The notes under the pieces were generated by a model. It made no database searches. It saw only the letters and a list, made by a program, of their open reading frames with translations, and was not told the DNA's origin. Both the position numbers and the translations under genes were made by a program. A stretch of DNA of 64,000 nt from positions 4,364,175 through 4,428,174 of the forward strand of contig NC_134032.1 in assembly GCF_964204645.1 (NCBI RefSeq), written 5' to 3'. This DNA comes from Tubulanus polymorphus. Lineage: Eukaryota; Animalia; Nemertea. This document shows, piece by piece, positions 1 to 64,000 of this stretch (position 1 is the first letter of the stretch; the number at the start of each line of letters is the position of its first letter).

Positions 1-2528
1 TCCGAAAGCGTTCGCCACACACACGCAGCAACAGTAAGTAGACCTATATACGTTACTACTGTTGCTGTGCGTGCGTGTCTGCAGCCGATCGATAAAATAC
101 ATACAAACTCATCGTAGTACAAATGTACATACAAAATCACTGTGTTGCAATGAATATGCATTGAAATGCGATACTTTTACGTGACGATAAGTAAAACAGG
201 CACTGAACGCTTTTACGGTTCACCTGATTACCGATCGCGCCGGACCAATTGAGTGAGATCATCACCCCCCCCCCATACTTTTACATCATTTTTGGACTAT
301 TTGGAAAATTGATATTTTTCAATACTGAAATCCGCGGGAAACCGCGGATCCGCGGGGAATTCTCATCTCTGTACTGTACTGTTGATAATATATACACGTA
401 TTTGTTGTTAAGAAAAAATTATTTAAATCATTGAAGTTATTTCTGTTATTGGCTACGATTATGTATTATCTCTCTATACTACAGTTGTAAGATGTTTTAT
501 AATATTTATTAGCCTACCGGCACCAGTAGGCCTATTTAGTTGTGCAATAAAAATGTGCTGTTGTTAGTGTTTTGCCTTTAATAGACCTACATACATTCTC
601 AATTTTCCATTTTATTACCTTCTTATCTAACGGTCCTCCTTTCAGGTGTGATGAATTTTAGGATCAATTTCCCAAGCCAAAAATTCTTCGTGTTTGCATG
701 ATTAAGCAGTCATCTCCCGTCACTTACAGTCTAGGCCACCGTTTGATTTCCAACGTGACAACCATGTAGTTTGTATGACAGTTAAGATACAGTTTTGGTA
801 TCTAAAGCTTAGGTGTGAAAGATAACGGTACATCATCTATCTAATCCATCAAAATCCACGTGGAAACACCGTAATCAGGCAATCTTCCAAATCATTTCCG
901 GGTTTGACTTCTGGGCACATCCATCGCATTGGGGACGGTGGGTAGCGTAAAGCCGAGGGAATATCGAAAATGAAAACCGGCTCGTGATTTTTCTGAAACG
1001 CGCATGGAAATTCGAATTTTTTATGTTAAAAGCCATCTAATAGGCAATATATATTAAATATTAAACAAAATGCGATCTAAGTTTTGTCTTAATTACCTAG
1101 ACGAAAAACTCCCTCCAACGGCCATTTGTGCAGTTTGTGATGCTACCATCCCTAACAAATTGGTATAACCCATATCCCCCATAAACAACATGGTATCGCC
1201 CGTTTTCAATAGCATACAAGCTGCGTGTAAATCGGCGTACAGTGCATTTCCGAACTTATGTGTTAGGTTTCCGAATTTACGTGACCGCAGCTTCCAAAAT
1301 TACGTTGGCATAAAAAACTTTAAAAATCAGTGCGTTTATCTATTCAAACCAACAAAAAAATGATTTTGACAATAATTTGGGCAAAAAACAAAAATGCATA
1401 TCGGAGCTTAATTGCCGATTACTGCTAATAATTGACGGAATCCACCGATCAAAATCGCATTTCTATAAATGTATTCCGAACTTACGTGGAGTTACCCTAA
1501 TAAGTTGTATAAGCCAAAAAATAGTTCTGTGGACCTTATAGTCACCCGCCGTTTTTGTCCGGACTGTGGTCCTGCCCGTGTCAGTTTCACTCCGATTTTT
1601 AGTGTTTCCCTCTCTTTTCCCTCCTTTTCTGTTGAACCGCGGCGTTGCTCGCCTTATATTTATGGTTTCTTATCGGTAGGCATCCTTTTTTTTCTGTGCA
1701 TTACGATATCTTGTTTTCTTTCATGTAGTTGCAGTGCGTTAGGGATGCTATTTAATATTAGCAATAGATTCTATATGGCATATTTGAGGATTGATTCAAC
1801 ATTGTGTAACGTTGTCGTTGACTCGTCTGATCACGCCATGTTTTCATGGATCAGTTGACGATGTTAAATTCCAGATCAAGATTAGAATTCATTTATGATC
1901 TTCATAGTCGACAATGCATTAAAATGTTATTAGTTGTAGAGAGTACCAGTGTATATTACCAAGTCCTGCAAACAGTAAGAAATGATCTAAAACCTGCATT
2001 ATGAAAATACCTGCTGTATGAGGTACTGTTATTACGTAAAAAGAGGAAATATTCTTAAGTGACGGGATTGATCGATGTGGAAAATTCAACACTTACAAAC
2101 TCAATGTCCAATCTTAGCATCTGATTGAACAAAATATAGTCAAAACTTGAAAAAAAATCCCATTGGAGGGGAGGTTGGAGGAAATGGGCTACTATATGAT
2201 TGGAAAATGACATTGAAAAGGATTATTACATGAACGATGTAGGACTGCCGTAAAAAAGCGCTGGAAATTGTAAACGCCGACATCAGTTTATACATTTTCA
2301 GGGATTTTTCACATGCATGTCTTCGTTCTCACGGAAAGGTCAGTCCAATAAAAAATTAGCAAGGACTTAAGGGGGAGAGTGCACTTTGTTTTGAGTGAAA
2401 GAACTCATCTACGGTAGGAGGCCACTCACGACTGAAGTGCCTTCTTTCTATGATTAGCTCCCAGAAAACTTCTGTCACAAACTGAACATTTGATTTCGGC
2501 ATTTGATTTAAATTCAAATAACATTCAG

Positions 2529-2851
2529 GGTCCAGTTCCACAGTCTAGGTTCTGGTTTGACTTTTGAGTTAACTCAATGAAAACGAACTAACTCTAACTC
2601 AAAAGTTAACTCTATAGCCGCGATCACACGGACACGATTTGGCCCGGGCCAAATTGGTACGGATCAGGCTCAGGCCAAATTTTGCCCGTGCCTAATTAGG
2701 TAGCGCGTTCACACGCTACCTATTTGGCCTGAGCTTGACAGGCTCAGGCCCATTTGGCACCCGTGTGAACAGTTGTTCTGGACCAAATTTGGCACATGCC
2801 AAAAATGCTCGTGTGATCGCGGCTTATAACTCACAACTGTGGAACTGGGTC
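2529..2851. mobile_element. MITE, PIF/Harbinger-like (outer element of a nested pair)
   Basis: Imperfect TIRs GGTCCAGTTCCACAGT / ACTGTGGAACTGGGTC flanked by the 3-bp direct repeat CAG; non-coding. Confidence 0.55.
2616..2824. mobile_element. MITE, PIF/Harbinger-like, nested in 2529-2851
   Basis: Perfect 15-bp TIR AGCCGCGATCACACG / CGTGTGATCGCGGCT; 3-bp TSD TAT on both sides. Confidence 0.75.
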
Positions 2852-3289
2852 CAGCTCAACTAGGAACCTCAAGTAAATGTTGCTAAACTCCTGGATAAAT
2901 ATGTCTAATTGATTCTTTGCAATCAAATAATTAAGCCCTCCAAAATGATTGAGAAAGTTATTCTGGACACTAGGGGATGATAACAAGGCCTATAGCCCAC
3001 TTATGACCATTGTTTAAACTAATCTGGCCAAAAAGACAATTGCAGTATAAAATGCCAATCCAACATTGTGTACACAGTAATTTTATCATATTTTACAAAA
3101 AAAAGACCCGGCCGCTGCGGAGAAACAAGGTATCATTTTCGTTTAGCCTTAACTGAAGGACATATACAATTGTAATACATGTAGGCCTAATGTAATTTCA
3201 ATTGTCTTTGACATTTTATCCACCAGCAAACGTTGATGACTTTTAGCCAGACTGCCTGCACATCTTTTCATAAATGCTGTTCAACTCAC

Positions 3290-4700
3290 CGTCTGCCATT
3301 TTTTTTCATGTACCTATTTAAACCAATTTTCCTGATCCATTTCCAAACGCCTGTTCTACTTATCTTCGATGACAGTTGTTCATGTACTTTTTCGTAGATC
3401 CTAAGAAATACCGGTAGTTAATACATGTGCAGGGTGACTCAAAAGATGTGTGGCTTTATGATTGATTTTAACCAACTAGGATAGAATAACAATAAATGTA
3501 CACAATGGAACAATCAGTAATTTTGGTTCGACGCCAACGCCATTTTGCATGGGGATCATTCATTCATTGCTTTCAGCATTGTGTAGTTTGGTTACATAGT
3601 TAAACCCCTAATCTGATTAAACAGGTTTAACAAATTTGATTGTAATGTTTTATATAGCCTATATTCATATTTATATATAATGGGATCATTCATTTATTAC
3701 GTACGCATGAAATTTGACTTTTTAATACCCAAGAAAAATTTGAAAAGTTTGGACATTTAAAAAAAATCTTACTTGTCCATGGTGATGTTTTCTTCGTTCC
3801 TCGTCATTTCATGGATTGATCGACGAATTATACTTTGATCGAAGTCATCGAGAATTTTGTCTTTTCAACCTCTTTTCATAGGTTTCTTTCCTAAAAAAAA
3901 TATTTCATATGTCAAATTTTTTAGCATCTGTAAATAAATGTGAGAGTGGAGACGTTGCGTGGGTTGCCTGTGAAATGTGTGATTTATGGTTCCATGTCTC
4001 ATGTTTGAATGATCAGGTCATAAATAATTTCAAATGTAAAAAATGTGAAAATATTCTTACACAATCAATGTACTTTTTAGAACAGTAAATTAGATAACTT
4101 TCAATATTATAATCATGAAATCTATTTTCTGAGATGAAGATCAGTTTATACTTATTGTCAACTGTAAATAAATGTATAGTTGTCTAAATGAAGGATCTAA
4201 CTAATTGTAGATAAATCTATAGATTATAAACTGAAAAATCGGTTTATACTTATTGTCAACTTTAGATAGGCCTAAATGAATAGTTGTTTAAATGAAGGAA
4301 AAGGGACTAAGGGATCATCCATTTATTTCGTACGCATAAAATTTGAATTTTTCAATTTACGTAGGCCTGTATATTTTAGATCCTCTGTCACGATTTATTT
4401 TAGGCTCAATATCGCATATGTACATGTAGGCCTAGGCCTATATTGAATTCAATTTCAATGTTTACACAGCCCACATGGCTAATTTAGTGGAATAAAAAGC
4501 ACAATAAACATACCGAGCGAATCAATATGTCTCTGAATTGATTTTGATGATGTTGCTGTTCGTTCTTTTAACGCATATCGTATTCTTTCGATCACATTGT
4601 TTTGGGGGATAGTTCTCCCTCGAGCTTCTTCGCAACGTAAATGTTTCGCAAAGAGACGGAGTATCTCCCATTCCTGTTTTGATAGCTTCTTCGAAGGCAT
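3290..4700 (-). pseudogene. Intron-containing Tc1/IS630-like transposase N-terminal remnant (exons ~4700-4514, 3890-3773, 3400-3290)
   Basis: Canonical GT/AG boundaries (GTATGT, TTTTTAG, GTAAG, TTCTTAG, GTGAGT). Exon 2 reads KRG*KDKILDDFDQSIIRRSIHEM and exon 3 reads ISRTGVWKWIRKIG, resembling the HTH region of invertebrate Tc1-like transposases. One in-frame stop and one frameshift. Confidence 0.5.
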
Positions 4701-4967
4701 GCCGCATGTTTATTTATCAAAACAGCTGTCTATGCTAATACTGTGATTCGTTGATTGGTCTTTTGGCAACAAGAAGCTGCTCCCTCCCCCATGATATAAT
4801 TGACGCGTCCCCGCCTCATTGCGCATGCGTTCAACCGCATCATAAATGTCGTGATGGCGGTCGTTCTCGCCCATTTAAAGCTCAATTTTTCGAGAATATT
4901 CACCAATCCTTCAACTCGGTAAAAAAACAATGATTTATCTGGACTGCACAACTCTACTGATTCGATT

Positions 4968-6842
4968 CACAGGGACTTGTCACGATTGATAATGGATGAG
5001 ACCAATGATGGGGGTACCAGTATCCCTGCTACTGTATAATAAAATAACAAGGGTGGCAACAAATTTTCAATCTGACAGTGACTTCTCCACTTCAATCGAC
5101 TCTAATTCCAAAAATTCTCAACCGATTCACATGAAATAAGCTTTAACCCTTTCGCTACGTGTGACGTTTTGGAAACGTCATATGAGTGACACGTGCTGTG
5201 CGTATGACGTTGTAGAAACGTCATGCACCTATTGATTTATAACTCGAACGCGTACACAGCAAACAGTATGGAAACGCATGTAAGACAAGATAGTTAGCTT
5301 TCTAAACAACAGATGGCGAAAATGCGTCAGTAGTTGGTGCTGTCAGCCTGTTGAGCACATGGTAATTTGCGCAGGATTGAGATGGCTCCCCACTTACGTA
5401 CCTCTACCAGCGGAAAAGGATATCCCATATCAATTGAATTTCTTTCATCCACACCGTAGCATCAATCACCAAAGACTGAGATAGGCACTTGGGTGAAAAA
5501 CTGAAAAAAAAAAATTTCTAACCCATCCTGACCCCCCCCAACACGCCCCCCCTACAGAAAAGGCTGTTGGTATGATTTTTTACTGATTTTCACTAAATAA
5601 CATCATAATCTTCGATAAAAACACGAAAAATCGGGGTTAAAAACAATTTGAAAAAAATCGAATTTTTCGGAAAATACCTTACGTACGGGGCGGTGCAAGC
5701 GTGTACGCAGCGAAAGGGTTAATACAACCTAGAAGACTTTCTGCTTCGAACGAGCCTTCAACCACCACTCTAGGACAATTATCTCACAATGAAATCACCT
5801 TTTTTTGACGAGAGATAGCTCAAAATGGAGGTCTACCGATTCTATGGTGGACAGCAAAATGGTCGTTTTTTTCACTTCAAACGATGATTTCTATGTGAGA
5901 TCTTAGAGAAAACCCCAACAAACCATACATTTTTTAAAACTACGCGGTCATACCTGTACGCTTATCTCATTTATTTGTATAATCCACGCGATGGGTGAGC
6001 TCACAAGCTCAAAATCGAAAATGAGGACGAACACGGCGTTCAACTTGTCATCAACTGGGCGGCCATTAATCACGTGATATCGTAGTAACGGGCTAAATAT
6101 TTCACGCGCACTGATTGGCTTAGAGATTTCGAAAAACATTACAAAATTTATTAAAAGTTCTGTTAATTAATAAAATATCCGTATTATGAAAATATAGTGC
6201 AACATTCGTCTGAGGGGTGGTATTATTAGTAAATATTTCCTTTTTTCAAGTCTACAGACGTAGACTTGTCGCGGTTCTATTAACATAGCCCGAACCTATG
6301 CACGTCACGTGATTAATGGCCGTCAGCGCGATAGTGCGAGGTGACTTTTTCGTATATTTGTTCGATTTTGAGCTTGTGAGCTCACCCATCGCGTGGATTA
6401 TACAAATAAATGAGATAAGCGTACAGGTATGACCGCGTAGTTTTAAAAAATGTATGGTTTGTTGGGGTTATCTCTAAGATTTCACATAGAAATCATCGTT
6501 TGAAGTGAAAAATACGACCATTTTGCTGTCCACCATAGAATCGGTACACCTCCAATTTGAGCTATCTCTCGTCCAAAAACGGTGATTTCGTTGTGAGATA
6601 ATTGTCCTAGAGTGGTGGTTAAAGGCTCGTTGGAAGCAGAAAGTCTTCTAGGTTGTATTAAAGCTTATTTCATGTGAATCGGTTGAGAATTTTTGGAATT
6701 ACAGTCGATTGAAGTGGAGAAGTCATTGTCAGATTGACAATTTGTTGCCACCCTTGTTTTTTATATTATACAGGGATAGTGGACCTGGTCATTGATATTG
6801 GTTTTATTCATTCACTATCATCAATTGTGACAAGTCCCTGTG
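4968..6842. mobile_element. Non-autonomous fold-back DNA transposon (CA...TG ends, 8-bp TSD; P/hAT-like)
   Basis: Termini CACAGGGACTTGTCAC / GTGACAAGTCCCTGTG; TSD ATTCGATT at 4960-4967 and 6843-6850; long internal inverted arms (~5030-6080 vs ~6300-6780). Confidence 0.75.
5147..5718. mobile_element. piggyBac-type MITE inserted in the left arm of 4968-6842
   Basis: TTAA-CCCTTTCGCT...AGCGAAAGGG-TTAA; the sister arm shows the empty site with a single TTAA (~6658-6661). Confidence 0.9.
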
Positions 6843-7719
6843 ATTCGATTAAGACCTATTTGAGGTATGTACGTCGAAAATTAAGCGAAATAGCCCCAAA
6901 AAGATCGTGGACAAAAAATAAATAGACTTTAGTACATTCGGTGTGGCGAGCTACAGTTGCATACATGTAAAGTGTGTATGCTGTTGGGGCCTATGATGAC
7001 TATTGTTAACGTTGTCGTTGAATAGGTTTCATCCACATCCCATTCAACCAGGAATTCGTGCATAAATACGACATTACACCACAAAAAGCACATCTTCCCA
7101 AATGAGAAACTTATATCTTAATCTGTTCAGATTACAGCTGGTCTCATCCGCTTTCTTCTTACCTTATTAGAGCCAGAGTTATTAGGAAATGTTTCTCAGT
7201 TTTCTAGCATGATTCATTTCAGCCGCCATGACGAAATAAGGTTTGCTCCGGCATTTGAAAATGACCGAATCCGCTCCGCGGCATCCTCACGTGCCAGGGT
7301 CTGAATGCCGCCTGCCAGAGCTTCGGCGTTTGGTGTGAAACTAAAAAAGATACGCCATTGAAAATTCATAAATTGACTATTGCTTTAATGGGCGACTTCA
7401 ATATGTCAAAAACAATTGCTGGTGTGCAATTTACCATACCTAACAGGGTTGCCTAGTGACCATGGGGCTGGAAGGAAGAATGAACATCTAAGCTCCATGT
7501 AACTTCTACATATTTAACAGAAACAACATCTTCCTGCTATCTAACTTAGCAGGACAATGTTAAATAATACACAGGGATTCTTCTGAATATTGCTTCAACA
7601 ACTACGATCTTCCCTAAGAAAATCTGTGAGTGTTTAAAAAGTGAAATCTTTCATCTGTGGGAAATCAACCAAGCAACTTAGCAACCACCAGTCAGCAACC
7701 ATTTCAGACAAGGGAAACC

Positions 7720-8768
7720 ATGGCAACTAAGGTTAAGGGCTGTGACAAAAAGGGCAAATACATGAAGAAGCTCTGAAGTTTGCTGAGAGTCTAGCAGAAC
7801 TGGACAGTGATTGTGATTCAACACTAGAAGAAGATGATGAATGGGGAAACTATGTACCGTGCTCTAAATGTAACCGTCTGTTTAATTTTGAAAACGAGAT
7901 CGTCCAGTGTTCCAAGTGCGGTCAGTCAATTTGTAATAACTGCTCCAATGCAGCTGAAAATGCAGAGAATCTGCCGGTTAAATATCTGTGTAGTCGATGT
8001 TTGACTGATTTTCAAACTGAGCAGAAATTTCAAGAGATGGAGACCATCAAATTGGAGATAAAGAACATGAGAGAAATATTCTTTAACGCTATAGAAATTT
8101 TAGAATCCCGGATTACCAAAATACATCAAGAAGTTTCTGCAAAAGAAAGCTATAAAACAAGTAAATACATAGCTGACATCAGAGAAAAAATCGAGACTCA
8201 TAGCAGACTATTGGATACGACGAACTCAAAAAATCTCGATATTCTTTCAAATCAAATTAAGCAGATTGAGAGTGAAAATATGGTCTTCAAGAAATCTACC
8301 CATAAAATGGAAGCTGGATTTAACACTTCAACAAAAACATCGACTGAGGAAATCAGTGTTTCAAATAGCTCTTCCAATGATGAGAGACGGTCACACATTA
8401 TCGTATATAACATACCTGAATCAGATAAGATTATTTGTGACGACACTTCTCGGGTTGAAAGATTTCTAAATGGTATCATTAAACTTGGTGCAGCCAACTT
8501 AAGAGACATCAGAAGAATTGGCAATAAAAATCAAACGAGACCACGTCCCATAAGAGTGATATTTACCAATGTAAATGATCGGGTTCAATGCGTAGAGAAT
8601 TACATAAAATTGAAAAGGACCGAACGTGCAACACTCAATGGGATCCAGTTAGCTAAGAACAGAACAAAAAAGGAGCAACAACAGCATGTCAAGAAGAAGA
8701 GTGGAACCCAACTACAGCATGGATGTGTACCAGAACAGAACAATATAAATATCAAAAACGACACTTAA
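7720..8768 (+). pseudogene. LINE (CR1/L2-type) ORF1-like protein: PHD-like Zn finger, coiled coil, RRM-like domain; probable frameshift near 7745-7755
   Basis: The frame of ORF 8001-8768 is open from 7746 and encodes CSKC-x13-CSKC-x4-CNNC-x15-CSRC. Downstream motifs RSHIIVYNIPES and RIG...RPRPIRVIF are typical of ORF1. The ATG at 7720 is in another frame. Confidence 0.7.
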
Positions 8769-8779
8769 TTTATAATATT

Positions 8780-9382
8780 AGTAATAGGGGTAATAGGCTT
8801 TCATACCAAAGGTCGAACGGTCGAGCCCATTAAAAAACAAAATATTAAAAGTAATTAAAAAACTATAATATATTTTCATAACCGCGTGCATTTTATATCA
8901 AAACTAAATATTTATTCTAAGATATCAATAATATAAAAAGCATATTGTATTAAATCAATTGGTCGCTCCACTTCGCTACCGCTCCGCTCCGCGACCAATT
9001 GATTTAATTACAATACACAAATTCAAATAATCAAATATATTCAAATGATAATAATTATTCTATTATTCAACTGAAATGCACGCGGTTATGAAAATATATT
9101 ATAGTTTTTAATTACTTTTAATATATGTTATTAATGAACTCGATCATTAAACCTTTGATATGAAAGCCTATTACCCCTATTACTCTTAAAATATTCATAT
9201 GTATATATGAATAACATTTAAATCATTGAACTTCTAAAATCAATTTTAATAAAAAATATAGTATTAAAATGGAAGCAAATAAGTACTACTACCCAACATG
9301 TAATATCGATATAGATAAATCCCAAAAAGCAAGACACAATAAAACTAGAACACATTTAGAAAATAAATTGAAACTAGAATAT
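8780..9382. repeat. E1 left TIR; 8780-9184 is a fold-back hairpin; includes the pPolB upstream region and first 38 codons
   Basis: Reverse complement of 26544-27143 with a few differences. Confidence 0.95.
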
Positions 9383-12300
9383 AAAGATGATATATTAGAA
9401 ACTAAATTAGAAGAATTAAAGAATGAAAAAGAAACATATAAATGTGATACATGTAATCAATCATTCAGTGATAAAAGATATCATAAAGAACATTTAAAAT
9501 CTATAAGTCATATTAGAAATAAGAATAATGATATTTTAGGTGAAGATTATTTTGATAATGATAACGATAAGAAACAGAAGACAATTAAAAGAATAAAAAA
9601 TAAATTAAACAATAAAAGACCATATATGGAAGATGTAAGAAATTATATTAATTCATTAGATAATAAAAAAGATATAGAGATAACCGAAGCATTTAAAAGT
9701 GATATTGGTCCAGCAGCTATTGAGTTTAAATTTCATAAAGGAAAAACAATAGAAGAAAATAAAAAACATTTAGAAAATATGAAAGAAATAATAAAAATAA
9801 TTACAGATGTTGAATATCCTAAAATAAGTATATCAGTTAAAGTAAAGTTTATAAAATCTGAAGATAAACCAATATATAATATAAATTCTCATTCACAACA
9901 TATTATATCTAAACAACATATAGATGATAAATTAAATAAATGTTATAATGAAATAAAAACTAAAATAGAAGAGAAATATTTTGAAGGATCTGGTTTAATA
10001 TTTGATGAGATAATATTTATAACTTTACATGTTTATAACACAAAATATAATAAGTTAACTAAATCAAAACCAATTGATGAAAATAATTTATCATATTATA
10101 AAGAACCAGATATTGAAGCATCGAGTTATATTAAACTACCATTTAAAACTAATGCTGTTATAAACATACAAAATGAAGATGATAAATGTTTTCTATGGTC
10201 TATAATAAGTTGTTTACATCCAACAGAAGATATTACACATAGTTTTAGATTAACTCATTATAAACCATTTGAAAGTAATTATAAGATAGATAAGTATCCT
10301 GTTAGAATTAAAAACATCCCAAAAATAGAAAGAGATAATAATATAAAGATAAATGTATTTGATTTAATCAAATTACCAAATACAAAAGGTAACAACATAA
10401 AACATTATACATTAGAACCTTTATACCTATCAAAAGATTATGATTCAAATGATGTTATAGATATACTATATTATGAGAATCATTATATGTGGATTAAACA
10501 AATAGATTTATTTTTTAGAACAGAAAGTGATCACCATAATAAAATATATCTATGTAGAAAATGTTTACATAAATTTAGTAATGAAAGTACATTATTAAAT
10601 CATAAACAACTATGTGATAATCATGATTATTGTAAAATTAGTTTTACCAAATGAAAAAGATAAAATATTAGAATTCAAAAAATATGATTACAAAAATAAA
10701 GTACCATTTGTAATATATGGAGATTTTGAATCATTAAATAAAGAATTAACAGATAAAGATAGAAAAGATATATATTATAAAAGAAAGAAATTAAATTCTA
10801 ATGAAAGTGATTATTCAGAAGAACCACCAAAAACAAATACTATTAAAAAGATTCATCAATCAGCTGCTGCTTTCGGGTTATATATTAAATCTGATTATCC
10901 AGAACTAATTGAAAGTGAATATTATGATTATAGAAATGAAAATGTTATTAATCATTTTTGTGACTTATTAATTGAATATGAAATAAGATTTAGTAAATTA
11001 TTGAATACAAATAAAGAAATAATTATGACAGAAGAAGATAAAGAAGAATTTGAGTTTGCAGATAAATGTTATTATTGTGAAAAGATATTTAATTATAAAG
11101 ATAAAAAAGTAAGAGACCATGATCATTTGAATGGAAAGTTTAGAGGCGCTGCACATGAGAATTGTAACTTACAAGCTAAGAAAATTAATTTTGTACCAGT
11201 TATATTTCACAATTTATCGGGGTATGACGCGCATTTATTTATCAAACAGTTATGTCATAAAATAGAAGAAATCAATAATGAAATAGAAATATTAAATTCA
11301 AATAGATCAAAAGATAAAATACCAACTTATAAATTTAGAATGTTAGCTAAAACATCTGAGAATTATATATCATTCCAATTTGGTTGTCTAAGATTTATAG
11401 ATTCATATAGATTTTTAAGTAGTTCATTAGATAACTTATCAAAATCATTAGTTGATGATGAATTAAAGATATTAAAAGAATATTACCCAAATAATGATGA
11501 TTTTCAATTAATGAGATATAAAGGAGCAATTCCATATTCATTTTATAAATCACATAATGATTTTAAAATAACTGAATTATTAAAAGAACAATTCTATGAT
11601 GAATTAAAAAATGAATATGTTAAAGATGAAGTCTATAATAGAACATTGAATATTTGGAATCATTTCAAAATAGAAAATCATGGGCAATTAGTAGATTTAT
11701 ATTTAAAATCAGATGTATTATTATTAACCGATATATTCGAAAGGTTTAGAGATGTAAACCTAAAATATTTCAATATTGATCCTTGTCATTGTTATTCATC
11801 ACCAGGATTAACATGGGATTGTGGTTTAAAATTTACAGATATAAAAATGGATTTGTTAACAAATATAGATCAATTACTATTATTTGAAAAATCTATAAGA
11901 GGAGGTGTTTCAGGTGTATTGGGTGATAGATATTTCAATGTAAATGATAATCCTGGATATAAATTATTATACATAGATGCAAATAATCTTTATGGTTGGG
12001 CAATGATGGAACCACAACCTTATGGGATGTTTGAAATAACTGAAGTTTTACAAATTGATAAATTTGATTGGAAGAAAAGAATCCTAGATATTGCAGATGA
12101 TTCAGATATTGGTTACTTCTTCGTTGTAGATTTAGAATACCCTGAAAATATTAAATTCAAATCTAGAAATCTAGCATATTGTCCCGAACATAAAACTGTT
12201 AAACATGAAGAATTATCAAATTATCAAAAAAGAATTAAACCCGATAATCATATTCATACTGAAAAGTTAATGGTAACTCAAGAAGATAAATATAATTATG

Positions 12301-13300
12301 TAGTACATTATAGAATGTTGAAGTTTTATTTGAGACAAGGAATGATATTAAAAAAAGTACATAGATATATTTAATTAGTCAATCTAAATGGTTAGAAAAA
12401 TATATAGATTTTAATACTACACAGAGAACTAAATCTAAAACTGATTTTGAGAAGGATTTCTTCAAACTAATGAACAATGCGTTCTATGGTAAGATTTGTG
12501 AAAATATTAGAAATAGAAATGATATTGAGTTAGTTAGTAATGGTAAAAGGATAAGGCATTTACAATCATATCCTAAGTTTATAGGTAACAGAATATTTGA
12601 TGAAAATTTAGCAGCAGTTAATATGAGAAGAACATCAATGAAATTTAATAAACCAATTTATGTTGGAGCTGCAGTTTTAGAATTATCAAAGTTATTAATG
12701 TATAAATTTTACTATAACGTATTACAACCTCATTTTGGAGAAAAACATATAGAAATCTTATATTTTGATACAGATTCTTACATATTAAAGATAAAAACTG
12801 ATAACATAACTGATGATTTAAAAACATTAAAACATCATTTTGATTTCAGTAACTATCCAAAAAATCATGAATTGTTTACCAATGATAATAAAAAAGTTCC
12901 TGGGAAGTTTAAGGATGAATTAGGTGGTGAAGAAATGATAGAGTTCATTGGTATTAGATCTAAAATGTATTCATATAAAACCAAAACTCATGAAGCTAAA
13001 AAGTTAAAAGGAATTACCAAAAGCGTTGTTGAAAAGAATATTCATTTCAAAGATTATATCAATTGTATATTTAATGAAGAAGTTAGAAAACATAAGATGA
13101 AATGTTTAAGATCTGAAGATCATGAAATGTATATTGAAGAGATAGAGAAGATAAGTCTAAACCCATTTGATGATAAAAGATATATTTTAGATGATGGAAT
13201 CCACACAGTCGCCTATGGTTGCAATTTAGATGAATATATAAAATTCAAAAGAGAAGAAACAAAAGAAAATGAGATTATGAAAAGGATTCTAGCGTGTTAA
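9269..13300 (+). pseudogene. polB: Protein-primed family B DNA polymerase (Zn fingers, vOTU-like protease, endonuclease VII insert, exonuclease and polymerase domains); two frameshifts
   Basis: Motifs INIQNEDDKCF, YENHY, VIYGDFES, CYYC..RDHDHLNGKFRGAAHENCN, FHNLSGYD, YIDANNLYGWAM, MNNAFYGK, YFDTDS. Relative to E2 there is an extra A at 10634-10637 and a 1-nt loss near 12373-12377. Confidence 0.95.
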
Positions 13301-13328
13301 TCAATTTCAATAAAAATTTGTATAATAA

Positions 13329-13670
13329 ATGGAGAGTAAACAAGTACACAGTGAATTCTTAGATAGAATTAAAGATACTTCAAGCGTCAAATCTGTAGAT
13401 TATAAATTTAAAAAAATAACTGAGTTAACAATTCACAAGAAATATTTAATTACTAACATTGAAACAATTACTAATAAATATGGAGATAAATTAGTAATTC
13501 ATTTAGAATATGAAGGATTAAAAGGAAATAAATATAAATTCAGAACTTATTTACCAGATAGATTTCATAGATTATCAAGTGAAGATCTAGAAGAATTATG
13601 TTCTGGAGATTTCTATTTCATATATAAAGGTAAGAATGAAAAAGGGCACCACGATATTGATTTTGAATGA
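13329..13670 (+). CDS. 113-aa protein, possibly OB-fold/ssDNA-binding
   Basis: Nearly identical in E2; TAAATG start; beta-rich pattern (YLITNIETITNKYGDKLVIHL, TYLPDRF); function is a guess. Confidence 0.7.
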   Translation: MESKQVHSEFLDRIKDTSSVKSVDYKFKKITELTIHKKYLITNIETITNKYGDKLVIHLEYEGLKGNKYKFRTYLPDRFHRLSSEDLEELCSGDFYFIYKGKNEKGHHDIDFE

Positions 13671-13685
13671 AAATATGTAAAATAA

Positions 13686-14444
13686 ATGGCGGAATTAAAA
13701 GAATACAGAATATTTGTTGATTCTAGAAAACTTACAAATTATAAATCACATAATTTACTAGTTCAATTAGATAGAGAATTTAAGAATTGTGTTGATTTAA
13801 AATTAGTAAATATAAGTTTATGTAATTCTTTTTACAATATATCGAATAAAACTATTGAACATAATACTTTTTTAATTCATATTAGAAATATAAATAAATG
13901 GTTTCATCTATTTCTAAGACCAGGATTATATAATTTAGAAACATTAGCTCAAGAAATTAATCGTAGAGCACGGTTGAAAATTAGAAAAGATGATAAATTT
14001 TTAATAAGATTTATAAAAAGTGATAGCTCAAATAGAATTAAAATAAAGGTATTTGATGAAAGTCAACATGCATTTATGGTAAAAAAACCTATAGCTAAAT
14101 TGCTAGGAATTGAACCAGATGTTGTTACAGTAAACGTAGAAGGTATTTCAAATATAATACCTTTTACACATTTTTATATTTATTGCAATTTAATTGACCC
14201 TACAAAAACATTTGAAGCAACTAAAGATACAATTTGTAGTTCTAGTATACTAAATATTTTACCGCTAAAAAATGTTAAACAATTTGGAACTCAAATAAAT
14301 TATAATTTAACAGAATGTGATTTTAAACCTTGCATTCCTAAATTAAATAATTTTAAATTAGAAATAAGAAATCATAATGGATATTTAATTGATTTGAATA
14401 ACTTTCCTGTGATATATGAATTAGTTATAAGATGTAGAGAGTAA
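13686..14444 (+). CDS. Minor capsid (penton) protein, single jelly roll
   Basis: Size and motifs FYIYCNLI, ILNILPL, LEIRNHNGYLIDLN..PVIYEL resemble Polinton pentons. Confidence 0.8.
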   Translation: MAELKEYRIFVDSRKLTNYKSHNLLVQLDREFKNCVDLKLVNISLCNSFYNISNKTIEHNTFLIHIRNINKWFHLFLRPGLYNLETLAQEINRRARLKIRKDDKFLIRFIKSDSSNRIKIKVFDESQHAFMVKKPIAKLLGIEPDVVTVNVEGISNIIPFTHFYIYCNLIDPTKTFEATKDTICSSSILNILPLKNVKQFGTQINYNLTECDFKPCIPKLNNFKLEIRNHNGYLIDLNNFPVIYELVIRCRE

Positions 14445-14460
14445 TTTTTCACCTATATAA

Positions 14461-14808
14461 ATGAATATAACTGTTGGACCGAGTATATGTTTTGGATTTG
14501 ATTTTAAACGTGAGAAAGAAATGAAATTTAACATTAATGATGTAATTACACATATCAAAAATATTGCATTTTCTAATGGAACAACATTTGAGTATAAAAA
14601 AACAATTGATAAAGAAACTTTTAATGTAGAAAAGATTACTGAGTCTTTAAGATTTTATGAATTAGATGAAGATTTTATAATCGATGATATTAAAAACATA
14701 TTATCCAAAATATATGATAATCATAAAACTAGTAATGAAATTAATGTTGAATTAATCATAAATAAGTTAACTAAATATTTTGATGATAGTAATTTTTTTG
14801 ATAAATAA
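14461..14808 (+). CDS. Hypothetical protein, 115 aa
   Basis: Orthologue in E2 (48387-48728); TAAATG start. Confidence 0.75.
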   Translation: MNITVGPSICFGFDFKREKEMKFNINDVITHIKNIAFSNGTTFEYKKTIDKETFNVEKITESLRFYELDEDFIIDDIKNILSKIYDNHKTSNEINVELIINKLTKYFDDSNFFDK

Positions 14809-15030
14809 ATGAGTGATAATAAGTGGATAATAACTGGATTATATAATGGCGCATTACTATCAGTTGGAACGGTTGGTTATTCAATGGTATTAAAAAAAGT
14901 ATTCAAAATGGGAAGTGTTAATGTTGATAGATTTGATATAAATGATATTTTAAAGTTAACATTAGCAGTTACTTTATCTAATTTAACTATCGATTATTTG
15001 GAAAAACAAAAATATATTCCTCCCATATAA
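14809..15030 (+). CDS. Small hydrophobic/amphipathic protein, 73 aa
   Basis: Identical protein in E2; the upstream stop and this start form TAAATG. Confidence 0.8.
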   Translation: MSDNKWIITGLYNGALLSVGTVGYSMVLKKVFKMGSVNVDRFDINDILKLTLAVTLSNLTIDYLEKQKYIPPI

Positions 15031-15055
15031 ATGCATAATTTTTTTTGCTAAATAA

Positions 15056-15478
15056 ATGGCTTCTGCAATTATAACTATTATAGGATCGGCAATTGTTAAC
15101 GCTTTAGCATTTACTGGTGGTGGTTATTTATTTAAACATATTGATAAAAATAGTTCATTAGGAGAACAAAGAAGACATAACTTAGCGTTAGAGAAATACA
15201 ATAAAGCTGCAGAAGAATATAGAGAAAAGAGGCAAAACTATATGGATTACATCAATAAAGAATTATATGATCAGAAGATTTCACATAGAGATTTTCAATC
15301 AGTTGATGATGCAATGAGTTTATATAACGCAGTAACAAATAAAGAAAAATTACATCTATACAAACCTAAATTATCAGATTATTATACCCCAAGTAAAGAA
15401 CAACAGAAATATGAAATAATTTGGATTTTAGGTGGAACAGTTATTGTTATATTTGTTGCTTATAAGTTTACTAATTAG
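15056..15478 (+). CDS. 140-aa protein with hydrophobic N-terminus, coiled coil and C-terminal TM helix
   Basis: Identical protein in E2 despite synonymous changes. Confidence 0.85.
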   Translation: MASAIITIIGSAIVNALAFTGGGYLFKHIDKNSSLGEQRRHNLALEKYNKAAEEYREKRQNYMDYINKELYDQKISHRDFQSVDDAMSLYNAVTNKEKLHLYKPKLSDYYTPSKEQQKYEIIWILGGTVIVIFVAYKFTN

Positions 15479-15497
15479 TAATTTTTATTCTAAATAA

Positions 15498-15932
15498 ATG
15501 GAAGATAAAGTTGATAGTATTGATATTATTCCTCATGATATAAATAAAACTAAATTAAAAACATATTTAGAAAAACAAATATTAGAATTTGAAAGTGACT
15601 TAAAGATAAAAAAGAAAAAATATTTAAAAAGTAAAATTATATATTATCTTATTATAAGTGGTTCGGTTACAATTAGTTCTGTAATAACATTTTTAGCAAT
15701 ATTCAGTCCATTAACACCTTTAGCTATATCAATTGGTGTATTAGGATTAAGTTCAAGTGTTTTAACTGGTATAAGTTCAAAATTAAATATAAAAAGTAAT
15801 AAAGAAAAAATTAAAACTAATATAAAAGAAATTAATAAATTAAAGAATACACTAGATTATATAATAAGTTTAAATGGCCATATAACAGCTGAAGAACAAG
15901 ATAAATTATTAAAAGAATTAATAAATTATTAA
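15498..15932 (+). CDS. 144-aa two-TM-helix protein
   Basis: Central hydrophobic hairpin IIYYLII...LTGIS; conserved in E2. Confidence 0.85.
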   Translation: MEDKVDSIDIIPHDINKTKLKTYLEKQILEFESDLKIKKKKYLKSKIIYYLIISGSVTISSVITFLAIFSPLTPLAISIGVLGLSSSVLTGISSKLNIKSNKEKIKTNIKEINKLKNTLDYIISLNGHITAEEQDKLLKELINY

Positions 15933-15948
15933 TTTTTTAGTTATATAA

Positions 15949-17337
15949 ATGGCAGATAGTTTTCCAAAAGCTTTCCAATATAATAAATCAATTAAATATA
16001 ATATTCCAGCAATAGATATTAATAAAGATATTACATATAGAAATGAAGTTTTAGATTCATTAACTAATTTAGAAATTTATGTTACTGAAACTTATAATTT
16101 TAATGCAAAGATGGAAAATATATTTCATGTATATTTAATTAATTTTAAAAAATTGAAAGATGAAAAACAATGGTTATTAAAATCTAATATGAAGTATTGG
16201 CAGAATCAATTAAATTTTGCTGTTTATTGTGCAACAACAGGATGTGGAATTAGTTGGAATGATCATTTGAATAATTCTAAATATAAATTAATTCAAAGTT
16301 TATTTAGATTTCATACATACTTTCAAATCAGAATAATATTAAATGAATTAGAGTGCGCTTTACCAGGATCTAGGTATTTCAAAGAATTAGATAATAATAT
16401 TAATTTATCTAAGTTTTATAAAATTTGCAATGAATTTAATATAGATATAAATAATTCTGATTTTAGAACAAAAATTGGAACAATAAGATCACTTCCATGC
16501 CCTAGAAAGATTGCAGAATATTGTGCACTTCCCATACCATCTAATAGTTTTTATAATATCTATAATAATAAATTAGGTTATGGTAAAATAGAAACAAAGG
16601 ATTTAGAAACATTAAATTTCAATAAATTACCAAAATTTTATGATAATTTAAAACAAGAAAACAATAATGGTTGGGTATATTTTATTTTAGAAAATAGTGA
16701 AGGTTTTACTAAATCAGGTATAGAAAGAATAAATCAATCTATTAGAACTTATTTAATTTGTATTTTAGGTGCGCAAGTTGAAACAAGATCACCGATAATT
16801 GGAAATTTGAATACTTCATTCGATGCGCAGAAACAGTTTAAAGTTTTATTTGAAGATTCAATTCATAATGATAAAAATAGATCGATTCCAGAAAACATTA
16901 TAAGATATCAAAATTATTTAGATAAATCTCATGTAAGACTTAATTATTGTATAGGCCCTAATCTATTAATTATTTCTAATGATTTAGTATTAAAGATGGG
17001 AAATATAATTGGTTATAATAATCTAATTAAAACTGCGACAATAAATAATTCATTTGGATTAAATGATATAAATAAAAAGATTATTACTGCTCCAAAATTA
17101 ATGGAAGGTGAAAAAAATAAAAAACATATTCAATCAACTGAAACTAAAACTAAGAATATTAAATTGGATAATGATTCTAAAATAAAAGATTACAATACAT
17201 CAGAAAATAATAGAACTGATATTATTCAACATGATATAATTAAACTAAATGATGATAATGAATCCCATGAAAATACTAAATTAGCTATAACTTGTATAGG
17301 AATTGTAATCGGAGGAATATTATATTTTAAATTTTAA
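15949..17337 (+). CDS. 462-aa protein with C-terminal membrane anchor, function unknown
   Basis: Long ORF conserved in E2; ends LAITCIGIVIGGILYFKF. Confidence 0.88.
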   Translation: MADSFPKAFQYNKSIKYNIPAIDINKDITYRNEVLDSLTNLEIYVTETYNFNAKMENIFHVYLINFKKLKDEKQWLLKSNMKYWQNQLNFAVYCATTGCGISWNDHLNNSKYKLIQSLFRFHTYFQIRIILNELECALPGSRYFKELDNNINLSKFYKICNEFNIDINNSDFRTKIGTIRSLPCPRKIAEYCALPIPSNSFYNIYNNKLGYGKIETKDLETLNFNKLPKFYDNLKQENNNGWVYFILENSEGFTKSGIERINQSIRTYLICILGAQVETRSPIIGNLNTSFDAQKQFKVLFEDSIHNDKNRSIPENIIRYQNYLDKSHVRLNYCIGPNLLIISNDLVLKMGNIIGYNNLIKTATINNSFGLNDINKKIITAPKLMEGEKNKKHIQSTETKTKNIKLDNDSKIKDYNTSENNRTDIIQHDIIKLNDDNESHENTKLAITCIGIVIGGILYFKF

Positions 17338-17353
17338 TTTTTTTATTATGTAA

Positions 17354-19087
17354 ATGGATGTAGAAGGTGGAGAAGATTATGAAATGGGAGAAATGGGAAA
17401 TAATAATGAAGGATATATTGATGATGATTATAATGATGCAGGCGCTAATCTTAATGAAACTAATATTGATAATGATGATGAATCAGCATATAATACTAAT
17501 TTAGGTGAAGATGATGATTATGATGATGATGATGATGATGATCCCGAATTACGTGAAAAATTAAATAAATATTTAAAAGCTCCTGAAATTGGTAGAATTT
17601 CAACTAGAAGAGAAAGAAAAGAATTTATGGAACTATTAGTAAAACAACAAGAAAAATATCCTGATGAACCTATGGAATTATATAAAATGAAATCTAGAGT
17701 AACAGATACAATTGTTAACGAATTACTACCAATAGCTGTAATACATGAAATTGATACAGAAGGTGTTGTAGAACAAATTTTTAAAGATGACCCATATTTC
17801 ACAAATAATTTAGAATTTAAAAATGATTCATGGTATTATAATGTTAATTTAAATAACAAAATTGTATCAATTCAATTATCTAAAATGGGTCAAGAAAATA
17901 TTTATGAACCTGAAATGCGAGCAACATCTACAATTGAAGGTTCAAAAGGTGGTAGAGAATTTCTCAGAATTATATGGAATGCACTCGATAGAATAAATAA
18001 AGAAGAACCAATTCCTAATATTGATATAAACAAATATTCACCATTTAAAAATCCAAATCCAAATCCTACTGATTTTGATCCAGAAATGGAAGAGAATAGA
18101 AATCGATTAGATAGATTGAGATCTTCAACACCCGAAACATCGAGAAGAGACACTCAACAAATTGATAATTATTCAAGTAAATTACAATTAGAAAAACAAA
18201 TTGATAGATTAAGAGATTCAGAAGAACTGATGAATAGTATATCAGATACATCTGGTTCTGAAACTGGAATAAATCGACTGCAATATTTACTAGAAAAAGG
18301 ATTTCTTAATTTAACTGATGAAGAATTAGAAGCATTTCCTAAACAAATACGTAGAGAAATTAAAGGTATACAAGTATCAGCTGATGAAATTGCTAATATT
18401 AAGATGAGATTTTCTAAAATAACCATATTAGAAAAAGAATTAGTTAATGTAGATGAAGAATTAAAACAATTAGAATTAAATAGAGATCTTAATGTAATTT
18501 ATGAAGCTGATTATGAAAGCAGAAAGTTAGCTTTAGTAAAAGAAATAGATGATTTAGAATATAACATAAAATTACAAAAAGAAGAAAGAGATATATTATT
18601 AAAATCATATGATCTTAATCATATTAAAAAATTAAAAGTTATTTTTAAAGATTTGTTGATAAAACCAGATTCTGAAATATCATTAAAAGACAGAATAAGA
18701 TTATTATTTAAGTTAGAAGGTATAACAATTCTTTCAATTGTAACAGCTGTAACTATGTTATTTACAACAATTGGTTTAGCAATATCAAATGCTTTAAAAT
18801 CTACTCCTACTCCCACTCCAAATAAACCAGATAAACCTCCAGGCAATAATTCTATACAAGATAAAGTTAAGGATGGTTTAAAAAAATTAGCAAAATATTT
18901 ATGGGAACTATCAAAGAAATCTGCTGCAGCTTTACCAGGAGTTATTGCTTCAATTGTTGGTTTTATATTGAAATCTGCAGGAAACATTATTAACTTTGCT
19001 GCTGAACATATTATTTTATTTTTAATTACAGTTGTAAGTGCTATTATTTTTGGTTTAGTAAATATGATATCAAAAAATATCAAGTAA
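17354..19087 (+). CDS. 577-aa acidic/coiled-coil protein with C-terminal hydrophobic helices and variable middle
   Basis: N- and C-termini conserved with E2 44384-45841; middle not alignable. Confidence 0.88.
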   Translation: MDVEGGEDYEMGEMGNNNEGYIDDDYNDAGANLNETNIDNDDESAYNTNLGEDDDYDDDDDDDPELREKLNKYLKAPEIGRISTRRERKEFMELLVKQQEKYPDEPMELYKMKSRVTDTIVNELLPIAVIHEIDTEGVVEQIFKDDPYFTNNLEFKNDSWYYNVNLNNKIVSIQLSKMGQENIYEPEMRATSTIEGSKGGREFLRIIWNALDRINKEEPIPNIDINKYSPFKNPNPNPTDFDPEMEENRNRLDRLRSSTPETSRRDTQQIDNYSSKLQLEKQIDRLRDSEELMNSISDTSGSETGINRLQYLLEKGFLNLTDEELEAFPKQIRREIKGIQVSADEIANIKMRFSKITILEKELVNVDEELKQLELNRDLNVIYEADYESRKLALVKEIDDLEYNIKLQKEERDILLKSYDLNHIKKLKVIFKDLLIKPDSEISLKDRIRLLFKLEGITILSIVTAVTMLFTTIGLAISNALKSTPTPTPNKPDKPPGNNSIQDKVKDGLKKLAKYLWELSKKSAAALPGVIASIVGFILKSAGNIINFAAEHIILFLITVVSAIIFGLVNMISKNIK

Positions 19088-19132
19088 ACCATGATATCAA
19101 AAAATATCAAGTAAACCATGATATCAAAAAAT
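19070..19132. repeat. 27-bp tandem duplication (~2.5 units) at the end of the 577-aa gene
   Basis: ATGATATCAAAAAATATCAAGTAAACC repeated; single copy in E2. Confidence 0.8.
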
Positions 19133-19160
19133 AAATAATTAATTTTTTTTGGTTAAATAA

Positions 19161-20408
19161 ATGAGTGGGAGTTATATAAGTCCTTCGAAGAATCATAGAA
19201 TATCTAATGCTATTAAAGCAGAAAGATCACATCATATAATTACTCATAACTTTTCAAATATTAATCCCGATGAAACTTTATATGTGAGGATTCCTCGATT
19301 AACACAAAATACTTTTTATGTTCCAAAGAGTATTTATTTATCAGCCGATATAAAAGTATCTGGTAATAATAATAATTATGTTGTTGATAATGTTGGAAGA
19401 TATTTGATTAAAAAGTTAACAATAAAGATTGGTCCAGAAACAGTTTTCTCATTAGATGATTATAATTTATTTATGCATTATAAAGATTTATGGTTAACTA
19501 AAGAAAATAGAAATAATATGATATTTCAAGGAATTCAATCAGAAAACCAAAATAAATTAAGATCAGAAGCTTATAGCGCAATATTAACTAATGATGTAGA
19601 TAAATTGATAAAAAGTATATATGGAAGCAAATATAAAATTCCATTAGACTTTGAATTGATAAATAATAATGCACCTTTATATAAATACGCAATTCAAGAA
19701 GACGTTATATTTGAGATAACATTTGCTCCTGTAAATGAAATTGTATTATCTAGCGTTGTTAAAGATATGGGTTATAAATTATCGAATATATGTTTAGAAT
19801 ATGATACAGTAACTGATGAAAATATTTCAAGTATAATTCAAACTCAATACAATCAAGGATTTTCATTATTATATGATTATATCGATAAATTTAAAACTGT
19901 AACTATTAATGCAAATGATGAAATAATTAATGAGAATATTAACTTTCCTAGAAGATCTATTAAAGGTATATTAATATTTTTTACCATTGGAACGTATACT
20001 AATGGCGCAATAAATGTTGATAATTATTATAATCCTGAAATAACAAAAGTAGAAATAACTATCGAAGGAATAGCGAATAAAATATTCTGTCAAGGAATGA
20101 GAATGATTGATCAATGGGTAGAAATTAAAAAACATTTTATGAATGAAAAAGTGAAATCATCTGAAGATTGTAATATTAATCAAATTGATTATTATACCGG
20201 TAATAAATATGCATTATGGTTAGATTTTAGAACAACTGAAGATAATTCATTACATGGTTCTGGAAAAAAACTACAGAACACTAAAGATGGAATACAATTA
20301 TTCATGACAAAGAATAAAGGAATCAAAAATTTTAAAATGCACATTTATATTATATCTGACGCGCAATTAAATATTGTAAATTCACAATTAGATAGTGTTA
20401 TGTATTAA
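19161..20408 (+). CDS. Major capsid protein (double jelly roll)
   Basis: 415 aa, beta-rich, N-terminal pattern NINPDETLYVRIP..FYVPKSIYLSADIKV, IKKLTIKIG; highly conserved with E2; only ORF fitting an MCP. Confidence 0.8.
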   Translation: MSGSYISPSKNHRISNAIKAERSHHIITHNFSNINPDETLYVRIPRLTQNTFYVPKSIYLSADIKVSGNNNNYVVDNVGRYLIKKLTIKIGPETVFSLDDYNLFMHYKDLWLTKENRNNMIFQGIQSENQNKLRSEAYSAILTNDVDKLIKSIYGSKYKIPLDFELINNNAPLYKYAIQEDVIFEITFAPVNEIVLSSVVKDMGYKLSNICLEYDTVTDENISSIIQTQYNQGFSLLYDYIDKFKTVTINANDEIINENINFPRRSIKGILIFFTIGTYTNGAINVDNYYNPEITKVEITIEGIANKIFCQGMRMIDQWVEIKKHFMNEKVKSSEDCNINQIDYYTGNKYALWLDFRTTEDNSLHGSGKKLQNTKDGIQLFMTKNKGIKNFKMHIYIISDAQLNIVNSQLDSVMY

Positions 20409-20440
20409 AATTTTAACTTTAATAAAAATATATATAATAA

Positions 20441-21343
20441 ATGGAAGGAGGTAAAGTATATAAACATATTCCATACATCGATACACATGAAAATAATGAT
20501 GGTTTATATTATGTAATACCTTGTAATATAGCTTTGATATTTGATCCTATTTTTAAAAATTATAAAACTAAACTGATAGAAATCGATAATAATAAAAGTG
20601 GTGTTGTTAATAATAGTATAATTGATAATAATGTAATACCTACTACACCTGTAATACCTACTACTACATCTGTAATACCTACTACTACATCTGTAATACC
20701 TACTACAGTAATACCTACTACATCTAATAATGTAATACCTTCTACATATAATAATGCAATAATATTAGATGTTAGTGAAAATAGAAATTATTGTGGTTAT
20801 TGTAATGGTGAATTTTCAAACGCTCCATCAAATTGGAATAAACATATGAATACAAAGGTACATATTACTAATGTTATAGAACGTGTTGGTTTAAGAGAAT
20901 TTATAGAACACCCATTTAGATATGTTACAAAATTTGTTTCAAATAAAAAAGTAAATGGTAAAGAATTATATGAAGATTTTTTATTAGCAACACCTAATAG
21001 AGATGAATTAGATTTAACCGATGCTAATGAAATATTAGGATCAAATATTGTAAATGAAATATTAGGAGCAAACACTAATAAAGATAATAATGATAATGAT
21101 GCCATAAAGCACCCACATGATGATATAGTTACAGATAAGCATATTGATAATAAAGATTCTATAAAACTTAAAGTAGAAAATAATAATAAATTTGATTGGA
21201 TGAATAAGTTTAAAAATGAAACAACTATTGATGATGCGGTAAAAAAGATGAAGAATGAGTATAAAAATAATGAAGAATTTGAAAAAGAAAATTCGGTAGA
21301 TAATTTGAGAAAATTGTTAGGATATAATAGTGAAAGTGATTAA
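20441..21343 (+). CDS. 300-aa protein with (VIPTTT)n repeats and a C2H2-like Zn finger
   Basis: CGYC...WNKHMNTKVH motif; minisatellite ~20632-20750; orthologue in E2. Confidence 0.85.
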   Translation: MEGGKVYKHIPYIDTHENNDGLYYVIPCNIALIFDPIFKNYKTKLIEIDNNKSGVVNNSIIDNNVIPTTPVIPTTTSVIPTTTSVIPTTVIPTTSNNVIPSTYNNAIILDVSENRNYCGYCNGEFSNAPSNWNKHMNTKVHITNVIERVGLREFIEHPFRYVTKFVSNKKVNGKELYEDFLLATPNRDELDLTDANEILGSNIVNEILGANTNKDNNDNDAIKHPHDDIVTDKHIDNKDSIKLKVENNNKFDWMNKFKNETTIDDAVKKMKNEYKNNEEFEKENSVDNLRKLLGYNSESD

Positions 21344-21431
21344 GATATTAATTATATTTAACTAAAATAATAATATTAGTTGAAAATTGTATAAAATAAT
21401 AGTAAATAAAAAAGGGGGTTTTAAGTATTTA

Positions 21432-21521
21432 AGGTATCTAATAGGGTATCAGGTATTAGGGTATCAGGTATTAGGGTATCTAATGGGGTATTAGGTATTA
21501 GGGTATCTAATACATAGGTAT
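21432..21521. repeat. AGGTAT/GGGTAT short-repeat array between the convergent gene blocks of E1
   Basis: About ten GGTAT cores; shorter array at the same position in E2 (42005-42079). Confidence 0.8.
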
Positions 21522-21529
21522 ACAAATAG

Positions 21530-22144
21530 TTATTTTATAAATTTATATTCATATGGAAATTGTAATCTCATAAGTAATTTGGAACCTTTATTATTTTTTA
21601 ATTTATTCATATATTCATCATGTAATTCAGTAGGTATAATTTGATTTTCTTCCAATGATTGTTGCATAGATTTTCTATCTTTGTTGTAGAATAAAACTAG
21701 AAATCTTATATTCTCTCTAAAATCTTTCACAATTGAATTATATTTCTGATTTAAAACCCAAGTTGTTATCCCAAAATGTCTACCAGAGAAAGCTAAATAA
21801 CATAACTCACTTTCTCTAACTTTTGAATCATGTAAATTTGCGCAATCATCGATAATAAGTAATGTATTTGATCCTTTATAAATATCTAATGCAATTTTTA
21901 TACAATTATCTAAATTATCTTTCACTGTTTTAGAATTTAATATAATAAACTTTTTATCTTTAAAAACTATATCTCTATTATACGTTTCATTCATTTCATA
22001 AGTAGGACAGAATAATATTATATTATCAAAATGATTTTTATAAATAGTTTCTAATAAATATAATATGAAGTGTGTTTTACCACAATTTGTAACTCCAGTA
22101 ACTAACATATTATGTGGTTCAAATATAAACAAATCTTTATTCAT
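21530..22144 (-). CDS. A32/FtsK-like genome-packaging ATPase
   Basis: Walker A GVTNCGKT, Walker B LLIIDD, SGRHFGITTWVLNQ motif. Confidence 0.95.
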   Translation of the reverse strand: MNKDLFIFEPHNMLVTGVTNCGKTHFILYLLETIYKNHFDNIILFCPTYEMNETYNRDIVFKDKKFIILNSKTVKDNLDNCIKIALDIYKGSNTLLIIDDCANLHDSKVRESELCYLAFSGRHFGITTWVLNQKYNSIVKDFRENIRFLVLFYNKDRKSMQQSLEENQIIPTELHDEYMNKLKNNKGSKLLMRLQFPYEYKFIK

Positions 22145-23222
22145 TCATTCTTTTAATTTTACTAGATAAAATCCATTCATTAAATTTATCATCATATCCT
22201 TTATATTTCACCAGAGAATATTTCTTACCGCGTAATGTTTTAGTTTTTAATACCTTTTCTATTTTGTATTCTATTTCATCTGGATTTGGTACTAATGATA
22301 ATTCTTGTTCATAAAAATAACCTAATATTTCTTCATCTTTTAAATCAAACAATTTATAAACAAATGGTTTAGTTAATATTATCTTTTTAATTTTAAATAT
22401 TTCTTCAGTAAAATTAGGGGTATAACCTTTATAAAATGTTTTTCGATATTTAGAAATTCTAACATGTTGTCCTATTTTAAATTTAGGTTCTCCAAAATCA
22501 TGTGTAACAAATGCTCCATATAAATTATTCCAAACTATTTCTGAATTTTCTTCTTTTCTAGCTTGTATAGGTTTCATATTTATAGAACTATGTTTAGAAT
22601 TATTATAACCTTTCACTAAATCATCTAACACATCGATATATTTGTATGTTTCATTAGCGGTGAAATATTTCCACATTCTAGTTTTCAATGTTTTATTAAA
22701 TCTTTCTATAACAGATGCTTTTTTATCTGAATGTGTTGAAAAATATTCTACATCGTTATCAGTTAATAGTTTTTTAAAATGTTTGTTATAAAATTCTTTA
22801 CCTTCATCAAATTGTATTTTATCTGGGATAGCTTCTTTAAATATTAATTTGAAAGAATTTGTAACTTCTATACCAGTTTTATATTTAATCGGGATACTCC
22901 ATGCGTATCTACTGAATATATCTATAACATTCAGTATCCAAAAATATCCTTTGTTATATTCTTCTAAGTTTTTCATATCAATTAAATCAGCTTGCCATTG
23001 TTGGTCAATATATGAAACCATAACTTTTCTTGTTAAATAAGTTTTATCCATTTTCTTGTGGATTTGATATGTTGGTTGATTTTGTAACCATGATTTTAAT
23101 TCACTATATTTTATATTGCTATTATCAGATTTAATTTTATTCCATAATTCTGAAACGTTAGAATATGATACTTCACTTTCTGGGTTGTAATATAACGCTC
23201 TTAAATATTGTTCTTTTTTCAT
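22137..23222 (-). CDS. Retroviral-type (RVE) integrase with C-terminal chromodomain
   Basis: WQADL, IQFDEGKEF, SVIERFNKTLK (DDE triad); YKIEKVL...LVKYKGY...NEW chromodomain. Confidence 0.96.
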   Translation of the reverse strand: MKKEQYLRALYYNPESEVSYSNVSELWNKIKSDNSNIKYSELKSWLQNQPTYQIHKKMDKTYLTRKVMVSYIDQQWQADLIDMKNLEEYNKGYFWILNVIDIFSRYAWSIPIKYKTGIEVTNSFKLIFKEAIPDKIQFDEGKEFYNKHFKKLLTDNDVEYFSTHSDKKASVIERFNKTLKTRMWKYFTANETYKYIDVLDDLVKGYNNSKHSSINMKPIQARKEENSEIVWNNLYGAFVTHDFGEPKFKIGQHVRISKYRKTFYKGYTPNFTEEIFKIKKIILTKPFVYKLFDLKDEEILGYFYEQELSLVPNPDEIEYKIEKVLKTKTLRGKKYSLVKYKGYDDKFNEWILSSKIKRMNE

Positions 23223-23228
23223 CTTATT

Positions 23229-23624
23229 TTAATCCATTAATAATAATCTTGGTTTATTTTCAATGACTTTATCATTTGACTTATTTTCTGGTATGATAGG
23301 TTTATTGTCATTGGAATCATCTTTATCGTAAGATTTGAATTTTGATTTATATATTACACCGGATAATATAATAACTGTTACTAATCCAATTGTAATATAT
23401 AATTTATAATTACTTCCAGCATTAGAAGAATTAGATGGATTATTATTTGAATCAATACCACCGTGTGGGTGCTGTACGACACCATCAGATAATTTCTGTG
23501 ATTCATTTATATCAGTTAATTTCTTTTTCTTAGCTTTTTTTAATTCTGATGATCTTTTACCTAATTCTCTTGCCCATTTAATTTGTTTCTCGGATCTAGC
23601 CTTTTTATTAACTCCATCACTCAT
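23229..23624 (-). CDS. 131-aa protein, basic N-terminus and one TM helix
   Basis: LYITIGLVTVIILSGVIY; conserved in E2; TAAATG start. Confidence 0.85.
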   Translation of the reverse strand: MSDGVNKKARSEKQIKWARELGKRSSELKKAKKKKLTDINESQKLSDGVVQHPHGGIDSNNNPSNSSNAGSNYKLYITIGLVTVIILSGVIYKSKFKSYDKDDSNDNKPIIPENKSNDKVIENKPRLLLMD

Positions 23625-24219
23625 TTATTTTAGTTAATTTTTGTTCTGATTCATTTTCTGTTTCGACGTTTTGTTGTAGTACATCTGTTTCGTTCTTACC
23701 TGATTTATATTCCATAGGTTTGATGTTCGAAAATGTTATAACTCCAGTAGAAATTAATGTCATAACCGATCCTAATTGAAATGAAGCATATCCAACCCAT
23801 TTTTGTAATTCAGTCATAACTAAATAGTCATTTTTCAAATCATTATATAATTTATTTTCATCATCAATTGGTATTAACTGGTTACATAATTTTGAATAAC
23901 ATTTGACAATACCATCTGAAATAGAATCATTTATTTTAGATAATCTTGCCTCTTCATAAATCTTAAAATATTTTATTACTTGATCGGGTTTCATAGCATC
24001 TAGTTCTTGAAAAGTAATGATTCTATTTAAAAACTCCTTAGATTTCCCGCCAGCAATTAATAATTCAAGATGATGCTTACAATATAAATAGTATTCATAA
24101 TCTATATTGTTATTAACTTGAATAGAATTAGAAACAACTGTATCTTTATTATCACTAATACCTAAATCATCTAATGTTTTTTCAATATCAATACTATTCT
24201 TATTAGATTTCTTTGACAT
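23617..24219 (-). CDS. Hypothetical protein, 200 aa
   Basis: Conserved in E2 (39303-39911); TAAATG start. Confidence 0.85.
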   Translation of the reverse strand: MSKKSNKNSIDIEKTLDDLGISDNKDTVVSNSIQVNNNIDYEYYLYCKHHLELLIAGGKSKEFLNRIITFQELDAMKPDQVIKYFKIYEEARLSKINDSISDGIVKCYSKLCNQLIPIDDENKLYNDLKNDYLVMTELQKWVGYASFQLGSVMTLISTGVITFSNIKPMEYKSGKNETDVLQQNVETENESEQKLTKINE

Positions 24220-24522
24220 TTATATTAGAGAAATTTAATAAGAATAGTATTATAAGTATTCTTCAAATGATACTAGATAGTTAAAGTTAAAGAACTCTAG
24301 TATTGACTACTGATACTAGCTATTTGAATTTAAAGAATTTCTATTCGGATCTATTCAAAATATAAAGTATTCTCTTTTTGAAAAGAAAATATTAAAAATA
24401 TAATAGAATTCACTAGCAGTTGAAGTTATTGTTTTTTTATTATATTTTATTTAAATTAGGATTTGATATCTCACTACTTTTGTTTATCTATTAGGAGCAG
24501 TAACTATAACTGTCCAGATAAG

Positions 24523-25200
24523 TCATTTCGGATCCTTGATATCAAATTCCTCAACGTATCGTTCATTATTTGGATTATTGTTCCATAATTCAATAAATTT
24601 CTTTGCCTTTGTTAACTGTTCTAAATATAACTGTAAATCTAGTTTATTAGATTTGATTTGATTTTCTTTCTTTTCTAAAGGCCTTAAATTTTTCCAACCC
24701 CAAATAAGTTTTTTATTGTATTCATCATTCATGTTAAATTTAGATATTGGTAACACGTGATCAATATGGTAATAATCCCCATAATTATCTATATTCATTT
24801 TATCATCGAATTGAAATATAATCCATGATTTGAGAAATTCATCTGAACAACCCAATAAATTAGATAGTGTTTCTGAATGTGTTTCTTTGTTGAATAATTG
24901 TGTTAATCTAGTCCTTAAGCATTGTTTCAATCTAAAATTAAGATCTGTTTGATATCTTTCTCTCATATATTCTGCCATATAATAATTATAATGTTCTATA
25001 TTATCTTCTCGGTATTGTTTGGTATATAGTTTAGTACAAGTTTTACAGCAATATTGAAAACCATCTTTGCTAATCTTACGCTTACTAAATTCTGTTAAAG
25101 CTAATTTATCTAATTCACATTTAGAACACTTTTTGTAATATATATTTATAACACCAGTGTTATTTGTAATATTGATAATTTGTGGTTGTTCTGGTTCCAT
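24523..25200 (-). CDS. HNH-type endonuclease with N-terminal Cys4 Zn finger (NCLDV-like)
   Basis: CSKC...CKTC; YHIDHVLP...KNLRPLEKKENQIKSNK. Confidence 0.85.
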   Translation of the reverse strand: MEPEQPQIINITNNTGVINIYYKKCSKCELDKLALTEFSKRKISKDGFQYCCKTCTKLYTKQYREDNIEHYNYYMAEYMRERYQTDLNFRLKQCLRTRLTQLFNKETHSETLSNLLGCSDEFLKSWIIFQFDDKMNIDNYGDYYHIDHVLPISKFNMNDEYNKKLIWGWKNLRPLEKKENQIKSNKLDLQLYLEQLTKAKKFIELWNNNPNNERYVEEFDIKDPK

Positions 25201-25348
25201 TTATTATACATATTTTTTTACTAAATTGGTTAATATTTTATAATCCTCTTCCATTTCTTCGACCAATGTCATCCTTTTTCATTCTTCGTTGCTTTTGATA
25301 AGTTGTTTCGATTCCTTGATATCTAAATAATACCAGTTACAATACCCG

Positions 25349-25660
25349 CGTTACATGCGGCCATTTATGGCCGGTTTTGCTTAATGCACATGTGTTAATC
25401 ATAATTATATATTCATTCTATAAATTCTGTAAAATAGAAACAACATGCGTTACATGCGTCACATGCGGCCATTTATGGCCGGTTTTGCTTAATGCGCATG
25501 CGTTAAACATAATTGTATATTCATTCTATAAATTCTGTAAAATAGAAACAACTGAACATAGAAAATTCAAACGCATTCATGTCCCTCGTCACATGCGTTA
25601 CATGCGTCACATGCGGCCATTTATGGCCGGTTTTGCTTAATGCGCATGCGTTAAACATAA
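25349..25660. promoter_or_regulatory. E1 triple repeat: 16-nt palindrome plus NRF1-like site
   Basis: CGGCCATTTATGGCCG at 25358, 25466 and 25614, each followed by TGCGCATGCG (TGCACATGTG in copy 1); regulatory role is inferred. Confidence 0.6.
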
Positions 25661-25736
25661 TAGAAACGACTGAACATAAAAATTCACAAATCAGATTTAT
25701 ACAATACATTATACAAGTTGTTCAGTCATTTCTTCT

Positions 25737-25833
25737 AATACATCATTTGATTTCTATAAATACAATTTATAATTACAAACATTTTTTCAATTGCTGGTAA
25801 ATATTTAACTACATCAATAAATGTTAAACTTAA
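25737..25833 (-). pseudogene. Remnant of the gene that is intact in E2 at 37047-37838
   Basis: Translates LSLTFIDVVKYLPAIEKMFV versus E2 LSLSFSEVIRYMPEIEKMLV, at the syntenic position. Confidence 0.7.
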
Positions 25834-26369
25834 TCATTGGAGTCTTAATGTTTTTGAAATTATTATATTTCTTCTTCGATCTTTTGGTGATTCTATTGGT
25901 TCGATATCCATTGCTGTTGATTCCTCAGTCAGAAAGAGTATCTTGAGTTTCTCTATCGCTTCTTGATGCGTATGACTTTTTATTAATCTAAAAGATATTA
26001 GCGGTAACTCTAGCTATCTAAAAGATATACTAAATACACTTAAATATATCTAAAGGTTAATACACTTAAATATATCTAAAGGTTTCATATTTAATAGCCT
26101 TAATAACTACAACAAACAGTACTTACATTTAGATTTATAATTGTATACTATAAACTCCTAATTTCGTTTCGAAAGATAGAATATCCTGAGCACAATATTA
26201 CAGCGTATGTCCATTTCCGGGGTGATTTCTAGAATGAACACGTCGTTGATTATGCCACGTCATCTAGTTCCGGCGCGCCTTTCTAGAATATTCTACACGT
26301 TTCTGATTATGACGTGTCATAATGTCTCGTCGTTATAGTAACAACTGTAACAGCTGTGAATTTATAGAT

Positions 26370-26657
26370 TTATTCTATAGCTCTGTACATTGAATGTATA
26401 TAGGCTAAAATAGAATCATTTTCTAGTATAAACATCAGATCCTTGATATCAAATTCCTCAACGTATTGTTCATTATTTGGATCATTATTCCATAATTCAA
26501 TAAATTTCTTTCCCTTTGTTAACTGTTCTGAATATAACTGTAAATATTCTAGTTTCAATTTATTCTCTAAATGTGTTCTAGTTTTATTGTGTCTTGCTTT
26601 TTGGGATTTATCTATATCGATATTACATGTTGGGCAGTAGTACTTATTTGCTTCCAT
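26370..26657 (-). CDS. 95-aa chimera: pPolB N-terminal Zn finger fused to a copy of the HNH C-terminal segment
   Basis: Residues 1-38 match the pPolB start; LQLYSEQLTKGKKFIELWNNDPNNEQYVEEFDIKD matches the E1 HNH tail. Confidence 0.65.
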   Translation of the reverse strand: MEANKYYCPTCNIDIDKSQKARHNKTRTHLENKLKLEYLQLYSEQLTKGKKFIELWNNDPNNEQYVEEFDIKDLMFILENDSILAYIHSMYRAIE

Positions 26658-27143
26658 TTTAATACTATATTTTTTATTAAAATTGATTTTAGAAGTTCAA
26701 TGATTTAAATGTTATTCATTTATGTGAATATTTTAAGAGTAATAGGAGTAATAGGCTTTCATATCAAAGGTTTAATGATCGAGTTCATTAATAACATATA
26801 TTAAAAGTAATTAAAAAACTATAATATATTTTCATAACCGCGTGCATTTCAGTTGAATAATAGAATAATTATTATCATTTGAATATATTTGATTATTTGA
26901 ATTTGTGTATTGTAATTAAATCAATTGGTCGCGGAGCGGAGCGGTAGCGAAGTGGAGCGACCAATTGATTTAATACAATATGCTTTTTATATTATTGATA
27001 TCTTAGAATAAATATTTAGTTTTGATATAAAATGCACGCGGTTATGAAAATATATTATAGTTTTTTAATTACTTTTAATATTTTGTTTTTTAATGGGCTC
27101 GACCGTTCGACCTTTGGTATGAAAGCCTATTACCCCTATTACT
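26544..27143. repeat. E1 right TIR (hairpin 26738-27143)
   Basis: Reverse complement of 8780-9382. Confidence 0.95.
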
Positions 27144-28254
27144 AATATTCATGCTATATCTAAATATTGATATCACATTTTTTACTATGTGGAAATAACT
27201 GAGAAAAACTTATTTAGATAACTTGAGTATTGATAACTAATCTCAAAAGTCTTTCTCTAAAAAACTATTAGAACTTATAAACTATAAATAGATAACTTTA
27301 TTATTCTTTAAAATCTAAACTCGAAATGATACTGATAGATTATTGATATCAATATTTCTAACTAGTCATGTAATGTTACAATACTTGGCAACCATTCTAA
27401 CTGATCTAAAGAACATTTAACACCCATCTTTAAGATGGGCTAGGTGCAGATCAAACTATGAGCATTGAGAAATATTTTAAATATCACCTAAATTTATGTA
27501 AATTACCAAACGAGCCGGACACCAATAGGCCTCAACAGGCCTCCATAAGTCCGTGATATTGATGATGATGATGATGATACCGATACACCGGGTCGCGAAA
27601 TGAAAATCTGTTGGACCGCGGATTCATCTTTAGTCGGCATCCATTATGAGTTTTCCGGTTTGCTCGGCTACCCGTACTGGCGGGGTAGTCTAGATAGGCA
27701 AATGAAAGCTCCGGTTTGCTGAACTACCCCTCTTTGCGGGGATGCGGTATGATGTTTGATCTGACAGTTTCAAGTGGTTATGCTTATTACTTAATGTGGT
27801 ACATGGTGGTTTAAAAAAAGATTTCATAATGATACGCTCAAAGTATAGGCCTACCGCGTGGCATTATGAGAATGCCGGTTTGCTAGCGTATCTATTTAAC
27901 ACCCGTATTGCTCGGGTGACTTTTACTACCAACGGGTGGCGCTGTGTGTAAATTTCACATAAATCAACGACTTTCGGCTATTAGCGGTACTTAAGACCAC
28001 TTGAAAACATCATAGTCAATTACGGTAGTAGTGAAAATAAAAAGTTACAGTTCGGTGTACAGCACCATAGCACCCATATAATACCACATACATTTTATTC
28101 AGACTAAGGACTTAGTTAACACTGATCTTCATTTCCATTCATTAATGATCTGTTGAATTAATTAGTAATTCAGTCTTTCGGTGGTTCGAGATAAAATGCC
28201 CGCAAAATAAGAACTAACGAACCAGGGCTGACCACAAATTGCCCAACAGATAAA

Positions 28255-28870
28255 TTTTCTGAAACGACACAATAATGTTTAGTATCAAATAACTCGTGGC
28301 GTAGACCTTGGTCTATCAACTGACCAATGCATGACCAGTACTGGCTATACAGTAAATTATCTGTTTTGCAAACAATTAAGTTATTTGGTGTCAAATAACT
28401 AGATATAATGTGGACATTAAACTAAAAATTGTTTAACTGACCAATGCTTGACCAGTACTGATCAGTTACCACTAACTAGAACCCACCATATGTAATTTAT
28501 ATGTTTAGTAAAGCAATAAAATCGTGTTTGGGCGTCGAGCTACTAGATACGGTGCGGGCTATGATCTAACAACTATTTAACTGACCAATATTTTACCAAT
28601 ACTGACCTTAAAGTAATTTGTTTATTCTAGAAGCAACACAGTCGTGTTTGGTGTCAAATAATTAGAAATGGCGTGGGCTTTCATCTAACAACTATTCAAG
28701 TGACCAAATCTTGACCAATACTGACCACATCGCTATATTTATCTGTTTCGGACACAACTTAGTCGTGTCTCGTATCAAATAATTTCATTCGGTCTAAACG
28801 TAAATATAACAACTCTTTTACCTGTACAAGCTACACCAGTACTGTCTAATTACCGGTTAAATGTTTTTAG
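28255..28870. repeat. Degenerate ~110-120-bp tandem array (left subterminal)
   Basis: Recurring AACTGACCAATGCTTGACCAGTACTGA-like and TTTGGTGTCAAATAA-like motifs. Confidence 0.7.
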
Positions 28871-29172
28871 AAATAACACGGGGTATTGCCTGAATCCTTC
28901 GTCAGTACTACTCTTATTAAATGTGTCGTTTTAAAAGTCTTGTCCAATTTTTATTGTAGGAAGCGAGCTAACTTTGAAATTTCCCACTAAATGCAAAAGA
29001 TTTTCACATCGGGTTTTGAACGAACAACGTTTCGATTTGTAATTGTAACGTGCGCATTTTAGCCTGTAACGTGCACATTTCACTAGTGTGAACGTGCGTA
29101 TCGGTACCATTATGCGAAACTTGTCAAACTTTTGCGTTCAAGACGTTTAAACTGAACACTAAAGGAGATATT

Positions 29173-29356
29173 ATATCATATCATATCATATCATATCATA
29201 TCATATCATATCATATCATATCATATCATATCATATCATATCATATCATATCATACTCATATCATATCATATCATATCATATCATATCATATCATATCAT
29301 ATCATATCATATCATATCATATCATATCATATCATATCATATCATATCATATCATA
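29173..29356. repeat. (ATATC)n microsatellite
   Basis: Near-perfect pentamer run. Confidence 0.98.
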
Positions 29357-31257
29357 TATATGAATAATGAATAGATGGAAGATAATGTAGTAGTTTTGAA
29401 TGTTTCGTAACTGCTGTCCACTGACCGCAGATCATCAAAGTTAATCGCCTCATATGAAATATATATTCGTTATAAGGGATGTAGTAGTTCAGTGAGAATT
29501 CAAACTTATGGGTAATTTTAAGTGATCACAACGCTGACCAATAGAGAAAGCTGTATCACAACAGAAGTGCGACTAACGTATCTTATTGAAACATTTAAAA
29601 TACCGGAGAGTAAATGGGAGAACCCTGAATTCGAAACAATTCCACACTCGGATCGTTTACTTTGAAAACACAATTTGCAATTTGTGGACATCCATTATTT
29701 CTGCACCAAAAGCATGAAGTATATTATCTTTGCTCGTAAAAATTTGAAATTTTGAGGAAGAATTTTTGGCCTAGTTAACCTGTGAACACGTCCTTCATAT
29801 ATTTTCTAAGACCGATCTTGATATAATGCTGAGAGTTCAGAGAAAATTATGGTAGGATGTAAACTTAGGCCGCTTCGTATCCGTGGAAGGTTGCTAATTA
29901 TTGATCTTATACACAATAATCATAAGTACGTAACACGGGACTCCATAGAATATCGTTTTTCAATCATACGTACACAAATTATTGCGATATAAAGATAAAT
30001 AGTACTTTAATATACTTTTTACTTCTTATACTGAATATTTCTTTAGTAGTATTAATAAAGAGTGGATCAGCAGGCTACCTGAGCCAATTCCACGATTTGA
30101 GGTCAGTTGCCAAAAGTTAGTAAGTTTACATACCAGTGGATAGTTAACATTTAAAATGACAATTAAAACTTCATTGCTAAAAATAACTTTGTATTCGTAG
30201 AATAGTCACACTCAAATGCGGAGAATTGATAATACCATAATACGATACGAAAATTCACTGTATACAAATTCAAAAAGATGATCTCTAGTGAACGATCGAA
30301 CGTTGTGTCGTTATTTTCTAATGATAAAACTTGGTTTGAGATTTGAAATGTGTACATATTGGATCTTTTTCATATTAACAGTGTATTTGGTCATGTATCA
30401 TATTGTATAATGGTTAATTTAAACTAACTGGTTTTAGAGTTGTATCCTTAAATCCTGTAATAGAGGATGCAATCTTTTTGCGGCAAACAGTACAAATAGC
30501 TAGAAAAAGCAACGATAGTGCATTGGTAAACTTAAAGCAAGCGTACAATTGGTTATTTAGGTTTTTCGTTGGGAAAATTAATGTTTAATCATTATTGAAA
30601 TATCCGAGGCGAGCTTTTCCAGGAATTTACAAAGTTGAGCTTTACACAAGGAATTTTTTTGTAGTCCGATATCCGTGATTACCTCTGGCTTGGAGAGATA
30701 CAATCTAAAACCAACCGTCGAGTCAAATATTTTACCACAATTTTCTATGATTAGTAAAAAGATTAAGTAATAGACATAGGCATGCAAACAGTAATATCTG
30801 AAGTCCACTCCATTTCAAACTCATTCATCTTAACACAAACTCCAACTTGTTGAACAGTTCAAAATTGCGTGGCTTGAATTATTACGATAGCTAAAATCAG
30901 GGACCACGATACTTGCTCATCTACACTGGCTTCCAATTTAACAAAGGATTGAATTTGAGTGTTTGATGTTGTAACAATAGGCCTACCATACTGAATTATG
31001 GATTCTGTTTCTACTTTTTGATTGAACATTTATATCACATATTGGGTCATTTCATTTTTACCAGTATAGGCCAAATTGGAAGAACCTATCCGTATATCAT
31101 GTTTAATTTTATATAATCTGACTTTTGAGATGTCATTCAATCAATGCATTCATATGCGGTCGTCGCTTTCAATAGCCACCACGGACTGACTCCTTAGCGA
31201 TACCTTGGCGGACGATCCCACACGTTTCTTGCTCCAGCCCTAGAATGCTCAATTATA

Positions 31258-31664
31258 AGGCGCTTTTACGAAATTGAATCTGATTCGGTTTAGCTAAATC
31301 CGATTCGATGTTGGAAAACGTAAGGATTAGTAAATCGAATCGTTTTTCGTAAATGAGTCGAATCAATTTATCAATCTAAAGGTCGCGATTCGAAAGAAAA
31401 TGGGCGTCAATGGTGACCGAATTATTGATAGATGATGGTCTGCAATAGATGTCTTTAGCCCGCGGTCGAAGAGGACGCCATGTTGGATTTCACTGACTAA
31501 ATCGCCACTAACTTGCTCGCCGAGCAAGTTAGTCGATTTAATAAATCAATTTACTAAACCGCGTCCATAAACGAGTTGATTTACCAAATCGGATTCACTA
31601 AACCGCGTGCCGTAAACGTGAAACTTAAATCGATTTACAAAGATTCAGTTTCGTAAAAGCGCCT
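31258..31664. mobile_element. MITE, PIF/Harbinger-like
   Basis: TIR AGGCGCTTTTACGAAA / TTTCGTAAAAGCGCCT; 3-bp TSD ATA; inverted duplicate at 55737-56127. Confidence 0.75.
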
Positions 31665-33424
31665 ATAGTCGTCATGAACACCCGATTTGAATTCAAATTC
31701 AAAAGACTCCTAAAAACGCACCTGTTTACTCGATTACTGTAAAGCGCCTTTGAGCATTTATATGCAAGAATCAGTGAAATTGGCGCTTTATCAGTTGTAT
31801 TCATCATTCAAACCATTATTCTCCTTATCCTATGAATTTGGAGACCCATCCTCGCATGAGAATGAATATAATGTGATTTCAATTAAAGATGACACATGGC
31901 CTCATATCATTACGTTATGTTTTTTAACGGGTGGGCGAGATTATATTCTTATGTTTTTGTTTCTCTGAATGTCGCTATTTAAGAGTTCAATAATAATTTC
32001 AGTCAACCAAACAAAGGATTTTTCTGTATGTTTCGTGTCCTGTTTTTCCATAACCCTAGGACTGCATTTTAGGTATTTTTCGTGGATGACCGAACGCTGC
32101 TGTCCCTTTCTAGTAATTTGATGATATCTGTCGAAATCCAAATTTTAAAAAGGAATCAGGCATATCTCCTTGTTTGACTAAGTAAGAACTCAACTTTAAG
32201 GGACACTCCCTTAAAGGCGCCGAAGTAAAATCATGTGTCGAGTGGAGATGATTTTGTGTCAGAATTTCTTCAAAAGCGGAGAAAATTGAATATTTTGAAA
32301 ATAATGATTTCACATGTATGTTTGAATCCGTTATAACTGGAGCAATTTTCATAAAAACATATCTATGGAATCAACGAAATGTAATTAAGAAGAATACTAT
32401 GTTTAAGATGTTATCAAAGGCATTTGAAAAAAGTTTTCTGATTTCGTCAACTGTGAAACTAGTGTCAACCAGATGTGTTCCCATTAAACGAACCGACTGC
32501 GAGCCGAGTCGATGTGAGATGTGACCTACACTGAAAATCTCAAGCGCTACCACTGGTTTTTAGGTGCTTCTGAATGTCGGCCGTTAAAAAACTAAACAAT
32601 TGCCATTTGGAAAGGGCCTAGTTAGAGAAAATGCTAGATGTGTATATTGTGTGATATTTCATGTGCGTTTGGAATTTAACCTTGTTTATAACGAAACACA
32701 CATGTTCTTTTCTATTTTAGAAGAGCGCATGATAGTGCAATGAAGAACTGACAATGAAAAAGGGGTAACAGGTGACTGATATCACACCGAATTTCAATTC
32801 CTATGAACACTTTTCATATAGTGAATTCTGTACAAGAGTTAAAAAAAACTTGAAATATTAACGAAACAGTTTTTTGACGGACAAATCGTTACCATCGAAT
32901 TTTCAAAACTTTTTTAATGCCTTGGTGACCACTGGTCTAGTACGCGGTTTTCTGAAACAAAAGTGGCCAAGTTTAAAGAACGACAATTGATAACAAATAT
33001 TAGGAGCCTAATGCGTTTAATGATTTAATTAATTGGCATCGCGCTGATTGGTTGAAAGACGGTTGTTAGTCATCTTGCCTGTGATTTAATTGTTTTTTTA
33101 AGCATCGATTAACCATAGATTTAATCTTATCATAACTTATTTGCAGGTGCTTCTCGCAAACATTTTCTATTCGTTTTCAAACGCAGTACTGTTCAGATGA
33201 TTCGCGTCAAGCTTTGAGTCAAGTAGTAAAAAAGTTTATGTATTAGCATTACTATGCAGTCAAAATTACGCACTGCGGCAAGTGAGGTGCTGTGATCCAG
33301 ATGTGTAACCTATTTAGGAGTAATATATTTCCATAATGTCAACGCCATTCAGAAACAGTAGCAAAACATACTGCTGGTCTCTAGAAATAACAATACGACG
33401 ACAACCACTTTCGAATTCGACGAT

Positions 33425-33935
33425 ATTCGAGAAGTTTCACTTGGGCAGTGGTGGTCAGTGATGGTCAATTTATGAATTATAATGGGGAATGCTTTCTAGT
33501 TTCACACCAAATGCGGTACCGGTATATCTTTCTTACATTCGAGAAGTTTCAATTGGTCAGTGGTGGTCAGTGATGGTCAATTCATGAATTTTCAATGGCG
33601 AATCCTTTCTAGTTTGACACCATAACGCGGTATATCGTTCTCATATTCGAGAAGTTTGAATTGGTCAGTGGTGGTCAGTGATGGTCAATTTATGAATTTT
33701 CAATATTTATGGCGAATCCTTTCTAGTTTGACACCATAACGCGGTATATCGTTCTCATATTCGAGAAGTTTGAATTGGTCAGTGGTGGTCAGTGATGGTC
33801 AATTTATGAATTCTCAATATCTATGGCGAATCCTTTCTAGTTTGACACCATAACGCGGTATATCGAACTCATATTCGAGAAGTTTGAATTGGTCAGTGGT
33901 GGTCAGTGATGGTCAATTTATGAATTTGCAATGAT
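33425..33935. repeat. Five-copy ~110-bp tandem array (right subterminal); four inverted copies at ~34845-35232
   Basis: Unit core TTCGAGAAGTTTGAATTGGTCAGTGGTGGTCAGTGATGGTCAATTTATGAATT. Confidence 0.9.
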
Positions 33936-35637
33936 GATACCTGGGTAGTTTGAAAACAAACATGACTTGATAAATTTCCGAAATTCGCAGTCAGGTGTTC
34001 AGACTCGGGAATATCTCAATTGGTCAGTTTCTGACCATCATGGTGTCACCATGTGGTCTATAGCTCAAATGAAACACGTGGGACCGACGAAAGGGCCCAA
34101 AAGCGTAAGTCATTTCCTGAGTGATGTGATCCAAAAATGCCCTAACTGGAAAAGGCAGTCTTTCAATTGGACGAAACCAAATCGGACAGAACAATTAAAA
34201 TTTGGGAAGGCCACAGGCAGTGGTCTTTCTACGAAGCCCACGCGGTAGGCCTATACTTTGAGCGTATCATTATGAAATTTTTTTTAAACCACCATGTAGG
34301 CCTACCACATTAAGTAATAAGCATCGTTGTAAGCACTTGAAACACCCATTAACCACTTGAAACTGTCAGATCAAACATCATACCGCATCCCCGCAAAGAG
34401 GGGTAGTTCAGCAAACCGGAGCTTTCATTTGCCTATCTAGACTACCCCGCCAGTACGGGTAGCCGAGCAAACCGGAAAACTCATAATGGGGAAGGCCACA
34501 GGCAGTGGTCTTTCTACGAAGCCCATTATGAGTTTTCCGGTTTGCTCGGCTACCCGTACTGGCGGGGTAGTCTAGATAGGCAAATGAAAACTCCGGTTTG
34601 CTGAACTACCCCTCTTTGCGGGGATGCGGACATTTTTGGATCACATCACTCAGGAAATGACTTACGCTTTTGGGCCCTTTCGTCGGTCCCACGTGTTTCA
34701 TTTGAGCTATAGACCACATGGTGACACCATGATGGTCAGAAACTGACCAATTGAGATATTCCCGAGTCTGAACACCTGACTGCGAATTTCGGAAATTTAT
34801 CAAGTCATGTTTGTTTTCAAACTACCGAGGTATCATCATTGCAAATTCATAAATTGAACATCACTGACCACCACTGACCAATTCAAACTTCTCGAATATG
34901 AGTTCGATATACCGCGTTATGGTGTCAAACTAGAAAGGATTCGCCATAAATATTGAGAATTCATAAATTGACCATCACTGACCACCACTGACCAATTCAA
35001 ACTTCTCGAATATGAGAACGATATACCGCGTTATGGTGTCAAACTAGAAAGGATTCGCCATTGAAAATTCATGAATTGACCATCACTGACCACCACTGAC
35101 CAATTGAAACTTCTCGAATGTAAGAAAGATATACCGGTACCGCATTTGGTGTGAAACTAGAAAGCATTCCCCATTAGAATTCATAAATTGACCATCACTG
35201 ACCACCACTGCCCAAGTGAAACTTCTCGAATATCGTCGAATTCGAAAGTGGTTGTCGTCGTATTGTTATTTCTAGAGACCAGCAGTACGTTTTGCTACTG
35301 TTTCTGAATGGCGTTGACATTATGGAAATATATTACTCCTAAATAGGTTACACATCTGGATCACAGCACCTCACTTGCCGCAGTGCGTACTTTTGACTGC
35401 ATAGTAATGCTAATACATAAACTTTTTTACTACTTGACTCAAAGCTTGACGCGAATCATCTGAACAGTACTGCGTTTGAAAACGAATAGCAAAATGTTTG
35501 CGAGAAGCACCTGCAAATAAGTTATGATAAGATTAAATCTATGGTTAATCGATGCTTAAAAAAACAATTAAATCACAGGCAAGATGACTAACAACCGTCT
35601 TTCAACCAATCAGCGCGATGCCAATTAATTAAACTCT

Positions 35638-36222
35638 AGTAATAGGGGTTTAGTTGTTTCATACCAAAGGTCGAAAGGTCGAGCCCATTAAAAAACAAAA
35701 TATTAAAAGTAATTAAAAAACTATAATATATTTTCATAACCGCGTGCATTTTATATCAAAACTAAATATTTATTCTAAGATATCAATAATATAAAAAGCA
35801 TATTGTATTAAATCAATTGGTCGCTCCACTTCGCTACCGCTCCGCTCCGCGACCAATTGATTTAATTACAATACACAAATTCAAATAATCAAATATATTC
35901 AAATGATAATAATTATTCTATTATTCTATTATTCAACTGAAATGCACGCGGTTATGAAAATATATTATAGTTTTTTAATTACTTTTAATATATGTTATTA
36001 ATGAACTCGATCATTAAACCTTTGATATGAAACAACTAAACCCCTATTACTCTTAAAATATTCATATATATATGAATAACATTTAAATCATTGAACTTCT
36101 AAAATCAATTTTAATAAAAAATATAGTATTAAAATGGAAGCAAATAAGTACTACTGCCCAACATGTAATATCGATATAGATAAATCCCAAAAAGCAAGAC
36201 ACAATAAAACTAGAACACATTT
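35638..36222. repeat. E2 TIR (hairpin 35638-36051)
   Basis: Reverse complement of 53834-54409. Confidence 0.95.
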
Positions 36223-36307
36223 GTTTTTAGTCCAGTTGGTTAAAGCAAAGACATTTATCGAATTAAGGAACTCAACATATAGTGAAAAATATGTTGAATC
36301 GTTATAA
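36134..36307 (+). CDS. 57-aa chimera: pPolB Zn finger plus HNH C-terminal-like segment (below the ORF-track cutoff)
   Basis: Hand translation MEANKYYCPTCNIDIDKSQKARHNKTRTHLFLVQLVKAKTFIELRNSTYSEKYVESL*. Confidence 0.6.
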   Translation: MEANKYYCPTCNIDIDKSQKARHNKTRTHLFLVQLVKAKTFIELRNSTYSEKYVESL

Positions 36308-37046
36308 ACGCCTGATAATACTCAGCTATATAGTTGGTTGTATTAGCTCTAGTAAACATATGTTACCAGCTTATATTTCAATTGTAAAGAGTTAATTAAT
36401 TTCATTGATCTAAATGCCTTTATTATTGATTTTTTTTTCAACTTCAACGCGTTGTGTATACGGCGAACGTAGCAAATCACAAATCTCATAATTTACAAGT
36501 CTCAACACGCTTGTTCTAGATGTTTATACTAGAAAATGATTCTATTTTAACCTATATACATTCAATGTACAGAGCCATAGAATAAATCTATAAATTCGCA
36601 GCTGTTACAGTTGTTACTATAACAACGAGATATTATGACACATCATAATCAGAAACGTGTAGAATATTCTAGAAAGGCGCGCCGGAACTAGATGATGTGG
36701 CATAATCAACAACGTGTCATTCTAGAAATCGCCCCGGAAATGGATATACGCTGTAATATTGTGCTCAGGATATTCTATCTTTCGAAACGAAATTAGGAGT
36801 TTATAGTTTACAATTATAAATCTAAATGTAAGTACTGTTTTTTGTAGTTATTGGGGCTATTAAATATGAAACCTTTAAGTGCTTTTGACAACTACAAATT
36901 CATACAGTTAATTCTATTTTACGTTAGATAGATAATAACTTGAACTATAATAAGTTATAATAATTAGAAACGATAGACTTGAAAATATTTATATCATATA
37001 ATATCGCGGTTCCTGTTCTACCGCTGATATCTTTTAGTTGAATAAA

Positions 37047-37838
37047 ATGTCGTGTGTATCAAGAAGTACTCTTGATTATCAGAGGACAACCGAAATAGAA
37101 GATGAACCAACCGAAATAGAAGATGAACCAACCGAAATAGAAGATGAACCAACCGAAATGGAAGATGAACCAACCGAAATAGAAGATGAACCAACCGAAA
37201 TGGGTGTTGAAGTAAAAGAATCTTTCGATATAGAAGATGAAACGTTAGAAGAAGTTAAAAAACATTTATATTACCATCAAGAAATGACATTAATTTTAGA
37301 AAAAATTATAGAAAACCAGCAATTAAGCGTAACATCATTACCGAAAAGACCAACAACCAATGTAGAAATATTGTTAAGACTAAAAGGAACAAAAACTAAA
37401 AAGAAAATGAGCGGAAATGAGTTAAATAAGTTTTTAAAATCAAAATTATCAAATGAAAAAGATGTAAGTTTTAAAGAAATAGAAGGTATAACATCATTTA
37501 ATGAAATAACTGTTTTATTGAAAAAAAATTATAGAACCTTGTTATTCAAAAAAGCAAAGCATTTATGGGATTATATCATTTTCGGGGATTGTTTAAATAG
37601 GGGATTTTTAATGTTTAATAAACAAACTGCGGGGATTCCTTGGGCTTCTTGGGTTAAAAAATATATAGGTATCAGTGTTGGGTATGAAAGAAAATTAAGG
37701 AGCGTAGGGAGATTAATTACATATAAAAGATTCAAATTATTAAGTTTGTCATTTAGTGAAGTAATCAGATATATGCCAGAAATTGAAAAAATGCTTGTCA
37801 ATGATCCAGAAATTGAAAAGTTCTGGTTGGAATTATAA
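37047..37838 (+). CDS. ~263-aa protein with (TEIEDEP)n acidic repeats and a helical, possibly DNA-binding C-terminal domain; intact only in E2
   Basis: Long ORF; likely ATG at 37047 in TAAAATG context; 21-bp repeats at ~37089-37203; WASWVKKYIGISVGYERKLR is HTH-like (guess). Confidence 0.75.
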   Translation: MSCVSRSTLDYQRTTEIEDEPTEIEDEPTEIEDEPTEMEDEPTEIEDEPTEMGVEVKESFDIEDETLEEVKKHLYYHQEMTLILEKIIENQQLSVTSLPKRPTTNVEILLRLKGTKTKKKMSGNELNKFLKSKLSNEKDVSFKEIEGITSFNEITVLLKKNYRTLLFKKAKHLWDYIIFGDCLNRGFLMFNKQTAGIPWASWVKKYIGISVGYERKLRSVGRLITYKRFKLLSLSFSEVIRYMPEIEKMLVNDPEIEKFWLEL

Positions 37839-37939
37839 ATCAAATTATGTACAACGACTGAACAACTTGTATAATGTATTGTGTAAATCTGTTTGGTGAA
37901 TTTTTATGTTCGGTCGTTTCTATTTCTAGAATGAATATA

Positions 37940-38252
37940 TAATTATGATTAGCGCATGCGCATTGATCAAAAGCGCGCACGAATGCGCGGTTTGCTCAGT
38001 TGTATGATTTAGATATTTCATGTCGGTTGTTTCTATTTACATAATTATATATTCATTATGTAAATATAATTATGATTAGCGCATGCGCATTGATCAAAAG
38101 CGCGCACGAATGCGCGGTTTTACCTAATGTGAACACGTTTTGATATTTTCTGTGTTCGGTCGTTTCTATTTTACAGAATTTACAGAATGAATATATAATT
38201 ATGATTAACGCATGCGCATTAAGCAAAAGCGCTCCTATAAGAGCGGTTTTGC
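37940..38252. promoter_or_regulatory. E2 triple repeat: NRF1-like GCGCATGCGCA plus 16-nt palindrome
   Basis: Palindromes at 37974, 38101 and 38230, each preceded by CGCATGCGCATT; regulatory role is inferred. Confidence 0.6.
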
Positions 38253-38391
38253 CCAGTGGTATTATTTAGATATCAAGGAATCGAAACAACTTATCAAAAG
38301 CAGCGAGGAATGAAAAAGGATGACGTTGATCGAAGAAATGGAAGAGGATTCTAAAATATTAACCAATTTAGTAAAAAAATATGTATAATAA

Positions 38392-39054
38392 ATGGAACCA
38401 GAACAACCACAAACTATCAATATTACAAATAACACTGGCGTTATAAACATATATTACAAGAAATGTTCTAAATGTGAATTAGATAAATCATTAACAGAAT
38501 TTAGTAAGCGTAAGATTAGCAAAGATGGTTTTCAATATTACTGTAAAACTTGCATTAAACTATATACCAAACAATATCGAGAAGATAATAGAGAATCTTA
38601 TAATGATTATATGACAGAATATATGAGAGAAAGATATCAAACAGATCTTAATTTTAGATTGAAACAATGTTTACGGTCTAGATTAACACAATTATTTAAC
38701 AAAGAAACATATTCAGAAACACTATCTAATTTGTTGGGTTGTTCAGATGAATTTCTCAAATCATGGATTATATTTCAATTCGATGATAAAATGAATATAG
38801 ATAATTATGGGGATTATTACCATATTGATCACGTGTTGCCTATTTCTAAATTTGACATGAGTGATGATTATAATAAGAAGCTAATCTGGTGCTGGAAGAA
38901 TTTAAGACCTTTAGAAAAGAAAGAAAATCAAATCAAATCTAATAAAATAGATTTACAGTTATATTTGAATCAACTGGAAAAAGTAAAAAAATTTATTGAA
39001 TTATGGAATTCAACACATAATGAACAATACGTTGAGTCTTTAATGAGTGGTTAA
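38392..39054 (+). CDS. HNH-type endonuclease with Cys4 Zn finger
   Basis: Orthologue of 24523-25200; HIDHVLP...N motif. Confidence 0.85.
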   Translation: MEPEQPQTINITNNTGVINIYYKKCSKCELDKSLTEFSKRKISKDGFQYYCKTCIKLYTKQYREDNRESYNDYMTEYMRERYQTDLNFRLKQCLRSRLTQLFNKETYSETLSNLLGCSDEFLKSWIIFQFDDKMNIDNYGDYYHIDHVLPISKFDMSDDYNKKLIWCWKNLRPLEKKENQIKSNKIDLQLYLNQLEKVKKFIELWNSTHNEQYVESLMSG

Positions 39055-39302
39055 AGAATAATAGATTTTAAATAAAAAGTATTTAAAAAACAATAACTTC
39101 AACTAGCTAGCGAATTCTATTATATTTTTAATATTTTCTTTTCAAAAAGAGAATACTTTATATTTTGAATAGATCCGAATAGAAATTCTTTAAATTCAAA
39201 TAGCTAGTATCAGTAGTCAATACTAGAATTCTTTAACTTTAACTAGCTAGTATCATTTTATAATACTTATAATACTATTCTTATTAAATTTCTCTAATAT
39301 AA

Positions 39303-39911
39303 ATGTCAAAGAAATCTAATAAGAATAGTATTGATATTGAAAAAACATTAGATGATTTAGGTATTAGTGATAATAAGGATACAGTTGTTTCTAATTCTAT
39401 TCAAGTTAATAACAATATAGATTATGAATACTATTTATATTGTAAGCATCATCTAGAACTATTGATTGCGAGTGGAAAAACTAAAGAGTTTATTGGTAAA
39501 ACAATAACTTTTCAAGAATTAGATAATATGAATAAAGAAAAAGTAATAAAATATTTTAAGATTTATGAAGAGTCAAGATTAGCTAGAATAAATGATTCTA
39601 TTTCAGATGGTATTGTCAAATGTTATTCTAAGTTATGTAACCAGTTAATACCAATTGATGATGAAAATAAATTATATAATGATTTGAAAAATGACTATTT
39701 AGTTATGACTGAATTACAAAAATGGGTTGGATATGCTTCATTTCAATTAGGATCGGTTATGACATTAATTTCTACTGGTGTCATAACATTTTCGAACATC
39801 AAACCTATGGAATATAAATCAGGTAAGAACGAAACAGATGACGCTGTACTACAACCAAACGTCGAAACAGAAAATGAATCAGAACAAAAATTAACTAAAA
39901 TAAATGAGTGA
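39303..39911 (+). CDS. Hypothetical protein, 202 aa
   Basis: Orthologue of 23617-24219. Confidence 0.85.
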   Translation: MSKKSNKNSIDIEKTLDDLGISDNKDTVVSNSIQVNNNIDYEYYLYCKHHLELLIASGKTKEFIGKTITFQELDNMNKEKVIKYFKIYEESRLARINDSISDGIVKCYSKLCNQLIPIDDENKLYNDLKNDYLVMTELQKWVGYASFQLGSVMTLISTGVITFSNIKPMEYKSGKNETDDAVLQPNVETENESEQKLTKINE

Positions 39912-40299
39912 TAGCGTTAAGAAGAAGCCTAGATCCGAGAAACAAATTATATGGGCAAGAGAATTAGGTAAAAGATCTTCAGAATTAGAAAAAGCTAAGA
40001 AAAAGAAATTAACTGATATAAATGAATCACAGACTTTATCTGATGGTGCCGTACGGCACCCACACGGTGGTATTGATTCAAATAATAATCCATCTAATTC
40101 TTCTAATGCTGGAAGTAATTATAAATTATATATTACAATTGGATTAGTAACAGTTATTATATTATCTGGTGTAATATATAAATCAAAATTCAAATCTGAT
40201 GATAAAGATGATTCCAATGATGATAAACCTATTATACCAGAAAATAATTCAAATCATAAATCAAATGAAAATAAATCTAAAATATTATTAATGGATTAA
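39904..40299 (+). CDS. 131-aa single-TM protein
   Basis: Orthologue of 23229-23624. Confidence 0.85.
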   Translation: MSDSVKKKPRSEKQIIWARELGKRSSELEKAKKKKLTDINESQTLSDGAVRHPHGGIDSNNNPSNSSNAGSNYKLYITIGLVTVIILSGVIYKSKFKSDDKDDSNDDKPIIPENNSNHKSNENKSKILLMD

Positions 40300-40302
40300 A
40301 AT

Positions 40303-41391
40303 ATGATGAAAAAAGAACAATATTTAAGAGAGTTATATTATAACCCAGAAAGTGAAGTTTCATATTCAAGTGTTTCAGAATTATGGAATAAAATTAAATC
40401 TAATAAAGAAAAAATAAAATATAGTGAATTAAAATCATGGTTACAAAATCAACCCACATATCAAATTCATAAAAAGATGGATAAAAAATATTTAACAAGA
40501 AAAGTAATGGTTTCATATATTGACCAACAATGGCAAGCTGATTTAATTGATATGAAAAACTTAGAAGAATATAACAAAGGATATTTTTGGATACTAAATG
40601 TTATAGATATATTCAGTAGATACGCATGGAGTATCCCGATTAAAAATAAAACTGGTATAGAAGTTACAAATTCTTTCAAATTAATATTTAAAGAAGCTAT
40701 CCCAGATAAAATACAATTTGATGAAGGTAAAGAATTTTATAACAAACATTTAAAAAAACTATTAACTGATAACGATGTAGAATATTTTTCAACACATTCA
40801 GATAAAAAAGCATCTGTTATAGAAAGATTTAATAAAACATTGAAAACTAGAATGTGGAAATATTTCACCGCTAATGAAACATATAAATATATCGATGTGT
40901 TAGATGATTTAGTGAAAGGTTATAATAATTCTAAACATAGTTCTATAAATATGAAACCTATACAAGCTAGAAAAGAAGAAAATTCAGAAATAGTTTGGAA
41001 TAATTTATATGGAGCATTTGTTACACACGATTTTGGAGAACCTAAATTTAAAATAGGACAACATGTTAGAATTTCTAAATATCGAAAAACATTTTATAAA
41101 GGTTATACCCCTAATTTTACTGAAGAAATATTTAAAATTAAAAAGATAATATTAACTAAACCTTTTGTTTATAAATTAGAAGATTTAATAGATGAAGAAA
41201 TATTAGGTTATTTTTATGAACAAGAATTATCATTAGTACCAAATCCAGATGAAATAGAATACAAAATAGAAAAGGTATTGAAAACAAAAACATTACGCGG
41301 TAAGAAATATTCTTTGGTGAAATATAAAGGATATGATGATAAATTTAATGAATGGATTTTATCTAGTAAAATTAAAAGAATAAATGAATAA
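40303..41391 (+). CDS. RVE integrase with chromodomain
   Basis: DDE motifs and chromodomain as in E1. Confidence 0.96.
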   Translation: MMKKEQYLRELYYNPESEVSYSSVSELWNKIKSNKEKIKYSELKSWLQNQPTYQIHKKMDKKYLTRKVMVSYIDQQWQADLIDMKNLEEYNKGYFWILNVIDIFSRYAWSIPIKNKTGIEVTNSFKLIFKEAIPDKIQFDEGKEFYNKHLKKLLTDNDVEYFSTHSDKKASVIERFNKTLKTRMWKYFTANETYKYIDVLDDLVKGYNNSKHSSINMKPIQARKEENSEIVWNNLYGAFVTHDFGEPKFKIGQHVRISKYRKTFYKGYTPNFTEEIFKIKKIILTKPFVYKLEDLIDEEILGYFYEQELSLVPNPDEIEYKIEKVLKTKTLRGKKYSLVKYKGYDDKFNEWILSSKIKRINE

Positions 41392-41995
41392 AGATTTATT
41401 TATATTTGAACCACATAATATGTTAGTTACTGGAGTTACAAATTGTGGTAAAACACACTTCATATTAGACTTGTTAGAAACTATTTATAAAAATCATTTT
41501 GATAATATAATATTATTCTGTCCTACTTATGAAATGAATAAAACGTATAATAGAGATATAGTTAAGATAAAAAAGTTTATTATATTAGACCCTAAAACAG
41601 TAAAAGAAAATTTAGATAATTGTATAAAAATTACATTAGATATTTATAAAGGATCAAATACATTATTTATTATTGATGATTGCGCAAATTTACATGATTC
41701 TAAAATTAGAGAAAGTGAGTTATGTTATCTAGCTTTCTCTGGGAGACATTTTGGGATAACAACTTGGGTTTTAAATCAGAAATATAATTCAATTGTTAAA
41801 GACTTTAGGGAGAATATAAGATTTCTAGTTTTATTTTATAACAAAGATAAAAAATCTATGCAACAATCATTGGAAGAAAATCAAATTATACCTACTGAAT
41901 TACATGATGAATATATGAATAAATTAAAGAATAATAAAGGTTCCAAATTACTTATGAGATTACAATTTCCATATGAATATAAGTTTATAAAATAA
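41384..41995 (+). CDS. A32/FtsK-like packaging ATPase
   Basis: GVTNCGKT, FIIDD, GRH motifs. Confidence 0.95.
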   Translation: MNKDLFIFEPHNMLVTGVTNCGKTHFILDLLETIYKNHFDNIILFCPTYEMNKTYNRDIVKIKKFIILDPKTVKENLDNCIKITLDIYKGSNTLFIIDDCANLHDSKIRESELCYLAFSGRHFGITTWVLNQKYNSIVKDFRENIRFLVLFYNKDKKSMQQSLEENQIIPTELHDEYMNKLKNNKGSKLLMRLQFPYEYKFIK

Positions 41996-42134
41996 CTATT
42001 TGTATACCTATGTATTAGATACCTTAATACCTAATACCCCATTAGATGCCCTAATACCTGATACCCTATTAGATACCTTAAATAATTAAAACCTTTTTTT
42101 ATTTACTATTATTTTATACAATTTTCAACTTTTA

Positions 42135-43061
42135 TTATTCGAGTGTTAGATAATTACTTTCTGAATCACTTTCACTATCAGACGGCCCTAACAACATATT
42201 TAAATGCTCTACCGAATCTTCTTCTAATTTTTCATTATTTTTATACTTATTCTTCACCTTTTTTACCGCATCATCAATAGTTGTTTCATTTTTAAACTTA
42301 TTCATCCTTTCTATTATATCATCAATAGTTACTACTTTATGTTTCATAGAATCTTTATTATCAATATGCTTATCTGTAACTATATCACCATGTGGGTGCT
42401 GTATGGCGGCACCATTTTCATTATTATCTTTATTAGTGTTTGCTCCTAATATTTCATTTACAGTGTTTGATCCTAATATTTCATTAGCATCGGTTAAATC
42501 TAATTCATCGTTATTAGGTGTTGCTAATAATAAATCTTTATATAATTCTTTACCATTTACTTTTTTATTTGAAACAAATTTTGTAACATATCTAAATGGG
42601 TGTTCTATAAATTCTTTTTTGCCAACACGTTCTATAACATTAGTAATATGTGAATTTGTATTCATATGTTTATTCCAATTTGATGGAGCGTTTGAAAATT
42701 CACCATTACAATAACGACAATAATTTCTATTTTCACTAACATCTAATATTATTGCATTATTAGATGTAGAAGGTATTACATTATTTGATGTAGAGGGTAT
42801 TACAGATGTAGTAGGTATTACAGATGTAGTAGGTATTACAGATGTAGTAGTAGGTATTACATTATTATCAATTACACTATTATTAACAACACCACTTTTA
42901 TTATTATTACGTTCAATTAAATATTCTTTGTATTGATTTAATTCATTTAATAAAAATGTTCCAATATATTCATTTATTCTTTTATAAGGTATTATATAAT
43001 ACAAATCATCATTGATTTCTTTATCAGCTTTGATTCTTTCATATACTTTACCTCCTTCCAT
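42135..43061 (-). CDS. 308-aa Zn-finger/PTT-repeat protein
   Basis: Orthologue of 20441-21343 with divergent termini. Confidence 0.85.
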   Translation of the reverse strand: MEGGKVYERIKADKEINDDLYYIIPYKRINEYIGTFLLNELNQYKEYLIERNNNKSGVVNNSVIDNNVIPTTTSVIPTTSVIPTTSVIPSTSNNVIPSTSNNAIILDVSENRNYCRYCNGEFSNAPSNWNKHMNTNSHITNVIERVGKKEFIEHPFRYVTKFVSNKKVNGKELYKDLLLATPNNDELDLTDANEILGSNTVNEILGANTNKDNNENGAAIQHPHGDIVTDKHIDNKDSMKHKVVTIDDIIERMNKFKNETTIDDAVKKVKNKYKNNEKLEEDSVEHLNMLLGPSDSESDSESNYLTLE

Positions 43062-43093
43062 TTATTATATACATTTTTATTAAAGTTAAAATT

Positions 43094-44341
43094 TTAATAC
43101 ATAACACTATCTAATTGTGAATTTACAATATTTAATTGTGCGTCAGATATAATATAAATGTGCATTTTGAAATTTTTGATTCCTTTATTCTTTTTCATGA
43201 ATAATTGTATTCCATCTTTAGTGTTCTGTAGTTTTTTTCCAGAACCATGTAATGAATTATCTTCAGTTGTTCTAAAATCTAACCATAATGCATATTTATT
43301 ACCGGTATAATAATCAATTTGATTAATGTTACAATTTTCAGATGATTTTACTTTTTCATTCATAAAATGTTTTCTAATTTCTGGCCATTGATCAATCATT
43401 CTCATTCCTTGACAGAATATTTTATTCGCTATACCTTCGATAGTTATTTCTACTTTTGTTATTTCAGGATTATAATAATTATCAACATTTATTGCACCAT
43501 TAGTATACGTTCCAATGGTAAAAAATATTAATATACCTTTAATAGATCTTCTAGGAAAGTTAATATTCTCATTTATTATTTCATCATTTGCATTAATAGT
43601 TACAGTTTTAAATTTATCAATATAATCATATAATAATGAAAATCCTTGATTGTATTGAGTTTGAATTATACTTGAAATATTTTCATCAGTTATTGTATCA
43701 TATTCTAAACATATATTCGATAATTTATAACTCATATCTTTATTAACGCTAGATAATACAATTTCATTTACAGGAGCAAATGTTATCTCAAATATAATAT
43801 CTTCTTGAATTGCGTATTTATATAAAGGTGCATTATTATTTATCAATTCAAAATCTAATGGAATTTTATATTTGCTTCCATATATACTTTTTATCAATTT
43901 ATCTACATCATTTGTTAATATTGCGCTATTAGCTTCTGATCTTAATTTATTTTGGTTTTCTGATTGGATGCCTTGAAATATCATATTATTTCTATTTTCT
44001 TTAGTTAACCATAAATCTTTATAATGCATAAATAAATTATAATCATCTAATGAGAAAACTGTTTCCGGACCAATCTTTATAGTTAATTTTTTAATCAAAT
44101 ATCTTCCAACATTATCAACGACATAATTATTATTATTACCGATTACTTTTATATCAGCTGATAAATAAATACTATTTGGAACATAAAAAGTATTTTGTGT
44201 TAATCTAGGAATTCTAACATATAAAGTTTCATCGGGATTAATATTTGAAGGGTTATGAGTAATTATATGATGTGATCTTTCTGCTTTAATAGCATTAGAT
44301 ATTCTAGAAATCTTTGAAGGACTTATATAACTCCCACTCAT
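43094..44341 (-). CDS. Major capsid protein
   Basis: Orthologue of 19161-20408. Confidence 0.8.
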   Translation of the reverse strand: MSGSYISPSKISRISNAIKAERSHHIITHNPSNINPDETLYVRIPRLTQNTFYVPNSIYLSADIKVIGNNNNYVVDNVGRYLIKKLTIKIGPETVFSLDDYNLFMHYKDLWLTKENRNNMIFQGIQSENQNKLRSEANSAILTNDVDKLIKSIYGSKYKIPLDFELINNNAPLYKYAIQEDIIFEITFAPVNEIVLSSVNKDMSYKLSNICLEYDTITDENISSIIQTQYNQGFSLLYDYIDKFKTVTINANDEIINENINFPRRSIKGILIFFTIGTYTNGAINVDNYYNPEITKVEITIEGIANKIFCQGMRMIDQWPEIRKHFMNEKVKSSENCNINQIDYYTGNKYALWLDFRTTEDNSLHGSGKKLQNTKDGIQLFMKKNKGIKNFKMHIYIISDAQLNIVNSQLDSVMY

Positions 44342-44383
44342 TTATTTAACAAAAAAAATTAATTATTAATTTTTAATCATGGT

Positions 44384-45841
44384 TTACTTGATATTTTTTG
44401 ATATCATATTTACTAAACCAAAAATAATAGCACTTACAACTGTAATTAAAAATAAAATAATATGTTCAGCAGCAAAGTTAATAATGTTTCCTGCAGATTT
44501 CAATATAAAACCAACAATTGAAGCAATAACTCCTGGTAAAGCTGCAGCAGATTTCTTTGATAGTTCCCATAAATATTTTGCTAATTTCTTTAAACCATCC
44601 TTAACTTTATCTTGTATAGAATTATTACCTGGAGGTTTATCTGGTTTATTTGGAGTAGGAGTAGATTTCAAAGCATTTGATATTGCTAAACCAATTGTTG
44701 TAAATAACATAGTTACAGATGTTAGAATTGAAAGAATTGTTATTCCTTCTAACTTAAATAATAATTTTATTCTGTCTTTCAATGATATTTCAGAATTTGG
44801 TTTTATCAACAAATCTTTAAAAATAACTTTTAATCTATTAATATTATAATCATATGATTTTAACAATAATTTAATTTCTTCTTTTTGTAATTCTATGTTA
44901 TATTCTAAATCATCTTTTTCTTTTTCTAAATATGCATTTCTTTTTTTAAATTCAATTTCTTCAATAACTTTATTATCTCTATCTAATTTTAATTGTTCTA
45001 TTTCTTTATTTTTATCAGTTAATTCTTTTTCTAAAGTTCTAATTTTAAAATCTCTTATACTTTTATCATGCGCAATTTTATTAGATGCAAGTCTTATACT
45101 AATAATTTCTCTAATTGCTTTATCAGAAAATATATCTAAATCTTCTAATTCTTGATCTGTTGCATCAATTAATCCATTCGGTAAAAGTTTTTCAATTGGA
45201 ACTTTATTTGATTTAAGTTTACTAGTTTTAGAAGTTATATTCTGTTCAGAAGTTGTTTCTGTTTCTAAATTATTATCGATTGTTTCAAATAATTCATTAA
45301 TTCTTTGTTTAAATACTCTTTCATTTTTAATAATTTCTTCTTGTGTTACATCTTCTGTTTCATTACTATTTCTTATTCTTTTAATTCTAGATAGGTCTAA
45401 CTTAAGCAAAGTTGATTCTGCTAATATTTTTTCTTGTTTTTTATAAGAGATATCAATATAATAATCATCTTTCAAATGATAATAATATTCACCATCTAAA
45501 AACTTTAATTCTTGTACTAAAAGTCTAGCGCCTCTGACATTGATATTATATCCAGATTTTTCAAATATAGGTTTGAAATTATAAATATATTCATTATATT
45601 CTAAATTTTGTTTTACTAAATCTGGATTTTCATTTTCAGGATTTATTCTCGATCTAGTTCTTCTATCAAATTCATCTGTTGATTGACCTTTAGAACCACT
45701 ATCTACTAAATTAGAATTATATGCTGATTCATCATCATTATCAATATTAGTTTCTGCATCATTATAATCATCATCAATATATCCTTCATTATTATTTCCC
45801 ATTTCTCCCATTTCATAATCTTCTACACCTTCTACTTCCAT
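44384..45841 (-). CDS. 485-aa coiled-coil/membrane protein with variable middle
   Basis: Orthologue of 17354-19087. Confidence 0.88.
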   Translation of the reverse strand: MEVEGVEDYEMGEMGNNNEGYIDDDYNDAETNIDNDDESAYNSNLVDSGSKGQSTDEFDRRTRSRINPENENPDLVKQNLEYNEYIYNFKPIFEKSGYNINVRGARLLVQELKFLDGEYYYHLKDDYYIDISYKKQEKILAESTLLKLDLSRIKRIRNSNETEDVTQEEIIKNERVFKQRINELFETIDNNLETETTSEQNITSKTSKLKSNKVPIEKLLPNGLIDATDQELEDLDIFSDKAIREIISIRLASNKIAHDKSIRDFKIRTLEKELTDKNKEIEQLKLDRDNKVIEEIEFKKRNAYLEKEKDDLEYNIELQKEEIKLLLKSYDYNINRLKVIFKDLLIKPNSEISLKDRIKLLFKLEGITILSILTSVTMLFTTIGLAISNALKSTPTPNKPDKPPGNNSIQDKVKDGLKKLAKYLWELSKKSAAALPGVIASIVGFILKSAGNIINFAAEHIILFLITVVSAIIFGLVNMISKNIK

Positions 45842-45857
45842 TTACATAATAAAAAAA

Positions 45858-47246
45858 TTAAAATTTAAAATATAATATTCCTCCGATTACAATTCCTATA
45901 CAAGTTATAGCTAATTTAGTATTTTCATGGGATTTATTATCATCATTTAGTTTAATTATATCATGTTGAATTTTATCAGTTTTTATATCTTCTGATGTAT
46001 TGTAATCTTTTATTTTAGAATCATTATCCAATTTAATATTATTAGTTTTAGTTTCAGTTGATTGAATATGTTTTTTATTTTTTTCACCTTCCATTAATTT
46101 TGGAGCAGTAATAATCTTTTTATTTATATCATTTAACCCAAATGAATTATTTATTGTTGCAGTTTTAATTAGATTATTGTAACCAATTATGTTTCCCATC
46201 TTTAATACTAAATCATTAGAAATAATTAATAGATTAGGGCCTATACAATAATTTAGTCTTACATGAGATTTATCTAAATAATTTTGATATCTTATAATGT
46301 TTTCTGGAATCGATCTATTTTTATCATTATGAATTGAATCTTCAAATAAAACTTTAAATTGTTTTTGTGTATCGAATGATGTATTCAAATTTCCAATTAT
46401 CGGTGATCTTGTTTCAACTTGTGATCCTAGAATACAAATCAAATAAGTTCTAATAGATTGATTTATTCTTTCTATACCTGATTTAGTAAAACCTTCACTA
46501 TTTTCTAAAATAAAATAAACCCAACCATTATTGTTTTCTTGTTTTAAATTATCATAAAATTTTGGTAATTTATAGAAATTTAATGTTTCTAAATCCTTTG
46601 TTTCTATTTTACCATAACCTAATTTATTATTATAGATATTATAAAAACTATTAGATGGTATGGGAAGTGCACAATATTCTGCAATCTTTCTAGGGCAAGG
46701 AAGTGATCTCATTGTTCCAATTTTTGTTCTAAAATCAGAATTATTTATATCTATATTAAATTCATTGCAAATTTTATAAAACTTAGATAAATTAATATTA
46801 TTATCTAATTCTTTAAAATATCTAGATCCTGGTAAAGCGCACTCTAATTCATTTAATATTATTCTGATTTGAAAGTATGTATGAAATCTAAATAAACTTT
46901 GAATTAATTTATATTTAGAATTATTCAAATGATCATTCCAACTAATTCCACAACCTGTTGTTGCACAATAAACAGCAAAATTTAATTGATTCTGCCAATA
47001 CTTCATATTAGATTTTAATAACCATTGTTTTTCATCTTTCAATTTTTTAAAATTAATTAAATATACATGAAATATATTTTCCATCTTTGCATTAAAATTA
47101 TTAGTTTCAGTAACATAAATATATAAATCAATTAATGAATTTAAAACTTCATTTCTATATGTAATATCTTTATTAAAATCTATTGCTGGAATATTATATT
47201 TAATTGATTTATTATATTGGAAAGCTTTTGGAAAACTATCTACCAT
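45858..47246 (-). CDS. 462-aa C-terminally anchored protein
   Basis: Orthologue of 15949-17337. Confidence 0.88.
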   Translation of the reverse strand: MVDSFPKAFQYNKSIKYNIPAIDFNKDITYRNEVLNSLIDLYIYVTETNNFNAKMENIFHVYLINFKKLKDEKQWLLKSNMKYWQNQLNFAVYCATTGCGISWNDHLNNSKYKLIQSLFRFHTYFQIRIILNELECALPGSRYFKELDNNINLSKFYKICNEFNIDINNSDFRTKIGTMRSLPCPRKIAEYCALPIPSNSFYNIYNNKLGYGKIETKDLETLNFYKLPKFYDNLKQENNNGWVYFILENSEGFTKSGIERINQSIRTYLICILGSQVETRSPIIGNLNTSFDTQKQFKVLFEDSIHNDKNRSIPENIIRYQNYLDKSHVRLNYCIGPNLLIISNDLVLKMGNIIGYNNLIKTATINNSFGLNDINKKIITAPKLMEGEKNKKHIQSTETKTNNIKLDNDSKIKDYNTSEDIKTDKIQHDIIKLNDDNKSHENTKLAITCIGIVIGGILYFKF

Positions 47247-47263
47247 TTATATAATTAAAAAAA

Positions 47264-47698
47264 TTAATAATTTATTAATTCTTTTAATAATTTATCTTGT
47301 TCTTCAACTGTTATATGACCATTTAAACTTATTATATAATCTAGTGTGTTCTTTAATTTATTAATTTCTTTTATATTAGTTTTAATTTTTTCTTTATTAC
47401 TTTTTATATTTAATTTTGAACTTATACCAGTTAAAACACTTGAACTTAATCCTAACACACCAATTGATATAGCTAAAGGTGTTAATGGGCTGAATATTGC
47501 TAAAAATGTTATTACAGAACTAATTGTAACCGAACCACTTATAATCAAATAATATATAATTTTACTTTTTAAATATTTTTTCTTTTTTATCTTTAAGTCA
47601 CTTTCAAATTCTAATATTTGTTTTTCTAAATATATTTTTAATTTAGTTTTATTTATATCATGAGGAATAATATCAATACTATCAACTTTATCTTCCAT
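47264..47698 (-). CDS. 144-aa two-TM protein
   Basis: Orthologue of 15498-15932. Confidence 0.85.
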   Translation of the reverse strand: MEDKVDSIDIIPHDINKTKLKIYLEKQILEFESDLKIKKKKYLKSKIIYYLIISGSVTISSVITFLAIFSPLTPLAISIGVLGLSSSVLTGISSKLNIKSNKEKIKTNIKEINKLKNTLDYIISLNGHITVEEQDKLLKELINY

Positions 47699-47717
47699 TT
47701 ATTTAGAATAAAAATTA

Positions 47718-48140
47718 CTAATTAGTAAACTTATAAGCAACAAATATAACAATAACAGTTCCACCTAAAATCCATATTATTTCATATTTCTGTTGTTCTT
47801 TACTTGGGGTATAATAATCTGATAATTTAGGTTTGTATAGATGTAATTTTTCTTTATTTGTTACTGCGTTATATAAACTCATTGCATCATCAACTGATTG
47901 AAAATCTCTATGTGAAATCTTCTGATCATATAATTCTTTATTGATGTAATCCATATAGTTTTGTCTCTTTTCTCTATATTCTTCTGCAGCTTTATTGTAT
48001 TTCTCTAACGCTAAGTTATGTCTTCTTTGTTCTCCTAATGAACTATTTTTATCAATATGTTTAAATAAATAACCACCACCAGTAAATGCTAAAGCGTTAA
48101 CAATTGCTGATCCTATAATAGTTATAATTGCAGAAGCCAT
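47718..48140 (-). CDS. 140-aa membrane protein
   Basis: Orthologue of 15056-15478. Confidence 0.85.
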   Translation of the reverse strand: MASAIITIIGSAIVNALAFTGGGYLFKHIDKNSSLGEQRRHNLALEKYNKAAEEYREKRQNYMDYINKELYDQKISHRDFQSVDDAMSLYNAVTNKEKLHLYKPKLSDYYTPSKEQQKYEIIWILGGTVIVIFVAYKFTN

Positions 48141-48164
48141 TTATTTAACAAAAAAATTATGCAT

Positions 48165-48386
48165 TTATATGGGAGGAATATATTTTTGTTTTTCCAAGTA
48201 ATCAATAGTTAAATTAGATAAAGTAACTGCTAATGTTAACTTTAAAATATCATTTATATCAAATCTATCAACATTAACACTTCCCATTTTGAATACTTTT
48301 TTTAATACCATTGAATAACCAACCGTTCCAACTGATAGTAATGCGCCATTATATAATCCAGTTATTATCCACTTATTATCACTCAT
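48165..48386 (-). CDS. 73-aa hydrophobic protein
   Basis: Orthologue of 14809-15030. Confidence 0.8.
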   Translation of the reverse strand: MSDNKWIITGLYNGALLSVGTVGYSMVLKKVFKMGSVNVDRFDINDILKLTLAVTLSNLTIDYLEKQKYIPPI

Positions 48387-48728
48387 TTATTTATCAAAAA
48401 AATTACTATCATCAAAATATTTAGTTAACTTATTTATGATTAATTCAACATTTATTTCATTACTAGTTTTATGATTATCATAAATTTTGGTTAATATGTT
48501 TTTAATATCATCAATAATTCCATCTTCATTTAATTCATAATATTCTAAAGGTGATTTAATTAAATCAATTACTTTTTCTATATTATAATTTTCTTTATCA
48601 ATCATTGACACATTGTTAAATGATTTACTTTTTATATCAGTAATTACGTCATTTAGTTTAATTCTCATTTCTTTACCATGTTTAAAATCAAACCCAAAAC
48701 ATATACTCGGTCCAACAGTTATATTCAT
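48387..48728 (-). CDS. Hypothetical protein, 113 aa
   Basis: Orthologue of 14461-14808. Confidence 0.75.
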   Translation of the reverse strand: MNITVGPSICFGFDFKHGKEMRIKLNDVITDIKSKSFNNVSMIDKENYNIEKVIDLIKSPLEYYELNEDGIIDDIKNILTKIYDNHKTSNEINVELIINKLTKYFDDSNFFDK

Positions 48729-48744
48729 TTATATAATGAAAAAA

Positions 48745-49506
48745 TTACTCTTTACATCTTATAACTAATTCATAAATTACAGGAAAGTTATTTAAATCAA
48801 TTAAGTATCCATTATGATTTCTAATTTCTAATCTAAAATTATTAAAACGAGGAATGCATGGTTTGAAATCACATTCTGTTAAATTATAATTTATTTGCGT
48901 TCCAAATTCTTTAACATTCTTCAATGGTAAAATGTTTAGTAAACCAGAATTACAAGTTATATCTTTAGTTGCTTCGAATGTTTTTGTAGGATCAATTAAA
49001 TTGCAATAAATATAAAAATGTGTGTAAGGTATTAAGTTTGGTGTAGTAGCGTCAATATTTGTAAAAGATCTATGTGGAAGAATTCCTAACAGTTTAGCTA
49101 TAGGTTTTTTTACCATAAGTTTATGTTTTTCACTATTAGACAACCTTATCTTTATTCTATCAGAACTCTCACTTTTTAAAAATCTAATACTAAACCCAGA
49201 ACTACTACCTAATTTGTGCCAGGCTTTTCTATTAATTTCTTGTGCTAATGTATCTAAATTATATAACCCTGGTTTTAAATATATATAGACCCATTCATTT
49301 TTATTTTTATTAAAAACTAAAAAGACTCTATGTTCAATAGACTTATCCGATACATTGTAAAAAGAATTACATAAACTTATATTTACTGATTTTAAATCTA
49401 CACAATTCTTAAATTCTCTATCTAATTGTACTAATAAATTATGTGATTTATAATTTGTAAGTTTTCTAGAATCAACAAATATTCTGTATTCTTTTAATTC
49501 TACCAT
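48745..49506 (-). CDS. Minor capsid (penton) protein
   Basis: Orthologue of 13686-14444. Confidence 0.8.
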   Translation of the reverse strand: MVELKEYRIFVDSRKLTNYKSHNLLVQLDREFKNCVDLKSVNISLCNSFYNVSDKSIEHRVFLVFNKNKNEWVYIYLKPGLYNLDTLAQEINRKAWHKLGSSSGFSIRFLKSESSDRIKIRLSNSEKHKLMVKKPIAKLLGILPHRSFTNIDATTPNLIPYTHFYIYCNLIDPTKTFEATKDITCNSGLLNILPLKNVKEFGTQINYNLTECDFKPCIPRFNNFRLEIRNHNGYLIDLNNFPVIYELVIRCKE

Positions 49507-49521
49507 TTATTTTACATATTT

Positions 49522-49863
49522 TCATTCAAAATCAATATCGTGGTGCCCTTTTTCATTCTTACCTTTGTATACGAAATAGAAATCTCCAGAACATAATTCT
49601 TCTAGATCTTCACTTGATAATCTATGAAATCTATCTGGTAAATAAGTTCTGAATTTATATTTATTTCCTTTTAATCCTTCATATTCTAAGTGTATAACTA
49701 ATTTATCTCCATATTTATTAGTAATTGTTTCAATGTTAGTAATTAAATATTTCTTGTGAATTGTTAATTCTGTTAACTTTTTGAATTTATAATCTACAGA
49801 TTTAACGCTTGAAGTATCTTTAATTCTATCTAAGAATTCACTGTGTACTTGTTTACTCTCCAT
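49522..49863 (-). CDS. 113-aa protein, possibly OB-fold
   Basis: Orthologue of 13329-13670. Confidence 0.7.
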   Translation of the reverse strand: MESKQVHSEFLDRIKDTSSVKSVDYKFKKLTELTIHKKYLITNIETITNKYGDKLVIHLEYEGLKGNKYKFRTYLPDRFHRLSSEDLEELCSGDFYFVYKGKNEKGHHDIDFE

Positions 49864-49891
49864 TTATTATACAAATTTTTATTGAAATTGA

Positions 49892-52800
49892 TTAACACGC
49901 TAGAATTCTTTTCATAATCTCATTTTCTTTTGTTTCTTCTCTTTTGAATTTTATATATTCATCTAAATTGCAACCATAGGCGACTGTGTGGATTCCATCA
50001 TCTAAAATATATCTTTTATCATCAAATGGGTTTAGACTTATCTTCTCTATCTCTTCAATATACATTTCATGATCTTCAGATCTTAAACATTTCATCTTAT
50101 GTTTTCTAACTTCTTCTTTAAATATACAATTGATGTAATCTTTGAAATGAATATTCTTTTCAACAACGCTTTTGGTTATTCCTTTTAACTTTTTAGCTTC
50201 ATGAGTTTTGGTTTTATATGAATACATTTTAGATCTAATACCAATGAACTCTATCATTTCTTCACCACCTAATTCATCCTTAAACTTCCCAGGAACTTTT
50301 TTATTATCATTGCTAAACAATTCATGATCTTTAGGATAGTTACTAAAATCAAAATGATGTTTTAATGTTTTTAAATCATCTGTTATGTTATCAGTTTTTA
50401 TCTTTAATATGTAACTGTCAGTATCAAAGTATAGAATTTCTATGTGTTTTTCTCCAAAATGAGGTTGTAGTATATTATAATAAAATTTATACATTAGGAA
50501 TTTTGAAATTTCTAGAACTGCAGCACCAACATAAATAGGTTTATTGAACTTCATTGAAGTTCTTTTCATTTTAACTGCTGCTAAATTTTCATCAAATATT
50601 CTGTTACCTATAAACTTAGGATATGATTGTAAATACCTAATTCTTTTACCATTACTGACTAACTCGATATCATTTCTATTTCTAATATTTTCACAAGTCT
50701 TACCATAGAATGCATTATTCATTAGTTTGAAGAAATCTTTTTCAAAATCAGTTTTAGATTTAGTTCTCTGTGTAGTATTAAAATCTATATATTTTTCTAA
50801 CCATTTAGATTGACTGAATGAAATATATCTATGTACTTTTTTTAATATCATTCCTTGATTCAAATAAAACTTCAACATTCTATAATGCACAACGTAATTA
50901 TATTTATCTTCTTGAGTTACCATTAACTTTTCAGTATGAATATGATTATCAGGTTTAATTCTTTTTTGATAATTTGATAATTCTTCATGAGTTACAGTTT
51001 TATGTTCGGGACAGTAAGCTAGATTTCTAGATTTGAATTTAATATTTTCAGGATATTCTAAATCTACAACGAAGAAGTAACCAATATCTGAATCATCTGC
51101 AATATCTAGAATTCTTTTCTTCCAATCAAATTTATCAATTTGTAAAACTTCAGTTATTTCAAACATCCCATAAGGTTGTGGTTCCATCATTGCCCAACCA
51201 TAAAGATTATTTGCATCTATGTATAATAATTTATATCCAGGATTATCATTTACATTGAAATATCTATCACCCAATACACCTGAAACACCTCCTCTTATAG
51301 ATTTTTCAAATAATAGTAATTGATCTATATTTGTTAACAAATCCATTTTTATATCTGTAAATTTTAATCCACAATCCCATGTTAAACCTGGTGATGAATA
51401 ACAATAACAAGGATCAATGTTAAAATATTTTAGGTTTACATCTCTAAACCTTTCGAATATATCGGTTAATAATAATACATCTGATTTTAAATATAAATCT
51501 ACTAATTGCCCATGTTTTCTATTTTGAAATGATTCCAAATATTCAATGTTCTATTATAAACTTCATCTTTAACATATTCATTTTTTAATTCATCATAAAA
51601 TTGTTCTTTTAATAATTCAGTTATTTTAAAATCATAATGATTTTTATAGAAAGAATATGGAATTGCTCCTTTATATCTCATTAATTGAAAATCATCATTA
51701 TTTGGGTAATATTCTTTTAATATCTTTAATTCGTCATCAACTAATGATTTTGATAAGTTATCTAATGAACTACTTAAAAATCTATATGAATCTATAAATC
51801 TTAAGCATCCAAATTGGAAAGATATATAATTCTCAGATGTTTTAGCTAACATTCTAAATTTATAAGTTGGTATTTTATCTTTTGATCTATTTGAATTTAA
51901 TATTTCTATTTCATTATTGATTTCTTCTATTTTATGACATAACTGTTTGATGAATAAATGCGCGTCATACCCCGATAGATTATGAAATATAACTGGTACA
52001 AAGTTAATTTTCTTAGCTTGTAAGTTACAATTCTCATGTGCAGCGCCTCTAAACTTTCCATTCAAATGATCATGATCTCTTACTTTTTTATCTTTATAAT
52101 TAAATATCTTTTCACAATAATAACATTTATCTGCAAACTCAAATTCTTCTTTATCTTCTTCTGTCATAATTATTTCTTTATTTGTATTCAATAATTTACT
52201 AAATCTTATTTCATATTCAATTAATAAGTCACAAAAATGATTGATAACATTTTCATTTCTATAATTATAATATTCACTTTCGATTAGTTCTGGATAATTA
52301 GATTTAATATATAACCCGAAAGCTGCAGCTGATTGATGAATCTTTTTAATAGTATTTGTTATTGGTGGTTCATCTGAATAATCACTTTCATTAGAATTTA
52401 ATTTCTTTCTTTTATAATATATATCTTTTCTATCTTTATCTGTTAATTCTTTATTTAATGATTCAAAATCTCCATATATTACAAATGGTACTTTATTTTT
52501 GTAATCATATTTTTTGAATTTTAATATTTTATCTTTTTCATTTGGTAAAACTAATTTACAATAATCATGATTATCACATAGTTGTTTATGATTTAATAAT
52601 GCACCTTCAGTTCTGAATTTATGTAAACATTTTCTACATAGATATATTTTATTATCAAAATCATTTTCTGATTTAAAAAATAAATCGATTTGTTTAATCC
52701 ACATGTAATGATTCTCATAATATAGTATATCTATAACATCATTTGAATCATAATCTTTTGATAGGTATAAAGGTTCTAATGTATAATGTTTAATATTATT

Positions 52801-53922
52801 TCCTTTTGTATTTGGTAATTTGATTAAATCAAATACATTTATCTTTATATTATTATCTCTTTCTATTTTTGGGATGTTTTTAATTCTAACAGGATACTTA
52901 TCTATCTTATAATTATTTTCAAATGGTTTATAATGAGTTAATCTAAAACTATGTGTAATATCTTCTGTTGGATGTAAACAACTTATTATAGCCCATAGAA
53001 AACATTTATCATCTTCATTTTGTATATTTATTACACCATTAGTTTTAAATGGTAGTTTAATATAACTTGTTCCATTTATACTATCATCTTTATAATATGA
53101 TAAATTATTTTCATCAATTGGTTTTGATTTAGTTAACTTATTATATTTTGTGTTATAAACATGTAAAGTTATAAATATTATCTCATCAAATATTAAACCA
53201 GATCCTTCAAAATATTTCTCTTCTATTTTAGTTTTTATTTCATTATAACATTTATCTAATTTATCATCTATATGTTGTTTAGATATAATATGTTGTGAAT
53301 GAGAATTTATATTATATATTGGTTTATCTTCAGATTTTATAAACTTTACTTTAACTGATATACTAATTTTTGGATATTCAACATCTGTAATTATTTTTAT
53401 TATTTCTTTCATATTTTCTAAATGTTTTTTATTTTCTTCTAATGTTTTACCTTTATGAAATTTAAACTCGATAGCTGCTGGACCAATATCACTTTTAAAT
53501 GCTTCGGTTATCTCTATATCTTTTTTATTATCTAATGAATTAATATAATTTCTTACATCTTCCATGTATGGTCTTTTATTGTTTAATTTATTTTTTATGC
53601 TTTTAATTATCTTCTGTTTCTTATCGTTATCATTATCAAAATAATCTTCACCTAAAATATCATTATTCTTATTTCTAATATGACTTATAGATTTTAAATG
53701 TTCATTATAATATCTTTTATCACTGAATGATTGATTACATGTATCACATTTATATGTTTCTTTTTCATTCTTTAATTCTTCTAATTTAGTTTCTAATATA
53801 TCATCTTCATATTCTAGTTTCAATTTATTCTCTAAATGTGTTCTAGTTTTATTGTGTCTTGCTTTTTGGGATTTATCTATATCGATATTACATGTTGGGC
53901 AGTAGTACTTATTTGCTTCCAT
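49892..53922 (-). pseudogene. polB: Protein-primed PolB with one frameshift
   Basis: All motifs present; 1-nt deletion at 51514/51515 (GAAAACAT versus GAAAATCAT in E1). Confidence 0.95.
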
Positions 53923-54409
53923 TTTAATACTATATTTTTTATTAAAATTGATTTTAGAAGTTCAATGATTTAAATGTTATTCATATATATATGAATATTT
54001 TAAGAGTAATAGGGGTTTAGTTGTTTCATATCAAAGGTTTAATGATCGAGTTCATTAATAACATATATTAAAAGTAATTAAAAAACTATAATATATTTTC
54101 ATAACCGCGTGCATTTCAGTTGAATAATATAATAATTATTATCATTTGAATATATTTGATTATTTGAATTTGTGTATTGTAATTAAATCAATTGGTCGCG
54201 GAGCGGAGCGGTAGCGAAGTGGAGCGACCAATTGATTTAATACAATATGCTTTTTATATTATTGATATCTTAGAATAAATATTTAGTTTTGATATAAAAT
54301 GCACGCGGTTATGAAAATATATTATAGTTTTTTAATTACTTTTAATATTTTGTTTTTAATGGGCTCGACCTTTCGACCGTTGGTATGAAACAACTAAACC
54401 CCTATTACT
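53834..54409. repeat. E2 TIR (hairpin 54005-54409)
   Basis: Reverse complement of 35638-36222. Confidence 0.95.
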
Positions 54410-57400
54410 AACTCTTTAAACTTCGTTCTTTAAACTTGGCCACTTTTGTTTCAGAAAACCGCGTACTAGACCAGTGGTCACCTAAAAAAAAGTTTTGAAA
54501 ATTCGATGGTAACGATTTGTCCGTCAAAAAACTGTTTCGTTAATATTTCAAGTTCTTTTTAACTCTTGTACAGAATTCACTATATGAAAAGTGTTCATAG
54601 GAATTGAAATTCGGTGTGATATCAGTCACCTGTTACCCCTTTTTCATTGTCAGTTCTTTATTGCACTATCATGCGCTCTTCTAAAATAGAAAAGAACATG
54701 TGTGTTTCGTTATAAACAAGGTTAAATTCCAAACGCACATGAAATATCACACAATATACACATCTAGCATTTTCTCTAACTAGGCCCTTTCCAAATGGCA
54801 ATTGTTTAGTTTTTTAACGGCCGACATTCAGAAGCACCTAAAAACCAGTGGTAGCGCTTGAGATTTTCAGTGTAGGTCACATCTCACATCGACTCGGCTC
54901 GCAGTCGGTTCGTTTAATGGGAACACATCTGGTTGACACTAGTTTCACAGTTGACGAAATCAGAAAACTTTTTTCAAATGCCTTTGATGACATCTTAAAC
55001 ATAGTATTCTTCTTAATTACATTTCGTTGATTCCATAGATATGTTTTTATGAAAATTGCTCCAGTTATAACGGATTCAAACATACATGTGAAATCATTAT
55101 TTTCAAAATATTCAATTTTCTCCGCTTTTGAAGAAATTCTGACACAATATCATCTCCACTCGACACATGATTTTACTTCGGCGCCTTTAAGGGAGTGTCC
55201 CTTAAAGTTGAGTTCTTACTTAGTCAAACAAGGAGATATGCCTGATTCCTTTTTAAAATTTAGATTTCGACAGATATCATCAAATTACTAGAAAGGGACA
55301 GCAGCGTTCGGTCATCCACGAAAAATACCTAAAATGCAGTCCAAGGGTTATGGAAAAACAGGACACGAAACATACAGAAAAATCCTTTGTTTGGTTGACT
55401 GAAATTATTATTGAACTCTTAAATAGCGACATTCAGAGAAAGAAAAACATAAGAATTTAATCTCGCCCACCCGTTAAAAAACATAACGTAATGATATGAG
55501 GCCATGTGTCATCTTTAATTGAAATCACATTATATTCATTCTCATGCGAGGATGGGTCTCCAAATTCATAGGATAAGGAGAATAATGGTTTGAATGATGA
55601 ATACAACTGATAAAGCGCCAATTACACTGATTCTTGCATATAAGTGCTCAAAGGCGCTTTACAGTAATCGAGTAAACAGGTGCGTTTTTAGGAGTCTTTT
55701 GAATTTGAATTCAAATCGGGTGTTCATGACGACTATAGGCGCTTTTACGAAACTGAATCTTTGTAAATCGATTTAAGTTTCACGTTTACGGCACGCGGTT
55801 TAGTGAATCCGATTTGGTAAATCAACTCGTTTATGGACGCGGTTTAGTAAATTGATTTATTAAATCGACTAACTTGCTCGGCGAGCAAGTTAGTGGCGAT
55901 TTAGTCAGTGAAATCCAACATGGCGTCCTCTTCGACCGCGGGCTAAAGACATCTATTGCAGACCATCATCTATCAATAATTCGGTCACCATTGACGCCCA
56001 TTTTCTTTCGAATCGCGACCTTTTCGACTCATTTACGAAAAACGATTCGATTTACTAATCCTTACGTTTTCCAACATCGAATCGGATTTAGCTAAACCGA
56101 ATCAGATTCAATTTCGTAAAAGCGCCTTATAATTGAGCATTCTAGGGCTGGAGCAAGAAACGTGTGGGATCGTCCGCCAAGGTATCGCTAAGGAGTCAGT
56201 CCGTGGTGGCTTTTGAAAGCGACGACCGCATATGAATGCATTGATTGAATGACATCTCAAAAGTCAGATTATATAAAATTAAACATGATATACGGATAGG
56301 TTCTTCCAATTAGGCCTATACTGGTAAAAATGAAAGGACCCAATATGTGATATAAATGTTCAATCAAAAAGTAGAAAGTGAATCCGTAATTCAGTATGGT
56401 AGGCCTATTGTTACAACATCAAACACTAAAATTCAATCCTTTGTTAAATTGGAAGCCAGTGTAGATGAGCAAGTATCGTGGTCCCTGATTTTAGTTATCG
56501 TAATAATTCAAGCCACGCGATTTTGAACTGTTCAACAAGTTGGAGTTTGTGTAAAGATGAATGAGTTTGAAATGGAGTGGACTTCAGATATTACTGTTTG
56601 CATGCCTATGTCTATTACTTAATCTTTTTACTAATCATAGAAAATTGTGGTAGAATATTTGACTCGACGGTTGGTTTTAGATTGTATCTCTCCAAGCCAG
56701 AGGTAATCACGGATATCGGACTACAAAAAAATTCCTTGTGTAAAGCTCAACTTTGTAAATTCCTGGAAAAGCTCGCCTCGGATATTTCAATAATGATTAA
56801 ACATTAATTTTCCCAACGAAAAACCTAAACAACCAATGTACGCTTGCTTTAAGTTTACCAATGCACTATCGTTGCTTTTTCTAGCTATTTGTACTGTTTG
56901 CCGCAAAAAGATTGGATCCTCTATTACAGGATTTAAGGATACAACTCAAAAACCAGTTAGTTTAAATTAACCATTATACAATATGATACATGGCCAAATA
57001 CACTGTTAATATGAAAAAGATCCAATATGTACACATTTCAAATCTCAAACCAAGTTTTATCATTAGAAAATAACGTTCGATCGTTCACTAGAGATCATCA
57101 TTTTGAATTTGTACACAGTGAATTTTCGTATCGTATTATGGTATTATCAATTCTCCGCATTTGAGTGTGACTATTCTACGAATACAAAGTTATTTTTAGC
57201 AATGAAGTTTTAATTGTCATTTTAAATGTTAACTATCCACTGGTATGTAAACTTACTAACTTTTGGCAACTGACCTCAAATCGTGGAATGGGCTCAGGTA
57301 GCCTGCTGATCCACTCTTTATTAATACTACTAAAGAAATATTCAGTATAAGAAGTAAAAAGTATATTAAAGTACTATTTATCTTTATATCGCAATAATTT

Positions 57401-57864
57401 GTGTACGTATGATTGAAAAACGATATTATATGGAGTCTCGTGTTACGTACTTATGATTATTGTGTATAAGATCAATAATTAGCAACCTTCCACGGATACG
57501 AAGCGGCCTAAGTTTACATCCTACCATAATTTTCTCTAAACTCTCAGCATTATATCAAGATCGGTCTTAGAAAATATATGAAGGACGTGTTCGCAGGTTA
57601 ACGAGGCCAAAAATCTTCCTCAAAATTTCAAATTTTTACGAGCAAAGATAATATACTTCATATGCTTTTGGTGCAGAAATAATGGATGTCCACAAATTGC
57701 AAATTGTGTTTTCAAAGTAAGTTTTCAATCGCTAATAGCCGAAAGTCGTTGATTTATGTGAAATTTACACACAGCGCCACCCGTTGGTAGTAAAAGTCAC
57801 CCGAGCAATACGGGTGTTAAATAGATACGCTAGCAAATCGGCATTCTAATAATGTCGACGGGTA

Positions 57865-60832
57865 GCATTATGAGAATGCCGGTTTGCTAGCGTATCTATT
57901 CAACACCCGTATTGCTCGGGTTAGTTTTACTATCAACGGGTGGCGCTGTATGTAAATTTCACATAAATCAACGACTTTCGGCTATTAGCGGTACTTAAGA
58001 CCACTTGAAAACATCATAGTCAATTACGGTAGTAGTGAACATAAAAAGATACAGTACAAAGATATAGTACGGTGTACAGTTAAGGACATGATTCCATAGG
58101 ACCCATACCAGAGACATTTTGTTCAGACAAGGACTATTAGTTAAACACTAATCTTCATTTTCAGCAATTAACGATCTGGTGAATTAATAAGTGATTCGGT
58201 CTTTCGGTGGTTCGAGATAAAATGCCCGCAAAATAAGAACCTAACGAACCAGGGCTAGCCACAAATTGCCCAACAGATAAATTTTCGAAACGACACAATC
58301 CAATCATGTTTGGTATCAAATGTGGCGTGGACCATGGTCTTTTAAATGACCAATGCGTGACCAGTACTGACCATATAGTGAATTATTTGTTTGCAAACAA
58401 TTAAGTTGTTTGGTGTCAAATAACTAGATATGATGTGGGCATTAATTTAAAAATTGTTTAACTGACCAATGCTTGACCAGTACAGACCAGTTACCAGTGC
58501 TAACCAGAACCCCCATAAGTAATTTATATGTTTCGTGAATCCTTTGTTAGTACTACTAGCTCTTACATTTAAATTTGTCGCTTGAAAAAGTCTTGTCCGA
58601 TTTTTGTTGTAGGTAGCGAGCTAACTTTGAAATTCCGCTAAAATGCATAAGATTTTTACGTAGGGTTTTGAACGAACAACGTTTCCATTTGTAATTGTAA
58701 CGTGCGCATTTGAGCCTGTAACGTGCACATTTCACTCGCGTGAACGTGAGTAATAGGGAATAAGTTGTTTCATACCAAAGGTCGAAGGGTCGAGCACACT
58801 CTCCCCTTCAACCTTTGATATGAAACAACTTATTCCCTATTACTCTTAAAATATTCATATAAATGAACATTATTTACATGAATTTCATATACTTTAAAAT
58901 CATTTATATGTTAATTATAAAAGTGTGAGTAAAGTGTGAGTAATAATTCATATTTTAACAGATTTCGAATAAAAATATAAGTTAAAAAAAGGGTTGAATA
59001 AAAAAACAATAAGTTACTTTATCTAATACTAACTTATTTAACTTATTGTTTTTTTATTTAAATCTTTTTGATTTCTATTCACGCTATTGGTTAACAAGAA
59101 TTGACTAGAATTCAAATAGATTTAACAAGAAATTCAATAACTTTAACTGTTAGTATCACTCTTGTATTATTTCATTGTTTCTCTTATTGAATAAGCCAAC
59201 TAACTAATATCACTCTTGTATTATCCTAGTCAAATGTAAAGAATTTACAATATCATATTTGAATAAATTAAAACATAAATTACTTCTGTGACTTCATTTT
59301 CAGAAATAAAGCATAATATGTATTTAATACATTAATATGTATTTAATATGTATCGTTTACTTTGAAAACACAATTTGCATTTTGTGGACATCTATTTTTT
59401 TCTGCACCAAAAGCTTGAAGCGTATTATCTTTGCTTGTAAAAATTTGAAATTTTGGGGAAGATTTTTGGCCTCGTTAACCTGTGAGCACGTCCTTCATAT
59501 ATTTTGCTAAGACCGACCCTTGAAATAATGCTGAGAGTTTCGAGGATAATTTTGGTAGGATGTAAACTTAGGCTGCTTCGTATCCGTGGAGGGTTGCTAA
59601 TTATTGATTCTATACACAATAATCATAAGTACCATGAGATTCGATAGAATATCGTTTTTCAATCATACGTACACGCATTATCGCAATATAAAGATAGATA
59701 ATATGTTCATATTCTTTTTACGTCTTATACTGTATATTTCTTTAATAGTACAAATAAGCAGGCCACCTGAGACCATTCCACGATCTAAGGTAAGTTGCCA
59801 AAAGTTAGTAAGTTTACCAGTGGATAGTTAACATTTATAATGACAATTAAATTTTCATTGCTAAAATAACTTTGTACTTGTTGACTCAAAAGCAGAGAAT
59901 TGAAAATACGATAATACGATACGAAAACTCAGTGTACAAATTCAAAAAGATTATCTCTAGTGAGTGATCGAACGTTGTGTCGTAATTTTCTAATGATAAA
60001 ACATGGTTTGAAATTTGAAATGTGTACATAGTTGATCTTTTTCAGTGTATTTAGTCATATCATGTTGGATGATGGTTAATTTAAACTATCTTTTGAGAAA
60101 CGGGTCCCAGAGCTGTATCCTTTATTCCTGTAATAGAGGATGCAATCTATTTGCGACACACAGCTAGTGCAAATAGCTAGAAAAGGTAACAATAGTGCAT
60201 TGACAAACTTAGAGCAAGCGTACATTGGTTGTTTAGGTTTTTCGAAGGGGAGAATTTGTCGGAAAATTGATCATTACTGAGATATATCCGTGGCGAGCTT
60301 TTCCAGGGATTTAAAAAGTTGAGCTGTACACAAGGAATTTTGTGTAGTCCAATATCCATGATTACCTCTGGCGTGGAGAGATACAATCTAAAACCAACCC
60401 TAGAGTCAAATATTTTACCACAATTTTTTATGATCAATAAAAAGATTGAGTAATAGACATTCAAACAGTATATTATCTAAATTCCACTCCATTTTAAACT
60501 CATTCATTTCTACACAAACTCCAACTTGTTGAACAGTCCACATTAAAATTAGGGACCACTATTCTTGCTCATCTACACTGGCTACCAATCTAACAAAGGA
60601 TTGAATTTGAGTGTTTGATGTTATAACAATACCAGACTGAATTATGGATTCGGTTTCTACTTTTTAATTGAACATTTATATCACATATTGGGCATCATTT
60701 TTACCAGTATATATGGAATAACCTATCCTTATATCATGTTCAATTTTATATAATCTGACTTTTGAGATGTCATTCAATCAATGCATTCACATGCGGTCGT
60801 CGCTTTCAATAGCCACCAACGACTGGCTCCTT
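57865..60832 (+). repeat. Diverged direct copy (copy C) of ~27861-31196
   Basis: Collinear similarity with many substitutions and indels. Confidence 0.85.
58749..59350 (+). mobile_element. Truncated terminus of a third related Polinton (E3) with a 96-bp hairpin (58749-58844)
   Basis: AGTAATAGGG...TTTCATACCAAAGGTCGAA...CCCTATTACT-CTTAAAATATTCATAT matches the E1/E2 termini; interrupts copy C right after AACGTG; right boundary approximate. Confidence 0.85.
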
Positions 60833-62486
60833 ATTAAACCGGGAACCGGGGACCGGGAGCCAGCTTCATGGGGGTGGATCAGGTACCAAATTGTTTCAAA
60901 ATCAGCATATGACGTATACTATGGCACTTTTAAGGGTGTGAAGTAAGCACACCAATTGATCTTAAAAATTTTCCTCTCAATGTGGTCCGCATACTCTTTT
61001 TGCATTGCGAATCTTTTACACCAGGCCGCTCCTTGCACACGGGAGTCATCGTACGGTCTTCTCGTATTTAATGTTAACCGGATTTGGATACTTCTTTTCT
61101 ACGTCTGTTATGAGTTCAGCTTTGCATTTTTGAACAGTAAATCGCATCCACATTTCCATTTTATTGCATGTATATTTTCTCCAGATATTTGTACTTGGTG
61201 ATTCTTGATAACTATATTTTCTACTGTATGGTCGAATTCTTTAGTTTATCAGCGTGTAAATCATATGACCGTACGCATCGAAACTTTCATCCCTGACTAT
61301 CTCTTAAGAAAGTAGACCATTACAGAACGTGTGTCGACTTGATAAAGTTGACATTAGAAATAGATTCATTGTTTGTGACGATTTTATAATGTGTATGTAG
61401 TCGCATGTTTCAGATGCAGTTTTTCGATGTCCAAATTTTTCAAAGTCGCAATATTTGGGAGAAAATAGAGTCCCATCTTGAGGAACAAATTATATTTTCA
61501 TCTGAACTCTTCTATCGGACGCAACCGCATATAGTATCTTATTCTGCTCGCAAATCTTTCCTAAAATAGGATGAGATGATTTGTAAGAGGATGGATCCTC
61601 AGATAATGGTCTTATGCTGTTAAGACTAGGCTCAAGTTCTAACTCCTCACTTTCTTAGAATTCCTTGACGTAACGTTCCTTCTCTCATCGATCATTTGAG
61701 ATGAGGCCATCCACTAAATTCAGTTTTGACCTATTGGCGTTTTTGAGATGTGGAAATGCATTTCGTTAATAATCCCATTTCTAAGTTAGGCCAGTGCCAG
61801 ATTTCAACGCTCGGATTTTTGTACCCCACTTTAACAGCATTTTTAATTGTAATCAACGCCCTCGCCCTACAGTTGTCTCTCCGTATCGCTGTGTTTGCAG
61901 TGTTACTTTTGGTCTCTGACAAATTTCGAGCAATAGAAAATGAAACAATTCTTCCCCAGTTCATCGTTCGGCTTTCTATGGTGGCATTTCGCAAACTGAA
62001 AAGAACTGGCCTCTTTTTATCGTACGCGCTGGTAAATTATTTACTATCGAATCGAACGAATCCCTATTTTCGTCGAGCATTCCTCTCACCGCTCCGGATA
62101 ACGTCTCTAATAGGTGATTCCCCTTACGTTATCGTTACGTCGATAGTTAACCCAAATGAATATATCAATTCACAAGCCAATGCGGATGATATGCTTTTTA
62201 ACTCGCAACTCGATCCGATGTCGCATCCAAATAATTCCAACATTTTTAGTGTAGGCGTCGAACTTCGTGGACGCCTGCAAGAAAGAATGTATTTACGAAA
62301 TACGTGTCGTCTTTAGAACTCGTGGTTGTTAGCTGATTCGAAGCGAAGTGACTATAACCGCCAGACGAGTATCAATATGTTTAAATAAGTTACAAGTTAC
62401 AAGTTAGTTTATTCATCACAATCGAGTGACATGATTGTCAATGAACAACGAACCAGTAGAAAAAGAAAACAATATATACATATATA

Positions 62487-63047
62487 CAATAATAATAATA
62501 AGTTCTTGTATAGCGCTTTTCCATCCGAGAGCTCAAAGCGCTTGGTTCTCCAAAACGTGCTTCTTGAAGAGCCATGTCTTAACTGATGATTTAAATGTGT
62601 CCAACGAGGCAGAGTTTTTTTATATCAAATCGTAGGGAATTCCAAAGTTTAGGTCCACACAAAGAAAAACTTCTATCTCCATAGGATGTTTTGGTTCGTT
62701 TAGTTCGAAGAGAAGCTGAGTCAGTTGACCTGGTTACACGAACTGCAGAATGACTTTCCAACAGGTCAGACAAATATGCTGGTGCTAAGCCGTTAACACA
62801 TTTAAACGCATACACGGCCTGCTACAGGCAGCCAATGCAATTCGATCAGCAGCGGAGTAACATGGTCATATTTTCGCTTGCGGAGAATGATACGTGCAGC
62901 CGAGTTCTGTGCGCGCTGAAGTGGTGCAATTGTTTTCTTGGGTAGTCCATACAGCAAACCGTTGTTGCAGTCAATGCAGGATGTCACAAATGCATGGACT
63001 AGACGTTCAAGACTCGCACGATCAAGAAAACGACTTATGCGACTATG
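62487..63047 (-). mobile_element. 5'-truncated L2-clade LINE (ORF2 C-terminus and 3' tail)
   Basis: LQRAQNSAARII...HVTPLLIELHWLPV and GDRSFSLCGPKLWNSL; 3' end AAGCGCTTTGAG...AAGCGCTATA followed by (TAT)n. Confidence 0.9.
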
Positions 63048-64000
63048 CTGTAAAACTTATTATACAATAGCAGAATTACTAAAATATTTACAAGAAATAG
63101 TCAATGAGATAAGTACCATACTGTACAAATGTAACTTCAGGCACGTTGGCTTTCTTTCTAATGTGCGAGTTTTGCAATATTTCTGCAGTTTTAGAAAGTA
63201 TCCATTTTTTTTCTTCATTAAGAGCCAATATCACAAAGTTAGAACAATCTATCAAGTAGTCTTTGACGGTGCTTGCTTTGTTTATTCCCCAACATCGTGT
63301 GTAAAAATTTTACGTCCACGTTTTGCATTTTCGCTGGCGAGTTAACTGTCAAAATCTTTACATAGGCACGCATCACCATTTCAATGTCACTTGCCCTTTT
63401 ATCTGCAAATGATCCTTCTTGCTCCCGCCTCCAAATGATTGGACCAATTCCTATATAGCTCAACTTCTCTCTCGTCGAGATATATAAATTTGTTTTCAAT
63501 CCATCTATGGTTCAAATTCCTTTTCCGAGAAAGAGTAATGCTAACAAATGCCGGCTATACATTTTTTAATTAAATTTATTTCCTATCCGTACATAGTATG
63601 GACTTTTCATATTTGCTTAAATAAACATCCATCCTCCAGATTTTTGTGAAAAAAATCAACATTTTGCTTCTTGTTCTTGGCCCCATTCTCAGATTTGGTG
63701 GCGTTCAACTCCACTGAGAGATACCGGTAATACTGGTACGGAAAACGGATACGGTACTGGCGGCTTTTGTTTCACTCGATGTCCCAAGTATATATTCTAA
63801 CGATCTGTATGGGTAGAACGGTATATTTCCAAAAAGTTATTTCGACCTAGGCTGAAGGCGCATTTGTATAAATGGTTTTCTTTAACGATTTCGATATCCC
63901 CACTCCTCCATATACAGCGAAATTATACATGGGCATTAACCATCATCCCGATGTAGTGAAGATCCCCATTACGCTCATCCTTGAGTTAAACGTTTGACTC

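What the first reader, a model, noticed from the sequence alone, without database searches (positions are those of the whole stretch)
8780..58844. Element-specific block that co-varies across outer and inner terminal 26-mers
Seen: the terminal 26-mer occurs four times per full element (outer and inner arm of each hairpin). E1 = AGTAATAGGGGT-AATAGGC-TTTCATA (one G>A in the copy at 26738), E2 = AGTAATAGGGGT-TTAGTTG-TTTCATA, E3 = AGTAATAGGGAA-TAAGTTG-TTTCATA. All seven positions 13-19 differ between E1 and E2, yet inner and outer copies match within each element and the rest of the ~400-bp hairpin is nearly identical between E1 and E2. From position 27 the pattern reverses: outer has C and inner has T in all three elements. 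Inference: one 26-mer is recopied from the other during replication or after excision (hairpin-templated end repair or template switch), or the block is a lineage specificity or incompatibility tag read by the terminal protein or integrase.
Basis: partly seen in the sequence, partly recalled or inferred. Interest (0 to 1): 0.85.

Follow-up and report, generated by a model that had tools for sequence, protein, structure and literature searches.

The report
Mismatch-marked hairpin ends of Polinton transposons
The ends of these virus-like Polinton transposons can fold back into hairpins in which the first 19-29 bases match an inner copy and stop at a mismatch of fixed polarity, a design also found in distant relatives, which likely lets the element rebuild its tips from the inner copy when it is copied out of the host chromosome.

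Summary
Confirmed. The window holds two full Polinton/Maverick copies (E1, E2; 6-bp target duplications) and one lone end (E3). Each end is a fold-back hairpin; the outer 26 nt match the inner copy in 4 of 5 ends (25/26 in the fifth), though E1 and E2 differ at all of nt 13-19. Raw reads show the same alternative base on both arms for 11 of 15 listed changes, so it is no assembly artefact. The same design turned up in distant pPolB relatives: a 19-29-nt basal stem ending at outer C/inner T or at one extra inner base, same polarity in 18 of 18 ends, perfect in 13. One element pairs a lone T·G in a 69-bp stem with a Vsr-like domain in its polymerase. Best reading (0.5): the outer tip is recopied from the inner copy on the folded 3' end, perhaps after a nick by the polymerase's nuclease domain. 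Against: upper stems also co-vary, five ends are imperfect, and one nuclease-bearing family lacks the design. The specificity-tag idea found no support. A 2026 preprint describes terminal palindromes in protist virophages/PLVs; this scan earlier noted a different hairpin inside Giardia Polinton tips.

The parts
8780..27143 (+). E1, full-length Polinton/Maverick copy, 18,364 bp, TIR about 600 bp (98% alike)
8774..8779 (.). E1 target-site duplication AATATT (repeated at 27144-27149)
8780..9184 (+). E1 left terminal hairpin, 405 nt: outer 26-mer 8780-8805, inner copy 9159-9184 (-), C/T boundary at 8806/9158, second near-perfect stem about nt 64-114
26738..27143 (-). E1 right terminal hairpin, 406 nt; inner copy 26738-26763 carries one G>A
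35638..54409 (-). E2, full-length copy in the opposite orientation, 18,772 bp, target-site duplication AACTCT (35632-35637, 54410-54415)
35638..36051 (+). E2 terminal hairpin, 414 nt, 26/26 basal stem
54005..54409 (-). E2 terminal hairpin, 405 nt, 26/26 basal stem
58749..58844 (+). E3, lone end with a short 96-nt hairpin, 26/26 basal stem, followed by about 65 bp like the element interior
9269..13300 (+). E1 protein-primed DNA polymerase B, broken into three ORFs (9269-10654, 10623-12374, 12470-13300); endonuclease VII-like domain near 11030-11175
49892..53922 (-). E2 protein-primed DNA polymerase B, broken into two ORFs; endonuclease VII-like domain within 51973-52245 (Pfam PF02945 E 1.6e-6)
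22137..23222 (-). E1 rve integrase with chromodomain (E2 copy 40303-41391 +)
21530..22144 (-). E1 A32-type packaging ATPase (E2 copy 41384-41995 +)
19161..20408 (+). E1 probable major capsid protein (E2 copy 43094-44341 -)
   Evidence: Capsid_N, weak, E 0.008; 928 homologues
24523..25200 (-). E1 stand-alone endonuclease VII/HNH-like gene (E2 copy 38392-39054 +), a second candidate nuclease
   Evidence: phrog_1035, E 3.6e-15

Best explanation
Each end of these Polintons is a fold-back hairpin whose basal stem (26 nt here, 19-29 nt in relatives) ends at a mismatch or bulge of fixed polarity, and the outer tip is likely rebuilt from the inner copy when the 3' end folds back during excision or replication. 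Shown: the four copies per element, their co-variation, the constant polarity of the boundary, one orientation only, and a nuclease domain inside the polymerase. Inferred: on the strand whose 3' end carries the repeat, the boundary is a T·G pair (AGT-type ends) or a one-base bulge (AC-type ends); the outer arm, with any host DNA attached, is removed on the terminal side of that mark by a nick or by exonuclease trimming; the polymerase extends the folded 3' end on the inner copy, so outer becomes inner; pairing of the two TIRs then spreads the block to the other end, and protein-primed synthesis from the restored end keeps one orientation. A single mutation or crossover in an inner copy would thus reach all four copies, which explains a fast-changing, swappable block beside a slow hairpin body. 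The polymerase-embedded nuclease is the most likely nicking enzyme (about 0.3 on its own), untested.
For: Block and body give discordant groupings within the window, which otherwise needs two matching crossovers per end. Reads of another sample: 11 of 15 listed changes in nt 1-26 appear with the same base on both arms, while inner nt 28 C>T (29%) is not listed for the outer arm. AC-ended family: outer-to-own-inner distance 0,0,0,0,1,2,4 against a mean of 3.9 between elements, 1 of 5040 permutations. Boundary polarity constant in 18 of 18 ends: outer C/inner T in 10 AGT-type ends, extra inner base in 8 AC-type ends; the AGT-type boundary C is followed by A, A or T in the window, L125, L126 and L035, so CpG decay does not explain it. 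L125 has one mismatch in a 69-bp stem at both ends and a Vsr-like domain in its polymerase (profile E 0.002, top three PDB hits all Vsr; Foldseek 1vsr E 5e-4); Vsr acts on T:G mismatches (PMC2715241, introduction). T4 endonuclease VII nicks bulges and mismatches (PMC10956419, passage). Fold-back repair of 3' ends that stops at the palindrome boundary is shown for Streptomyces telomeres, for up to 4 nt (PMC5449611, passages).
Against: No replication intermediate was seen; direction of copying is not shown. Five of 18 ends are imperfect (E1 right 25/26, L001 24/26, L278 18/19, L075 17/19, L280 edit distance 4). Three pairs in the upper stem also co-vary in reads, so pairing is kept there without any need for tip recopying. 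Outer and inner allele frequencies correlate weakly (rho 0.45, p 0.16, n 11), the reads give no per-end linkage, and 12% of outer-mapped reads have T at nt 27. The endonuclease VII-like motif is nearly universal in this polymerase clade (109 of 120 proteins) and is present in 20 of 20 loci of a TG-ended family whose apparent ends have only a short imperfect hairpin or almost none. The Vsr/T·G match rests on one element. As I recall, E. coli Vsr nicks 5' of the T, which is the inner arm here and does not fit removal of the outer arm. Krupovic et al. read these nuclease domains as homing-endonuclease/intein relics (PMC11161782, passage).
Confidence: 0.5

Rival explanations
1. The hairpin is a structured origin kept by selection for pairing; outer and inner copies are made alike only now and then, by compensatory mutation, host mismatch repair or ordinary quasi-palindrome template switching. 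The T·G or bulge is a recognition mark that tells the outer from the inner copy, not a cut site.
For: Upper-stem pairs co-vary too (nt 78/330, 106/303, 110/299). 5 of 18 ends are imperfect, one by a 3-4-nt stretch inside the variable block (L280). The 3'-end strand folds more stably than the 5'-end strand in 15 of 15 sequences tested (margins down to 0.1 kcal/mol, no shuffle control).
Against: Seven adjacent changes in four copies beside a body with one substitution, and the discordance of block and body, are hard to reach by stepwise compensatory change. The imperfect ends include decayed copies (broken polymerase frames near L075 and L280) and a short-read metagenome contig (L001).
Confidence: 0.3
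2. The variable block is a lineage specificity or incompatibility tag read by the terminal protein, the polymerase zinc fingers or the integrase.
For: Fixed length between conserved flanks in both end types; conserved tip (no change listed at nt 1-10) next to a variable middle. The polymerase N-terminal part differs at 27 of 457 residues between E1 and E2, in clusters.
Against: Integrase differs at 12 of 361 residues, no more than the capsid protein (14 of 415) or ATPase (11 of 204). The residues that canonical C2H2 numbering (recalled) makes base-contacting are the same in the second finger. Many block variants coexist in one genome. A tag does not by itself explain why inner equals outer.
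Confidence: 0.1
3. The elements replicate by parvovirus- or poxvirus-type hairpin transfer, the 26-mer being simply the last stretch of true duplex.
For: Long imperfect terminal hairpins; self-priming is proposed for palindromic virophage/PLV ends (10.64898/2026.07.28.741278, section 7); some parvovirus ends occur in one form only (PMC8242256, passage).
Against: Terminal resolution should give flip and flop ends; 18 of 18 ends have one polarity, and no loose-end row behind the inner copy is among the six shown for the raw-read run (342 rows over all runs not shown). No HUH replication protein was found by Pfam; ends begin with protein-priming-type motifs (PMC8097293).
Confidence: 0.07
4. Assembly or polishing artefact that homogenised the copies inside each element.
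For: Both polymerase genes are frameshifted, as uncorrected long-read errors would give.
Against: Raw reads of another sample and study show mirrored variants, and 82 single reads join both arms of short hairpins (58795 to 58797); the same design is in independent assemblies; the 26738 copy and the E1 left/right interior are not homogenised.
Confidence: 0.03

Closest known systems
Polintons/Mavericks with pPolB2-type polymerase (beta adintoviruses; Jeong et al. PMC10748475, Starrett et al. PMC8502044; passages read)
   Same: pPolB, rve integrase, packaging ATPase, capsid gene, TIRs, 6-bp TSD, 15-20 kb; nuclease domain (HNH or VSR) inserted in the polymerase.
   Different: Neither paper's main text has the word hairpin; Jeong gives the nuclease domains no role in the passages read. 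No protease gene was detected here by Pfam. End motif AGTAAT rather than (AGT)2.
Terminal palindromes of Halocafeteria seosinensis virophages and PLVs (bioRxiv 10.64898/2026.07.28.741278; section 7 and passages read)
   Same: Palindromes at TIR tips next to the TSD, proposed to prime replication after excision.
   Different: There 52 nt in the subtype drawn and mostly with non-pPolB replicases in a protist; here 96-414 nt with pPolB. A conserved mismatch, a co-varying block or a nuclease link is not mentioned in what I read; its supplements were closed.
Streptomyces linear-replicon telomeres, Tap fold-back repair (PMC5449611; passages read)
   Same: Protein-primed ends whose 3' strand folds back and is restored from an inner palindrome, stopping at its boundary.
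   Different: Bacterial, repairs up to 4 nt, 13-nt palindrome, separate primase; no integration.
Parvovirus left-end hairpins with a bubble (HBoV1 review PMC8242256, passages; MVM bubble and asymmetric junction resolution recalled, not read)
   Same: Imperfect terminal hairpin with a fixed asymmetric mismatch and, for some ends, a single orientation.
   Different: Single-stranded viruses using an HUH nickase and host polymerase; no integrase, no protein priming.

Membership tests
Polinton/Maverick | protein-primed DNA polymerase B | tested here: met
   PF03175 E 2.9e-12; gene broken in both copies; intact 1363-aa relative at 85%
Polinton/Maverick | retroviral-type (rve) integrase | tested here: met
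   PF00665 E 6.8e-8
Polinton/Maverick | packaging ATPase | tested here: met
   PF04665 E 2.4e-12
Polinton/Maverick | major capsid protein | tested here: inconclusive
   Capsid_N E 0.008, below cut-off; 928 homologues, none with an informative name among the 120 listed; not folded
Polinton/Maverick | TIRs and 5-8-bp target-site duplication, 13-25 kb | tested here: met
   TIR 586-610 bp, 98%; 6-bp TSDs; 18.4 and 18.8 kb
Polinton/Maverick | adenovirus-like maturation protease (usual, not in the name-giving pair) | tested here: inconclusive
   no Pfam protease hit among the E1 ORFs of 100 aa or more; no profile search made
pPolB2 / beta-type Polintons | divergent polymerase with an inserted nuclease domain | tested here: inconclusive
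   endonuclease VII-like insert present; no tree against published pPolB2 sequences was built
Rolling-hairpin replicons (parvovirus type) | flip and flop forms after terminal resolution | tested here: not met
   one polarity in 18 of 18 ends
Rolling-hairpin replicons (parvovirus type) | HUH replication initiator | tested here: not met
   no such Pfam hit in E1 ORFs
Fold-back end repair (Streptomyces Tap type) | 3' end restored by extension on its own fold-back, shown biochemically | not testable with these tools
   only the sequence footprint is seen
Vsr endonucleases | Vsr fold in the polymerase of relative L125 | tested here: met
   TM-score 0.48-0.50, mean pLDDT 80
Vsr endonucleases | nicking at T:G mismatches | not testable with these tools
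   needs an enzyme assay

The most novel reading that the evidence does not exclude
A large branch of Polintons frees itself from the host chromosome with a built-in mismatch: the 3' end folds into a hairpin carrying a programmed T·G pair or bulge, a mismatch-directed nuclease inside the element's own polymerase (endonuclease VII-like, HNH or Vsr in different lineages) nicks there and sheds the host flank, and the polymerase rebuilds an exact tip from the inner copy. This would supply the missing precise-excision step of the Polinton cycle and a job for the unexplained nuclease domains.
Probability: 0.3. Interest if true: 0.87.

Novelty: new variant of a known kind. Interest (0 to 1): 0.7.

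Why it matters
How an integrated Polinton regains exact ends and starts replication has never been shown, and the nuclease domains inserted in pPolB2 polymerases have no assigned role in the papers read. A hairpin with a mismatch of fixed polarity, kept between elements whose polymerases share only 24-37% identity in their best-matching segments, names a substrate and an enzyme, so the question becomes a short oligonucleotide assay. Even if the nick model fails, the end design is a usable marker for finding true Polinton termini and for telling outer from inner copies.

Tried and rejected
No whole genome is held for the window, so ends could not be collected genome-wide; raw reads gave per-position frequencies only. 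Pattern and single-protein scans of viral contigs found nothing; the looser pattern scan gave 120 sites, 0 with a 12-bp fold-back, used as a chance control along with 11 of 15,602 random sites starting a 19-bp fold-back. Rows dropped from the end count: L016 (motif faces inward), L040 and L102 (host repeats), L009 and L027 (TIRs cut at contig ends, undecided), L145 (lone T-type arm, no partner found), L002 (inner arm only, T at nt 27), TG-ended G003 family (reported as a counter-case). A search for canonical pPolB1 elements as a nuclease-free control found only weak or partial hits, not followed; 87 further bacterial genomes held no AC-type inner arm. The window's nuclease domain matched no solved structure by sequence and was not folded. 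The representative-protein search and the protein atlas gave no answer. Homologue look-ups did not name the host; an invertebrate animal is my inference. Earlier-finding look-ups by sequence, place and two word sets were empty. Papers with nothing relevant in the passages found: PMC11296320, 10.1101/2022.07.12.499685, PMC12747079, PMC4455052, 10.64898/2026.10.13.758929. Kapitonov and Jurka 2006 could not be read.
Full report
What is there. The window is eukaryotic, 29% G+C, with two A+T-rich islands. They are two copies of one Polinton/Maverick family in opposite orientation: E1 at 8780-27143 and E2 at 35638-54409, with 6-bp target duplications AATATT and AACTCT, TIRs of 586-610 bp at 98%, and genes for a protein-primed polymerase B, an rve integrase, an A32 ATPase and a probable capsid protein. 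The polymerase gene is broken into three ORFs in E1 and two in E2; an intact 1363-aa relative exists at 85% identity. E3 (58749-58844) is a lone end.

The observation. Each TIR begins with a fold-back of 405-414 nt (96 nt in E3) whose base pairs the outer 26-mer with an inner inverted copy; the E1 left end folds at z = -19. Outer equals inner in 4 of 5 ends, 25/26 in the fifth. E1 and E2 differ at nt 13-19 while the rest of their left hairpins differs by one substitution and two indels; their interiors differ by 1-8% in most 500-bp bins, with patches of 10-38%. The block groups E2 with E3 (3 differences against 7 and 8), the body groups E2 with E1. So the block has moved between lineages as a unit, in all four copies at once.

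Raw reads. Illumina reads of another sample and study of the same species (X4) cover the outer arm about 3,900-4,400 deep against 42-50 in the flank, so the family has many ends. With E3 as reference (3,847 reads laid, 40 of 74 variant rows shown), 15 changes are listed within nt 1-26; 11 appear with the same base on both arms (nt 11, 12, 14, 15, 17, 18, 20, 22, 23, 25, 26) and 4 on one arm only. Frequencies agree loosely (rho 0.45, p 0.16); clipping of divergent outer tips probably biases them, and the tool gives no linkage within an end. Inner nt 28 C>T (29%) is not listed for the outer arm; outer nt 27 is T in 12%. With E1 as reference (40 of 162 rows shown), three upper-stem pairs also change in step. 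Thus co-variation is real and spans nt 11-26, but it is not confined below nt 27; what marks nt 27 is a kept failure to pair. 82 single reads join the two arms of short hairpins, which rules out an assembly effect for that class.

Relatives. A polymerase alignment fetched 25 viral and 66 genome-bin loci, many of them host DNA inside bacterial bins; 4 more came from metagenomes and further stretches from six handles. A scan of 141 loci (1.6 Mb, 5,197 end-motif sites) and follow-up pattern searches gave 13 two-armed ends outside the window. AGT-type: L001 (polymerase 82% alike at DNA level; 257 nt; 24/26, then C/T), L035 (19/19, then C/T), L125 (complete 15.1-kb element with TSD, 28/28 then C/T at both ends, and then 40 more perfect pairs), L126 (29/29 then C/T). 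AC-type: L101 (complete 19.4-kb element with ATPase, integrase and polymerase, both ends), L099, L075, L276, L278, L279, L280, with a 19-nt stem and one extra base on the inner arm. With the window, polarity is the same in 18 of 18 ends and the basal stem is perfect in 13 of 18. Chance controls: 11 of 15,602 random sites and 0 of 120 chance pattern sites fold back. The searches were seeded by the design, so these counts say nothing about how common it is. Both complete elements with true termini among the loci have it; a multi-copy TG-ended family seems not to: its apparent ends, judged from shared boundaries and not from TSDs, carry a 68-nt imperfect hairpin or almost none.

Nuclease domains. 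The window's polymerase carries an endonuclease VII-like domain, as do L001, L002, L035 and L101. L126 has an HNH insert at another place. L125, the element with a single T·G in a 69-bp stem, has a Vsr-like domain instead. Vsr acts on T:G mismatches (PMC2715241, introduction read) and T4 endonuclease VII nicks bulges and mismatches (PMC10956419, passage). This is suggestive, not proof: the endonuclease VII-like motif is in 109 of 120 polymerase hits and 52 of 65 longer loci, and in 20 of 20 loci of the TG-ended family; the Vsr case is one element; the nick polarity I recall for E. coli Vsr points at the inner arm; and such domains are read elsewhere as homing-endonuclease relics (PMC11161782, passage). 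The elements also carry a stand-alone endonuclease VII/HNH-like gene.

Mechanism. On the strand whose 3' end bears the repeat, outer C/inner T gives a T·G pair; on the other strand it gives C·A. The 3'-end strand folds more stably in 15 of 15 sequences tested (no shuffle control). I infer that the folded 3' end is the working form, that the outer arm is cut or trimmed on the terminal side of the mark, and that it is resynthesised on the inner copy, as Tap does for a few bases in Streptomyces (PMC5449611, passages). TIR pairing would carry the block to the other end and protein priming would keep one orientation. This accounts for four matching copies, block swapping by one crossover, and no flip-flop. 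Selection for pairing with occasional conversion (0.3) accounts better for the imperfect ends and the upper-stem co-variation. The tag reading is weak: integrase 12 of 361, capsid 14 of 415, ATPase 11 of 204, polymerase N-terminal part 27 of 457 differences between E1 and E2.

Prior work. Six searches of the held library found one close report: terminal palindromes in Halocafeteria virophages and PLVs, mostly without pPolB, with a self-priming model (section 7 read; supplements closed, they may show mismatches). The vertebrate Maverick survey has no occurrence of palindrome or hairpin (PMC8097293), nor do the adintovirus and nematode pPolB2 papers have hairpin. Kapitonov and Jurka 2006 and Repbase entries could not be read, so the hairpins of single families may be on record there. 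I found no report of the co-varying block, the polar mismatch or a link to the nuclease domains.

Verdict. It is a new variant of Polinton end structure, with a moderately supported copying mechanism and a bold, cheaply testable nick model. Interest 0.7.

Noticed in passing
window 8781-8797: The E1 block repeats nt 2-9 at nt 11-18 (GTAATAGG twice, 9-nt period), as a slip back to the tip during priming would give; the L002 inner copy has a 5-nt repeat at the same period.
   Followed up: partly
L001:942-964: A third copy of the outer 17 terminal bases lies just upstream of the polymerase gene between 6-bp direct repeats; it matches the outer, not the inner, allele. Possibly a template switch onto the tip or an aborted self-insertion.
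   Followed up: no
window 29657-57720: E2 sits near the centre of a large host fold-back: 29657-32983 and 54423-57720 are 98% inverted copies, and 33024-35633 is itself a palindrome with 114-bp tandem units.
   Followed up: no
window 13686-14444, 17354-18300, 25280-26500: E1 and E2 are mosaics: these patches differ by 14-38% against 1-8% in most other bins; the 252-aa gene differs at 65 residues. E2 alone has a 263-aa ORF with 21-bp repeats (37047-37838).
   Followed up: partly
L125:169-291: An AGT-type element is inserted 8 bp from the tip of an AC-type element's hairpin; one end type may target the other or both favour the same sites.
   Followed up: no
L001:600-935, L002:340-690: The 113-aa gene that follows the polymerase in the window lies between the TIR and the polymerase in these relatives.
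   Followed up: no
L102-L121 (G003): A multi-copy element family with TGTTGT ends, a split polymerase gene and arrays of short palindromic repeats inside the end; two subfamilies differ in whether a 68-nt tip hairpin is kept.
   Followed up: partly
L016:4657-4840: A 184-nt hairpin upstream of a polymerase gene with the AGTAGT motif facing inward, unlike the ends described here.
   Followed up: no
G001, G003-G006: Several bacterial genome bins contain long eukaryotic host contigs with integrated Polintons (up to 170 polymerase matches in G003), i.e. host contamination of reference genomes.
   Followed up: no
window 8037-8768: A 243-aa ORF ending 11 bp before E1 looks like a LINE ORF1 protein (recalled resemblance, no Pfam hit).
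   Followed up: no

Follow-up and report, generated by a model that had tools for sequence, protein, structure and literature searches.

Two Polintons lie in the 64,000-nucleotide stretch of the Tubulanus polymorphus genome that we analysed (the window), and most of their genes begin at a two-part signal in which an A/T tract, its last base a near-invariant T at -12 (the A of the ATG being +1), is followed by TAAATG over the start codon. It is likely, judging from the sequence, that this signal is a late-type promoter for the RNA polymerase of a large DNA virus. If such a promoter is read by a co-infecting virus, the element would function like an endogenous virophage.

Two Polinton insertions and their genes

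The original prediction placed the elements within positions 13326..49866. The elements are real but their true extent is wider, namely, 8780-27143 and 35638-54409.

8780..27143, + strand: Polinton E1, 18,364 bp, 24% GC, AG...CT ends
8780..9382: E1 left terminal inverted repeat (TIR), about 600 bp, 98.5% identical to the right repeat; contains the start signal of the polymerase gene
26544..27143: E1 right TIR
35638..54409, - strand: Polinton E2, 18,772 bp, opposite in orientation to E1
35638..36222: E2 TIR, 585 bp, 98.3% identity
53834..54409: the other E2 TIR

E1 is flanked by the 6-bp target-site duplication (TSD) AATATT and E2 by a distinct one of its own, AACTCT, also 6 bp, and thus E1 and E2 are separate insertions. 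The empty site of E1 is present in public sequencing runs (joint 8772->27143, in 4/4 runs) and the E1 insertion is recent and polymorphic. The DNA flanking the elements is presumably LINE-like. Both copies are 76% AT and, since they are 90-97% identical over the main aligned blocks, counts made in E1 and E2 are not independent evidence. The anatomy is that of a Polinton, with a DNA polymerase B of the protein-primed type (pPolB), an rve integrase, an A32 ATPase, a double jelly-roll capsid protein, a penton, TIRs, and the 6-bp TSD. The genes and their starts are as follows.

9269..13300, + strand: E1 pPolB; TAAAATG start, T at -12
13329..13670, + strand: 113-aa gene, no assigned function; TAAATG, T at -12
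13686..14444, + strand: penton (minor capsid protein); TAAATG, T at -12
14461..19087, + strand: six packed genes of 115, 73, 140, 144, 462, and 577 aa; each TAAATG, T at -12
19143..19163, + strand: example of the full signal, 5' of the E1 capsid gene (tract 19143-19149, TAAATG 19158-19163)
19161..20408, + strand: double jelly-roll major capsid protein, 415 aa
20441..21343, + strand: 300-aa gene (g300) whose product has a weak C2H2-like zinc finger; start TAAATG, preceded by an A-tract
21530..22144, - strand: A32-type packaging ATPase; TGAATG in E1, TAAATG in E2
22137..23222, - strand: rve integrase with chromodomain; TAAAAT just 5' of the ATG
23229..24219, - strand: 131-aa and 200-aa genes; TAAATG, T at -12
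24523..25200, - strand: endonuclease VII/HNH-like gene, 225 aa; TAAATG; phrog_1035, E 4e-15
37047..37838, + strand: E2-only 263-aa gene, no assigned function; TAAAATG, T at -12
38392..49863: E2 counterparts of the 15 shared genes other than pPolB; 14 start TAAATG
43094-44341, - strand: E2 capsid gene
49892..53922, - strand: E2 pPolB, in two frames (51502-53922 and 49892-51346)

The pPolB gene is broken in both copies; in E1 it is split over three frames (9269-10654, 10623-12374, and 12470-13300), the middle one of which matches Pfam DNA_pol_B_2 (E 3e-12). The penton was assigned because its predicted model matches the mavirus penton (E 7e-9), and the integrase has an rve match (E 7e-8) in addition to the chromodomain. 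The six genes at 14461..19087 are spaced by 0-25 nt and family searches with them gave no informative match; the 577-aa product is the longest protein in the element without an assignment. The matches of the 263-aa E2-only protein in the ESM Atlas were uninformative. No adenain or adenovirus-type maturation protease, a common component of group 1, was matched in Pfam at E 0.01 among the 21 element proteins. As had been claimed, the element appears to carry no RNA polymerase: sequence searches with the element proteins gave no match to an RNA polymerase or capping enzyme, nor to TBP, TFIIB, or VLTF3, and no transcription factor was detected in them, although several of the unassigned proteins could be transcription factors.

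The start signal in E1 and E2

A recount reproduced the reported TAAATG starts at 13/16 shared genes in E1 and 14/16 in E2; counting the E2-only gene at 37047, the E2 figure is 14/17. The exceptions are also those that had been described, with TAAAATG at pPolB and the 37047 gene, TAAAAT upstream of the integrase, and TGAATG at the E1 ATPase. Enrichment of TAA before true starts over internal ATGs, which had been put forward as a test, is strong. Within E1 genes TAA precedes only 19/255 out-of-frame sense ATGs (P 3e-11), and it precedes 44/495 of the non-gene ATGs that come first after a stop in E1 (P 5e-11), so that control ATGs carry TAA at 7-9% overall. When all ATGs are taken, TAA precedes 57/757 in E1, 63/741 in E2, and 3-6% in the host flanks.

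Upstream of TAAATG, the T-run and spacer of the original prediction stand in part, in that an A/T tract is real but is a T-run at some genes only; at others, for example pPolB and g300, it is an A-tract. The spacing of the signal is fixed: as before the E1 capsid gene, the tract ends in the T at -12 and is followed by a spacer of 8 nt and then by TAAATG. This T is present at 62/65 true starts compared to 43/118 non-start TAAATG sites (P 2e-16), and at 23/24 starts of loci with GC of at least 30%. Similarly, an A/T hexamer 8 or 9 nt upstream is found at 56/65 and 55/65 starts, respectively, versus 26/118 and 25/118 of the non-start sites. A strict composite motif, derived from the same data on which it was counted, has 12 occurrences in each of E1 and E2, every one of them at a gene start, and a single one in 26.8 kb of flanking DNA. 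The signal precedes replication and capsid genes alike. We do not propose a two-stage promoter code, because the A- and T-tract subtypes are unstable across orthologues and none of the 16 E1 starts matches the published vaccinia intermediate consensus.

Distribution across related Polintons

The comparison with other Polinton clades, also proposed beforehand, separates the relatives sharply. In 12 loci of the clade TAAATG marks 52/58 starts, whereas only 37/782 out-of-frame ATGs there have it, and in 8 sister (outgroup) loci it is at 0/50 starts. The difference holds at matched composition, with 15/16 in the clade versus 0/10 in the outgroup for loci of 29-33% GC, and 9/11 versus 0/40 for loci of 36-49% GC. 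The TAAATG loci and the window elements form one capsid clade (SH-aLRT 98 in a quick tree) within which the capsid proteins are only about 51% identical, and still the motif is strictly kept. In head-to-head gene pairs with gaps of 19-72 nt, 11/12 starts are TAAATG, and the motif is kept even where such genes are only 19-30 nt apart. The sister loci have instead, no more than 25 nt from the ATG, a T-tract plus TATA (33/50 starts versus 38/583), which resembles the late promoters of asfarvirus (ASFV), and two of these loci encode a weak VLTF3-like protein. A related-locus scan of genome contigs gave two short fragments, neither of which has a gene start.

Comparison with viral promoters

The likeness to a poxvirus late promoter, as originally proposed, agrees with the published layout. 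In two accounts of vaccinia (PMC5294985, PMC11980589) the late promoter is a T-containing core, a gap of 5-7 nt, and TAAAT, and the second of them puts a conserved T some 10 nt upstream. The Polinton signal has the same two-part arrangement, with TAAATG over the start codon, an A/T core upstream of it, and a conserved T about 10 bases upstream. It differs in that its spacer from the T is 8 nt and in that it stands on 81-90% of genes, including replication genes. The T at -12 is 9 nt 5' of the first T of TAAAT, a one-base offset from the 10th nucleotide given in the review.

TAAATG is not specific to poxviruses. In 11 giant-virus loci, which were selected for motif richness, 59/119 starts are TAAATG, with the T at -12 in 32/59, and four of the records behind these loci have capsid proteins of the iridovirus/marseillevirus type. 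In the iridovirus/marseillevirus-related giant-virus bins G001, G004, and G005 and in locus L119 an AT-rich tract and TAAATG stand at about half of the sampled starts, but the T is at -12 in only 54%, the T tract is diffuse (-13 to -9), and the base after the ATG is A in 63%, whereas it is G in 71% in the Polinton clade. Thus, of the proposal of a poxvirus-like helper, the fit of the motif layout stands, but a poxvirus helper is not established because giant viruses related to iridoviruses and marseilleviruses also start genes at TAAATG; the inducible or antiviral role proposed with it is likewise putative.

The helper model

Matching of promoters between virophage and helper is an accepted mechanism for mavirus-type elements (PMC8547959). 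On the strength of the motif, we think it probable that the genes of E1 and E2 are transcribed as late genes by a co-infecting large DNA virus, as is the case with virophages. A poxvirus-like virus is the best fit of the candidate helpers, though the chance that it is the helper is somewhat short of even; an iridovirus/marseillevirus-related helper seems quite unlikely, and some other large DNA virus takes what is left of the probability given to the model. RNA would start inside TAAAT beside the start codon and give a leaderless mRNA or one with a poly(A) leader. The provirus would be mostly silent until late factors of a helper are present, whereupon the polymerase, integrase, and capsid genes would be activated jointly, and the activated element would replicate, be packaged, and re-integrate. 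It counts against the model that the element would have to enter the nucleus for excision and integration and could therefore depend in part on expression driven by the host. Scanning viral contigs for the motif brought up giant-virus loci that match it in part; none of those inspected was recognisable as a poxvirus, and no helper was identified. The HNH gene (12 matches) and the deoxynucleoside kinase of a relative (38 matches), used as queries for homologues, named no helper either, and a scan of viral contigs with the capsid, the ATPase, and both alignments found no relative.

Alternative explanations

The alternative that survives best, which we nevertheless regard as unlikely, is that the signal is a compact promoter for host RNA polymerase II in the nucleus and that the element is autonomous, relying on a host factor or on an unrecognised factor of its own such as the 300-aa zinc-finger protein. 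That no helper was identified, that several element genes are without assignment, and that TATAAA or AATAAA occurs at 56/65 starts all speak for it, as does the reported expression of coral polintoviruses in ordinary samples, including control colonies, for which the available part of the report (10.1101/2023.10.06.561300) describes no helper. However, according to PMC5294985, transcription under a TATA box begins about 25-30 nt downstream of it, and here this would land within coding sequence; just 19-30 nt are left between some head-to-head genes; and the element has no match to TBP, TFIIB, or VLTF3. Moreover, AATAAA is plentiful and undepleted in coding DNA (70 versus 71 expected in E1 and 157 versus 164 in relatives), which fits expression without nuclear 3' processing.

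It is improbable that the polymerase is supplied, in place of a giant virus, by a different mobile element that encodes an NCLDV-type RNA polymerase, as the yeast killer plasmids do, or that the promoters are a relic of a lost helper. There is a precedent in the yeast linear plasmids, which derive from polintons (PMC11161782) and which, as PMC7458399 describes, combine a minimal NCLDV-related polymerase with poxvirus-like promoter elements. But a polymerase subunit was found in 0/21 window proteins and in 0/21 unassigned proteins of relatives, and a relic is hard to reconcile with a motif kept so strictly over such divergent capsids and with a recent, polymorphic insertion.

Very improbable is a role of the motif in translation or RNA processing on read-through RNA, whether for stop-start reinitiation, as an acceptor in trans-splicing, or as the upstream gene's poly(A) signal. 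The gaps in the E1 core are 0-32 nt, TAA is an in-frame stop, and AATAAA overlaps 33/65 starts, as such a role would have it. But TAA occurs 52 times and TAG or TGA never among the 58 starts of the relatives, and the motif is kept at head-to-head genes, where there is no upstream gene on the same strand. TAA is the neighbour's stop in only 2/65 cases and ends any upstream ATG-started frame in 12/65, and YAG lies within 15 nt of only 4/65 starts. Stop-start coupling, trans-splicing, and poly(A) overlap were rejected. Finally, although the elements are AT-rich, there is practically no chance that the motif is a by-product of composition and short spacers, as control ATGs rarely carry TAA and the motif is kept in clade loci of 36-44% GC (9/11) but absent from the AT-matched outgroup (0/10).

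Among other signals, the early-termination word TTTTTNT is depleted in the coding DNA of relatives (12 versus 38), but this was discarded as evidence because A-runs are depleted too and the depletion is therefore unspecific. Splice-donor words in coding DNA show no depletion and no clear enrichment.

Relation to known systems

E1 and E2 share with the Mavericks/Polintons (Polintoviricetes; adintoviruses, Starrett et al., PMC8502044) the core genes, TIRs of about 600 bp, AG...CT ends, the 6-bp TSD, and the many integrated copies. They differ from them in having no detected adenain-type protease and in having the clade-wide start motif of late-promoter type; the word promoter is absent from the main text of PMC8502044, and our literature search found no earlier report of such promoters in animal Polintons. 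With mavirus and the type-4 EMALEs of Cafeteria (PMC8547959) they have in common that they are integrated, combine pPolB with an rve integrase, lack an RNA polymerase, and place a single late-type motif before their genes. Those elements, however, have a protist host, a TCTA motif, CroV as the helper, and reactivation that has been shown, whereas E1 and E2 have an animal host and a TAAATG motif. A link between polinton-like viruses and entomopoxviruses, mentioned in the original prediction, is in print: AHEV_PLV1/2 and CBEV_PLV1 (Barth et al. 2024, PMC11296320) are small Polinton relatives associated with entomopoxviruses and proposed as hyperparasites of animal poxviruses. Unlike E1 and E2, they were found in occlusion bodies, measure about 12 kb, and lack an rve integrase, having a tyrosine recombinase or none. 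Promoter, motif, and transcription are unmentioned in the main text of that report, and TAAATG appears in its supplement only twice, both times in repeat tables.

Virions of animal Polintons have not been observed (10.64898/2026.06.19.733378), and the clade-wide 30-bp signal bears on whether these elements are expressed autonomously or with a helper. The signal makes helper dependence testable and is a sequence handle in the search for a helper. If the helper model is right, virophage-type parasitism, and possibly defence, would reach from protists to elements integrated in animals, and the switch between TAAATG and TATA at the level of clades would record a change of helper virus. A broader reading, which we offer tentatively and consider doubtful, is that one widespread lineage of animal Polintons is made up of endogenous virophages and that its sub-clades have had their promoters re-tuned to different helper families, TAAATG with the T at -12 to a poxvirus-like helper and the T-tract plus TATA of the sister loci, some with a VLTF3 of their own, to an asfarvirus-like one. 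Were this true, the promoter code would lead one to expect relatives of poxviruses, as yet undiscovered, in these animals, together with an antiviral element in animal genomes that is both heritable and inducible. The contigs of one sequencing run, X1, reach 83 kb, against less than 4 kb in X2 and X3, and in this run a variant is present at about 24 times the depth of the flanks, an excess that is only a lead.

The two Polintons and their gene content

The window carries two Polinton copies:
8780-27143, E1, opposite in orientation to E2, AT-rich (24% GC)
35638-54409, E2, opposite in orientation to E1, AT-rich (24% GC)

E1 and E2 are each bounded by terminal inverted repeats some 600 bp long with AG...CT ends, and each has a 6-bp target-site duplication of its own; they are therefore separate insertions of one family, and their main aligned blocks are 90-97% identical. 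In both, the gene for the protein-primed polymerase B is broken; they further encode an rve integrase with a chromodomain, an A32 ATPase, an endonuclease VII/HNH-like protein, a penton that best matches the mavirus penton, and a double jelly-roll capsid protein whose predicted model (pLDDT 83) best matches the capsids of PBCV-1 and Singapore grouper iridovirus. Sequence searches with the E1 and E2 proteins, several of which have no assignment, detected no protease, RNA polymerase, capping enzyme, TBP, TFIIB or VLTF3, and this agrees with the original prediction that the elements encode no RNA polymerase.

Tandem repeats of 108 nt (25348-25700) and 127 nt (37928-38273) adjoin the HNH gene in each element; they contain GC-rich palindromic words, and an origin or a protein-binding array is possible. 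The second terminal repeat (E1 26370-26657, minus strand; E2 36134-36307, plus strand) holds a further copy of the start signal of the polymerase gene and of its first codons; in E1 this copy continues into a duplicate of the 3' end of the HNH gene.

The start signal

The predicted TAAATG counts were reproduced, namely, 13 of the 16 shared genes in E1 and 14 of 16 in E2, and TAA is enriched before true starts, since it precedes only 19/255 out-of-frame ATGs and 44/495 of those non-gene ATGs that are the first to follow a stop. As had also been claimed, the polymerase gene and the 263-aa gene of E2 at 37047 use TAAAATG, and in both the T at -12 (A of ATG as +1) is retained. The anatomy of the signal was drawn from 65 TAAATG starts, 52 from metagenome relatives and 13 from E1. 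T is at -12 in 62 of them compared to 43/118 non-start TAAATG, and the A/T content is 92-100% from -18 to -12, freer from -11 to -8, and high again from -7 to -4. A strict composite (A/T tract ending in this T, spacer, TAAATG) was worked out on this very set of sequences, so that its hit rate (12 in E1 and 12 in E2, all at gene starts, and 31/58 starts in relatives) is circular but the scarcity of stray matches, one in 26.8 kb of flank and two in 53 kb of relatives, is not; the outgroup has it at 0/50 starts. TAA is the stop of a neighbouring gene at only 2/65 starts, and among head-to-head genes whose ATGs are 19-72 nt apart the motif marks 11/12 starts. Judging from its sequence, the signal is best read as a promoter with its start site at the ATG, because it has two parts at a fixed spacing and works back-to-back in under 30 bp.

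Restriction to one capsid clade

Forty metagenome loci were retrieved with the capsid alignment. A quick tree built from 59 capsid proteins groups L001-L014 with the window in one clade (SH-aLRT 98). Genes in the relatives were called blind to the motif, and counts were taken from the clade loci other than the near-duplicates L002 and L012 (12 of 14) and, as the outgroup, from 8 of the other 26 (L017 and L024 being duplicates, L021 and L026-L040 fragmented). Set against other Polinton clades, as the original prediction had proposed, TAAATG is at 52/58 starts in the clade, compared to 37/782 internal ATGs, and at 0/50 outside it. The contrast persists when composition is matched (15/16 vs 0/10 near 30% GC; 9/11 vs 0/40 at 36-49% GC), and while gene order is shuffled among loci the motif still tracks gene starts.

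Deoxynucleoside kinase, which large DNA viruses commonly encode, occurs in the clade at L003:10340-10981 (minus strand; Pfam dNK, E 2e-31) and, by weak similarity, at L006:2898-3380 (minus strand). Some contigs of 0.5-1.6 kb in records under the name Bartonella sp. hold capsid fragments of the clade (P0045 cluster); the source is probably animal host DNA that entered those assemblies.

Outgroup starts have a different signal: 33/50 have TATA no more than 25 nt away from the ATG, compared to 38/583 internal ATGs, and the TATA is preceded 9-15 nt upstream by a T-rich stretch. In L015, L016, L018-L020, L022, L023 and L025 this T-tract and TATA lie 5-26 nt before the ATG. The arrangement resembles asfarvirus late promoters; in ASFV these combine a TATA initiator with a T-rich element between -15 and -11 (PMC5294985, PMC7458399). 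Weak, sub-threshold VLTF3-like proteins are encoded at L016:6543-7052 (E 6e-4) and L020:5082-5579 (E 4e-5), and a sequence search of the window found none. AATAAA is depleted in the outgroup (16 vs 27), as are TpA words generally; it is possible that the sister loci use a more host-adapted mode.

Poxvirus or iridovirus relatives

The vaccinia late promoter has a T-containing core followed about 5-7 nt on by TAAAT (PMC5294985), and its 10th nucleotide upstream is a conserved T (PMC11980589). In the Polintons the conserved T precedes the T of TAAAT by 9 nt. TAAATG is also annotated at late genes of an entomopoxvirus and a fish poxvirus (PMC3061580, PMC4542343). An A/T hexamer lies 8 nt upstream in 56/65 starts and 9 nt upstream in 55/65. 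This agrees with a late-promoter consensus made up of six A/T, nine free bases and TAAAT.

Motif-only scans of IMG/VR gave 28 loci and then at least 120, most of them poor in TAAATG starts (132/763 overall in the second set), and giant-virus loci rich in such starts were also among the matches listed. Eleven giant-virus loci selected for richness have TAAATG at 59/119 starts, with T at -12 in 32 of the 59. The nearest structures to the G001 and L119 capsid proteins are those of iridovirus and melbournevirus, and the G004 and G005 capsid proteins are 68-69% identical to that of G001. In L067, L071, L078, L119, L091 and L094 (G001, G004, G005) about half of the sampled starts are TAAATG preceded by a T-rich tract, which may be a late promoter of these iridovirus/marseillevirus-related bins. 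Iridovirus relatives infect marine and other invertebrates (PMC5923455). Of the predicted likeness to poxvirus late promoters the layout stands, being close to that of vaccinia, but the motif is not peculiar to poxviruses. The sharp T at -12 favours a poxvirus-like helper, with iridovirus relatives still candidates. A further viral contig of 16.5 kb (L142) has an A32 ATPase, a virophage- or PLV-like layout and TAAATG at 6/9 locus genes.

How the genes may be transcribed

We think it probable that a co-infecting large DNA virus supplies the polymerase, which would transcribe these genes as late genes. Mavirus-type elements likewise have one signal on all genes, and their motif matches the late promoter of the helper (PMC8547959, 10.1101/2025.10.09.676808). 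Transcription by the helper would start at the ATG; silence without the helper, replication and a benefit to the host are what we infer beyond this. AATAAA is undepleted in clade coding DNA (70 vs 71 in E1; 157 vs 164 in relatives), which would suit transcription outside the host 3'-processing system and is no proof of it. TTTTTNT depletion (12 vs 38) was set aside because A-runs are depleted likewise.

Host Pol II with an unrecognised factor could drive the genes instead, and control coral colonies do express coral polintoviruses (10.1101/2023.10.06.561300); we regard this as the less likely course. Dependence on another polymerase-bearing element, or a relic, is unlikely. A signal acting at the RNA level is more doubtful still: YAG is near the start in 4/65. 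Chance can practically be dismissed.

Among protist virophages and PLVs, promoters that match those of a helper are already known. PLVs associated with entomopoxviruses, named in the original prediction, are indeed in print (PMC11296320), the main text, as far as accessible, making no mention of promoters. A literature search of partial coverage found no poxvirus- or NCLDV-type promoters in animal Polintons, and a prior mention is possible; the word 'promoter' is absent from the accessible main text of PMC8502044 and 10.64898/2026.06.19.733378 and, by text-search listing, from that of the coral preprint (10.1101/2023.10.06.561300).

Flanks, insertion polymorphism and read depth

DNA reads of the same species label contain the empty E1 site, and in them the element ends join many different flanks; therefore, the family is multi-copy and the E1 insertion polymorphic. 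Depths were compared over positions 8001-28000 of the window. In the public run X1, an intergenic variant at 24374 is carried by a contig of depth 4,680, about 24 times the 195 of the flank contig. For the same variant X2 gives 127 against 42-66, X3 gives 50 against 24-28, and X7 gives 43 reads against about 54. Another form, lacking 452 nt (15059 to 15512), occurs in X1 alone, at depth 3,500. The contigs of run X1 reach 83 kb and are far longer than those of X2 and X3. The X1 excess has the appearance expected of extrachromosomal amplification and is a lead only, contig depth being no copy number and the library types being off record.

The flanking DNA holds a PHD-finger ORF and reverse-transcriptase-like scraps, which we take to be CR1/L2-type LINEs and which suggest that the host is an animal. 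The ORF (340 aa, 7746-8768) directly precedes the E1 insertion and resembles a LINE ORF1. Host DNA beside the elements also has kilobase-scale inverted duplications (29739-32915 and 54486-57637) and a 114-nt satellite in inverted arrangement (33163-35493).
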